Part shown: in pieces, positions 1-64,000 of the stretch
Numbering within the stretch: position 1 is the first letter of the stretch
Layout of the letters: the number at the start of each line of letters is the position of its first letter
Source of the DNA: Ophelia neglecta
Taxonomy: Eukaryota
Length of the DNA stretch: 64,000 bases
Assembly (NCBI GenBank): GCA_965285935.1
Contig: OZ260666.1
Location: 68,386,001-68,450,000 of the forward strand
Reading direction: 5' to 3'
The notes under the pieces: model-generated
Told to the model about the DNA's origin: nothing
The model's input: only the letters and a program-made list of their open reading frames with translations
Databases searched by the model: none
Program-made: the position numbers and the translations under genes

Positions 1-668
1 ACACCGGAAACTCAATCAAAATATGGTGTCACGTCGATTAATTTACCCATTATTTTCGCTGCCATAGTTGTTCGTTTCGTTCTACCCAAACGAGCCCATA
101 ACTAACCGAGCAGTTTGGTTTTCAGACGTCTGAGAGATTTCTAATCTGACCGGATACCTTTCTTTCCATCCTACTGAATTTCCAGGGCATATTTGTCTAG
201 CAGATTTGAGCAATTTGACGTTGTTTTCATGTTGGCCTAGTTTTCAGTATTTTTTTTGTTAGATCATTGCTATATTTTGGAGATAAGGTTGGGGTAAATC
301 TAATGCACATTGACTGCGCCAAAGAAAAGGGAAACGCAGTCAAAGGAGCAACGACCGAACCAAAAGATGTCGGTGGGAAAATGAAAAAAAATTAGATAAA
401 TAAGTAATGGATTTCAAGTAAACACAAATCGAGAGAAACAACATGAAATGAATGTTTGTTTATTGGCAAATTCTGAGTTATAAAAGTAATAATTTTAGAA
501 TTTAATCACCAAAACTTACAATCATACAATGATAAATGTACTTCTGTAATAGCTCAAAATGCTATTCTGTTCAAAAGTCACTTCACTGAAGGATGGGTTG
601 TTGAATAAATATAGCCAAGTGCCTTTGTATTTGTGTTTTTGCTTGGGAACCTTTTCAAACTAGCCTAA

Positions 669-800
669 TAGTAGAAAGTCGGGTAATTCAAGAAGTCTTA
701 TCCTACGAACAACCTGCGTGGAATAAGATCAATAACTGCGCGGAATTAAACGATGCGGATAAGTGCCTGCTTTCACACATGCGCGAAATTAGCCGACTTC
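669..800. mobile_element. Degenerate MITE-like element (family A, copy 1)
   Basis: The left end AAAGTCGGGTAATT (675-688) is an imperfect inverted match to the right end AATTAGCCGACTTC (787-800). The right end ATGCGCGAAATTAGCCGACTTC matches the reverse complement of 19128-19149 at 20/22 nt. GAATTAAACGATG is also shared with the 19.2 kb copy. Confidence 0.5.
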
Positions 801-1388
801 CCGCGTGCGCCACCTATGGGAATAAAACGATTCACGACATAACGCGGCCTTACCCTTGTTCTTGGAAGGAGATTAAGACCCTGATTCCCGGTGGATTTCG
901 TCTAGCTTTCTCTGATTTCCTAGCCGCGAGACAGGCGTTTTCTAATTCCACAGACAACTAAACATGAAATCGAGCAGAGATGGCCTGCTGTCGGACGACT
1001 TCACGGCAAAAGACGCGAATAATTCGCCAAATTCAGCCCGCAGCTAAACCATCCCGATTTGGTTTAGGATTTCCGAGTTGCTTTTGCCGCTGCGGATTAA
1101 TTTCTGTGATAATTTGGTTACTCGCCTCAGGCAATTTGCGGTTTTGTCTTCTTCCGCTCAGCCATATAGAACTGCTTAATACGTCCTTGTGCCTTTCCAG
1201 CATACTTCACATTCACAAAGCTCTTCTGTTTTACAGAGTTTCAGTCAATAAATTGTAAAGCAATTCTGTAAAAGGCTTAGACGAGTTGAGTTGCCTCTGT
1301 GGATGATGACTGAACGAAATTACAAATGTGTTTGTGGAAGACGGGAACATTCATCACAAACCCCATATTATCAGAAATTCTCTTCTGA

Positions 1389-1738
1389 CCCAAGGGGGGG
1401 GGGGAGACTTACCCTTAGGATTGGTGGATATGCTCTTCCCAAGAGCCTGGTGTAGGACCCAAAAAGATATGAATTAGTAGGCAAAAACAGACCCAGAAAG
1501 AGAAGAAAATACTGCTTAAACGAAAGGGTCTCGTAAAAGGGTGCCTAGAATTGCTGCTTGCTCGAAAATAAGTATAAAATAGAGGCGTTTTCTGGAAACA
1601 AGGTTCAAAAAGAACAGGTTGCTTCAAAACAAAGGTCTTAATTTAAAGAGCGGACCTAAGGGGTGGGGTGCAAAGCGCGGAGCATACCCTTATCACGTCA
1701 AATAGGGAGTACCCCTCCCTATACCCCCCCCCCCCCCC
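1389..1738. mobile_element. Putative old non-autonomous DNA element bounded by a G-run and a C-run (family B, copy 1)
   Basis: It starts CCCAA(G)11 and ends GGGAGTACCCC...(C)15. Its 5' part (TACCCTTAGG..GATATG-CTCTTCCC..TAGGACCC) resembles 25314-25380 (TACCCCTATA..GATATGTCTCTTCCC..TAGGTACACCC). Confidence 0.35.
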
Positions 1739-4625
1739 ATCATCCGGACTTCTGAGCCTCCTTTCGAAAAATACATTTTCGACATAAAACTGATGATTGA
1801 AGAGAAACTTTTTAAGAAAAAAGTACAAACACTTTTTTTTCTAGTTCTACACGCCTATTTATATGTGTATAGCTGATGATAGGTCTGGCCGTTTTAAAAG
1901 GACGATGGTGATGAAATAGTGAAGAATCACCATCGCCATTTATTTTTGCGACCTGCCTAGCATGAAACGGAGAAGCATAGTATCTAAGATTAGGGTGTGA
2001 TGGCCGGGGGACAGCTCTCCGGTGTTATCGAGCGAGTCGGCCCTGAGACGCCCGGGTAGACCGCTAATCATGCGGGGAGCAGCCCCCGGTCAAAGATACT
2101 GCATCGATATCTCCACAAAACTGAGAAGACAAGAATATTACTTGCAGATTACTGTATCAGGAACGCTGGGGGCGATGATATTGATGATCTGACGTCCACA
2201 TCCGGGTATTCAGGAGCATAGTGGAGAAGGAACAGTACTTCAGAATACAGGAAAGCAATTGTTTATGGGACTGCTAGAAACGTCAAATTCAGATACCTCA
2301 AAGGAGCTTTACCATAAAATGGAAGATAATGCGCAATGCGAAACTAATATTTTCATTTCTCTGACAAGGGACGTTTAAGGTCATGTTTCCGTCCAATATT
2401 CAGTTACTATCAAACGCTACTTCGGCAAATGCAATATTTTCTTCGGAGTACTGAATTTGTTATAAATTAGAGATATTTATTCGGAACCTTCCGCTCTGAG
2501 TCGAGAACATTCGAGTGAAATGAACTCTGAGCCTGCTACTATAAATATTCAAGTTTTAATCAAACCCATTTCAACTACATTTGATAAGCAAAGTTGACGA
2601 TGAGTTAATTACATTAATAAACTATCATTATTAATAACAAGTCATTATTCAATGTCTAATACAACACACCGAGAGTCTATGTGAGGTTACCTCGGAGGGT
2701 GGGCTGTGTGGGCTGAATTCATTGAAACAACAAACAATATCATTCCTGCCAATACGACCAAGGTCCATAGGCCAAACAGTTTGAGACTGAAAATACTATA
2801 AGTCAAATATATGAAAACGGTGGACATATACTTTATTCATACAAAAACCTTACCATAGAGATTTGTGGTTATCTTCGTTTTGTCCATGGATTTAGGTAAT
2901 TAATATTTTCGTCATATTTTATTACAATGTTCATTTTAAAAAACATTACAATTCAACAGCAACATGCAGGGACCGCCACTAATAGGTAATTTGAAGCCCC
3001 TAGAATGCACCTATTGATTAAAATTGGGTTCGTAGAAAGTAGCTCTCGTTAAATCAGGGAACGCCATTTTGGCATATACTGTCTTTATCAAATATGAATA
3101 AAATAAGCAGTGTCGTAAATGTCGTAAATGGATTTCATCTGTCAGAATGTAGGCAAGCCGACGCCAAAGGAACTTTATCACAACACTCAGAATTCGAAGC
3201 ACAGTTTCATAATGGAATGATTTTCAGGCAAATGGGCACATTAGGCATAATTTCTGTGAGAACGCCGTCATCCATAATTCAACCCCAATCCATATCTGTC
3301 TCCTATACACCGCCTGTTGTAGTCGTCTGCTAAATGAGCACCTTTTACTTATTTCTATCTGCTAGTTAGGCTCTGAACCACAAATTCCATTTACTTTTCA
3401 TTCAGTCCAACGCTTTTTGCTGACATTATACACATATTGGTCCGAAGCCATTATTTTCACCTGAACCGTGAGCAGAACATGCAATAAAGCTGTGTATCAA
3501 ATACAACTGATCCCTCGCTTGGTCAGATCCCGGAAAAACCCCTAAGAATTGTGGGTAAGGCGCCTATAGTATACGAGCTTGCGCATTACACGCCCGTGGA
3601 CTTCACAGGATATCGGACTTATTTCTTGTACGTCAAGTCGTCTGGGCGGAAACAAACGCACGTGCTCAGAATTTGATGGTTGTAAATGAGTGAATTATTG
3701 GAAGGCGTTATACTGTTATTTACAAAGTCTCATTTACACTGGACTTTGATGAGCTTATATAAATAAATCCTTATATACAAAAGCGGATAAAACAATGATA
3801 ATTGGTCTATAATTTATATAGGCCTACCCAGTGTGCATTCAAATACGGGACCTACCGGGAAATGGGGCTGACCGTGCACGGCAATACCTTGATCCGGGAA
3901 ATGAAACCAATGTCTACAAAATCACGGCATATCACGATACCACAATTGCACGAACATTTAATTTCAGTCATTTTCCTTAGTCCCTTGATCGAAAAGCAAA
4001 CAGAAAAGAATACATATTTAAAGACAAACATTAAAAAAGCTCCATATATAGGCAGTCTAATTTTACCAAATAGGTTGAAAATGTATTAAAGTTGTCACTC
4101 CCTTGGACCGGCTAGGAGGCCGCAAATCCCGATTAAGTTCTCGCCTTAAAGAAGTTAGCGAGAGTTCAAAAAATTATTTTTATATTTGTATGAGACACTT
4201 GTCTGAAGCACAATGTAAGTAATGAAATGCATTATAATTTATTCCAATAACCAACATATAATTCTATGCAAATTACAAGGCCGCATTTTAAGCAATGAAC
4301 TTACAAACGAAGAATACTTCCCTAGCGGAACTCAAAACAACTAGCTCTACGTTAACAATAAAATGAACTACGACTACGACAACCACCAACTGTAGAAACC
4401 GAATTCCGGCCTATTTCATTCCCATTCGATTCAGTACCCATTCGGTTCTTTTCTTTGCGTACATTTATAAGTGTTATAAAGGTCTATTATACAGCGAGCT
4501 ACGCTCGCCGGCGCTTGGCTTTGGCCTACATGCCGCTTCCTGAGGGGATCTTGACTGCTGCCCATTCTCCCTCTCGATCGCGAGGTATTGGTCATTACCG
4601 ATCTGTCCAGAAGCAATTTATTTTC

Positions 4626-5041
4626 ATTACGGCCACTGTGACCTGGGGTCAATAGTGCTTCCTGGTCATTACTTCCGGTCTGAGAGCCAATCAAAGCGCC
4701 ACATAGCGGTGATAAATCTAGAGCGGCGGCGGCCTGCTGGAAAATGAGCAAGTTTAATGGTTTCTAACAATCGAAGGTAATGACCACCAGAATATTTGCG
4801 ATATTTATACCTATAATCCTTCTTGGTCTGGTCTGACACGACTGCGTGGCTCCTTTCCAACCGAGTTGTGACGCGACTTGATGCAATGTTTCGCGCGGGT
4901 GGCTCCAGTGACATTCCTTCGCTAGAGCAGACGACATTTATCCGGCAGAAAAGTCGCGCTAATACCCCCAGCCGGATTTCCCGCCAAATATCCGTGAAAT
5001 TGCATTACTTCTGAGGCGACGCGAGGGAAATCCCGGTAAGA
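4626..5041 (+). promoter_or_regulatory. Promoter/enhancer-like module
   Basis: ETS site ACTTCCGGT (4671), CCAAT box AGCCAATCA (4685), GATAAAT (4711), GCAGACGACATTT (4927), TTTCCCGCC (4977), NF-kB-type GGGAAATCCC (5025-5034), and donor-like AAG|GTAATG (4777) and CCG|GTAAGA (5036). Confidence 0.45.
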
Positions 5042-5133
5042 AGGTGGTCGGGTGAAATCAAAGGAGCAATTCATTATTCTTCATCCCGGTTCATCCGGGA
5101 CATTTATCACGTGTGGGACGGATGATGAGCATC

Positions 5134-5440
5134 AACAGAGACGCTGGGCCTGATGCGGCGGGGGTGGGGGTGGGAGGGTCTCGCCTGACAGAGACGCTGG
5201 GTCTGATGGTGGAGGGGATCTCGTCTGTCACGTGACATCACGTGGGGTACGGATGTGGAGCCATGGCAGAAATGCTGCGCTTGTCGGGGAAGGGATCTCG
5301 CTTGACGAAAGGGGCACTGGGCCTGATGGGGAAGGGGGCCTCTTCTTTCACGTGCGGTTACGTGGGGGACTTATGTGGAGCCTGGACAGACACGCTGGGC
5401 CTGTTTGGGGACGGGATCTCGTCTGACGAGAGGGACGCTC
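5134..5440. repeat. Degenerate GC-rich tandem repeat (~40-bp subunits in a ~120-bp higher-order unit)
   Basis: ACAGAGACGCTGGGCCTGATG, GGGATCTCGTCTGAC and TCACGTG..ACGTGGGG..ATGTGGAGCC blocks recur. Confidence 0.75.
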
Positions 5441-6555
5441 GCTTTGATCAACGCCTTACTAAAAACAGGAATAAGCAATCTTAGCTTCTTGGCAAAAAGC
5501 GCCCCGCGCAAATCAAAGAAATACCTATTAACTCCTTCTGTGTTAGGCCTCCTGAGACTTTCCCCCTCAACTGGGCCTTGTTAGGCATTTATGAAAACCT
5601 TTAATTTATTTTAAGCTTGATGCCTTCACCAATTCATTGAACTAGTGCCTGTTCAAGTCCGTTTTAATGCTACAGTTAGGTTTTGATAAAAGATTATGTC
5701 CAGGTCTTACATTCTGAACACGTAATTCACAAATACACGTCATTTGTCGAGAGAAAAAATCAATGCTGATTTGAGGTGAGTAGCAGCGAAGTTACGCCCT
5801 AATTTGTACAGTTCAATGATGTCTTAATCCTGGTTCCGATTTGAAGTTAACATCGCTATTATAGAATCCATATTATTCTCGTCTACTATTCAATCCTATT
5901 TCACCCTCTGACAGTCGCAAACAGCCGAATTATCGCCCACTAAAAGATCAAAGTGTTTCTGTGGTGGCCATTGTTCGAGCAGACGACTAAGGCGTCTCCT
6001 GGTCCCAGACCGTTAATCCTGTCTCAATGGACCGCACCCCTTTGACAGGAACCAGTAGGCCCCATGTCATTACCAACATTCACAGACAACGTTAATGAAC
6101 AAATTGCCTGGATTTATATATTGAAGCACGCTGTAAAAGCTAAAGAAAAACTTTATGATGTATAATTTATTTATATTTCCCGGCCGTATTTAACAAGATA
6201 GCTCGAAATTCCTTAGATTAGATTGTTGCTAAAATATACTAACGGTGCTGTTTTAAGAATAAAATATATTTTGTGGTACTTAATGGACGCTGGAAAAGTG
6301 ACCTTTGTAAGACTTTTGACCTGCTCTCTTCAGCAAACGAAGAAATAATATCTTAATCATGGATGACCTAACTGCCTCCCGCGTGGAACCGATGGTATCG
6401 GTGTATATTGACAAACAGGAAGGGAAAGCCAAAATGAACTGGACAGCTATTCACAAAAGCTGTTCATTATATAGGTCTTTTTTAAAGGGAGGATTTATAC
6501 TAAAACGCGAATTATCTAAGACCATGTTCAGAACAAGACAACTCTAGTGTTTAAG

Positions 6556-6842
6556 ATTCAGAGTAAGGTTTAGACGCAAATTTCAGAGTAGGGTTCAAAG
6601 AACACATTTCAGAGTAGAGTTCCAAGCCCAAATTTCAGAGTGCAGTTCATTGAACACATTTCAGAGTAGAGTTTCAAGCCCAAATTTCAGAGTAGGGTTC
6701 ACAGAACACATTTCAGAGTACAGTTCCAAGCCCAAATTTCAGAGTAGAGTTCCAAGCCCAAATTTCAGAGTAGGGTTCAAAGAACACATTTCAGAGTAGA
6801 GTTTCAAGCCCAAATTTCAGAGTGCAGTTCAAAGAACACATC
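6556..6842. repeat. 26-bp minisatellite with alternating A/B units
   Basis: Ten units starting TTTCAGAGT lie at an exact 26-bp period (6581, 6607 ... 6815), plus one degenerate unit at 6556. A-type units end GAACACA and B-type units end CAAGCCCAAA. Confidence 0.95.
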
Positions 6843-9781
6843 AAAAACTCAAATTTCAAATTTTCTGATATGGGGATAAAATAGAGACATTAAAAAGGTA
6901 ACCTAGTTAACAGAAATTGAGGTGTTAACTTTTAATGGTCCGCGTGAGTTGAGCATTGACGATCAAGGAGTCCAATAAAATAAAGGGAGGGGGAGGGCGG
7001 GGGAGGGGAGGCGTCGGCTTTCTTTTGGAGTCAGTGGGACAGGGTGTCTAAGGTTAGGCCCCAGACCCCCTTTGTGTGGGGACACCTATCACAGTGCCCC
7101 ACGGGGTCGTGACCTCGTGCCCCCTCACCCTTCCTGTCTAGATCTTCGCCCATGCCCCCTACGCCCCACCCACCCAACCGTCACCTCGAGAAATGCCAGG
7201 GGTGATCAAAAAAGCACTCCCAGGTATGACTGGGTGGTTTGCTATTATTTAAAGATGGAGATATTTACCAAAATAATTCCGAAAAGGTAATCAATGATTT
7301 AAGCGCAGGCTGAGTCTTATTCTTGTGATAATATCGTCCTTGACAATAAATGCACTCGTGGCCCAGCGTTCGGATGGGATTGCTTTTTATCCTATTTTGC
7401 CATGTGAAAAATAAAAACTATGCAATAGAGTTGAACAAACCGAATAACCTTAAGAAAGGATGGGTTAACACGATTATGCAGCTGCATGTTGACAACTGGG
7501 CAAAAATGATCACATTAGCACTCGGCATTTTTTATTTAGATATAGCATGCAATCTTTAAGGATATAATTCATAACTGCCTTTCGATCATACAACACTTTT
7601 TAATGCCATGCAATACACGAATTTTGAAGCTGAAGACCCTTCTGCCTGGCATAGTTGCACTGAATTTATCTGAAAGGAATTAGTACAAATACAACATGAC
7701 TGACAATGAAGAATGTCAATATAGGAACGAAAAAATAATGACTATGGCGACATAAGAGCAAAAATATACAAACATAACATCAGCAGATTTAGATTCTATG
7801 AAAGAAAGCTTGCTGGAAGTTCATTAATTTTAAACTCAGTTGACAGGTGATAGTTTAATTTATTGTCAGCGATGTCTAAACTTTTTTTGAGCAAGTGATT
7901 AACGACTAAAATGATTGATGTTGTGAATCGATCATCGGTTAGCCTTTCGGGTTTGATTTTGGATCGCTCGTCTCATCAAGGATGGATGACACGGGTGTTA
8001 TTGTACAGCAGAAAAGCAAGACAGATGTCTCTCGATTAATTTTGTAGTAAATTAACGGAGCCACACGTCTTCGCGGAGATGTAGGTCTATAGTGCTACTT
8101 GTACATTTCTAGTGCATTAATTGTGGGAAAAAATAGCGTAAACACTTTGATGAAGTGTGGGTTTGTTAGGCTCAGTCAATGTCGTGTGATTAGAGCATTT
8201 ATGTTAAAACTCAATTTAATTCAAAAGGTGTGAAGATAGCGCTGTTAATATGAGTTGGTAACAAACTGGCGATGGGCTCCAATCTTGGCTAGTATGTGGC
8301 ATGACATTTAGTTTATTATTCATTATTTATTTTATCATTAATGTAACTATTTATCATGGGCAGACCTATCATTAGACTGTTTAATTATCATGGAGGCCAG
8401 GATTTACAAAAGAGTCACAAATATATTAAAAGGCGTACTGTGAAACCTGAGGGAAAGACAATATATATGGAAACAAAAGAAATAAGAAAGGGTTGGGTTT
8501 TGACAAGGAAACGGTCTATGAGCTTGGTAATAGACTAGGGGATTGAAAACGGGAGTCATACTGACAGGAACTTCTCTAAAAACCTAACATATCGGTTGGG
8601 AAAAATATTTTTAAAAGCAACCTTTGCGATAGAAAGCCCCCAGAAAACTACACTTAGATAGAAAATCATTAAGATAAGCTTCCTATATTTGATAGAATGC
8701 CTGGCCTAGTATTTAAGTCCTGTTGGGCGGAGTTATTTTATATATACAAAAAAACGTACTTGAATTGAGAACTGGTTGATAATACAATTGAATTTTTTAT
8801 GTTTTCCATCTATTCTACGTCTCCATGTTTTTTTTATGTTATATTGTCCAATAGAAATAACTTGGCATGACAAGGTACTTAATAACGTTGTGATCGTTCC
8901 ATGAATTTCCTTAACTGATTCACGGTCATCTTCTCGTTTGTTTGTCATGTATCGCGAAATATTCGATCGAGATTCTATTTCCGGTGCCGCTCGTTTCTAC
9001 GAGTATCACTACTCGCACTGCGTGAAGGATGAAGTAGTTCGACCCGATGACAAAGAAACCGGCCGGCCATCAGGCGACGTCAGTTCACTACGGAATCACA
9101 TCTTTTCTAACTCGTTTTACGAACTCACAGTCTGGTTAATATGATAAAATAAAGAGAAAAATGGACACTTTTGTTAGTCATACAAATGTGATGACTCATT
9201 CGATAGCACAGTAGTTGTGAAAAAGGGGACTCATTTAATAGTTTCATCCTGATGAAAATATTCATCGTGTCTGAATCAAACATACCCTTGTAATATAAGC
9301 CCCTCCCCCAAGCCCCCCCCCCCCCCCCCCAAGCCCTGGCCGGGAGAGGCACATAGTGGGCCTATTGTAGTTGGAGAGGTCGACACGCTATTCTCAGAAG
9401 CTGGTGATTAAGACTACCACCTTCCACACCCTTCCACTAACCCAATCACCTCCGCACAGCCCCACCTCCCCCACACCACCCTGGGATGATATAACAGGGA
9501 TGACTGCCACCCCCTAGCTAAGCCTAGCAGGAGTGTTATAGTTTTACTGCAAGATGGGAAGAACTGCAAAAGTACATCTGGTTTGATGATTTATGGCCCT
9601 ACATTTTACAAAGTTGTTTATATAATTAGCTTAAGAAACCGATATTTTCCATTATATAGGAACATAGGCTAGCTCTGATAAATCTTATATGTGATCTGCC
9701 AAAGGTTAATTCACTATCACCAAATATTTAAATGATAAATGATTTGTTTTATCTTCATTTGACGAATCTAAGATATTAATT

Positions 9782-9825
9782 AACTTCCACTAGTTATCCC
9801 GCAACTTCCACTAGTTATCCCGCAA
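9782..9825. repeat. Perfect 21-bp tandem duplication
   Basis: AACTTCCACTAGTTATCCCGC x2 followed by AA. Confidence 0.95.
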
Positions 9826-11904
9826 TCAAACTCCTTAAAACCAAAACCGCATATAGCTGATTACCCTCTTGTTTTACTCGAGAATTTATGATGGCAATTA
9901 AACGCTTTAAATGTGACCTTTGCGGAGTGATATGGGTAATTTAGGCGACCAATAATCGGCTTTACGCTCTACTTCCTGTGAGCGATAATTGGGGATGAAT
10001 GGCACTGATCGTCCAATGATTTCTTTGTGCCTAAATCCGGGTACTTGACTCATTACAATGTTGTGATCGCCTTAGATGTCGGACGACGAGTCATTCCATG
10101 GTCCCAGAGATATGCGTTTCGAGGAAAGCGACAATGCTTTCAATAGGAACCTTAGATCGATTCTATTAAAGAAACCCATGGCCTATATACAAAGCCTAAG
10201 CAACGGGGAGGCGCACGTCATGTAAGTCGAACCGTTTAAAAGTGGCAAACGTCCTGATTTGAAAAGTCTTCTGTCTTGACGTCTGAAACATTACTCTTTA
10301 AATTCTAGGCGAACATCTTGTGTATTTTAGTGGAATTCTTGGCTTTTTTCATTGTGTAAGTAATTGGCAACAAAGCATTTGCCTGAAAGATTTTATAAAT
10401 TCCGATACTCTGAGCTAGCTCCTAATATGAGGGTTCAGATGCATCAATGCGCCCTACAAATAGTCCCTGGTGGTGTTCTTTTCACAGCCAAATCTCTAAG
10501 TCCCGGCACGAGCCTGATTTCCGGTGTGTTATTGCACACCACCGGGACGCCAATACTTTCATTATAGCTGTCAACTGCCAGTTAATATCGCGATCAAAAG
10601 GTGACCGAAAAGCTAAGCTGGTTTCCGGCTTCAATTGCGTCTGAAACTAGTATGAAATCGGTTTGCCAAACGATTACCTCCGATGAAAAGTCACCCGGGC
10701 CATTTTCCCGCCATCTCGAGGTCATGTGACCGGTGGAGTCGTTTGGCGCGTGATCGGGCCTGTTGTTCGTCTGCACGGGAGTCATACAATATATATTGGC
10801 ACATGAAATGCTCGCCCCCCTGCCGTGTGGTTCATTGCTCGTTGCCATGGAGCTTTGGGGCTGTTCTCGCGTGATTTCACTCATAATTCCGCGAGAGTAA
10901 GTGACACGATTGCCGACTTTAGCCGGAGAAATTCATCTTCCATTTACTTCCGGTTGAATTGGCACCATGAATAGAAGCCCGGGGATTAACGGAATAATAG
11001 AAACTCGAAACCAGCGCAGCAGCAAAGCAATCGCAAGGAGTGCCAGACAGGGAACCAGCGAAGTCGGAACAAACAAAGTCAATTTAACTGGACCGTGTCC
11101 AATGAAATCTTATAAGGTTTTAGATGCAAGAGTGACTGTACAAATGAACCTTAGCTGATAAATAGTCAAGTTTTTCACACAAAAACGTGAAATACCGACT
11201 TCTTTCGGGTAGCTATCAATGGTATCCTTAAGCTTTTGTTTTGGTATGTAGGTAAATCATGGTGCAATTAAAATGTAGGCCTATTTCTAAATATAACTAG
11301 GTAAGATATCTACCTAGCTGATTATGATGGGTGTAGAAATTGAAGTAGTTCTTCCAAATTTATGTCGAAGTACACCTGCCTAGTGGATTATGGAATTGTC
11401 TCTGCATGGGCTTCAAATGTAAATAGACGAATAGTGATCTACACTTTAAAATGTTACGCATAATAATCAAAGCCTCTGGTTAATTATTCATAATTAACTA
11501 CACTTTTTCAGTCTCGCACTGGTTTGCCTGTCGTTACATAATCTAACGCCTATAATTGATTATACGAATTTGCTATGTCGAGCTGTAATTTACGCCCCGG
11601 AATATTTCTAAATCTTTTCATAATGGGTAATGATTGTCACACCTCATTCCAGAAGAATTGTCAATCTTTTGGCTACACCATTGTGATAATAAGGTGTAGT
11701 TTAAATCTTAATTCGTGAATCCGCAGGACACTCGGGCAGACGACCCGTTGTTGTACCTAAATCTGGCAAAATGACGCTTGGTTTCACCACATTACACCGA
11801 CTTCGCGTGTCATGAGGGTAATCACGTACAAACACGTCAGCTACGAGATTTGTCGACAGTGATGCTTACTGCCTCGTTTCTCACATTTTCTCCTTAACTG
11901 ACTG

Positions 11905-11918
11905 GTTACCCTGGCAAC
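11905..11918. promoter_or_regulatory. RFX X-box
   Basis: GTTACCCTGGCAAC matches the 14-bp X-box consensus GTNNCC-NN-RGNAAC. Confidence 0.55.
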
Positions 11919-12522
11919 AAAATCTCACTCAACTGCAAAGATACTAAATTCACGACATTTGTAACAGTAGATCTGTCAGCACAGCACAAGGCAGACCTCA
12001 TATTTGTATATATGGATTACCTGGCAGTGGCGGGAAAAAACTCCAACGTTCAGGCAGGATTTTGAAGAAAAAAAAGATAACCGGAGTTTCTCAGAAGATA
12101 AACTACAAACGGGCTTTCGCAATCGCTACCTAGGAACATCCGACGGGGATTCACCAAGCAGTACATAGGAATTAATATGAATCAAAGGTGGGTGCAGATT
12201 TTGTTCAAAATGTATAATTGAATTGAAGAGAAGACAAGCCGATGATTATGCTTGCATGTGGCTTTCTTGCAATAACTAACAATAGTAGTTCTTCACAGCG
12301 TAAGGTACCGTAAGAATTAATCAATTAATGACAATATAAAACGGAGTGTTTCTTTAAAGAATAGTGGACAACCTAGTAAACAAGCACCATGATCAAAATG
12401 ACAGTTAAGCATGGCAGTGGGGGTGGCTTTTCGGAGGAGAAGATTTATTTATGTATATCGCTTTTGTGGCAAATGGTTGTTAACTTTGACTTATGGAATA
12501 CGCTACCCCATTTCGAGAGTAT

Positions 12523-12665
12523 GGGTTGGCTGGTTGTTTGGGTTTTTTTTACGTGGCTTTCAACACTTATCGGTCATGTCGCCACGGTGCCTACTTGTGA
12601 CAGTGGGCTCAATGCCCTCTTTATAGAGCTGCCTCACTGGAGTACCTGCCGTAGACCACAAACAC
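12523..12665 (-). mobile_element. 5'-truncated SINE-like retroposon with a 10-bp target-site duplication
   Basis: It is flanked by the direct repeat TCGAGAGTAT (12513-12522 and 12666-12675). The left end GGGTTGGCTGGTTGTTTGGG reads as an (AACC/AAAC)n-type 3' tail on the minus strand. The body (..GGTCATGTCGCCACGGTGCCTACTTGT..ATAGAGCTGCCTCACTGGA..) resembles spiralian SINE 3' regions as I recall them (not verified by a search). Confidence 0.7.
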
Positions 12666-13121
12666 TCGAGAGTATAGGTCCTAGCCCGAAGGCCCGCATC
12701 CAGGAACGTGTACAAAAAACATCTTTGAGATGCGGCAACATGGGGGAAGGAGATTGAGCGTCCTGACCCCCCATTAAGTCCCTGGAACTGGAGGGGGAAA
12801 TGGCGCACTGTGTAAGCCCAGTGTCCTTGAATGTCCAAGCTGGGTTTTTTGATATATTTTTGATAAATATTCAATGCCTCCAATGAATATATCTGTTAGG
12901 CAAAAGCATTCTTGTATACAGTTTCGGGCAGATTATCATTGTAAAGTATATAAGTATATTTATAGAATGAATTTAATTGAGGTGAACCGCTCCAGAACAT
13001 ATTTGATCTTACTCGTATTGCTGTTATTTTGTGTTTTTTCGTATCATGGGAAGACGTTGATTACTTCCAGTTTGAAGAGATGTAGATTTGAATATAACTG
13101 TCTTTAGTTTATTCAGACCTC

Positions 13122-13385
13122 GGGCCGGTTGATAAAAGATTCTCGACCTGAGATAAATTTTGGACTTCGACTTGCCTTTTTTTGACTTGACCATCGGACT
13201 AAGGCTTAAGTCAGTTGTTCGAAAGTCTTTAATCTGAACATCTAGCAGCCATCGTAAACTATTAGATTGGACTTGAGCCCATGACTCTGTTAACAACCCA
13301 CTGAAGACATGTCATTTAATTTGAAGTCTGAAATTATAGTAACAAAGTTCAAGGCCAAGTCTAAGAATGTTTTAAAAACCGGCCT
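13122..13385. mobile_element. MITE, PIF/Harbinger-like
   Basis: Imperfect TIRs: GGGCCGGTTGATAAAAGATTCT versus the reverse complement of AGAATGTTTTAAAAACCGGCCT (18/22). The flanks CTC/CTG resemble a 3-bp TSD, and GACTT subrepeats occur internally. Confidence 0.6.
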
Positions 13386-16300
13386 CTGACATCTATGACT
13401 TTTATGTAAACTAGATGGTCCCTTAGCCTAGATACATTGGTTGTTTTATGTATAGGCCTATACTAGATAATCTCTTAGCCTAGATAAATTGATCTATTTT
13501 TAAATAGTTGATCATTTAACAAGAATGCATGATACACAAAACATTCATTTCTATAAATTTGCAAATATTTAATTGTGGTTAATACTGATGTAAGTAGATT
13601 TCAAACGATTTGATGCATAGACGGGGATGATCGTAACTTTTGCTTCTTTTACAAGGATAGCCTATTAGCCATACTAGGCGACGTCTATTGATATAGGCCT
13701 AATGTGCTCGGAGTTACCTAATATATAATCTTGATTAATATGACAGTAATTCTTGTTTTTATTTTCCGATTAATGGTGACCATATACTTGAATAAGCCCA
13801 GGCTTATAGGCCTAGCATAATCTTTGATTTACTCGTACTTGACTTATTTCAAATAGGCTAGGATTTCGTATTGAAATTTGTGACAGACAATTTAATAGTT
13901 GGGCAATGCTTTGACAGTTATTTGTTTCAAATCCCAAGGAAAAATTCCTAATTAGTGGAATATGAAAAAAAAGGATTGGGTTGTTTGAAAACTCTGAATG
14001 GCGCCATTGCTGGTTTGGAGTGTCTGGGTGCGTCTATTTATAGCCGCCCTTGGGGACGAAGAAGGGCGTCTCCTCGTGAGACTTGGCCACTCTATTTTAC
14101 CATATTTATATGTTTCCCTCCGCCCCGAGACTGTCTCTATTAGTTCTATTAGCTCTCCAGCCGACAGAATCAATGAAAAGTAATTTTCTCTGTCAGTGTT
14201 CAGCCGTGATGTAAACCAACATGAAAACTGTATTCACGCGATTAGCTCTGGAAATTGGTAGAGTCAGTCGCGCGACTGTTTACTTCGCTCACGCCCCACT
14301 CGGGCTAATTTCTCGGCACACTTCACAGGCAGCCGAGTATGATTTTCAATCTTCGGAATTTTCCACCAGAATTCGCCTCAAGCCACATAAAGGTCGCTTC
14401 TATTTTCATTTGGATGAACAAGAGGAAGACACGGGAGAAATGGGCCAAATTAATTTAGCAGTTTGCCTTTCTCTTTTCGCGACCCGAGCTGGGTGGGTCA
14501 ATAAATTTGTTGATTTGAACTGATCATGGAATTAGCTTCAAGTGTGCAGGGCACACTCGATCAACATCTGAAGATCTTTATTGCCCTCTACTTACATTAT
14601 TTGAAGTCCCGGATGTCTCGTTCACCTCCGCCCGTCTTCTCGTTCAAACCCAATGATAACTTACACGATAGGCGTGGCATTTTCTGATCTTACATCAAGT
14701 TTGCTTAGAGCTAACCATGCTCATGACGCGGTTGTATTGTTAAAAGGACCTGTATTTATAGACTGGTTGCCGCTTTGAGTGGGAAACAGACAGTTTTCGT
14801 CCAGCGCGTTCTTGAAATAATGTCAAATAGAATTTTCACTTTTAAAGTTTCCGGCCTGCTGCACAAGTCACTGTTAAAAATATCTTTAAATTTGTTTTAA
14901 GAGAGGCCAAAGCATTCAGCCCCTAAATTAAAAAGTACCTATTTTGTATTATTAATAGAAAACTATAGAAAATAAAATTGTTTTTAAGCATCACCTAAAT
15001 GTTGGCATGTTGTGATTCTTCTATAGCTAATAGTTAATCACGTGTCTTCTAGGTATGAGAATAGGGCCTATAGCTAAATTAATTCCACGGTGTAATCCGT
15101 GAAGACTAACCAGACAGCAAGAGCTTCCCCTTTAAAGAGAGTACATGCACAGCACATAATCAGGCCTTAAAAATGTTAAATGTGCCCCCTTTTTTCATAT
15201 TTTTCGCATGAATCGACTGATAGAATGCTTGTTGGTTTGGGATGTACAGCTGACACGCGTGAACTCGCCATATCACACGCGATTTTGCGTGATTTCATCG
15301 GTTCATTTAACGCCGAACCTGCAATCTACACAAAACATCTTAGGTCCTACAAATACAGGAAATCTAATATCTAAACTACCCATAAGCTATTTCGCGCCGT
15401 TTTCAATGCTAAAATGTCGTCTGCCGCAGACGGTATTCAGCGCACGCGATCTGCTGCTCGGTGAGCGATAATATGATTTTAATCCGCTAACTTGATGGTT
15501 CATTACAAGACAGTAATGAGATTATCTGATTAGTGTAAGTGGCGAACGGCGATGAAGCTAATAACGTCACGGACTCTAAAGGGGAGTAGCCCACACTCGG
15601 CTGTAAGCCGATTTAGCGGTCCGGACCTAGAAAACTCATAGCAACTGCTAGTGGGCTTCTTTCTACTCTCACGGCCTAGCTTTTCCGCAGCGACGAATCA
15701 TAGGTGTATGTTAAATTCAGAAATATTTCTGATATGTGGACAATTTAATGCAGTGAATGTTGGAGATATTTATATATTCATTGAAAAATGATGCTAAGTT
15801 ACTAGTATTCAACTTAATTGGAGGCGCTTACGGTATTACACAGTCTTATACGAGAAAGAGAGGACCTTTATATAGCAAAACAAATGCGCAACTGCAATTT
15901 TTTGAGGCCATTCTCAATAGCCATCAACGCAATACCTGTATAACTATACATAATTAAAATGGCGAACAAAAAGTTAAGTTTCTGTTGTTAACAAAAAAAT
16001 CAACAAAAGGTAATTTAGTTTATACGTTCAATGGAATATCTTATGAATTTAAGTGGGTTTATAATGGTTGAAATGCCTTTATTTTTCTGGTTTACCCGAG
16101 TCCACAAACAACAGTTTCAGGATCGATGTCCTTGAGATCGATATATGTCGTGTCCGCCCTGTTAAAGCTGCAATTCGATCCAGTGGACTTAACTCATGTG
16201 AAATATTAAGTGATTTATCGAGACTTTTATGTAGCGTGGTGACAGCTGCTGTACAATTAAAGACCTGCTTGAAATGATTTCATTCGGCATATGTCAAACA

Positions 16301-19119
16301 GGGAGGGACTGTAATAGTAGACAATCACAATTAGATTCTAAGAACACATCGTCTTTCATCCCGCCGCAGCTTTGAACATTGGACGGTAATGAATTTCGCC
16401 CCGTAACCAAGGTTTGGTACTTAAAACAAATCTTGTTCAAACCACGTTCCCTTGGGGAACGAACGTGACATCCTGAGACACCACGAGACCACATACAGTG
16501 TCGTCTGCCTTGAGATTTGGCAACAAACGTCGCTGATTATAACAATGAATGTTCCGTACTGGGGGTATCAAAGTTCTAACAACAAATTAAGACGTACCTC
16601 CGACTTCTGTGATGTTTTATCATTCTTTGTCAACATGTGGACGCAGCCAACCAAAAGTTGAATAGAAATACGAACAGTTTGACTGAACCAACTGCAGTAC
16701 AGTATGATGTACAATGGACCATTGACATGGTCATTTATTATAACTAATTATTGGGTTAGAATGATGGAATTTGACCGGCCGACTTAGAAAAGCCTCAAAG
16801 ATCTAGACAAACTTACTGCCCTCTATCGCTACTCCTATAGATGGGAGTAGAGCAGACAGTACAGACACAGGACTAGGTCTACCGGCCCAAGACCCATGCA
16901 AAATTAAATTTTAAAACTCAAATGATCTTTCCGGTGGAATGGTGATATCAATCAAACCCATGGTGACAAAATACATGGCGAGCTCCCTCTTGAACCAGAA
17001 GGCGTGTACATAAATACATATTTATTTATTTATAAAATTTATTTATCCCGATTTGCCCTGACGACTGCGACTGCCTTCATTATACACATAGTCCGAAGAA
17101 AAGATTTAAAGTCATTTGATGGCGAGAAATGTAAGACGCTATTCATCAAGTCAAGCGTGACTTATGACAGTAAAATATACTTTTAAGTTCCTGCAGGTTG
17201 ATGAAGCCGCGTTGTTGCCTCAATGGCGAATTGTGATATTAGGCCTATTTTCGAAAAAGTTTCCGGGATTGGCGTGGCATTGTTTTAAACAAGCACCTGT
17301 CTATAAAAAAAAACTTATTTAGTTCTTTACCCAGCACCACAATTCCAGCGAATCTACAAGACTTCCAAATTTAAATTGATTTTTGCAAACGACAAAATGT
17401 ACAATATGGGTTTAACCGATTCACCTATTTGCCATTTTTGCTTCTCCTTACCTGACAGTATAGAACATCCATATTGGTTACGTCCATTGGTATAAAACCT
17501 ATAGGGAGAGGGTTTTCAGTGGCTCCGGAGTCAAAATTTCTCGGATAACAAGGCCCCCTTTTACAAAAGGGACGCTACAGTTGCTACTCAATGAAGAATT
17601 ACCCTTCTATTTACCCTTTTTTATACTGGAATGTTGAATGAAACAAGTGAGGAAGGGACAAGAAATTGACAGCAAGGCACCTGGAAAAATGTTTGTGGAT
17701 GGAACCTTTGTTTCATATGCCTTTATACGTCGAATACTATTTAGGGCGAGAACTGATGACTTTTCAGTCTGATTGGTTAAACGCTGTCAATCGGTGCGTC
17801 ATGAATTAAGATCATTGCATGCGTGATCTTGGGGATTGCGTGACCTTGAGGAGATTCAATTTCTCCTTGGTTGGTCGTGATGTGTTGTTGTATGACGAGA
17901 TTTGGCAGGTGACGAGAGCTCGATGAGATTGGCGCCGACTCCATGTCATTGCACGCCGTCTTCCTGCATAGCTCTGGTGTGAAGTACCACGTGTCTCAGA
18001 GACCGTACAGTGTCGTCTGAATGTAATTTCGGCATGATAGCTTCATTACACTATTGTATTTTCATTAACTTAGCAGCTTGTGTGACATGCCATGCTTAAT
18101 AAACGCTGAATGGTTAAAAATAGAATGTAGTCTCGCAATTTCAACCTGTTGCCGTAAAACTCAGTCGCGAAACAATGGCTTAGAAGGCAAACCCGTAAAT
18201 CAGACATACGTTTATCGTCTGCCTAACGTCCCGGGAAAGGCGGGAAGTAATACAATCCTGATTTATCGCTCACTCAACTCATTATGAGTTAATACGGCAT
18301 GAGGGATGTTGGAGACCATACAAGTATCCATCATTTTCCCCCGCCAAACTCGCTCAACTCTGAAATCGCCATCTACCTAGGAAAGAGAAATCAATCATTG
18401 ACAGGAGCCAAATCAATAGCGGTCCCCAGCACGAGATTCAATAACAAGAATCTGGTTTTAAGCCCCAAATGAAAGATTCAACGTTTTGTCGACTGTGAAA
18501 TTGAAACTTTGAAAGTCACTGTGACTGAAGCCGTGTCTTTGTGGAGCCCCAATGACTTGTTCAGCGGGCTGGAAACTTTAAAAGTGAAATTTCTATTTGA
18601 CATGAAAGCGAGTTTAGAACGACGTATTGCCAGGCGTCTTAGACACTGATCGAGATGGATAGGGAGATATCTGTATGGTGTGTGGGGCGAAAACCGCCCC
18701 GGCGATCTGTTGCCGGGGCGAGAGGCTAAAGCCTGGAAGACCCGCTCACAGGCCTGTAAAAGAGAGTTGGAAAGGAGAGTTCTCCTGCATAGTAAGGCGG
18801 GCTAGAAGAGTCCGGGCGCATGTCTTCTTTTCCTCTCACCCTCACCGCGAGTCCCCTCACCGCAAGTTCACCCCTTTTTTTTAAAAAAAAATGCAGTGAT
18901 CAGGGGCAATTTCAGAAGCATTTGCGCCGAATATTTGAGATGAAATAAAACTGAAAAAGTTGACTATTTTGAAAAAATTTACCAGTAGAACCAGGAGAGA
19001 CGTGCCGATTAACACATGGTATAAATAATAAGGTCGTTCACACATTCTGATTAATCAATCTTTTGGACTTGTATATAAATATGTTCCCTTCTTTATTTCT
19101 CACCCGTTATACAATTGCT

Positions 19120-19248
19120 TACATGTTGAAGTTGGCTAATATCGCGCATCGATTAATTCAGTTTCAAGTCACCTAATTTCACGCATGCGCACGGTGTAAG
19201 GGTAATGCGCAGAATTAAACGATGTGCGAAATTACCTTAGTTTACTAT
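19120..19248. mobile_element. MITE-like palindromic element (family A, copy 2)
   Basis: CTAATATCGCGCATCGATTAATTC (19136-19159) matches the reverse complement of GAATTAAACGATGTGCGAAATTAC (19212-19235) at 20/24 nt. It shares sequence with 669-800. Confidence 0.6.
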
Positions 19249-20493
19249 GATATCTACCGTAAATATAGGCTTCCTCCACAAAACCAATCATGTGTGAAAA
19301 AAAATTAGGTCTTTAGACGAAATATCGTTTGGTATACCATACATTATTCGCCGGCGTGTTTCAAGCGAAGTTATTTTTCATCACAGAACCATGAGTGTTT
19401 CTGGCCGAACCAGAGGACCCTTATTTCATCGGTTCTGTGCCAAATATACTGGCATATACTTAAAAAAAAGTATAAAAATACAACAATAGTTGCACGTTTC
19501 TTCTTCAAATGTTCATTGCGAAACGACTGTGATGAGTAGAGAAAAACAACAAACACATTTAAACATTCTCTAATTTCCACAAAAGCACTGAAAAGTTTAT
19601 AAAGCGCGCCCGATATGAATATATCCTAAAATCAACATTAAAAATATGATAATTTGAACTGTATGAATCATACAGTTGGTCAGGCGATTCATGATTTTGT
19701 TGACTTAACCTACTGATAGAGTTAAAATAGTCTCATGTCAGGTACGGTGGAGTTATAAGATAAATGCGCCTGTCAGGCAGGTAAACCCATCACCCACTCT
19801 CTGTCCTGACCCCCGTGTCCCGCTACTCCTCCCTCCCAACACCCCATAAACACCACACCAACGCCTGGATCGAAAACAAAACACATTATACTTTAATGAC
19901 ACGATAATGACATAAATGGTTTGAGGAAACGAATGCCGCGCTTCACGCCTGCCTCGGTAATTTCACGGTGCTAATTTGCACGGTTTGGGTAACCTGGCGT
20001 GGTTTAGGCTGGTGCATCTATGCGCTGACTTAATTAGGATTCTATACAGTGCAAAAGTAGAATTGAATGTTTGGGAAATACTAACAAACTCCCTTTTGGC
20101 GGGACCAGCCATTCACAAAGCGTTTTATTTTTAAATTCCGCACGCGCCGATTTGAATTCGACCATTTGGTGCGTATAATTCGTCACCCGGTTCCTTGATC
20201 GAAAACCATCTGCCTGTTTGGCGCGCATCTCGCGAGTTTTGACGGCCATCGTCTGCTCTGCGTTTATTTATTATAACACTCGATTTGAGCTTATTTTTCG
20301 GCATATTTGGTACTCATTTTGCCGCAGCATCAATCTAGCGAGAGAATTTTTCACCGGATGAGCAGATCCGACGGGTAGAGGTGTGGTCCTATGAGTGTTG
20401 TACTAGTCTTCTAAGCCTTATCCGGTAATCGCGCGCCGGCTACCCCGGCCATATCAATAGCACGGTACACAAGCCAGGAGAAATCCCACGAAT

Positions 20494-20600
20494 CCCCGCC
20501 CGGCTCGCGCCCGAGCCACCAGCCAATCAGCGTCCGGCTTTTCGCTCCAGTTGGTTCGTCGTATAAAAAGCGGGCCTGTGATTTACTGCGGTGCTAGAAA
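20494..20600 (+). promoter_or_regulatory. Pol II core/proximal promoter (GC-box, CCAAT box, TATA box)
   Basis: CCCCGCCC (20494), AGCCAATCAG (20521) and GTATAAAAAG (20561) occur in canonical order and spacing within CpG-rich DNA. The predicted TSS is ~20590-20600. Confidence 0.75.
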
Positions 20601-20681
20601 TGGTTTGGTGAAGCGCGAGCTCGGATCACCGCAGCTATACCGGTCTCGTCTGCTTCGGCTCTGTGAGGCGAACACTTAAAG
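20595..20681 (+). other. Candidate non-coding first exon (start approximate)
   Basis: It begins ~30 nt after the TATA box and ends at AAAG|GTAATG (GT at 20682). Its only ATG (20600) is closed after three codons (ATG GTT TGG TGA). Confidence 0.55.
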
Positions 20682-23600
20682 GTAATGTGTGACTTTCATT
20701 TCATTACCTATCTGCTTGGTTTAGCTTCTCTAGGCCCCGGTACACCGGCATCTGACGGTAAATCGTGTCGGAATTCATCCCCGTTCGTGCGACAGTCACT
20801 TTACCGTGTTTATCAGATCATTTTACGCCAAATTCCACGTCCCTTCTTTGCTTCTGTGACCGCACTCACGAACGAGCGTGAAGTCAACCTAAAAGATATC
20901 GAGGCAGCGTCTCACCCTATCGCTAGCTTATAACTGCTTTACTCAACCACCGTGCTCAAACTCCGCTCAAATCGAGCACGTAATTAATAAATACGCCGAA
21001 AAACGCGATGATACGTTAGAAGCAAAGAAGCGGTCAGGATTTTTGACTTGATTATACGGGCCATTTTGCTTTCTTCCACTTGGGCTTTGATAAAGTCGTC
21101 GACACATTTGTCTCCTCGGGGACACTCGGTGCACGGATACCTTCCCCGGCCCCTGACGCGCCTTGCATGGTTACCTCATTGTATGAATGACGGCCCGGAC
21201 TACATTGTACTCATAAACCTATTCATAAAATATATGAAAAGGTATAATAAGTAAACATCTATATGTCGATGGCGGAATGTGTACGAATTACAGACTGGCG
21301 TCTTAAATATTAATAAATCATAATATAGCGGCTTCCAATACATGCTTACATTTATATGAGGCGAGTTTGCGCACCCCTTAATTGTTATCTTCTTAGCTTA
21401 TTCTCATTATTAATCCTCTTAAGATGTTGTCAATGATAGCTAGCCTATGAACTGAGCTCAGCGAGGCCAGGCTCACCTTCAGCTTGGTCAACCGACATAA
21501 GTATCTTACCGATTGACAAATAATGAATGATTTTGTCATTGTGACATTGATTGTATAGCCTAGATATTGTCCACTAGTATAGCTGATATGAATATTTGTA
21601 TATTTTCTCATTGATAGCCTATTCGCTTTTACTGCCCAAAGAATGGTGTCCTTGGTGTCAGAGACCCCTGGACGAGCCAGTTTTCATTAACAAAAGATGA
21701 ACCGACATCATAAATTATTCGGTTCCTGTCACCATTCCGTTTTCAATGCCCGAGTCCAGATTGGTCATTTATAAAACGCTGGCGTGTAAAACGCGAATCT
21801 TGGTTCTCAATATTGGGTGATGTTTTCGCCATTAAGTCGAAGAGCTGTCAACGCGATAGGGTTGTAGTGTATACCCTCATTGCTCTGTTCGTGGGGGGCA
21901 CACTCCGGATGGACCATAGCCCCTCCCCTAAGCACCTGCGGGTACCTGCCTCAATAGCATCAATCATCAAGTTGAGAAATTGCTAATTTATTGTGCTCGC
22001 CAAAACCTCGCACCTGATAGCTGCCGTCAAAGAGAATGTTTAGATAATTATTGGTTGGCCAGACCTTAGTGAAAGTGGACGTGATTGCTCGGTATTTAAC
22101 TTTTATTCGGATGAAAACTCGAATATTGCCAGTACGAGCCCCGCTGATGATGTGGCATGAAAATTGAAATTTCCAAATTGTGTCCATCATCAGGACGATT
22201 CACACCACGCTGGCGGGCCATATGCCTCCGTGGCGAAAATTAGTCCCCATCAGCACTTGGGATAATTACTCCCGTGGCCAGCCCTACTTCGTATATTATT
22301 GGGGGGTTGTGCCTTGTTGTAATTAATTATGAAGTGGTTTACAGTAAAAGGCGTACAATACTGGTGTGAGACAAATGTCGTCTGTGGTTTTAATGGCCAA
22401 CCTGAGTTTTATCGCCTTTCAGTAACTTTAAATTGTCAAATGTCGGCTGCTGTGTCTTACTCCCCTTGGCAACCAAAGCCTGAAGAGAGAAGAAGGCGCT
22501 GGTAGAGGCATTGGCCAACTAGGCACCAGGGGTCAACGTGGAACTTGAAGTAGCTTATTTATTTCCTACCCAAGACATTTGGTACCCTGCAGCCTAATTT
22601 GCCATTTTTTGCGTTAAAAAATGTGCAGCTCGTCCTAAAGCCTGGTCCTTCTCCGCAGACGGCTACTGTGGTACTGCCTCCAGTAGCCATTTTGGTGTTT
22701 TTCCCTAGTTTTGCCGGTGTAACAGCTTCTAGTCGACCCCGTGACCGAGCCCAACATAGTGAAGCCTCTGCCCTAATTCGACAAGTCAGAGTAGCGGAAA
22801 CTCGCGATAACACAGCGAGAGTTCTGCCTCGCGGGATTTACGAGACTTCCCCGCGAGGCTCCAAATTACCCGCTCAGAACGGGGACTATCGCTGAATAGT
22901 TATAAACCTCCAACTTGGTGTACAGAAACAAAGGACTATTGTCCAGTCTTAATGGAATGTGCTCCAGTGAGTCACATGACTTAGTCACGGAAAGCCGCAA
23001 ATCGGCAGATAAGAGACAATTTACAGCATGTCGTAAATGTAGGGCTTGGTGAATTTCCATGAAATATATCCGTTTTCGATGAACTCTGAATCTACAGTGC
23101 GCCATGTGACCCTGACGTCATTCCCCATTTTATTATGATCAAAATACAGCCACATTCTCTCCTTAGTCCTGCATCTCAAGACAGAATTAACTCAAAATGT
23201 CCATATTACTCGGTGATACGAAAAAAATAACTCACGCTGATCGTGTCTACATATTCATCAGCGAATGTGATGAAATTACTTTTCGATGCATGGAAAAACG
23301 TAATCATTATATTGTATGTTTGTATACCTAATATGGGGACATTGAATGAATTAAATCTGGGGGTCACAGCCAAAAGAACATGAAAAATGAGATCACCCAG
23401 ACAAGCTTACATCGGAACAGGACGACCTACTTGAAAGGTCGCCTTGTAGAATGATTGTTTGGACTAAGTTTTGCCAATATTTTAAGGTAGCAATTCCTTG
23501 ATCGCGTAGCAGTCATTTTCAGCTATTTTCTTGCACCCAGGCGCCTAATTTCTGCGGGCCCTGGGGGAGTGTTTATGGGGGTAGCCTCACACCTGAGCGG

Positions 23601-24135
23601 GCTTGTGACCCGGCGTGAATGCCAAGTGGCCTCGCCTCTTAGTGTATTGCCTCCCCGGTTTATGGAGGCAGAAAGCCTCTCACACTCACCAGTCTTCTCC
23701 GCCTATTAATCTTCTATAGGCCCTTGGTATTCTGTGAATATATCCTTTGTAGACGCCATGTTGTTTGTTTTTTCCTTCTTTTAGAAAGGTTAATCGATAA
23801 ATCCTGTGTTCTGAGTTTTTACGAAGCAAGGTGGTTATATTTTTCCTCCCAGCTGCGATGCAAAGTCGCCGGTATAGAATTATGGGGATTTTTAACAAGA
23901 GTCTAAATATACAGAATTTGACTGGGTGTGTCGCATATAATGATGTAATGTACTGTCCTAAAGGACAGGTACAGGTATTTAGTTGTCGAAAAGGGGCCCA
24001 GACACCAGTTGATCTTGGATAATTGATACGAGCGGTCGCTCATCGTGGTGAGATTATGATTCGTGCCTCTGGGGGGGTACGCCCCCCACACCTTCCAGGT
24101 TCTCTGTTTATCAACTATATATGTAAAAGGTCCGA

Positions 24136-24171
24136 CCCCCCCCCCCCACACACACACACACACACACACAC
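24136..24171. repeat. Poly-C run followed by a (CA)n microsatellite
   Basis: C12 followed by about 12 AC units. Confidence 0.95.
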
Positions 24172-24472
24172 CACACCCTGTCTAGATAAAAGAGAAACCG
24201 TTAAGTTACTCAAATCCGCTATGATTTCATGATGTAGGAGCAGCAATTTAGAACAGTTGATGCTTGGTTAGCCTTTCACAGGTAGATAGAATACATGGAG
24301 ATTTATTGGGAATTTTTTTTTTGCAATGAGTCCTTAACGCAAAGGGTGTATCTCAGGGGTCGTGACCTCAAACAGGCCTCCCTTGTAGCAGCGGGGATTC
24401 ACTGTCATCCCGAGACCTCGGGAGCAGCACAGCCGCGTGGCATCTGCTTCATTGTAGTAGGTTCAGTGTCGA

Positions 24473-24488
24473 TCACCAGATGTCGCCA
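24473..24488 (+). promoter_or_regulatory. CTCF-like site
   Basis: TCACCAGATGTCGCCA versus the consensus CCASYAGRKGGCRS (2 mismatches). Confidence 0.4.
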
Positions 24489-24906
24489 CTGCGCTGGTGT
24501 CTCCCACTGACAGTGAAGACCCGGTGTGACATGCCATGCGACAGGTTAAGAAATACCACTTCACCGAAGCTAGGCCTACTTCTCTTCATCGGAGACACAC
24601 TTATAGGCCTATGAACTTACTAGTGGGTTTTTAACATTGTCAATTTGTGAATTTTCGAATCGCAAAATTTACTTCAATTTCAAAAACTGAAAATCAATAA
24701 ATTTGCGAGAAGCAAAGTACGACCAAAATCATCCTTTATAATCAATCTGTCTTCACGCAGGAGCCTCACTTCCGATTAACAGCCGCTGTAGGACTATCGT
24801 GGAATGGTTTTGATGTTTTCTTGTAATTTCTATCATCAATTTCTTATAAAACAAGAAACGGATGGCATATTTCCATAGATAAACACTGCACACAGACCAG
24901 AGCACC

Positions 24907-24939
24907 TGTAGTACTGAATTTCGCCACCAGGTGTCACTA
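24907..24939 (+). promoter_or_regulatory. CTCF-like site with an upstream (U) motif
   Basis: The core GCCACCAGGTGTCACTA (24923-24939) is preceded at U-motif-like spacing by TGTAGTACT (24907-24915), compare TGCAGTNCC. Confidence 0.55.
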
Positions 24940-25309
24940 CATTACAGCGATTTGCCATGAGCCAGCTTGGTAGCTTACTCTGCGGACAAACTCCTATATT
25001 GATGAGAGCAAGCTCTAGCTGAAGATTTGGATTAAAACATTGAACAATGACTGGATTCAGCAGCTAAGATAGCCGCCATTGCCGGATCTATTCTTTTGGG
25101 TATGATATATTAATGGAAACCTGATTCCTTGACGCGAAGCTGTGATTAGGTTTTGAAACAAACGCATTATTCTTCTTATGAATATGTACAAATAGGAGTT
25201 TGTTTTAATTGTTGATCATAAACCTTTTGTTAGACAAGAGAGGGCGCGGGGCGGAGGTGAGAGGGGGGGCGAAGTCATGCTACAGGCCACCCTTTCCCTG
25301 TCCCACTTG

Positions 25310-25323
25310 GTTGCCCGGGTAAC
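25310..25323. promoter_or_regulatory. RFX X-box
   Basis: GTTGCCCGGGTAAC. Confidence 0.5.
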
Positions 25324-25550
25324 GTACCCCTATATGGGGTATGATATGTCTCTTCCCAGAGATGCCTCTAGGTACACCCTTCCCATGATACCGGACTTTC
25401 CCCATTCTCTTAAAAAATTCGTATTTACCCAAACCAGACCTGTATCTGTGAAGGCCCCCTATTTACCTCTCAGATCCTCACGCTTCTTGCCTACTTCATC
25501 TCAAGATATCTTCTCTATCGGTACACCAGTCACGTATTCCCCTCCCCATC
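25314..25550. mobile_element. Possible degenerate copy of the family B element
   Basis: CCCGGG..TACCCCTATAT..GATATGTCTCTTCCC is similar to 1405-1460, and the right end is C-rich. Boundaries are uncertain. Confidence 0.25.
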
Positions 25551-27535
25551 ACTAGACCAAATCTACTGGCTCTTAGGGCTTTTATCATTCTCCCAATATT
25601 CGGCGGTGGTCATGAACAACATGCTTATGTGAAATGAGACAAATACACACTGAGGTCACCAGGAGTACGATGCGGTCGTCTTTTTATCGCGAGAAAACAA
25701 CGCCAGTCACGTTCGGTGGCAAAATGTCGTCCTCGGATAAAACAGAGACAGGCGGAAGTTCATCTCGCGCATCTTCTAGAGTTACCCTCGCGACCTTATT
25801 GTGTGTTTTTGTAGAGCTTGTCGTACGCCGATATTGTGTTTCTTGTGATATTCTAACCAATAATCCGGTAATTATTCGACCGACCCATGGCGTATGACAC
25901 GCCCAAATCCGTGCTTTGAATCTAAATTACCCCAGCAAAAGACGGATTTCACATTACCGAGTTTCATCCTATTGTCCATCGCCACTCGCCAGAAGTCCTC
26001 GAGAATTTTCGAGGAGACATCAAGCGGTAAAAAAGTAGAATGTTCTTTTGTGTGGAGGACGATTGGGAGTTCATTATATGCTCTCCGGGCCGTCAGATTT
26101 AACTCAACATAGTTAGGCCTATTAAGAGATTGGCTTTGTGCAGCGGAGTTAAATTCACTGGTGGAATACACTTTTTCTTTTTTTCTTTGGAGGCGGTAGT
26201 CAGGGGCTTTGCAAATAACAAACATTATTCCCCTCAGCTCGATACAATTTTTTTCAATAGGCCCCTAAACATCCCGAAGGGTGGGAAGGGGAATCTCCTT
26301 ACAGAAGGGCATTGCCCAAGACACCCGCACATCCCGTCCGGGCCCCTGCTAACTCCCTCCGCTCTCCAAATGAAAACTGACCTACCCTTCGAAAATAACT
26401 ATATCCTTCCCTTAATAACCCATCATACAAAACAATGTGTGGCCTATCCCTGAGACCGCAAGAACAACGTAATAATCTAAACATTTCTAGATAATAAACT
26501 GATATATAAGTGTGCCACATTCACATTGTTTATTGTCCCTATATGGGCCTATTGCATGCCGGAATTCCTATCACGGCCGATTGAAATTCATAATTAAAGT
26601 TGTTTTCGCTATTGTTTGCATATGTCAATTTTCCATTGTTGCATATACAATAATATCGTGTGTCATTTAAATCCCGTGACTTCTAAACAATGAGATTACA
26701 ACGAGATTATGTCGTCGATATAGGACCACCATGATGTTCTCCGCCTGGCTCATCAGTTAAAAACAATATCTGAACATCACATGACTGCCCGTGATTAATT
26801 ATGATGTGAACCCCGTTGTTTGTATGACATAACTGACCAATCATACCCCCCGTTATTAATCGTGCCTCCTGGACGGACGCTTCAATTATGACCTTGACAA
26901 TGATAATGCAATATACACCAAATAGCACTGATTAGACCTAACGAGAAGACATGATTGACACGCGTTGCTAGGGGTGTAACACTTGTTTTTGTTCCTAAGG
27001 GGCATTTTCTCCTTGATTAAACCCAACTCATCAGCAATTAACTTAAATGAAGCCTATTGATTAGCACTAGCTATCGGGAACATCTTCTGAAAATTAATTT
27101 AGCTTTTCTTCATGCAATTACCAACGATATCATTTCTGCAAGAAAACTACTAGTGTATCGACAGTCACCAAAGTAATTTATACCATACACTTACCAAGCC
27201 CTATTGTAGATCATATACTGACCCGACTGATAAAAACACTTCTTTGGTTTCTCCCTATTGGCCACCTATTTACTAGTTATTTGACTGACGCGTTATTTGA
27301 CTGAGTTCTAGGCATCGATTCCAAATGAAATCACACACGCTACATGGCATTTTCTATCATGACTTGAGGATGTAAACCAGGCATTTTTCGGGTACAGGAT
27401 AATCGCAAAAAACCAGAAAATTTCCCGTTCTGGAATATTGCTTTCATTAGATTAACATGCTTATGAATATTTTACACGTAAAAACAAATCCTACCATCAG
27501 CAAGTAGTTTAGGATGAAGTTTCTAAAAGCATATA

Positions 27536-27713
27536 CAGTGAAAACTGTGAATTGAGACCACCCAAGGGACTGTAAAATGTTGGTCTTATTATGGAGGTGG
27601 TCTGTTTAGAAAGGTTATTTTATATTGAAAATGCACAGTAGGGTCTTCATATTAGTGGTCTGAATTGACAGGTGGTCTGATTGTAGAGGTGGTCTTTAAG
27701 GCAGGTTTCACTG
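27536..27713 (+). mobile_element. Tc1/mariner-superfamily (pogo/Tigger-type) MITE, family C, 178 bp
   Basis: TA|CAGTGAAAACTG ... CAGGTTTCACTG|TA gives a TA TSD and CAGT-starting TIRs. (A/G)GTGGTCT subrepeats occur internally, and related copies lie at 59.6-59.9 kb. Confidence 0.9.
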
Positions 27714-29362
27714 TATATTTGAACCGACATGTAAATGGCGATTATTTCGTGGTTGACAGCCCTGCCCGACATGATACTAAATCCAGCAACGGTTGGACGA
27801 CTCTCAGGACATCTTCGCCGCCAGCGAAACCAAAAACCTCCCATGATTAATTCAAACACAAATCATATGGCGATTAAACCGAGTTAAGGTGCAATTATTC
27901 CTGCGAAATCAGGCAGTAAGACAATGTTTTAGAAGCTGTAGTCAACCATTTTGTTGTCCCACTTGCCGAGCAGTCTGGTAGAATAAAATCCTGTACATTG
28001 CCAGAGGGTGTCGGTGTTTGGAGTTAGGCAGACTGGAGCAAGGTTCTCATATTACCGACTTAAAGTCTGGCTTACCAGAAGCTGAATTATCATCTCAGCG
28101 ATTCTTGGACAAAATGGAGCCTTAACCAGTTATTTTTCAACGGTATTCTGGACCTTGCGACAGTGAAACTAGGAGTCAAGTCTGTGTGAAAATCCTATAC
28201 CAAAGGATAGCATAAAGTATAGGACAATTTGTGATCATAGCACATAATTGAATTAACAATTGGATATCTAAAAACTGTTCGGTGTTGTTCATGATTCAAT
28301 GCCTGGACAACCCGCCCGATACTTTCTTTAATCTGTCGGATTTTTTCTGCCAGAGTGTCGGTGTTGCTTAAATAGGTGAGAAATGATGGTTTAAAGTTAA
28401 TTCACAACTTTTATATACCTGCAGAAATATATAATAATATCTATAAAGGTTTTGAATTATCGTTTAAAAGTAAGAGCTATTAAGAGTTAATTATAAACAT
28501 ACTTTATAACTTTTATAAATCATTATAATAGGAATTACCACGGATCTCTTGTTTCACTTTGGTAGATAAATTCCTAGAAAGTACGAGCTCCTTAACTATT
28601 ATTTTCAAATCCTTTTTGGTGCAATGATAAATACTAAAATATAAACAACCAAACAAATCTCGTTTAACTATAGCTTCAATCTGTTTATCAATTATTTTAT
28701 TTAACTACAGTAGTACTAATCATCAATCCTATAATAGATTATAAATAAAGTGGTTCTAGTCAAACTTCCATTTTTAATGTCCGATTCAATCGCTAAATAA
28801 CCATTAACGTATTTGTGAATATAAACATTTATAGAATTATTGAATAATGATACTTCAAAACAATCAGCGAGTGCCCGCCCTAAAAGTCGGCTTTCTCTTT
28901 TTGTGTGTTAGATCCAATAATCGATCACCAATTATGCCATTAGGTCCGACTAATATCGCTTATTTTCGTCACAGGTAGTGGTAATTACAAATCACCATTT
29001 CAATTATTATTTAGCCGATGTTGACATCAAAGATTGAGCTTGACAAGGCGAAAAGAATTAGCATCGACCTTGAAATTGACACTATTGTCAGCGTCAAAGT
29101 CACGTGACTCCAGTCCCGAGATTTGTCAGTTTTCATTTTAATCGAAATAGTAGCTGGAAATACATTAGAATAAAATTGCAGATATAATCCACACGGGTAC
29201 ATCGCGGAGAATGTCTGACATGCGCACGCTGGTACTGATATTTAAAACCGATATTTTTTTGTGCAATAATAAACAAATTTAACTGGCTTCACTCCACGTG
29301 TGACCTAAAACAAGGTGTGCCATAATTTATTTAAATAAAAGAAATTTTGTTTCTCTTTCCAG

Positions 29363-29450
29363 ATCTTTCGAATTAAACTAAACCGTTGACACAAGCGGAA
29401 AGAACAAAAATTAGACTGTCTTCGCTTGGAAGGAGCCTTAGGATTTTTTG
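29363..29450 (+). other. Candidate internal non-coding exon (88 nt; 5'UTR or lncRNA)
   Basis: Strong acceptor TTTTGTTTCTCTTTCCAG| and consensus donor TTG|GTGAGT. There is no ATG, and all three frames contain stops. Confidence 0.6.
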
Positions 29451-29646
29451 GTGAGTACTTTTCGTGCTTTCTATACAACTTTATCAATTCATTGTACATT
29501 CATTCTATCAATGTGTTTCCACAGTTGATAAATTATTGCTGGTTGAGTGACAAAGCGTTGCGGTTATTGTTACCAGTCATAGGCAAACTCGTTTCAGGGG
29601 ATTTTTTATGTTTGTTGTCTTGTACGAAATGAGCGAATATGAAGAT

Positions 29647-29812
29647 AATTCCACCGGGATTCTAATCCTGGAACCTTTTAAGGCGTAATATTCACCATAA
29701 TTCTTATCCTTGAACTTGTTAAGGCGAATTATTCACCAGAATTCTTATCCTGGAAGCTGTTAAGGCGTATAATTCACCTAAAGTCTTAGCCTGGAACTTT
29801 TTAAGGCGTATT
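29647..29812. repeat. 41-bp minisatellite, 4 copies
   Basis: TTAAGGCG occurs at 29678, 29719, 29760 and 29801. The unit is approximately ATTCACCAGAATTCTTATCCTGGAACTTGTTAAGGCGTATA. Confidence 0.9.
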
Positions 29813-30971
29813 TTTTACAAACGTGGATTCAGCATCGGCCATGCTGATCAGAATATTTTCTTCATCGTATAGCTAATTAATACTGAATAATACTCAATTA
29901 TGACGTTGTCGGACTATTGGTTTCTTGTTATACACATACAAGGGATGACAGGAATTTTACGGTCTGATGTTTGAAGATGTCAAAGAAAAGCCGACATATA
30001 TATAATTGTATCGAAGCTGAGAGGCGTAGAGAATTTCTTTACGGTAGAGTGGATATTCACATCTCATTAATTATGTTCAAATATGCAAATTAGCACCGGC
30101 ATGATCTCTGACACAGAGAAAATTAGGCAGGGCACAGTGCAATTTTCTACCCCGTCAATTCCATAAACTAGCTGTGTCCGGAGACACCTTTGAGACAGAT
30201 GCCAGTTGAGACCATTAAGGCTATGAGGTCCATGAACAGACACACAGTCTTTTTTCCGCATGCAGGAATCTGTCATTATTTTTCGAATTCAACAAGGCGA
30301 AATGCCATTTTTACCACGAGAGTCTATTTCGTTTTCATATAGCTTTGATGTGGTAAATGAAAATATGCTGTTTGTGATGTATATTTATCAGTTTATGGGC
30401 AATACTCACTGTTTTCCGAGAGTATTTAGTCATACACTTCAAATGTTAGCTCTTAATATAACAAGTTGTTTCCATATGGACAGTTGAATGGGATATTTTT
30501 GGCGATTAGATATTTAAATTTTATTTCTTTCAAGGATTTATAATGTAGTATGTCATTTGGGACCCATGAGGTTGTTTCAATAGCATATTCAACAGCTTTA
30601 GACAACTGATAATTGTCAAACTGAAAGTAGAAATGGAAAGGGAAATAATATAATATAGAGATATAATAGAGACAGGATGTCTCGCAGGTAGGCCTAATGC
30701 CTTTGGATTTTATTGCAGAAAATTTTCTCGTTTGCCGGTTTATGCTTTCATTCAGCATTTCTTAATTTAAATAATTGCACTTGCACATGGTTCGTGATAT
30801 GTTTGTCAGAAAAATAAGGCATTCTGTCGTTTTCTAATGATCGTCTTCGGCGCTAAAAGCTCAGACCCCCCCCCCTCCCCCCACCCCTGCCCCCTCCTTG
30901 GGAGACTCCCTCCCACACCCAACAGTTAAAAGTGGACCCGTATTTATTTCCTAGCCCAGCTTACATATCCC

Positions 30972-30985
30972 GTTTCCTCGGTAAC
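30972..30985. promoter_or_regulatory. RFX X-box
   Basis: GTTTCCTCGGTAAC. Confidence 0.45.
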
Positions 30986-32569
30986 GTGTTGTTACAACGT
31001 AACCTCTACGTCACTCGGAGTCTCATTCTGATGTATCGTTTTGAATTTAGTTAAGACTTTGAATAAAGTGCTGGCAAACGTGTAATTACCTCTAGCCGTA
31101 AACCTGAAAGATAAAGAGCTTGTTCTATTCAATTTTAATTTTGTTCATTTAAAATTGTTTATTATAAATAAAAAGGATATACAAAATTACCGAAGCGTTA
31201 GTAATTAAACTAGACACATCATAACATACTTAATAGAAATATGAATGAATGAATATAGAAACAATTTCAAGCGATAGTAAGTTAATGTTTAAATTATTGA
31301 GGATAGGACCCCATTAGTGTAGGACGTGTTTTAAGGGTATATGCCATACCTTATTTAAAAATGAAACTTAACAACGTAACTTCGGGTTACTCGAGCTAAC
31401 AGAGATTGTCTTGTTGACCTATCTCCCGATGCATGCTGGTTAGAGATTAGCCATATGGTCTATCTTATCTGTGAAGACCCATCCTTTGTCTGCAGCCATT
31501 GGAGAAACCCCACAGGACGGAGATTGTAGTTAGAGTTGGAAATTAAAGCCCTAGAAATGCCAGAGGTAGCTTCAGGCGGGTGATAATACAGGAATTACCC
31601 AATCACCGCTTTTTGTAGGTTTCCCGCGTCATCGGCCCAGTCTCGTCTGCTCCCGTCCCCGAGCGATCTCTGCCCTTTATTTCAATTTTCCTGGTATTTT
31701 TTTGGTAGAGAATTTACAACATCTTGTCCAACAACAGGGCGCAGGATAGGTTCAGTTAAAATACAAAATGGACAGGTGAAGAGAGTGAATGGTTAATATG
31801 ATAATATAAACATGTTTTCATTTAAGATTAATGATTCAAAATTTACTCTACCGCTGCAAATATACTTAGAGAAGCATTTTGAAATTTCAGACTTATTGAA
31901 ATAGACTTCTGTCCGGATCTATGACAGATGAATATTATCATTAGGAGCTTTTATAAGAGATGTCACATAATTTAAAAATGTTGATAATTATTTTTCTCAC
32001 TCACGTGTCCTTTAAGCATCTGTATGCCATTAAAGCTATGGGCTTGTTGGCATACTTAATTTATTTTAATTTATCGTTAAAAACCCAGATATGAAAATTC
32101 GTCAGGCTTGGGAGTAAATTGCCCTGGAAGCGCACTTTGAACCATCTGATGAACTCTCAGAAATGTGTCAAACTGGACTTATTTTGGTTGGATCTAGAAT
32201 ATTATTAATCTTAGGATTGGCTAACATGGTGTGGGTATAGGAGAAATGTAAGCTAGAGATCACCTCACAATATCTGGTGGCTCATCTCCCAGACACACGT
32301 ACCTGGGAAGCCACAAGACTTCGTCCTAGAATTCGCCCACCCCATCACACCCCCTCTTCGATATATATCTCAACTGGTAGACAGACCCTCTCTTTTAAAT
32401 CCCCAACGCTATTCTGGAGATTTCAAATAATCCAGTTTTAAAATGGGGTTCTTTGCTTTTTAGGCTTATGTCAGATTCCTTTGGCAGACTCTGAGCTTTT
32501 TGCCTTTTAATGTTTTTTAACTGACGACTCTTAAACATTCATGGCTGTTGTTGTTGGGGCACAAAGGGC

Positions 32570-32910
32570 GCCGACGTCACGCGAGCCCCCCGCTCTGATT
32601 GGCTGATGCGAAAGACCTTTCTGACATTCCTCCAATGAGCGACCTTCGATCGGTTCTTTGATGTCATGGACAAAGAGGCGGCGGTATTTTTATAGTATGT
32701 TGGCAACTAGCTTTCGGGGAGAAATGTCCCCCACAACGCCAGTACAAAGACTGGTCGATATAAATGTCGATAGCTGTCGATTGCTCCGTCATGTAACTGC
32801 ACTGCCTCCCGACAAAACGCCTGTCCTCACAAACAACGCTTTCTGCTCCAAGCTCTCACCCAGTGCAATTCCCTGACGACATTTCTTTTGCAGCAGACGA
32901 CAATTTGCAC
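32570..32910. promoter_or_regulatory. Promoter/enhancer-like module
   Basis: GACGTCA (CRE-like, 32573), CTGATTGGCT (inverted CCAAT, 32595), CCAAT (32632), TTTTTATAG (32687) and GCAGACGACAATTT (32893). Confidence 0.45.
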
Positions 32911-35204
32911 CAAAACTAAAACAGAAGTGGGAGCTTTGTTCGCCACCGGCACGGCAAATTAATTTCCTCCCAAGAACATCGCGAAAACGTAATGCATGTA
33001 TTTTGATGGCTTAACGAGCCATAAACACTTAATGTACGGAAACGACTAAGTTTTGGGAAATGGTTATCATAATGTAGATAACCCGCTGAACCCAAACTTC
33101 AGCATATATTTTTGCCAAGGAAAGTAGGCCTATATTGATACTTCAGCGGGAAACTATGTCTCGCAGTATCTCGGGTCATCTTAAACTCCTTATTTTATTA
33201 TATATATACGCTCATAAATTTCTGTTTGCGTTTTCTCCTGATAGTGTTGTTCTCTATGATGCATTACGGACGATGACTTTATGCACGATACATATCCCAA
33301 CCTCGAATAATTAATTTTGGATGCATTTACAGAAATTCTTTTATCTAGAATTGTTAATATGAATAATTAATTCTCGCTTTTTATAAAGAGAAGCGCCCCT
33401 TTGCCTGATATTTTATTGCGATCCCTTTGTTGCACGGGCGGAACTTATAATGAGCAGCCCGAAATGATTTAATCTATTTGAAGCTGAAAAAATAGACCGG
33501 AAAACAATGTTAATAAACCACTCAAAATCAACCATCGCGATTCAAAGCAGAAAACGCACTCCATTGAAGTTTTTACTGGCATTTTCAAAACAATTTTCCC
33601 TTGCCAGTTTGTTTTGTATTGTTGAATTTTAGATTTGATTTATTTGCTTTCCATACAGACACAGAACACGAAAAAATAGACTGGTCTTTCTTTTTGTATC
33701 CATAAATACTTAATCAATCTACCTTAACATAAAAGCAGCCGACAAATTGCAGAATTGCAACAAAAGCGAGAAATAATTGATGGGCGCGTTCGCTCTGAAC
33801 AGCCACTTGCGTGCTCTTAGAAGGCCAAAATCTTCCCAGCATGCATTTGGCGCGTGTTACTGGGTATAGGGCGGTATAATGGCTAGAAATAGGGAAGCTG
33901 AGCCCTATTATAAAGAGAGGGTTCCCTATTCAACCCCGTGCTCGGGGCTTGTTAGCAAAGATGGCGAATTAAGCCCGGATAATACGGGCAATGTCAAGGG
34001 TCACCTTCAGCCAGTAATCAGGCGTGAGGTTACTACGTCACAGCGTCTGTGGCTTCTCATGTGCCACGTCTCAGGCTTGTAAAGAACCCGCGAGATTTCC
34101 GTGCCTCCAGGCTAACCAATAACACCGCTGGTCACTTCTTTATGATTTTGCTTTGTTTGCTGCGGCCAAGATTTCCGCCATATTGTATTTCATAAGTTGA
34201 CCGTTCCGTGTCTCCTAAAACCGGTTTTTTCCCTTTAATCATATCTACATGAATTGTACAGCTGTATACTTGTTTTGTTTCCAATCAAAATTATACTTTT
34301 GATATCTTGTTGTTCTTCATTACAAAATGGGAAAAAGCTGTCTCGAATTTTGTACGTTCGAATGTATATAGTCAGAAAAGCTTTATTTGTCACAGCTCGC
34401 CCGACCAGTGTACAAGAAGGAGTTTCGTTGATAATTACCACGCTTTGGAGGCCCTCGTTGGATTTTCTATAACTTTTGTTTCGTTTTTGTTTTACCTTAA
34501 GAAAAACATGACTATGAGCAGGCCTATGTACTTTATTTCAGCTATGTTTTCGGTCTTTCATCTCTTTTTTCCGCCTTTTCTCGCCCTATCCAATCTTTCT
34601 GTCCGTCGCCTCATACAAGCATTATCAGGCCAGTTTCTCGCCTCCAACTTCTCTCCAATCATTACCGCGTCCGCTGCCCTCGGCTAGTCTAATCATTGGA
34701 GACTAAAAAGGAAAATTCGCCCAAAAAACCACCAATATGCAGCGGTTAATTTCTTTTGCCCAGCGCTATAAAGAGCAATTTGGCGGGAATATCTGTGGTC
34801 GGCTGATGATACTTCCGATGGCGAAATAATGACGCCTGTAATATGTGTAATATTAAAGCGCCTGAGAGTCCACCGGAACTCACCATAAGGCGTCTGCCCG
34901 GCGGCGGTCATTTCGCCCGCTACACCTTTTTTGGCGACAAGACAAATTTTCCAATATTGCCTACATACAGTAGAGCCTGTGGGAGCAATGGTGCTCTAAT
35001 CAGTTAGATTGACTGGTAAACCACGATTAAGAGCGTTTGATTTTTATGTCCCGTCTTTAATGGCTCACTGAGGCGTTTTAACGCATCATTACATCCGGGC
35101 TTCTCGCCTAATGAGGGCGAAATGAATTTCTGGACGTCTGCCCCTCTCGCTATGTCCCCCAGTCAGCGGAGCAAATTGTCTAGTGACACCGGACGTCCCT
35201 CCTA

Positions 35205-35455
35205 TTAACTTCCGGCGACGTCAATCACTTCCGGCTGTCACGGGACGCTGCCGAACGCCCTCCGTGACCTTCAGCTTTGAGATAAAACACATCAGACGCC
35301 GGGCATGGTAAATGATTTAGCTGCCTTGTAATGGCGTGTAATGGCATCCCAAATGGAGACTATGACTCCCAGAAGACATCGCGACTTCCGGTGAAATGTC
35401 GTTTACTCCTCATCGAGCCAACAACGATGGTAGTTAACTTGGTAACCATGGAAAC
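35205..35455. promoter_or_regulatory. ETS cluster plus RFX X-box
   Basis: ACTTCCGG at ~35208, ~35227 and ~35384; GTAACCATGGAAAC at 35442-35455. Confidence 0.55.
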
Positions 35456-38400
35456 GCCTTGGCAATCACCCAGAAATGACCGGCAGTGTTTTACTTTTAC
35501 CTCTTGTTCAAGTTTAATGGCTCTACCATCCCGTTGTCAAGCACTCAGGTGTACCTATTAAGGAACGATGATATTTTATACAGGTTCCGGGACCTTGTCT
35601 GTACCGCCGGGGACGTTAGTGCTCCCTCTGAATATCTGTACACTTTTGTCTTCAATGGAAGATAAGAACTGAACATGTTTATTCCACATGTTAATTTAAA
35701 ATCACCCTCTAAATTCTCCCTTTAGTGTCTTGTTTGGTAATAACTGTTATTCACCCTTTTCATGTCTCAAATCATGAAGACTTTGTTTGACAGGCTAAGT
35801 CTCTGATATTCCTGGCACATATATCTCTGGAGGTAGATGTCACTGCTACATGATTTCAAACCTAGCTGGTAGTTAGAAGGAATAGCAACCACAGATGACA
35901 TGACACATGACATTTAAAATGTCGTCTGCGTTCTCAACCCTTGGGGGTTTGAGAGAATTTAATGAAATAAAAACAAACTTTGATAGAAGTCTACCCGCAC
36001 TGAAACTTGATACACACTGAAATGATTGACAAACTCTACACGTTTTTTTCTCTGTCTCTCTCATTATTCATGCTGTACTTTTATGTTGCTATAGGAAAAG
36101 TATTTAAAACACTAAGAACCATGTGGGCGATAATCGAGGCTATAAATGATTTCCTGTTTTGCTGCTTCAGTCAGATACAGATAAAAAGATGGTTTGGAAA
36201 CCTTAAGCAATTAGTTTCCTTATTTTGCATCTTTTTTTTCGAACTCGGCACGGAACTTGGGAACAATTGTGGTTAAGACCATTTCATTGATAAACAACTT
36301 CAAAGTAGAGTTGAATGATGGCACATTCCCGGCCAATTCTCACGGAGGAGCCCTTTACAGCAGTCCCGCAGAGCGACAAACAAAGTAGTGGATGAAGCTA
36401 GTAATTATGGGTAATTATGGCCGACAGCGAGCAGGCACAAAGCAGATGTGAATTAACAAATATCAATGTGCCGGAATCTGACCAAGTATCTCCCAACAGA
36501 GCGACCATGAAACCGCGCGCGGCTACGTCGTCTATCGCGCCATTTACCGGAAACACGAGAAGGCTATAGTGCGCAAACGCAGCAGTCCCTAACAACAGAG
36601 CGGTGAGATGAAAAGTGGTTCGAGCATAAGAGGATACTTATTTAGTAAATCTAATTACCGTATAGAAACATCCACGCGGAGTCAAATAGCGCCGCTGATG
36701 GCAAGTTATGTTGGTAAATATTGTAGTAATTTGCGCGCCATTGGGGGCAGGTTACTATGACTCCGCCTAAACGACGTGAGCAGACGAGACCGTGGGGTTA
36801 GGTAAACAACGCCCCATGTGGCGGTTACCATAAGGACTGGTCGCTGGTCAACCTTTAGTGAACGAAAATCATCGTACGTTTTGTTTGCAGTGTATATCTG
36901 CAGCAGACATCTCTGATTATCGCCCAGTCGATTAATACGCTCTGACGACATCAGAGGATGTTAGTTTCCCCGCCAAATGTCGTGCTGTCTGATAAATAGC
37001 GATTGCGGCTTGGAAAACTTCGGAGATATATATATAGAACAGAATAACATGTATGTCTCAGAAAATCTAAAACAAAAGCCACCTTTATTAAAAAAAATTA
37101 AGTTCGTTTTGCCATTAACCAAGAAAAGGGTAAAACTTCCCCGTTCCGGTCAATTTTCCATTCTTTCAGGTACAACATATGTGAATTGTTTTGAGAATGG
37201 AGGTAAAATTACTGCACACCTGTTCCTAACATGCCCCCCCCCCCCCCCACACACACACCATGAGCTGCTAAGCCCCCCCCCCCGTCTCCCCCCACTCTCC
37301 CGTGACCGGAGTCCCCGTCCCCGGTTCCCCTTCCCCTCTCACATCCTTCCCAAGAACTGACCACCAATTTCGTCTTTCCTCCATTTACCCATGCAGTAAC
37401 CCTACATGCCCTTGACTAAGCCGTTGTTATCAAAAATCGCACTTCTGAGAAATCCTACGGAATTTTGAACAATGATGGAGCGATTTCTGATGGTCGTGTT
37501 TGAGTTTCTCTCAAAATGAGTGTCTCGGTTGTCGTTTGTTTATTTAACACTCCATTATTGCTGTTAAAGGACCAGGTTATCAAGATATTGGTGCTTAATT
37601 TCCCAATAACATGTTTAAACAGTTGCAAGTTCAAGAGGGTCGTGCTGCTAAACCACAGATGAAATTTTCGGTCACGCGCTTCTATTATCGCTCAGTAATA
37701 GCGTTCTTCCCACGTGATCAGCGGGCGACGCCACGTTTGTTTTACTCTCGAACCACTTGAGCATGTTTACAGAAAGCTTCATTTCTAATTCTATTACCGC
37801 CCTTCTAGTCGATATTCCAACTAATTTATGTCTCTGCTTTTCTCATCGCTGGCTTTTTTTTAAAACTTATTCCCTATACCAGATAAGCCTAAAATACTTT
37901 TTGTAAGATTTGTGTTTGTTAAATGAATCCAATTTCTTCTTTTTAATCAATAATATTCTCAATTTCAAAATTTAAAACTCAATCAAAATGCAACGAATAT
38001 CATCTGCTATGCTGTTCGCTGAAGTACCTCTGTAATTAATGAAAGTAAATTCTAAGCGGTATCTGCTCGACCGTTGTGAATCATGAGAGCTTCCTCCCAA
38101 CGCTTCCCGTCTGATATTAGAAAAAGCGGCGTCTATTGTATACCCTGGCGTAAAAGAAAGGGTTGCCTGGTCGTTGTGAAGTCAAATGGCCAAATCATTT
38201 AGCGATGTATCTCAATTAAACTTCCCTAACCTGCCATTGCTCGCCTGGTGGTTTTGAAAGAGCTTCACAATGCTTAGTTTGAAAGGCATAATGGGAGCGA
38301 TAGGAAAAGATGGCGGAATGGGCTCCCTGTGGAGATCATGGTATACCGGGCGAGTTTTGTAGATAGCGAGGGTCGTTTTTAAGTTCCAATACAGTTTAAA

Positions 38401-41371
38401 AAAGGTCAATTTCATGTCCAGCTGCCTTGATTCGACATAAATGTGGCTAATAGTTTAGAATCATTATGTTAGTTTTACAAGACTAACAATCTGTAAAGGC
38501 CACCATATACATATTTGGAGTTATGAATGCATATGATTTAGCTGTAGTTGTCACATAGGTCACATAAGGAGAAACTGTGTGGGTGGTTGTGGTAGTACCA
38601 AATGTGGCTGCTTTATTTTTTTCCTATGTACATGCGAATGACAAACCATCTGTGGACAGGTATGCATTAATGTAGGAGGGAAAAAAACGCTCTTCTTAAA
38701 GAACAAATCCATATTTATAGAGTCCTTCATAAAAGGGGCACACTCTCTTCCTCTCTTTTTTTTACTCTTGCGTGATTTAGAACTCATAACTATCAAAAGT
38801 TGGCAGTTTCATAGCAAAATCTTGTTACCCCTACTGTTGTGAATTGTACCCCTGCAACAAAAGAATGAAATAACCTCTACCCCCCTCTGGTTGCCATCTT
38901 GCCGTCAGAATCCCTGCAGTTTGAGATTGATTTATTTTGATCATTAACATTGCAAATTTTCCACTTGGTAGGCTTTCGTTTCAGCCCACTTCGAGGGCAT
39001 TCAGAGTGGAGTTCGGGCCGAAACACGCCCCCATTGAACTGTTCAAGCGCCTGGAGAATATCTAATGAATTTGGTGATGAGTGTCACAGTTGATGGAAAG
39101 TGACCGGACAATCTGTTGGATGGGGTCGCTCATTGTTGCTGCTCAACAGCTCAGCAAACAGTTCTGTTTGCCAACTCTTTAAACTGTACTAAAAAGTTAT
39201 CCTTTCTCATATATGACAGTGCTTTAATAAGACGATGAAATGATCTGTGAGAAACATTTTTTGTCGCTTCTTTTGGGAATTGTCTTTACTATTTATCGCC
39301 GTTTTAGATTGTTGATGCAGGTGTCGTTTACTTTTTTAAAATCACGATTTTAAACTTCAAGTTCGCTTAGTATATTTTTTTTTTAATTATACATATGTAT
39401 AAGATTAATTGGCCATAAAGGCCTAGGCTTCGAAAGCATTGACACTGCTGTCAGCGTTCGTAACTGATCCCTCGCTCTGAATTATTAACAGTTGGCTGTC
39501 AACCCACGTGCCACCAAGCAACATTATTTGTACGTTTGGGTGTCAAAAAATAAATCGACTTTCGAGAATGAAATTGGTCGTGAAATTTGCCAACTGGTGT
39601 GATTTCAGGCGACAGGGTCCTACAAGAGGCAATGGGTGTGCACAGAACTCAGTCTCCATAAGGGATGGACTCCTGATATTGAGTGCTACTTGAAGAAGTG
39701 GCATTTGGCGACGGTAGTTTTGGGACGATGAAAAAATGTATATAATTCACACTTTTATGTACAGTATCGTCTGCTGTAACATGGCAAGCGTCGTAGCGCC
39801 CTCTTTCCACCCAATTTCACCCATTAGAATGTTAATTAGTGAATGTTAATTAATTAAGTGTCAGCCCCGGGTTTATCGGCGGAGACCACGCCTGATTAAA
39901 CGCTCAGATTCCATGCCCTTCATTAATAACTGCAGAGGACGTTTGCTGCGGGACTGACATTGACAAATATGGGCGAACTCTTCATAACATAAAGGGTGCT
40001 TAAATCACGTTGAGAAGTGCGCAATATCTTAGCTACACTATGTGGTTACTCTGCAAATGAAAACAAATGGTCAGGAAATGATAGTTAACAGTATATAGTA
40101 AGCCATATTGGTATATATATCCTATGAATAAACTTGTTCATGATTAAAATGGCGGATCTGTAGCAAACTGTGTTGGACAATCTTTGAAGAAGTAAAGTTG
40201 TGAACAAAAAGTTGTAATGCGACTGCAGTAGTTAAAATTCGAATCATCAAAGACACACTTCTTCTCACCTTGTGTTTCATCGGCCCAGCCTACTTACTGT
40301 GTCTTTGGAGAGAACTATGCAGTATCAAACTAAAAGCGCCATCGGCTGAAGTAATAAATAACAACCTCCATCCGATTTTCACATCTTCCCATTGTGTCTT
40401 CAGGCACTTATCTCTCAAACCTACAATTTGTTTAGTTTGTCTATATTTTCCGTTTACAATTCCCAAAGCGGTGCTTTCAATCGTAGTCTCTGTAATCAAA
40501 GGGACGTGAATGAAACGTTTACTAGGTCATTAGAAAGACAATCAATGGGTTGGGCGATAATTACGGCAAATCCCTTTTCAAAGCGTATACCTTTTATAGC
40601 CCTAATGAACGACTATAGTGGCCGCAGGTGATACTCAATTCCAGGCGTGTATTGTTTTTGGGTCGGACTTTTGACAAAGTCTATACTATAGTTTGCTATT
40701 GTAAAATAAGTGTGGTAAGCCTATGATCAAGGTCGGGTGGATGATGGAGATATTGGGGGCTGTTTATCTTCTAACCAAGACGCTACTTGCCATATTATCG
40801 TCCATGTTTGCAGGGTGTAAAGTGGTTAGTCGAGGTCGCAATTGCTCTTTTGTGAACAAGGTGCGATCATTTCCTGCGATCGATTATTCGATTAATTCAG
40901 CTTGTTTCATACCCTAACCACGGAATCATTGGTCTTTGAATACCCCCTAAATTCACTGCTTAATGAAATGGTACAGAATATTCCTACACGAGTCGGCAAG
41001 CCGCCATCATGAAATTACCACTTTAAATTTTCCGCCACAGTGATGAGCGATATTACCTGACAATGACCGATGCGCGAGGCGGGAAATTGGTGATAGCAGA
41101 CGACAAATTCGTTTAGGGAGCAACGTCCAGCGTCTCTTGGCCAAACTCGATCCTTATGGCCTAAAACCGTTCGGTTAGTTAGTCCTTTAGTGCTTCCGCT
41201 CTCAATTGAATTCCTTTCCCATTCCTTGCTAGTTTAGGCTGTTTTGATATCAACCCGCCGGCCATGAGTGTCATCTCTTTTCAAATTAGACAATTTGTGA
41301 GCTAACGAACGCCGCTGTTCCATAACTCGCCGCTAAAAACCTGCTTTCAACCGTGTATCGTGGTTATCTCC

Positions 41372-41870
41372 AGGGGAGGATTTAGGAGTCCCGAGAATAT
41401 AGTCAACTTTCATTTAGAGGGTGTGAGATAGATTTTTCCTAGCAGGTGGTCTTAGACTTTATAGAGGGTTAATGCTGGGTGCCTCATTCCAAAGAGGGGT
41501 GTGGGGGTTTAGAGGGGTTGTCTTCTTTCAGAGGGGCTCCTGGGTTTTAAAGAGGGCGTGTTATAGGTGTCTCCTCCTAGCGGGGTTTGGGGAATTAGAG
41601 AGGTTGAGATTGGGGCCAACTTCCTGAACGGGGTTTAGGGGTTTAGGGAGGGTGGGCGATGGGTGTTTCCTCCTAGCGGGGAGTCGTGCGTATATATAGG
41701 GTGTGTGATGTATATGGGGTGTGTGATGGTTTACTACTTCTAGCACGGGGTCTTGGGTTTAAGAAAGTATGTATGATGAGTGACTCCTCCTAGCGGTATA
41801 GTCTGGGTGTTTAGAGGGCTGTTAGGTGGGTGTCTCATCTCAGGGGATATCTGGGGACTGGGCTCTCAGA
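41372..41870. repeat. Degenerate G-rich minisatellite (~46-48-bp unit)
   Basis: (CT)CCTAGCGGG and GGGTTTAGAGGG blocks recur (CCTAGC at 41438, 41576, 41672, 41789), with a strong G/T strand bias. Confidence 0.75.
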
Positions 41871-44800
41871 CCCTCTCAGGGGGAGACACCAAACACACAC
41901 CTTGGAGACACTCCCTAGGGCTGGACCCAGACGTGGCCAGAGAAGAGGCGTTGGGACCCTAGTTAGCCACTCTGAATCCGATACTACTAATTTACTCTTT
42001 TTGACCAAAGGCTAAATCCGAGTTTTTTTCCACTTCCTGCCGCTGTGCAGTATGGTCAGATTAGTGTGCCAGTCAAATCAGTTTCATGTGGCACCGCGCT
42101 ACGATGGTGTTACAACTTTGATATATTGCTCGCTACATGTCAATAGAGCTAAGATGGGTATAAGGACAATACACGCTCCACGTGTATGGTATTTGCCTGG
42201 TGTCTGATTTCATACAGGACTTGGGATTTATTACAACCTTGGATCTGTAAAGGCAAAGGGTAAAGTAGCCTCTTCATATTCACTGTCTTTTTATTTTTCT
42301 TCATCAAGCGGAGATACTGTCAATGGAGGTCGGTTCAATGGGGAGGAAATGACAGCCGATCGTTTCGGTTTATGTTACAATCTAATGACCAAATATTAGG
42401 GGATGTTTTTTCGCCCGATTTCCGTCCCTTTCTTTGTCAAACTGGCTTACAAGGCGCAATATGATATTTACTTCACCTCTGCTCTCCCCCGGATGATTAT
42501 AATATGATCAAAAGTTGTGTTTTCTGATACAGACGTTAGTCCGTTCGGTTCTTTCTTTAGCATGTCAATGGCCTGCCCGTCCCCCAGATTGCCGGCCCCC
42601 TAATGCCGAGAGTCGTATTCCCTATTACAGACGCACGGCCGTATCTTGGTATTCTGGGATGGTTATTAAGGGCTTCCGGTGGCAGAATCTGTCCATCTGT
42701 TCCTACGTTCTACCAGCTGACGAAACTTCTTATGACGGGCGCAATAATTGAGTGCAAATCACGGTTGTCAGTTCGATTTTCCATTCCCGACCCGATATAC
42801 ATGTAAATTGGAACGGGCGAGGCCGGCCTCCAAATTGCCCGACTTGATATCATGGACTAGGGTAATTATATGCACTAGCGGCCTAATTAATTCACCACCA
42901 GCCCGAGGCCTCTATTCTCATCTTTATTGTAAAATTAATATCTTGTCACGTTGTTAGCGGGCGGGTTCTGCGGTGTAATTTGCCCCGTGAAAGTTCTTGG
43001 TCTTCGCTGCCGCAGGCATGGCGGCACATCAAAGACGGTGGTAGATAGCGGTATTTTCCTAAGAATTCGCTGTCCCTCCTTAGATTTACTGTAGATAAAA
43101 GCCAAGACCTAACCCTTGCTATGGCCGCCTCAGAACCAGCAGCCAATTCTCCCCGTCCCTATATTGATGCAGTCCCCAACGAGGTTTTGATCTGTGCCAT
43201 TTTTCGGTTGAGCGGCAGAGAATGTACGACACTTATGCAGTCAGTGGGCATGAGATGAGAACACAAGTCTAGAGTAATCTAAGCTCATTGTCAAGTCACC
43301 CTTAAAACGGGGCAGAAGCTCCGCGGAATACGTATATAGATAGTTAATATGGAGCAATATCAGGCCAAAAGAAGATGTGTCGTCTGCCAAGTGACCTTTG
43401 ACATTAAAAGAGACGCTGGCGATTATATTATCGCCTGATTTCAAAGGCGGTGATAATATTTGTGGACAAAACACTCCTAAAATGACATCCAGCTACCTCG
43501 GTCACTAGCAGCGAAAAGTTTAATTGGCCAAACGATCAGCGATCGGTGAGGCGGGAAAATTGTGGGCAGCAGACGACATTTAACACTACGGACCTGTTGA
43601 CTTAAAACAATTGACGGACGCCTCAGTGTTTACGGATTTAATCAAAACCAGCGCCATTTTAGAGTCTTAGAGTATCGTATTCTACCGTCAACAGGTTCAG
43701 GTGACACCGGGGAGAAACTCGACGAGATCCCTCGAGGCGATAAACGAGAAATTGACAGGAAAGTTTATAATGTGTATGTCTTAGAGAAACTCACAGGCAA
43801 ATTGACTTGTATCTAGTATCTAAAAGGAACTTAATGAGAATATACTGCTGGCACATCAGTGAGTTTCATGTCGTTCAGACCTTGGATATAGTTTAGGACG
43901 CTTGCGTTTCACATGAATATATCCACAGTAAGTCGTTTATATTTTATTTGACAGCTCTTTTCGGGAGTTGTTGCACCTGTAACGCTAGCTGTAGGATCCC
44001 GCTGGGTGATTGCAGTTATAAACATTTGATAGCGGAATCACAGCGGTATAATGTATACAATCAGTACGTAGTTATACATATAAGTCGGGCTGAGTGTTAA
44101 TTTATTAGCCGGAGTTTAAACATACTGAACACGTGTTTCGCGTAAATCAGAAACTCTTCATCCGGGTCACTGCTTTCGTAAAAGCCAGCTGCATTGGGGT
44201 GGTTGTGCGCATGTCAGGGTCTGGACTGTCGTGACAGTTTCCCTGTGATTAATCACTAGAAACTACGAGGGTCACCCATTTTGTCAGCGGCCCTTCGCGA
44301 CATTTGACAAAGACGAGCATTCAGTCAGCGGTTCCCCGCTTTTGGTTACAATCTAGTAATATGTATTTTGTATATGACTAATTGGCCAGCTCATGACATG
44401 ACTAAATGATATAATTGAGGTCGGACCACTGATGTATAATACTATAAGCGGTCGTTTTTGATGGAACCAGACCCCTTTAAATATAGGTACAACATAACCA
44501 ATACAGTGTTCATACCACTAGACCAATGATAGGTTTATGTCTTTACCAGAAGATTGATTATAAATGATATCATTAAGGCCCAACTGGTACAGGTCTAATG
44601 TTGATTTTTTCTAATGTTTATTGTTTTGGGCTTAAAAAGTAAGTTCTCAAAAAACACTTTAATTCAATATAGCTCAGATTGATCAAAACAAAATTTAATG
44701 TTGACATCTTTAGCCTCACTTTATTCCGGCAATGGGCGCCTGTTGACTGTGGACCTTGAATTTCAAATTACCACTAAAACGCGCACAATTGCCCCCAATT

Positions 44801-47800
44801 ACGAATAAACCGCGAGTGCAAAAACAACATGCAAACCCGCAAAAACCGTTGCAGTCGGACAGACTATTGTTCAAGAATTATCTTTGAATGAACTGCCGTT
44901 TATTTTTCTCGCTCAATACTTGTTTTCCGCGACAAAAGATGGCCGACTTTTGTGCGATTAAAACTAATTGAGAACAATTGTCTATAATAGTTTTGGAGTT
45001 AGTCGCCGACGGTGAAAGTGCTAATATTCTTTAATGCATCTACACTAAAGCAATTTTCTACCATATTCCCCCCATTAACTGAAAGTTAATTCTCCAACTG
45101 GAAGCATTGCCTTCTGTTTACATAGCGCGGGTAATTATGGGTAATTTGGTGATGAGAGAACAATGGCGGTAAACTTGCAGACGATTATGGTGTCTAGTTA
45201 GCCGTAAAATCCCCACAACGCGGCATATTTAAACTGACTCGGACAGTTTAAGTCAGAATACATACTGTCTTCGACCCCGGAGGATTGTTTGACAGATGCT
45301 TACATATATATATCTATCTATAATCAGTAAGTCTGATCTTAAATTTATACAAGCAGTGTATCGGAGATACTTCATGCAAACTACAGCCTAGACCTATGTG
45401 TCATCTTGCATGTGCTGACATCAATTTGGATTTAAAGCATTTTAAGGAAAGTTTAGCCACATATGTGGTGTTGACAGAGACATGTTGGAACTTGGAACTT
45501 CCCTACTCAAATAGCATCTTATTTAGGTGGGTTCATTTAATTATTCATAGTTTCTTCTCACTTTTAATTAATAATATTTGTGCGATTCGTATATCAAAAA
45601 CATTGATATAAGCATATCAGCTAGACAGGATAGCCTGTGTCCGAAGCGATAAAGACCAAACACATTCTGGACACAAAGATTCCCTAATTCAGACATGACC
45701 AAACAGCAGGAGAAAAATATGAAAACCGTCCGAAGTGTACTTCATTGTAGTGAACAAGTTTATATCGGCGAGAGAGGCTCTTTATACTCTCCAAACAGTG
45801 TCAAAACTGAGGTAGTGTCCGCTGTAGCCGTTTATTTGAGATGCACTTGTAGAGGCCGTGCACCCTTATGCCGTTCTTCATCTAACGTTGAAGCATCATC
45901 CGAGCCCCTATTATGTTTAAATCACCCTTTACGTGTTTCAATCTTCACATAGTTTACTTAAGATCTTGAATCGGCTTGGGTGAAGTAGCCCGGGAGATGG
46001 GCCGGTCATTGTGAAGTTAATTTGAGTCAGATCTGGCTATTATTCCGACTTTTCATTCACATTTCTCAATTGTCTGGTTCTCCGTCTAGTTTACTTTGGG
46101 AGTCTATTCGACAGACGAACATTTGGGTCTCTTAACATCATAGTCAGTTGTTGGATTCTTGCGGTGACTGTTTGGGTGAATCACTAAAGATATGAGCCAC
46201 TTCAACTGCATTTCTATTAGAGTTCCAATGCATGTCTGCCTGGCAATTATTTCACACAAATGGAATCACAAAATATGGATTGATTCACAACTCCTAAAAC
46301 TTACAAAAATTGGCTTGATTTTTCTTCAAACTAATTTAGATGCCCTGAGGTTCCATGTCGACAATATTCCCTAATAAGCAGTATAGAGATTCCCCTTTTA
46401 TGACCTGACAATGCATCTTCACGGGTTTCATTTGTAATTAGCGTATTTTGATCCTGTCGAGTTATTCGTGTTGATGTATCTGATTGATCTACAGGTCTTC
46501 AAGGTTACAACAGATGGCAGGTCGGCGTTTCAGCGACCTTTGACCTCAAATGATGTGAACTGTCGTATGGTTTCCAACCAACACGCCTAGTTTTTTATTT
46601 TACCTTCTTGTTGGCATTTTCAATTACCCGATTCTCATTTGTACAATGTTTGTAGCTTGATAAGCGACGTTTACTAAAAAGAACTATCTCTTAAAAGCTA
46701 TTCACCGAAAAAAAACACGTTAGCGGGCCCTAATGCGGTGTGTTGTCTAGTCCCATCTGACATGTATGACGGCCCCACAACAAGTCTACGGCTTCCTCAC
46801 ACAAATAAATTTAAATTGTGTTAATTTTCTTGTGGCAAATATTGCGGGTGTCTTCAGTGGGTCTTTGAAATGACACTCGGGTTTGATGGTTCCCGGGAGA
46901 ATTACGCCCTGACGGCTCACTGTTTGAATCCAATGGGGCGATTGTCGTCTGGGTCGGCCCCCTCAAAACTGAATAGGCCCTTACTTCTATTGCAAAGCTA
47001 GCATAATACCTATAGGTGAAAATAGATTTAAATGCTGGAATAGATTCGTTTGGTCTTTATTCTGTCAGAAGACGATTCCCTCTGGAGTGGCGGGCGCTTT
47101 AAAACTGATCATTTGCCCTACAGTCTATTGGTAGAATTCACTAATGTAGAATTAAAGATGTATTTTATGTTGATGTAGACAGCAGAGTGAACAGACATGG
47201 CTGTGTACTTTCCAAGCTTTGAATTTCCCCCATTCAATTTATATTCATCGGCTCTTCTGATAGATGCTTGAGAATGTTTTTATATTGAAAGACTCTTTCT
47301 TCGGCGAGGAAAGGTAAACCCCATATTGGTGAGGATATAAACGTTGATTCTTTTATTCGCCGGTGAAAAAGAGTTGCCATTGAAAAGCTTGCTATTGAAA
47401 TATTGTTAACAATACAACTCGAGACTGTACTATACACGGTTTGCTCTACTGTGTTGATTGCATGTTAAATGAGGAGATTGTATTCCAAAAGTTGATACCC
47501 TGTATTTTTCACAGTCTGTGGGATGCAGTCTTTGCCGGACGCGGTCACGGCCCTACGTAGGTGCGATCTAGTTGTATGTACCAGATCCTGAGATACTTTG
47601 TGTAAAATAATACGGATAAATCAGATCCATGTCGGCTGAGATTTACCTTAATGGGGCCATTGAAACATCGTGTTGTTCTTTGTAATTCACGACTATTAAC
47701 AACAAGTTGTTGTTAAATGTCGAATGGGCACTATTTCTTGTCAAGGATTTGTTTATTGCGGTAAATTGCCGTTTGGTACGTGAATACTATCGCTCTTGAT

Positions 47801-49104
47801 ATTACAAGCTAAGCCTATTTACCGGACTTCGAGTTTAGCCGTAAACTTAAGTAGGGATTTCCACTGTGGTTTTCATACTTACTTATGCATTATTGGACTA
47901 CAAGAGCGTTGCGTTTTGTATTATTGTTTAGTTAACATATGCCAGCCACTGTTTTTCATTGTAGGCATGCGTAATATTTTAAAACAACATATATGTACAC
48001 TTTGTGGTAGTTACTGATCAAGTGCATGTAGCCAAAACGACAACAGGGTTCTAAAATTGAACAGAAACAAATGAGGCAGATTTTTCCACATTTTGATGCA
48101 ATATTTCCCGATGACCTGTGAATAGTTCTCATCATTCTAACTCAATGACCCTAAGAATCCGCGGTAGTGTGCCCTTTCGAAATATTTTCAATACAATTTA
48201 GTGTCACCGGTTAACCCTATTGTTCCGTGATCAGCGCCTATTTTTATTAACCCGTTGCCTTGCACTGTCCCGTTTTATAACAATGGGCATTTACACTAAT
48301 CTTCTCGTAGCAAAAACACTAAATGGCGCGAATTAACAAAAATGTCGTCTGTATTTGGTGTAAATTGTCGTCTGCTTCACCAACTGCCGTGATAAAACCG
48401 CTGTTTGGGAGGAAGCTTTGGGGGAAGTGTTATCGAGGTTTGAGGCGGTTTTTCCGATTGTTGCCCCCTCCCCCAGCCCGTGGCTATCTCCGTCACCTGC
48501 CTGTCAACCCCAGTTCTATGGTCGCCCGTTAATCTACTCCTCCGAACAATTATTCGCGTTCATTTCACCATGAAAATTGGCCGTCAGGATTAAGCCCAGT
48601 TCAAACGCCTCGTACTCCTGACAGAGGTGTCACAATGCAATTAGCATGGGACCTGGATCAGAATTTAAACTAGTATGTGTCGAGGCCTAATTACAAGTAC
48701 ACGAATATCAGTTTAAACTATGAAAACTCATAGCCTAAACTGTGCGAATATGGACATATATAGGGCTTGCTTCTGAACACGGTACAATGAATCTTGTTTA
48801 GGTTTGTTTTTAAATGTTTGGGGCACAAAAGCTTCTTTGGCCAAATTCGCCAAAATCCATTAGTAGACATATTTTTTCTATGCCTAAGTTGTTTTTTCTA
48901 AAAAGAGCACAATAAATGACAAAACTCGGGTCCATTCTTTGAATCCAGGCTCACCATCGAATATTTAATGTGAGAAGGTAATAGGTCCAGAGCAAATTGA
49001 AGTCTGCTTGTCATAGCATTAAGCAGTGCTACTTTCCCAACTTGTCATTTATATCCACAAGCAGTGACACGGTCGCCGAGCAGTGCCGAGCGATTTGAAA
49101 AGAG

Positions 49105-49280
49105 CGGCGCTGATTGGCCTGTTCCTGCCCTACGTCACGGCCTTCCAGCCAATGTGCGTGGATCTATGTGCCAGGCGAGCTGTGGAGGAGGTGAGTGATT
49201 GTGCGAGGTGAAGACACTCACCGCCGTATATCGAATTCCATTCTGCCATAGGACGGGCGTGAAGGTGACAGACGACAATT
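49105..49280 (+). promoter_or_regulatory. Promoter-like module with an adjacent strong splice donor
   Basis: CTGATTGGC (49110), TACGTCA (49131), AGCCAAT (49147), GAG|GTGAGT (49191) and CAGACGACAATT (49269). Confidence 0.45.
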
Positions 49281-51171
49281 ACTGCAGCAAAGGACAGTTT
49301 TACTGCAAAAGCAGATGATATTTGACATTCCTGCGCTCTTGTCCGCCTAAGTTGTGCACGCTGAGACTGCCTCCAATGTCACCGCCCTGGAACGCTGCAG
49401 GAAATCACATCTGACGGATCTTTGCTCCGTCTTCCGCCTGGAAGGAGGCGATAAATAAGTGTTTAGGACTCCGGGACCCTGGCTTTGTGCTCTGCAGTTG
49501 ATCCGTGCGCAAGATGGGATTTCGCTGATAGAATGAAAGCTGTGGCCGTCCCTCGGAATAGGTCGGCGTTAGGAGAATAGAAGACGCTCCATTGGTAAAA
49601 TTCTCACTAATTATATCCTATTTCCATATCGCAGCCGACACTGTGGCGGGCGGGACTCGCGAGAATTGTGTTTAGGGCGTTTATCACGCTCCATTGGAGG
49701 CGTATCGATACCACGCTCGATGGAGTCGGTGTTAGGATAAAAAGATCAATCCGAAAAGAGGTCGGGGCTCGGAAAGTCGGGCGGCAAAATGGAGCGATTT
49801 ACCCACGCCTCATTTAGTCTATGGTCCTGATATGTTGGCTAGTCCCGAGCAGTCTCGTCTGCTATCCAATGGAACATTTTGTCGTCTGGTTCTATTGCTG
49901 GTATTGGCTTGAGTGACAATTTTATTCTTATTATTGTTAATACGATAGTATAATTATCAGATTATTTTCCGATTGGAAGGTTTGGATTTCCAACTTCTAT
50001 TGAGGGTGATATTTGACGAACAGTGGCGGTGCTCGCTTGACATTCATGTCCTCCGTGTTTCGGATGTTTTAGTCTCCAAACTGCGACAAAAGTAGTCCCA
50101 CACCTGTTTTAATGTCCTACCAGATTTCTCCTCAGCCGTCCTGCGAACCAAAGTTTTATATTGTGGTAAATATTGACTCATCATTCGGCCATATTTGTAA
50201 TTCCTATATTTCGGCGATGCCCACAATAGTACACTGACTCCCACAGCGGCTTGGGAAGCAATCATTTTACATATTTTTCGCCAGCCCTCGACTCTAGTCC
50301 ATATTTTACTGGAAATCAATAGCTTGGTGTAGTGGCTGGCAGTAAATTCCTGTAGAAATGGCCATTTTGTCTGATCTTCGACTGCCAACAGCGGTTTGGT
50401 TGGGCAGCGGTCGCCCTAAATAAGGCCTAGAGGTCCAGGAGCTGCCAGTCAACCCAGCCGAGCTTGGCTCGGCTCCGAGGAAACGCGCCATTCACTCAAC
50501 TTAACCTTATTTTCGAATAAGTACGATTTATTTAGGTCTAAAGACTGAGAGCGTGTAACACACAAAATTGCATTCAACGCATTGGCAACGCATCGCATTT
50601 CTATCATTTTACCATCTCAATTTATCATGAAATACATTTAACAAGATTTTTGACCGATAATAAGATTTAATACCATTCTCCTCGGATTCATTCGTAACAA
50701 TCGGGAAGAATTTATATTTTTAAAGACCGTTGGTCAAGAAGGGTTAAATGCCATTGTCTCCTGAATGTTTAACTCAGCGACTGGCCAGGTTTGGTAGCCA
50801 GGGGAAATTTAACTGCGTCATTTTCTGCAATTCATGACAAAACCTTAATTTATAGCATATTAAAGACATTTAGCTTGAATACTAATCCAAGAGAGGTCGA
50901 CGCTGTCTTAACATTGTACTTGAACACACGTAAGTGCAACAAAGACTTCATTTTTTTGGCTTTCTCAGCAGACGATAAAACATCACTTGCAGACGTGCCA
51001 GCACACGGACATCGCGCCGTAGGACGCCGAGAAGCCGAGCTTTTAGCAGGCGACTGCCCGTGGCTCGTCATGAACGCTTGTCGGCTGGTGTCCGCTTTAA
51101 TACCAGTTTGTGTCATCTTCTGATGTACAGAAACATGGCAGTTCTATATCCCTATGTCGAAAATATGGGTC

Positions 51172-51211
51172 TATATATATATAGATCTATACATAATTAT
51201 ATATATATATA
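51172..51211. repeat. Interrupted (TA)n microsatellite
   Basis: TATATATATATAGATCTATACATAATTATATATATATATA. Confidence 0.85.
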
Positions 51212-54200
51212 CTATAGCGATGACCGTACTCTTGAGCATAAAGAGAATAAAAATCGCTTAATCGCAGTATCAGGCTTGTTCTAGAGGCAATGGACATTTC
51301 CCAGATCTTCTCGGATATGTGGAGGTTGTGTTGTGTTCACATTTCCTTTTGCCTGCATTTTGAAATTCGCATAGCGCAAGTGTATGATTTTAATTACGAG
51401 TACGTCATACTGATAAACACAGAGGAATGTATCAATTTTTATATTGGACTTTGTTTCCTTTGCTTTCAAGGCGAGGGTGAACCCACTCACATACGACCGT
51501 AACCGAGAAACCTTCTAATGGTGCAGATTTTTAAGGGGCGGGGGGAGAGGATAAAGCCAGTCGCCTTTTTAGCACAATTATAAGATTATTAAATTTCTCA
51601 GTTGAAGCTTTGTGAAAATGGATGGCAGAACTGACCACCCTCACCCCCTCCACATTGGCGACTGTTTCTATTACTTTGCTAAAAAAAAAGACACCGAATA
51701 TTGAACTCTTTTTCTTTGATTGCAGGTACGAAGACATTTGGAGTCGGGAAAAGCGTTTTTCCGTGAAATACCTTCGCTGGTTGATCTCAGATATGATCCG
51801 GTGTTGACTGTGGGCGCGGCTCTGTGCATTCCTTGGCGTGAGACGAGCTAGACACCCTTTTATCGCTCACTGCCCCCCGGGACTCGGTGGATATACGCAC
51901 TCGCTATTTACAACTCAATTTCCCTGCAAGTTACGTGGTGAAATTCTGGTGTAAATTCACGGTACAATCATGCCCACTAAAGGTAGGTTCATATTTCTTT
52001 GTATGACTGATACAAACTGTTTTATGGGCTGTCAGGGTCAGAAGGAGGGCATGGGAGGGCGTCCGCTCATATGAGGGGGGTGGGGTGCATCAGAAATCCT
52101 GGAGGGGCTCTCTGGAGTACATTTTACCCCCCCCCCCCCCCACACACACAAACAAATACATACTCCCTATAGCCGTCAATGTTTTCTTTTTTATCGTTTC
52201 CTTCGTTCTAATAAGGCAGAAAACTTTAAATGTTCTATAGTAAAAACTGGCTATATGTCTGTAGTTCCAAAATATTAGATTTAGTATAGATACTGAGGTT
52301 ATTACCTGCATAAAACGATTTAATAGGTAAGTCCGGTATCAAACAATCTAACCTGTCCGTTAATATACTTACGTGTTTAAGTTTATAAGTCCCAACAGGG
52401 TGGGCGATATCATATAAAGTGGTGTCAAATGCCTTTTAATAAATCAAGACACCATTTCTCTACCAAACTGACATGATACAACCCTGAAATGTATCTTAGC
52501 AATCTTCTAGCTGTGTTCTACAGCCCATTGACCAGTCATTCAATTCTCTTTGCTATTATTCGGTCGGCCATTTACCAAGCGAGTTACTGTATTTTATTGA
52601 ATTGCAGCTTAGTGCTGTTTAGTGCCTGGCTTTTGTGTCGACACTTTCATGTCTGTTTATCAAATAGCCACCCGGTAGAGATTACATCCTTGAGTCGGTA
52701 ACGATTATTGCTTCAGTTAGGCTCTAGATACTTGGTGTTTCTGTTCGCGCGAATTTAAGTTCGCACTCCACTTAATCAACTCCGATTCCAGGGCAAGTAT
52801 TTCATGAAAATATTGCGGTTGGACCAGATTTGCGTTCTAATTTGGAGAGGAACCCGCCACTGCGCTGTTTTCAATATTTACTAATTAGTTTTGACGTGGG
52901 CGGGCTATTAATAAGGCTGTGTTCATTACTTAATAAGGTTCTCAGAAAGACATTTTGGGCCTTTTGTCTTCGGCCAGGCCAAATCCCTCCCCTGAGCACA
53001 TGGCTGGCAATTTTACACTGATATTGTTATTACAGTAAAGTATCCCCTTGCAAAGCGATTCAGAAAGGGGCAGTTGCCTCAAATTTCAAGACCATTTCGA
53101 CAGCAGAAAAGTGTAGAAAAACGTTCTGTTAAAAATAAGCTAAACTGTTTTTAACAACCTACAAGGCACTTAACCACACTCCCAAGGAAGTCCATATTAT
53201 GTGCAAAGTAAGATTTTAGATAAACATATACATAATATTTATCATTTTCCCGGAGTACAAAGTGTTAATACAGTTTGTAAGTATTTTGCAAACTGGGGAA
53301 ATTAATGATCGATTTAAACGTCAACAGCTATCAAGCAGTGCAAAAATTGATATAGCTAATGTCGTCTGCTAAATCAGCAAAACAGCAATTTTGTATCTAT
53401 TGCTAAAGACCATAAAAACCGCAGATGATTGATTTAATCAAAATAATTCACTGATATCATGTGTAGCATGTATTAGCTGGCTCGGGGGTGAACATTTCAT
53501 GATCCACACCCGGGATACACATCTGGATTTTTCATTGTTGCGGTGTCCCTACGACAAGAACACCAAGCAACAAAGAAAGGGTTTCACTATAACACAAATC
53601 ACATTGTTATTTGTACATTTCTGTCCACCATTGTATTAATATCAGCCGCGTGACCCCTACCCAGCGTCAGGGTGTATCAGGTAATAATCAAAGACATAAT
53701 ATCGACAAATTCTCCCGCTGTGCCCAGGTTTCCCACCATTAGAAGCCGTATCTGACCGAGCCGATTCCCAGCCGATGTCAGTCTTTGATCTGTGCACGCC
53801 GTTTGTGACCGAGTTAGTCAGAAAGCGGTGAGATTAGCGAGGTAAATCGCTACATTGTCACTGTAATGGCGGCAATCAGTGACACGGAAGTGATTAAAGT
53901 GATATGCCTCTCTCATTGGTATTTGTCATGCATGTACAGGGATAACCGGAAGTACAAGAAACGCTGGTTTAGTACGAATGTTGGCCAATGTTGAAATATC
54001 AATTGACGCAAAATGGAAACAAAAACATTGCAGCGACTAGTATTATAGGCCAAGTAGGCATGCTAGACATGATCACATACTGAGCATGGCGTGATCCTGC
54101 CAGTCAGCTGTTCCCAAGAACAATGTCTGTGAAAGTATCATCACCTTTACTCAGATGCTTCCTTGGGTCAATATATGTTATTGATTTCTGTCATCCAACC

Positions 54201-57058
54201 TTATAATTCACCAGATAATAAAGAACAGACACCATTTATATCTGTTGACTGGAAGTATTGCCATCCAGTTCATCTTAGTTATCATGACCACTAAAGATCA
54301 GAGCCCTGGAAAGATGGCGTGGAATATCCATGGAATGGTTTTCTGCCAGTAAAGATGTCACTAAAAAAAGAAACAGTAACTTGCCAGTATTTTAAGGTCT
54401 GGACATGACAGAATCTTTATAAGTTATCCTTACAATCAAAGAGCAATAGAACAAGGATATTTACTGTAATCCCCGTTTCCAGACCCCATAATTTACCCAT
54501 GTCCCCGACCCGCCTAAGTCGCCATAATTATCACGTTTCTATCGCCGTTTAGCTAACCACTCGTTTGGGAGGAATTTATTTAAATGTTCTCTGAATTGCT
54601 GACAAAACTGTTTGTCGCTTGGGAACAATTGCCATTGAGTCGATATTGTCATGGGACTTAAAGCTCTATTGCTTATCACAATTCCCGTATCTTCAGAGCC
54701 TCTCCTGCGTCCTATTTCTGCGCAGACCGTGGCCAAGTGAAGCCCTACTGCGCCGCGTCCGCCAGACTTCCTGTGTCCCATAGGAAATGATTGGAAATGA
54801 AAATCATGGTTGCCTTTATTAGGTGAAATATTGCATCTTGATACACCGTGGTGTTATTGCCCTGCATGGTGCGGCCATCATGGCCTAGATGCATATCTGA
54901 CGAGAATTGCCGGACATATTATCACACGATGCCCTCCCGAGACCCTTTTCTACCAGCAAAGCCCAGTGGTTCTCTACTGGAGGAATTGCCTTCACAGGTC
55001 TTATTTTGGTTCGGCTAAAGATCTAAGAGCTCTAGTGGGTATCACTTTAATACCTTAATTTGATAACTGTTTAAATAACAACAAAGAATCATAAGATAAT
55101 TACGTACATATGGACAGGACAATAAATAATGATTTATTCAGCAGAGAGCCATTTTATTTGAACAAAAATATGCCAGGAGCCCTGACCATAATTCCCACCA
55201 AATACCCAAAAGGTTATACAGTGTGTTGCCAAGTACTTCCACGTAGCAGACGTATACATTATCAGCTCCATGATGATATATCTAAGTTAGAAGAGCCGTA
55301 GATGCCTGCTGCCTTTTTAACATGGCAGTTTGCCCTGGCCTCCATGTTGTATCCAGGCTCTGACAAGCCGGCCTGTCAACCTCCCGGGCCTTCCGGCTTG
55401 TAGGTGAAACTAGGGGTCTTGTAGCTCGAAAATGAGCCTGGCTGCTGAATTAAGAGCAGCCTGAGTGTGGGAAACCGATCAGCATCATATGGGTGAGAAG
55501 GGGAGGGGGGGGAGCATGTATGTGTCCCTCTTCGGCTAGATACTACTGTATTTCTTTGCTATTCGGGATTACAATCATTGGAATTACAAGCATCGGCTGG
55601 ATGTAGACATATAAAGCAAGCACTTAAAAAACTCCTCTCAAAGTCTAGGGAATGAAAGCAGTGCCTCTGCTGAAATGACCAACAAATCTCAAATAGAGTC
55701 CCCCCCCCCCCCCTCGGGAAAGTGGCGCAGACAACAAGCCCGGGAGTTGAAGAAGGCCTTTTTAATATGCCCGCCGCGCCTCGACCCCGATCCCGGGATT
55801 GCTCGGCCTCTGATGTCCTACCAATCATACATTTTAATTTGCTGCCGAGCTAAGCCCTCGCTAATTATGTGTAAATCTCCCTAAAACCTTGCTAAGGCTT
55901 CCTTAATACCACCCACCGACTAGCGTCTTCCCGCGCTAAGCCTCAGTCGTCTGCTCTACCTTATCACCATGTTTTTCTTTATTGCTTTTACAAATAGTCG
56001 GCTGTTCGCCTGCCAGTGTTTTAAATAGCGATTGTTTTTGCCGGTCGGAGAGCTGGAGTGGCCCGGATGTCATCTAACAGAGCATCAGTAGACGCGGCCT
56101 TTTGGCTGGACGCGGTCAAAATATCATGAATTTTTATTGGCAGCCATGCTCCATCTTGGTTGGCAATCGTAGCAATTTGTTCCGAGGTTGTTGCAATCTA
56201 GATAGGGTGTATAATGTTGACACCACATGCCGTAATATTCGTAATATCGGGTACTGATTAGACCTGTTATGCCCCGATCACCGCCTGCTTGTTTGCACCA
56301 ATAACCTTTCACTTCCTGCTGCGTTCTTATGAAAATAAACAAGATTATGGGTTCGTTGCTCTGACAGCGTTTTCATTAGATGTTGTCTAGCTTTGTATCT
56401 ACACATAAAACAAGCGATCTCGGCCGTTTTGTTTGATACACATGTATCCAAACACTTTGTTATGTTCTTGCGCCAAGTAGGCCAGAGAAACTCAAATATC
56501 GACTTGAACCGGCGCTATCTCGATCCCCTAGCCCCCATGTGCCAATTATCGCTCTTAGCAGCTCCTTGCTTTCTTTATTGGTAATCGAAAGCAGCTTTAA
56601 CCAGCAAAGAAAGTAGCGGATTTCATTCCAAACCTTTGATTCCCACCACAAAAAATGTTTTAGAAACTTCAAAAAAGTGGCAAGAAACAGCTGTAGGAAT
56701 GTTGTATTGTTTTCATATGGTATCTGCTTTCTCGTTACTCTCGTCTCCGATATCGTGAGATTTTACACGAGATTACTTTTGGCCACCTCATAGCTGTTAT
56801 ATTACAATCACAATAAAATCCTCTTGAAATTCTTGTAAGCTTCAAACATATAACATATCACTAGCCGTAGTTTTGTTCCCCTAAACACAGTTTTTCAGCA
56901 ACAATATAATAGTATCATTCTCAGCCCGGCAATGCTTTATTTGCACTTCTTGTTTTTCCCTATTGTATTTTCCAAAGCGACAAAGCGTAAATTTCACGGG
57001 CCGTGATCGCTCCTTTGTTGTGTTTGTAAATCGCCATCTAATTGGGCCTCACTGGGCG

Positions 57059-57072
57059 GTTGCCCTGGATAC
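57059..57072. promoter_or_regulatory. RFX X-box
   Basis: GTTGCCCTGGATAC, about 40 bp from an ATATCGTCTGC motif. Confidence 0.5.
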
Positions 57073-58695
57073 GGTTTTTGGACTAAGGTCGGTGATGTGG
57101 CAGAATGCAAATATCGTCTGCCTCGACTTGTTGTGAATGAGAATATGAAGGGAAATGTCGTTTGGACCGAAATGGAGGCATAATGCTCCCATAGGCATAC
57201 AGATTGACATAAGACATGGTTCGCAGTATTAGAAAAGCCAGACGCATGGCAGGCCGGGGCGATGCCATGGTGATTGTCTATAGGTGTACAGAATGTAGGT
57301 TATACTGTACACCAAAATCTGTATCGAATTTAGATTCATCGTTTCTTTGGCTTTTTCGCACTTAAAAAACATCATAAGTATAAAACAATTTGACTCTGAG
57401 TCATCAAGTTCTCAACTTTGTTTTTCATGAAGAAACACATGTTTAATTTATTTATCCAGTGTGGTTAATAAGCGTTCATCTGTAGCAAAGTCTCATGGTG
57501 TGTGTTTAGAATCAACAATGCTGTATGGCAGCATGTTTTTAAATGTCACGCAGATGAAGTGTTTATTTTCAAGAGCACATTTCCCTGCATATTCTTTCAC
57601 AAGCCTCATTTTGAATTCAGGTGTGAAAGGAACTAATGTATTTGTTTAAATTTAACTTTTAGAGTAAAAACACATTATCAATATCCCACAAAATGGACTA
57701 AAAACAACAAGTAGACATTTGGATTAACCGACTCCCGTCTTTTTCTGGTCCCAAAACCTCGTTTGACAATCGAAGATAGGTAGCCTTGTATCTATGACAC
57801 GTTAAATAGATAGGTGTATTTTTAGCCAGGAGATACAGAACAAACACAGTCACACAGCCCGACTTTCCCACTGGTTTTTTTCCTATAAAGGGTATTGATC
57901 TAAATCCCATGCTGAGCTAATCAAAGACCGACTTTGCGGATTCACGTTTTATTTAGGCAGCGGGATAATAGTGTATTTAAATAACAAAATTGCCGTCAAG
58001 ATCCTATTGTTCGAGGCTGTTTTAATGTTGCATAGGATGCCATTTTTGTGTTATTTTCCATGTTGGATGCGGCCGCTCTGGTGGGAAAACAATGCTGTGT
58101 TATTGTCCGTCCGTCAGATCGAGTTTATTGTCTCCCTGACAGTTAATAACTGTTCGATTGAAAGCCGATTGTTAACTAAAGGATTGATGCCATGTCGTGG
58201 CAGTTTGATCTCATATAAAACTGTAATCGAACGCAAACATCACCGAAACAGAGCAATTCTAAACCTTCTCCTGAGGCTGATTTGACAGTTGTCTGCTAGA
58301 ATTCACTAATTGATATGTTATCAACTTTAGGAAACATTAGAACGTTTTTTTCCCCCATTTTACAGGTGTTTATATATTTTTACTGTTCGTGGTTTAATCA
58401 ATATTGTTACAGACGTGTGTCCTACCTGAAACAGCTACACTCGCCTTTCATAGGCTGCTATCAATTAATCATCGCTTTGCAATAGTCATTAATAATCATT
58501 ATAAATCTTCTACATTATATGGGGTTTAGAGGGCCTGTGTGATCTATGCCATGTTTTCGGGGGGGGGGGGGGGGGGTCACCGAAAGACACTCGTGTTTGG
58601 TCCATGAAGTCATATATAAGGTCGTTTGTCTTATGTTTTTTCTTGTGTTTATTCATTTTCTCTATTGGCTAATCTTTTTTTTTTCTTTTTTTCAG

Positions 58696-58767
58696 AGGAA
58701 ACCGAACAGACCCAATCACCCGGAGACCCCAATCAGGTCGAGCCAAAAAAGGTCCGGCCAAAACGAG
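58696..58767 (+). other. Candidate internal exon (72 nt, or 126 nt with an alternative donor at 58822)
   Basis: Branch-point-like CTAAT (58669), a ~20-nt pyrimidine tract and CAG|, then an abrupt shift to GC-richer sequence. Donors are GAG|GTGAGG (58768) and AAG|GTGAGG (58822). Two reading frames are open, with no recognisable homology. Confidence 0.55.
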
Positions 58768-59642
58768 GTGAGGTCACCGACGGGTCATCGCGTCTGCCCC
58801 TACACGACTTCCGCTCCCAAGGTGAGGCTCTCAGGGTCAAAATACATCTGTCCACCAAAAAAAACATAAAACTGAGCAAATAACAATTCGAAAGGAAAAC
58901 GCAATTTCTTAGTACATCTAAGGGATGATCTACCTTGCAACTAAACCACTATATTTCATTCTGATTCTTGTACTATTTAATCAAGTTCCGAGCAAAAAAT
59001 TCCGTTTTCATTTAAACAAACATGGTTCTCAATGCACTATATAAAAGAATCTCCGATAACTCTTCATGGTACAAACCTCTTCGTCTGGTGGACGGAAGTC
59101 TTGCTTGACCAAATAGGTCACTCGCGTATAAGGCACAATTTCACTATTTATCAAAATCTGACTCTTTTGGCTCAACTTTTCTTTGGCCAGTTTTGTTGCA
59201 CACCTTTTAACATTCTCCTTCTAAACATACTATATGTTTCTTTAATAATCTTCTCCCTTCCTCTGAATTAACTTAGGTGTTGAAATAAACCAAGTCCACA
59301 CTGTAAAGTATCCATTTAAAGTGAAATTTGGCCATGATACCACATAAGTTAACCATTTAATCGCCGAAAATAAAGGCCAAATCTGAAAACCATATACATT
59401 AGCAGTTCCTCCAAACCTGAAATTGTAGCCTTTCGTGGCCAATCCGAGCCTTGCCTTTATTAATTATATATTTTCAATTACTTAAATTATTCGCTGACAG
59501 TATTTTCATATATATTTTTATCTTTGGATGGCTAGAATTGATTCGATGAGTTTTAATAGATTCAGACTTGGCTTTTTACACTTTGGCTCCTTGATATGTT
59601 AGTTGTTTATAGGCATGTATTATCAATAATGTATTACAATTA

Positions 59643-59762
59643 CAGTGAAACCTGCCTTACAGGCCACCTCTATAATCAGACCATCTGTCAATTCAGATAA
59701 CCTCCAAACTCAGACCAGTATTCTCCAGTCCATTTGGTGGTTTTCATTTACAGATTTCACTG
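59643..59762 (-). mobile_element. Family C MITE, internally deleted copy (120 bp)
   Basis: TA|CAGTGAAACCTG ... CAGATTTCACTG|TA. The first ~60 nt match the reverse complement of the 3' end of 27536-27713. Confidence 0.9.
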
Positions 59763-59787
59763 TACTTCATTAACGTTTGTCCTAGTA

Positions 59788-59946
59788 TAGTGAAACCTGC
59801 CTATTGCGAACCATCACGGTACTGGAAAATACTGATCTGATTATGAAGGTGGTCTACATTCAAGAGGAAAATATGGGCTTTATAGTAGTGTTTGGAACTG
59901 ACAGGTGGTCCGAAAACAGAGGTTATCTCTAAGGCAGGTTTCGCTT
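59788..59946 (+). mobile_element. Family C MITE, more degenerate copy
   Basis: TA|TAGTGAAACCTGCC ... TGACAGGTGGTC..AGAGGTTATCTCTAAGGCAGGTTTCGCT, colinear with 27536-27713. Confidence 0.75.
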
Positions 59947-62900
59947 ACTTTACATCATGGCTAGTTGAAGAATACCACATTTTTTATGGAGGTTGAATGT
60001 TGCAAATATATCGATCTATAGAGTCGGGATGGTTTCTAACATGTGCCCTGCTATCTTGCTCCATGCATGCCCTACTTAAGACCGATGTCAATATCAATTA
60101 CTTTAGATGGTCCAGTATCTAAGGAATCCATGATTACTCGACTTGGACGGCCCAGTAATGTCATCGCTCTTTCATTTTCTCGCCATTTTGTTTAGGATTG
60201 TTGACTTTTTGCCATTGCCTTGCCACTTCTTCTTTTGCGCTACCACGGCGCTGTTCTTGTAGTTTTCTCATCTCGAGCCAGTATCATTGCGCATTACGAT
60301 CACATACTGTGTTGATTGACTAAGATCCATCCACGATTGTTCCTTAATCTACTAGTTACAGCCTGTGTTGTATTCGGCCACTTTTTCCTATTACACCCTA
60401 TCAACACTGTTGTTTTGGTGGGCTTCTCGCGGAGGAATTCGATTGTCAAGTCATCTACAGACCAAACAATGAGTGAAGTGCAGGTTTCGATTGCTACTAT
60501 TCGGTTTCAATGGTAGAGAGAGACTCGGAATTGACCGTTTCTCTATCATTCTCTATAATGTTACGTCACTGCTGTAATAATGACGAATGCCGCTTTCCCA
60601 CAAAACGGTCATTAGCGACGATTATTTCCTTTTGAGGGGGTTAGTAATTGCATGACAGCGGTTTTGAACTGATATGGCCCGGGGCCTTCTCTCCCCGTTT
60701 GGTATTTAACGGCTGATCTTTGACCTGTAGGAGCTGATGAGTTTTAAATCACGCCTCTGCCACATGCATCATATTCCCATAATATCGCTCATTTGCACCT
60801 ACCAATGAATGTGTAATCGTTTCTCAAGGGATTGGTGGGAAAACTTACCGCTTTTCAAATTACCTATGAGATATACTCAGTACGTGTTTAGTATGTGAGA
60901 ATTGTAACAGGTTATAAACCAAGACTAAAGATGGCGGCCGTTGAAGACAGATTGAGATGAATTTATGACGATTGCTAGTGATAAAGGCCGGGTGATGAGG
61001 ATATATTGCCCGGGGCCAGTCGAAGTGGGAGGGGAGCGTCATGACCGTTGTGATGTCACGCAGAGACGCTACTGTTATACTCTACGGGAGATATGGAGGT
61101 AAAAATCACCGCGGGCAACGGGCGGGAAATGTTACAGTATCGTCTGCTTTACAGAAGTCGTTTGATACCCTCATTAACTCGTATCGATACCGCATTTCAC
61201 CTTGGTAACTGAGCACAAACGCTTGCGTGTGACCTCCACAATCCCATTGTGCCTTTTACACCGGACGGTGTAAAGAAATTCCCGTGAATTGAACAATCCC
61301 GTGAGAATCTCGTGCCCTCTAATTATGTCCTTGAGACGATCAGGAGTCTTAGAGTCCTTCAATCGTCTGCGACATGAAACAAGTCGTAAGCCACCGTAAA
61401 AAGCGTGTAAGGCGACTGGTTTAGTTTCAAATTTCAATCCTGACGAGCAGGATTAAATGGCCGTCTGCCCGTTTTTGTGTTCTTGTGCAACATAAATTGC
61501 TAGATCAAGTGGGTTTGGTAACACCCAGTAACAGGTGAGGCTTGTAATTCCGGTATCTGCATATAAAACCGAATCCCCGGTCTTATGGACTCCACCGTCC
61601 AAGGTTGAGACATATAAACGGAACCTTTTGGCCTATCGATTCCACTGTCTGATGTAGGGACTTTAAAGTCTTATCCCAATTTAACTTATACAAGAGAACG
61701 TGAGAAACATATAGAGACAAACAGTGCAAATACGATATATTTTGCCGAATTTAAACTCCTTTCTTTCCATCATCAGTCTACCTTAAAGCCAATAGTAGCT
61801 TATCTAATCAGTGAATACATATTATGAGTACATGTATATACTAAGATATGCATCTAAATTCAGCCAATTTGCACAGTATTCAGCAATAAACTGAGCTGTT
61901 CCACCAAACTCAAAACTAAACCAAATCCGCCAATATGTCTGCCCAACACACGTAGCTTTTAATATAATACTGAGCTTTTCCTCTAAGTTCCATTCATTTT
62001 CAATTGGTCTTTATTGCAGTGTTCACCTGGTCTTGCCCTTTACGATGAACATAATTACATAGTCTTGAGGTGAAGGAATTATACGTAGCGGCGTTCCTTT
62101 TGATGTATTGTATTATCGCCCAATTAAGCTCTCCTAAGTCTACTTAAGGGTGTTTTCCTCGCTGTGGTCGGTATTGTGTTTTTAAAATGAACACGCGTAC
62201 AAGAAGACTTATATGTTTCTACACTGGTCAAAGTACCATTAAACATAGTATTACATGTTAATACCAAGAAGTATTTTTGTATTAAAGACCTCACTATGTG
62301 TTATGAAGTGGTGCAATATTATACATTTAAAAGCCTCAGTTTAAGGTATATTCTTAAGGGGGAGTTAAGAGTCTTGGCGTGTGTTGGTAAATGATGGGAT
62401 CCTTATGATGTGGTCAGAGCTTAGCCAGTATTAGTTAACAAGTATTATTCAGAAATAGTTCCTTTACAAAACGCCTCATAATCGGTTCTTTATTAAGTAT
62501 GCTTCACAGGGTACGTATAGCACAATGTGTCGGTTGCTTCTCGTCGTTAATCAGATAGGCTATACGTTATAATAAGTTCCTTGCAACATTTCAGTTCTTT
62601 TTCTTCGAAGGCAGTGACCCACGTACGCCATGAAAGTCAACATTTATAGTTTTTCATGAGAACATGATAAACCAGCATAATTCCATTTTCCAGTTGACCC
62701 AATCCCACCTTTTCTATTGTTACACTGAATTGCTTCCTCTTGGATGATCTCACTTTCAAGGGTCGATGGACGATGTATCACTTATATATGCCTATGTCTG
62801 TAAAATGTGTATCGATCACATGATCATGAGTGAACACGAGGTATGTAGCTTCTGGTTCATTGTAACTAGACCTTGAGATGATAGTCTAGTCAACTAGAGG

Positions 62901-63259
62901 TCTTAAATTAAGAGTTCAAATTTACCACCGATTCGGAAGCTCGCCAAATATAGATTTCCTTATCAGCTCGTGAGACGTATTATCACAAGACAAATTCTCT
63001 GTACAATCTTTGAATAGATATAAGATTATGGACACAAACCATCTTCCGATTGCATTCTAAGACCAAACATTAACACCAAATTTTCGTTTTACGATCACAA
63101 GCATAGACGCAATCCTCACTATTTTATCGCCCACAATTAAAATCCCATTTCCGTTGATTTGAGCTTAATTTCCTCCATCTTTACTACTTCTTCCTATGAT
63201 TAAGACTTTAACGCCACGATTTGAGCTCGGTTCGTTTCTCAATGCAACGTGATCGTCCC

Positions 63260-63470
63260 AACTTCCGGACCTGCGCTTAAGCATAGACTGCAATCATTGT
63301 CAGAATACTATAAGTTTCGTCTGCACCGGAAGTCAATAAAGGCCTACTAGCCCTTTGTAGGGGGATATTATTGTCGTGCAGCGGGCACTGCGGATGCTCT
63401 TTTGGTCATTACTGCCAAACTGTCACACTACTTTGCACATTAGACCTCGGGTCGGTAAACCGGAAGTGGC
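63260..63470. promoter_or_regulatory. ETS (CCGGAAGT) cluster, promoter/enhancer-like
   Basis: ACTTCCGG (63261), ACCGGAAGT (63325) and ACCGGAAGTG (63459). TTCGTCTGC abuts the second site. Confidence 0.5.
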
Positions 63471-63716
63471 GTATTACAAATAGTTTCCAATTTTAGCGAA
63501 AAATTCATTTGGATCATTTCATTTGGATGAATTAATATGTAATACATTATATTGTATTAATATATGTATGGTTCTTTCTTAGACACCATGGAAGGAGGCA
63601 GTTTACAATTCTATCTTATTGGGATTATTGTTTATAAAACATGGTTTCTGCTAATATCGCTCATATTGGAGGATAGCTGTAAGCCGGTTATGAGCCTGTC
63701 TGGCTTCCTCTTCCAG

Positions 63717-63813
63717 GTCGTTGATCCCCTCAATCTCCAATTCACAGTCCCATGGCTTGTACACGGCTCTTTCCGACCTACTTAAGAGTGCAGATGGAGA
63801 GCAAAAGCTGTCC
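63717..63813 (+). other. Weak candidate exon (97 nt)
   Basis: Acceptor CTTCCTCTTCCAG| and donor TCC|GTAAGC. Confidence 0.25.
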
Positions 63814-64000
63814 GTAAGCGTTCATTACGATCACCTCAGCCGATGGATAACTCGGCCACCAATTATGTTTGCCAGGCCTTCTGGAGGTCAAAGACAAACG
63901 CTTGTATGATCAGCGTTTGTCGCCGGAGGCTGGTCCGTCCTCTGTTCGCCTTATGTAAACCTAATCAGCGGAGACAGCCTCGTTCTGGGTGGCATAAAGA

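Follow-up and report, generated by a model that had tools for sequence, protein, structure and literature searches.

A dispersed CpG-containing word in the landscape of a Pax6-type gene of the annelid Ophelia neglecta

According to a preprint on annelids, TADs and loops span a minor share of the genome that is enriched in genes for developmental transcription factors, including pax6 (bioRxiv 10.64898/2026.05.18.725834). The preprint also describes a YY1-like motif at the TAD boundaries and anchors of Owenia and Dimorphilus, and an unassigned species-specific motif at 58–69% of the boundaries and anchors of Capitella teleta. We analysed a window of 64,000 nucleotides of Ophelia neglecta DNA (contig OZ260666.1) in which the word A-N-T-R-TCGTCTG-C-T recurs, and these annelid boundary motifs appear to be its closest parallel. 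Here as there, the genome is of the annelid type, the sites are mostly intergenic or intronic, and they are tied to the genome fraction that carries genes for developmental transcription factors, including those of the Hox cluster and pax6. The Capitella motif is likewise described as of high information and matching no known profile. However, the annelid motifs have been placed at boundaries and anchors, whereas such a position is hypothetical for ours; its density of 0.5 per kb throughout the domain is much above that expected of boundary elements, and the genome, at 762 Mb, is that of a different organism from Capitella.

The window holds 21 copies of GTCGTCTG (14 on the + strand, 7 on the - strand) against 0.76 ± 0.84 expected from dinucleotide-preserving shuffles, none of 100 of which reaches 21, and eight copies of ATCGTCTGC against 0.32 expected. 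All of these copies lie where a sequence-only reading had placed them. TCGTCTGC is the top-ranked non-simple 8-mer of the window, and its enrichment persists on higher-order backgrounds, with 28 copies against 1.45 expected (order-3 Markov) or 9.5 (order-5, a background itself partly trained on motif copies). The window has 39 copies of the 7-mer core TCGTCTG, of which 28 are on the + strand and 11 on the - strand (p = 0.009; Table 1). Upstream of the 39 cores, position -4 favours A (21/39), -3 favours W, -2 favours T (28/39) and -1 favours G or A (29/39); downstream, +7 favours C (28/39) and +8 favours T (19/39), and past about -5 and +8 the 39 copies carry no information. The resulting consensus, A-N-T-R-TCGTCTG-C-T, is an asymmetric word of 12–13 bases with information over ~13 positions, in agreement with the ~13-bp site with an A/T-rich 5' flank and a 3' C that had been proposed. 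Core variants with one base changed are near absent from the window, and the 8–9-base core is essentially invariant.

Table 1. Core and motif sites in the window (window coordinates)
Feature	Coordinates	Strand	Remark
motif TAGTCGTCTGC	3320..3330	+	
core TCGTCTG (aaGTCGTCTGg)	3638..3644	+	
motif ATGTCGTCTGC, full match	4927..4937	-	
core only (atcTCGTCTGt)	5221..5227	+	in local duplication common with 5419
core only (atcTCGTCTGa)	5419..5425	+	in local duplication common with 5221
motif TAGTCGTCTGC	5979..5989	-	
core TCGTCTGc (tgtTCGTCTGc)	10767..10773	+	
GTCGTCTGc	11737..11744	-	
motif ATGTCGTCTGC, full match	15414..15424	+	inverted near-copy ATACCGTCTGC at 15426-15436, -
motif GTGTCGTCTGC, acagtG variant	16498..16508	+	
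acagtGTCGTCTGa	18013..18019	+	
motif TTATCGTCTGC, full match	18212..18222	+	
ATCGTCTGC	20248..20256	+	TCTCGCGAG element 16 bases upstream
core TCGTCTGc	20646..20652	+	
motif ATGTCGTCTGT	22375..22385	+	
core TCGTCTGc	31643..31649	+	
motif TTGTCGTCTGC, full match	32893..32903	-	
motif ATGTCGTCTGC, full match	35919..35929	+	
core TCGTCTGc	36781..36787	-	
motif GTATCGTCTGC, acagtA variant	39764..39774	+	
motif TTGTCGTCTGC, full match	41096..41106	-	then E2F-like TTTCCCGCC ~12 bases on
motif GTGTCGTCTGC	43377..43387	+	
motif ATGTCGTCTGC, full match	43569..43579	-	then E2F-like TTTTCCCGCC
motif TAATCGTCTGC	45177..45187	-	
core only (tgtTCGTCTGt)	46112..46118	-	
motif TTGTCGTCTGG	46942..46952	+	
motif ATGTCGTCTGT	48342..48352	+	first of direct pair, 23 bases apart (with 48365)
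motif TTGTCGTCTGC, full match	48365..48375	+	second of direct pair (with 48342)
motif TTGTCGTCTGT	49268..49278	-	
core TCGTCTGc	49855..49861	+	first of direct pair (with 49879), 27 bases apart, CCAAT box between
motif TTGTCGTCTGG	49879..49889	+	second of direct pair (with 49855)
motif TTATCGTCTGC, full match	50968..50978	-	
motif ATGTCGTCTGC, full match	53359..53369	+	
GTCGTCTGC	55946..55954	+	
motif ATATCGTCTGC, full match	57111..57121	+	
core only (tctTCGTCTGg)	59081..59087	+	
motif GTATCGTCTGC, acagtA variant	61137..61147	+	GGCGGGAAAT precedes
ATCGTCTGC	61362..61370	+	
core TCGTCTGc	63317..63323	+	then ETS-like CCGGAAGT

The motif is a free-standing, high-information word outside any repeat. 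All-vs-all blastn of the ±200 bp flanks gave no similarity except where neighbouring sites overlap and in a single local duplication (5221/5419), and among ~100 copies no flank is common beyond 13 bases. Since the flanks are unrelated, the copies are not a repeat family, as had been maintained before. Comparison of coordinate lists places none of the 39 cores inside the window's listed tandem arrays or repeat families, which bears out their earlier placement outside MITEs and satellites. The window is poor in repeats, and no Rfam families were found in it.

The window is the landscape 5' of a Pax6-type gene that lies on the + strand. The gene's first paired-box exon is located near +72.5 kb, and coding exons begin ~8 kb beyond the window end; the paired exon matches PDB 6PAX (E = 5.6e-43) and the PAX domain (8.9e-41), and exons of the gene were found in loci L011–L013. 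The window itself contains no ORFs of at least 150 aa. We profiled the window and its 100-kb flanks for motif density and CpG o/e and found a motif-dense, CpG-undepleted domain of ~112 kb, from about -16 kb to about +96 kb in window coordinates, which is probably the germline-unmethylated regulatory domain of this gene. CpG o/e is about 0.9 throughout the window and ~0.9 in the domain, compared with 0.15–0.5 in the downstream neighbours. The domain contains 60 core sites (~0.5 per kb; 39:21, skewed toward the Pax6 strand) and the adjoining 152 kb contain 12, with a 9-mer density of 14.9 times that of the genome inside the domain and 0.8 times, that is, genome level, outside. Few sites occur in the unmethylated, repeat-bearing left flank of the domain, so the motif is not required for the absence of methylation. 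Spacing within the domain is Poisson-like (mean 1.8 kb, CV 0.95); the figure of one site every 2 kb given earlier therefore holds as a mean and not as a regular interval.

Locally confined to this landscape, the motif is enriched again on other chromosomes at homeobox exons, including the Hox cluster, which has 16 core sites in 32 kb over ten loci. In 30 homeobox-exon loci on five chromosomes, TCGTCTGC occurs 24 times against 1.95 expected and is among the top three 8-mers; the motif 9-mer reaches 8.5 times its genome density there, with no consistent orientation relative to genes (18 vs 19). Genome-wide, AATGTCGTCTGC occurs 850 times, compared with 94 for the reversed control. On C1, 7 of 100 12-mer sites lie within 10 kb of a homeobox (0.92 expected, p = 4e-5), whereas a control with GPCR genes revealed no association (1 vs 0.62 expected), and the sites are clustered (14 gaps <50 kb vs 4.5 expected). 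Association with forkhead and nuclear-receptor genes is loose at best. The developmental-gene landscape, which the sequence-only reading had missed, is the key to the distribution of the motif.

The ±60 bp flanks of the sites contain 5.8 CpG and have a GC content of 0.46, compared with 3.8 and 0.41 at random domain positions (p < 0.0005 for both). The CpG-rich modules described before are thus statistically real, and the whole window is also CpG-undepleted. E2F-like TTCCCGC and additional same-strand motif copies occur within 60 bp of the motif, direct pairs are 19–31 bp apart, and CCAAT, E2F-like, ETS-like and TCTCGCGAG promoter-type words lie near the sites; TATCGC words are enriched up to 60 bp downstream and across the window. 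The CpG/GC-richer flanks, E2F-like words and direct pairs suggest a local context typical of bound regulatory DNA. Another dispersed word, the palindrome TAGGCCTA, is over-represented in the window and at homeobox loci.

The domain-wide recurrence around Pax6 and the Hox/homeobox genes indicates that the motif is probably the docking site of a putative DNA-binding protein. We favour, with a probability of roughly one half, a lineage-specific architectural or Polycomb-linked factor; its identity, and every step beyond the presence of the motif and its marking of the domain, we infer. The motif would be recognised by one sequence-specific protein, for which a multi-zinc-finger or BED-like factor of the lineage is the most likely candidate; this protein would be bound at many sites throughout developmental-gene domains and contribute to establishing or maintaining the state of an entire domain. 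It could serve as an architectural factor of the loop-anchor or insulator type or as one that recruits Polycomb-type repression, not as a classical tissue-specific enhancer input, and through the central CpG its binding may depend on such domains remaining unmethylated. If so, the motif would mark or organise developmental-gene domains in an annelid. Its density and Poisson-like spacing count against this reading: known insulator and PRE factors act at discrete elements, whereas the motif is far denser (one per 2 kb) and more diffuse. The same is true of the 80 of 100 12-mer sites on C1 that lie more than 200 kb from any detected homeobox.

An ordinary developmental transcription-factor or signal-effector site, bound by one regulator in wide use (for example a Prospero/Prox-like, BED/DREF-like or TALE-like factor or a Smad-type effector) and with a density that would mirror many neural and patterning-gene enhancers, is a possible but rather unlikely alternative. 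The CpG/GC-richer patches with E2F-like, CCAAT and ETS words, the homotypic pairs and the enrichment near homeobox genes are consistent with it; TRTCG, the 5' half of the motif, is the half-site of the human ZBED1/DREF consensus, and the Prospero/PROX1 site has AGACG in common with the motif. However, enhancer inputs are usually degenerate, and here one-base variants of the core hardly occur, the sites are scattered across 112 kb without grouping into few modules, and the Smad/Mad composite arrangement is absent. We consider it improbable that the motif is the residue of a mutational or mobile-element process with no selected binding site, such as footprints left by the excision of a DNA transposon that favours open domains poor in repeats, its solo termini, or a sequence-specific bias in repair or gene conversion. 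Such a process would fit the Poisson-like scatter and the strand asymmetry in the window, which follows no gene-related rule elsewhere, and the over-representation of TAGGCCTA, a second unexplained word, means that the genome may make short words by non-regulatory means. Yet the motif is asymmetric, its ~100 copies have neither a longer common flank nor a target-site duplication or terminal inverted partner, and the sites favour local CpG/GC-rich patches, co-occur with E2F-like words and are enriched at independent developmental loci, with no such enrichment in the unmethylated flank next to the domain, which bears repeats.

That the motif is a transcript-level or initiation element, marking where numerous short non-coding transcripts made throughout these domains (enhancer RNAs, or precursor units of small RNAs as with the nematode 21U-RNA upstream motif) start or are processed, is more improbable still: the bias toward the Pax6 strand over the domain and the nearby promoter-type words would suit it, but there is no Rfam family in the window, no orientation rule at homeobox loci and no conserved sequence 3' of the motif as a possible product. 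The least probable explanation is that CpG words are merely commoner in an unmethylated domain. It draws on the difference in CpG o/e between the domain and its downstream neighbours and was ruled out by controls within the window, where the enrichment holds against dinucleotide shuffles and order-3 Markov and the reversed 9-mer of equal CpG content occurs 4 times compared with 14 for the motif; in addition, the unmethylated left flank has few sites.

That the motif is without a known factor, as claimed earlier, agrees with our finding no match among the known sites compared. Its proposed resemblance to Smad/Mad elements (GTCT/CAGAC; BMP silencer GRCGNC-N5-GTCTG) is limited to GTCTG/CAGAC and GACGAC. 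No GRCGNC lies five bases upstream of GTCTG, and the composite is absent because positions -9 to -4 carry no information; a palindrome and a GC-rich Mad box with the required spacing of 5 bases are both missing, and the 5' ANTR flank and 3' C belong to no Smad element. A real, non-repeat motif marking something specific is what stands of the earlier interpretation, without the Smad/Mad resemblance and the regular spacing. CTCF was rejected as a fit to the motif, and canonical CTCF motifs are not enriched here.

Human ZBED1/DREF has the consensus TGTCG(C/T)GA(C/T)A and the Drosophila DRE is TATCGATA; DREF works at housekeeping and proliferation promoters, not in developmental landscapes. The 5' half of the motif, T-(G/A)-TCG-(T), is identical to the half-site of this DREF consensus, G/A choice included, and the TATCGC words add to the likeness, but the 3' half (CTGC) differs and the motif is non-palindromic. 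The C. elegans X-enriched MEX motif of dosage-compensation rex sites, a chromosome- or domain-marking motif, is similarly a word of ~12 bases that designates a chromosomal territory for a chromatin-level machine by its local density and not by any one copy. MEX, however, marks a whole chromosome and clusters in discrete recruitment sites, whereas the territories here are individual developmental-gene domains with scattered sites.

YY1/Pleiohomeotic is a Polycomb-recruiting, looping zinc-finger factor with the site AAGATGGCGGC and a CCAT core. AAATGTCGTC and AAGATGGCGGC agree at 6 of 8 core positions, with an A-rich 5' flank, ATG, one base, CG, one base and C in common, and the motif is likewise CpG-containing and situated in developmental-gene domains. 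Since an invariant T stands here in place of the G that is invariant in the ATGG/CCAT core, and the motif goes on with TCTGC, we rejected a YY1 site; at most, the motif may be the site of a zinc-finger protein related to, or convergent with, YY1. The YY1-like word AANATGGCGV is itself modestly enriched in the window (8 vs 1.7 expected).

We counted two words in the window against dinucleotide-preserving shuffles. GTCGTCTG is present in 21 copies (14 on the + strand and 7 on the - strand) compared with 0.76 +/- 0.84 in the shuffles, and ATCGTCTGC in 8 copies compared with 0.32 expected. The core common to both words, TCGTCTG, occurs 39 times (28 +, 11 -). When all window 8-mers were ranked under an order-3 Markov background, TCGTCTGC (28 copies, 1.45 expected) and its one-base shifts came just below poly-C/G; an order-5 background, which is itself trained in part on the motif, gives an expectation of 9.5 for the same 28 copies. 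One-base variants of TGTCGTCTGC are nearly missing from the window, and 30 sites fit the degenerate 11-mer WTRTCGTCTGC when a single mismatch is allowed, against 2.84 expected. Such over-representation against a higher-order background is expected of a binding motif. A sequence-only reading of this DNA had claimed the enrichment and listed individual copies; our pattern search reproduces every one of them at its position, and the enrichment persists under both the shuffles and the higher-order backgrounds. Position tables of the 39 window sites and of 145 CGTCTG-anchored sites, drawn from the window, its flanks and other genome sequence examined, give the consensus A(-4) N T(-2) G/A(-1) TCGTCTG C T, with no information outside approximately 13 positions in either table.

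An all-against-all blastn comparison of the +/-200 bp flanks reveals similarity only where neighbouring sites overlap and at a local duplication (5221/5419). The window contains few repeats and no Rfam family, and a comparison of coordinate lists places none of the 39 core sites inside TRF arrays or the listed repeat families. Since the flanks are unrelated and the window is repeat-poor and without an Rfam family, the motif is not a repeat family, in line with the sequence-only reading. A dispersed repeat, MITE or satellite family is ruled out by the unrelated flanks and by the limitation of information to approximately 13 positions, and it is very unlikely that the copies are a mutational or mobile-element residue. 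An artefact of base composition is scarcely credible, being contradicted by the dinucleotide shuffles, the order-3 Markov background and the density controls.

For a density profile, we fetched 100 kb on either side of the window; positions in these flanks are counted in window coordinates. Sixty core sites lie in a domain of 112 kb that spans roughly -16 kb to +96 kb, whereas the sequence outside this domain has 12 in 152 kb. The CpG observed/expected ratio is approximately 0.9 across the whole window. At the right edge of the domain it drops to 0.15-0.5; in the left flank it stays at approximately 0.7 and the motif is missing. The window, located at C9:68386001-68450000, holds no open reading frame of at least 150 aa. 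The domain contains the exons of a Pax6-type gene (see table), and the match of the second paired-box exon to PDB 6PAX is better than those to Pax-8, Pax-5 and Prd. Because these exons lie on the + strand inside the domain, the window is the 5' regulatory landscape of Pax6. Further to the left, at -52 to -33 kb (L005-L007, cut pieces of the flank), there are long open frames with threonine/proline-rich tandem repeats, resembling mucin genes, together with one thrombospondin-type-1-like frame; all of these fall in the motif-poor left flank.

Coordinates of Pax6-type exons and of two further classes of word (window coordinates unless stated otherwise; L011-L013 are cut pieces of the right flank)
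Feature	Position	Strand	Remarks
First paired-box exon, Pax6-type gene	about +72.5 kb	+	
Second paired-box exon, Pax6-type gene	+73.5 kb	+	E=5.6e-43 to PDB 6PAX; Pfam PAX 8.9e-41
Homeobox exons, Pax6-type gene	+87 to +89.5 kb	+	
Pax6-type exons, piece coordinates	L011:8490-8620, L011:9497-9750, L012:~6900-7030, L013:~3100-3280, ~4560, ~5500	+	
YY1-like words AANATGGCGV	15956, 33958, 34175, 38307, 40146, 43651, 60180, 60928		
Palindrome TAGGCCTA	3819, 11276, 13453, 13694, 13807, 17240, 24571, 24604, 26114, 30689, 33125		

Across the 762-Mb genome, the 12-mer AATGTCGTCTGC occurs 850 times compared with 94 for its reversed control, and the 9-mer GTCGTCTGC 12,297 times compared with 6,180. Relative to the genome, the density of the 9-mer is 13.6-fold in the window, 14.9-fold in the domain and 0.8-fold in the adjoining sequence; that of the 12-mer is 64-70-fold in window and domain. 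An independent set consisted of 30 homeobox-exon loci, each 3.2 kb long, on C1, C2, C5 and C7 (L021-L050); ten belong to the Hox cluster (C1:60.5-61.1 Mb). TCGTCTGC is among the top three 8-mers of this set (24 copies, 1.95 expected), the 9-mer reaches 8.5-fold genome density, and the ten Hox loci contain 16 core sites in 32 kb.

Proximity was assessed for the first 100 of the 850 12-mer sites, which cover C1 from 0 to 107 Mb. Seven of the 100 lie no more than 10 kb from a homeobox match (0.92 expected, p=4e-5) and 20 no more than 200 kb (10.3 expected). GPCR genes, which served as a control and were compared by gene coordinates, show no enrichment near the same sites (1 against 0.62 expected); forkhead, T-box, HMG and nuclear-receptor genes are few on the mapped part of C1. 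The same 100 sites are also clustered, with 14 gaps below 50 kb compared with 4.5 expected. The distribution is non-random, tied to a gene class and replicated at independent loci, as a binding motif should be. As a rough estimate, the excess of approximately 6,100 9-mers genome-wide, divided by the window density of 0.22 per kb, corresponds to approximately 28 Mb of territory, which would amount to a few hundred domains of ~100 kb and thus to a plausible number of developmental loci. On C1, GTCGTCTGC also returns on a single strand at intervals of 2-4 kb across 18 kb (3512985-3531355) and three times at 12-base steps (3290393-3290425); both series probably reflect arrays of tandem genes or repeats, which raise the 9-mer total for the genome.

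Within the domain, the sites have a mean spacing of 1.8 kb with a CV of 0.95, which is Poisson-like, and 11 gaps are shorter than 300 bp compared with 8.8 expected. The arrangement is neither regular nor strongly modular, and a few direct pairs have spacings of 19-31 bp. The interpretation offered by the sequence-only reading is supported in part. A regular spacing of approximately 2 kb is rejected. The surroundings of the sites are richer than the rest of the domain: the +/-60 bp flanks contain 5.8 CpG compared with 3.8 at random domain positions and have a GC content of 0.46 compared with 0.41 (both p<0.0005). Words enriched up to 60 bp from the sites are E2F-like (TTCCCG/TCCCGC/GCGGAA), GGCGCG and TATCGC, besides additional copies of the motif on the same strand; the E2F-like TTTCCCGCC/GGCGGGAAA lies beside approximately one in ten motif sites, e.g., at 41070-41095, 43540-43568 and 61115-61135.

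The + strand is favoured, with 28:11 sites in the window (p=0.009) and 39:21 in the whole domain (p=0.027). Within the Pax6 gene (L012), at ~+79 kb, the orientation switches from 38:16 in favour of + upstream to 1:5 downstream (post hoc, p=0.017). Both the bias in the window and the switch are weak, post hoc signals, and the likeness of the switch to convergent boundary motifs is suggestive only.

We compared the motif with the sites of known factors. A Smad/Mad site, i.e., a BMP response or silencer element, would have either the palindrome GTCTAGAC or GRCGNC (Mad) placed upstream of GTCTG (Medea) at a distance of five bases. The position table of the 145 CGTCTG-anchored sites, with no information at -9 to -4, lacks both this palindrome and the composite GRCGNC-N5-GTCTG, and the resemblance to Smad/Mad elements proposed from sequence alone thus falls away. 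A YY1/Pho site is defined by an invariant CCAT (ATGG) core within AAnATGGCG. Six of eight core positions are alike (AAATGTCGTC compared with AAGATGGCGGC), yet where the YY1/Pho core has an invariant G, the motif has T: the base after ATG is T in 39/39 window sites, where this follows from the construction of the core, and in 97/145 of the CGTCTG-anchored sites. CTCF sites have a CCASYAGRKGGCRS core, enrichment at domain borders and convergent orientation; the motif is unlike this core, and the 64 kb contain one match with one mismatch (0.39 expected), which is no enrichment. Membership is rejected for CTCF as it is for YY1/Pho and Smad/Mad. The 5' half of the motif, TRTCG, is what we take to be the ZBED1/DREF half-site, and AGACG is presumably common to the motif and the Prospero/PROX1 site. 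A string search of the literature with the motif in either orientation, which was not exhaustive, returned primer sequences and no description of a site. The motif appears undescribed, although it belongs with the lineage-specific cis-motifs of developmental-gene domains, a kind that is already known.

According to a 2026 preprint (bioRxiv 10.64898/2026.05.18.725834), TADs and loops occupy a minor fraction of annelid genomes, in regions rich in transcription-factor and developmental genes, among them pax6 and Hox. Boundaries and anchors are described there as mostly intronic or intergenic; the motif at them is YY1-like in Owenia and Dimorphilus and an unassigned, lineage-specific one in Capitella. 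By its description, the Capitella-type boundary/anchor motif is comparable with ours. Since YY1-like motifs are reported to mark annelid TAD boundaries, the modest enrichment of AANATGGCGV in the window (8 compared with 1.7 expected) is of interest; these sites are separate from the motif.

The data show that the word is specific, is not a repeat and marks the territories of developmental genes. In our main reading, which is about as likely as not, a single sequence-specific protein, probably a lineage-specific factor of the zinc-finger type, would bind the motif and work at the level of the domain, either in an architectural/loop-anchor role or in Polycomb-type recruitment, and its binding might hinge on an unmethylated CpG. 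The weak point of this proposal is that the sites are denser and more diffuse than those of known boundary or PRE factors. A more far-reaching reading, with a probability of about 0.25, is that a spiralian lineage has a dedicated putative DNA-binding protein whose 13-base CpG-centred site, repeated ~60 times per developmental-gene domain (Pax6, Hox), labels the whole territory as a Polycomb/contact domain by site density in cis. Whereas CTCF boundaries and Drosophila PREs act at discrete elements, the proposed code would act by sheer site density. The motif could instead be the site of an ordinary, widely used developmental factor, a possibility that we regard as real but doubtful; the association with homeobox loci is common to both readings, and many patterning genes would then still have a major input that has gone unrecognised. 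It is very unlikely that the motif is a transcript-initiation or processing element; at the homeobox loci, there is no orientation relative to the gene (18:19).

If the putative factor is architectural or Polycomb-linked, it would represent a new, density-based encoding of domain identity. This touches on the means by which developmental-gene domains outside vertebrates and flies acquire their limits and stay Polycomb-bound or looped. The signal is strong, replicated within the genome and directly testable. Sequence alone suffices to locate the motif, which is highly specific and indicates where developmental-gene territories lie in the Ophelia neglecta genome; it thus provides a direct experimental handle.

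Reads over 45500-51499 show 99 substitutions between haplotypes or individuals; among the 40 of these that were listed, none falls in the motif, but as just ~1.6 would be expected by chance, this count has no power. Contigs from three runs (DNA of a single sample) differ less over 48013-50884 than over 45500-47911 (e.g., 3 compared with 15 in run X1). The former block contains six motif sites and could be more constrained, or the difference could be due to chance.

Other words are over-represented as well. The palindrome TAGGCCTA, mostly as (A/T)TAGGCCTA(T/A), has 11 sites in the window (22 over both strands, ~2 expected) and is the top 8-mer at the homeobox loci (34 compared with 2.3). Its flanks are unrelated and, unlike the main motif, it is also found outside the Pax6 domain. 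TGGTTCCA, CTGGTTCC and CTGGAACC (near-palindrome CTGGAACCAG) are over-represented at the homeobox loci, and the Pax6 gene region (L011-L013) has an excess of the related TGGTTCCT and GAACCACG; these words may represent a further landscape motif. The window also has nine copies of the ETS-like CCGGAAGT (1.25 expected), and TATCGCTC and TTATCGCC are likewise over-represented. Its tandem sequences comprise a 26/52-bp satellite (~10 units) and a 41/82-bp array, at 6525-6888 and 29652-29812, with the motif in neither. Additionally, two pairs of inverted 54-57-nt copies (27659-27715 / 59641-59697 and 14820-14873 / 18550-18603) are 91-93% complementary and probably belong to MITE-like families of short dispersed elements.
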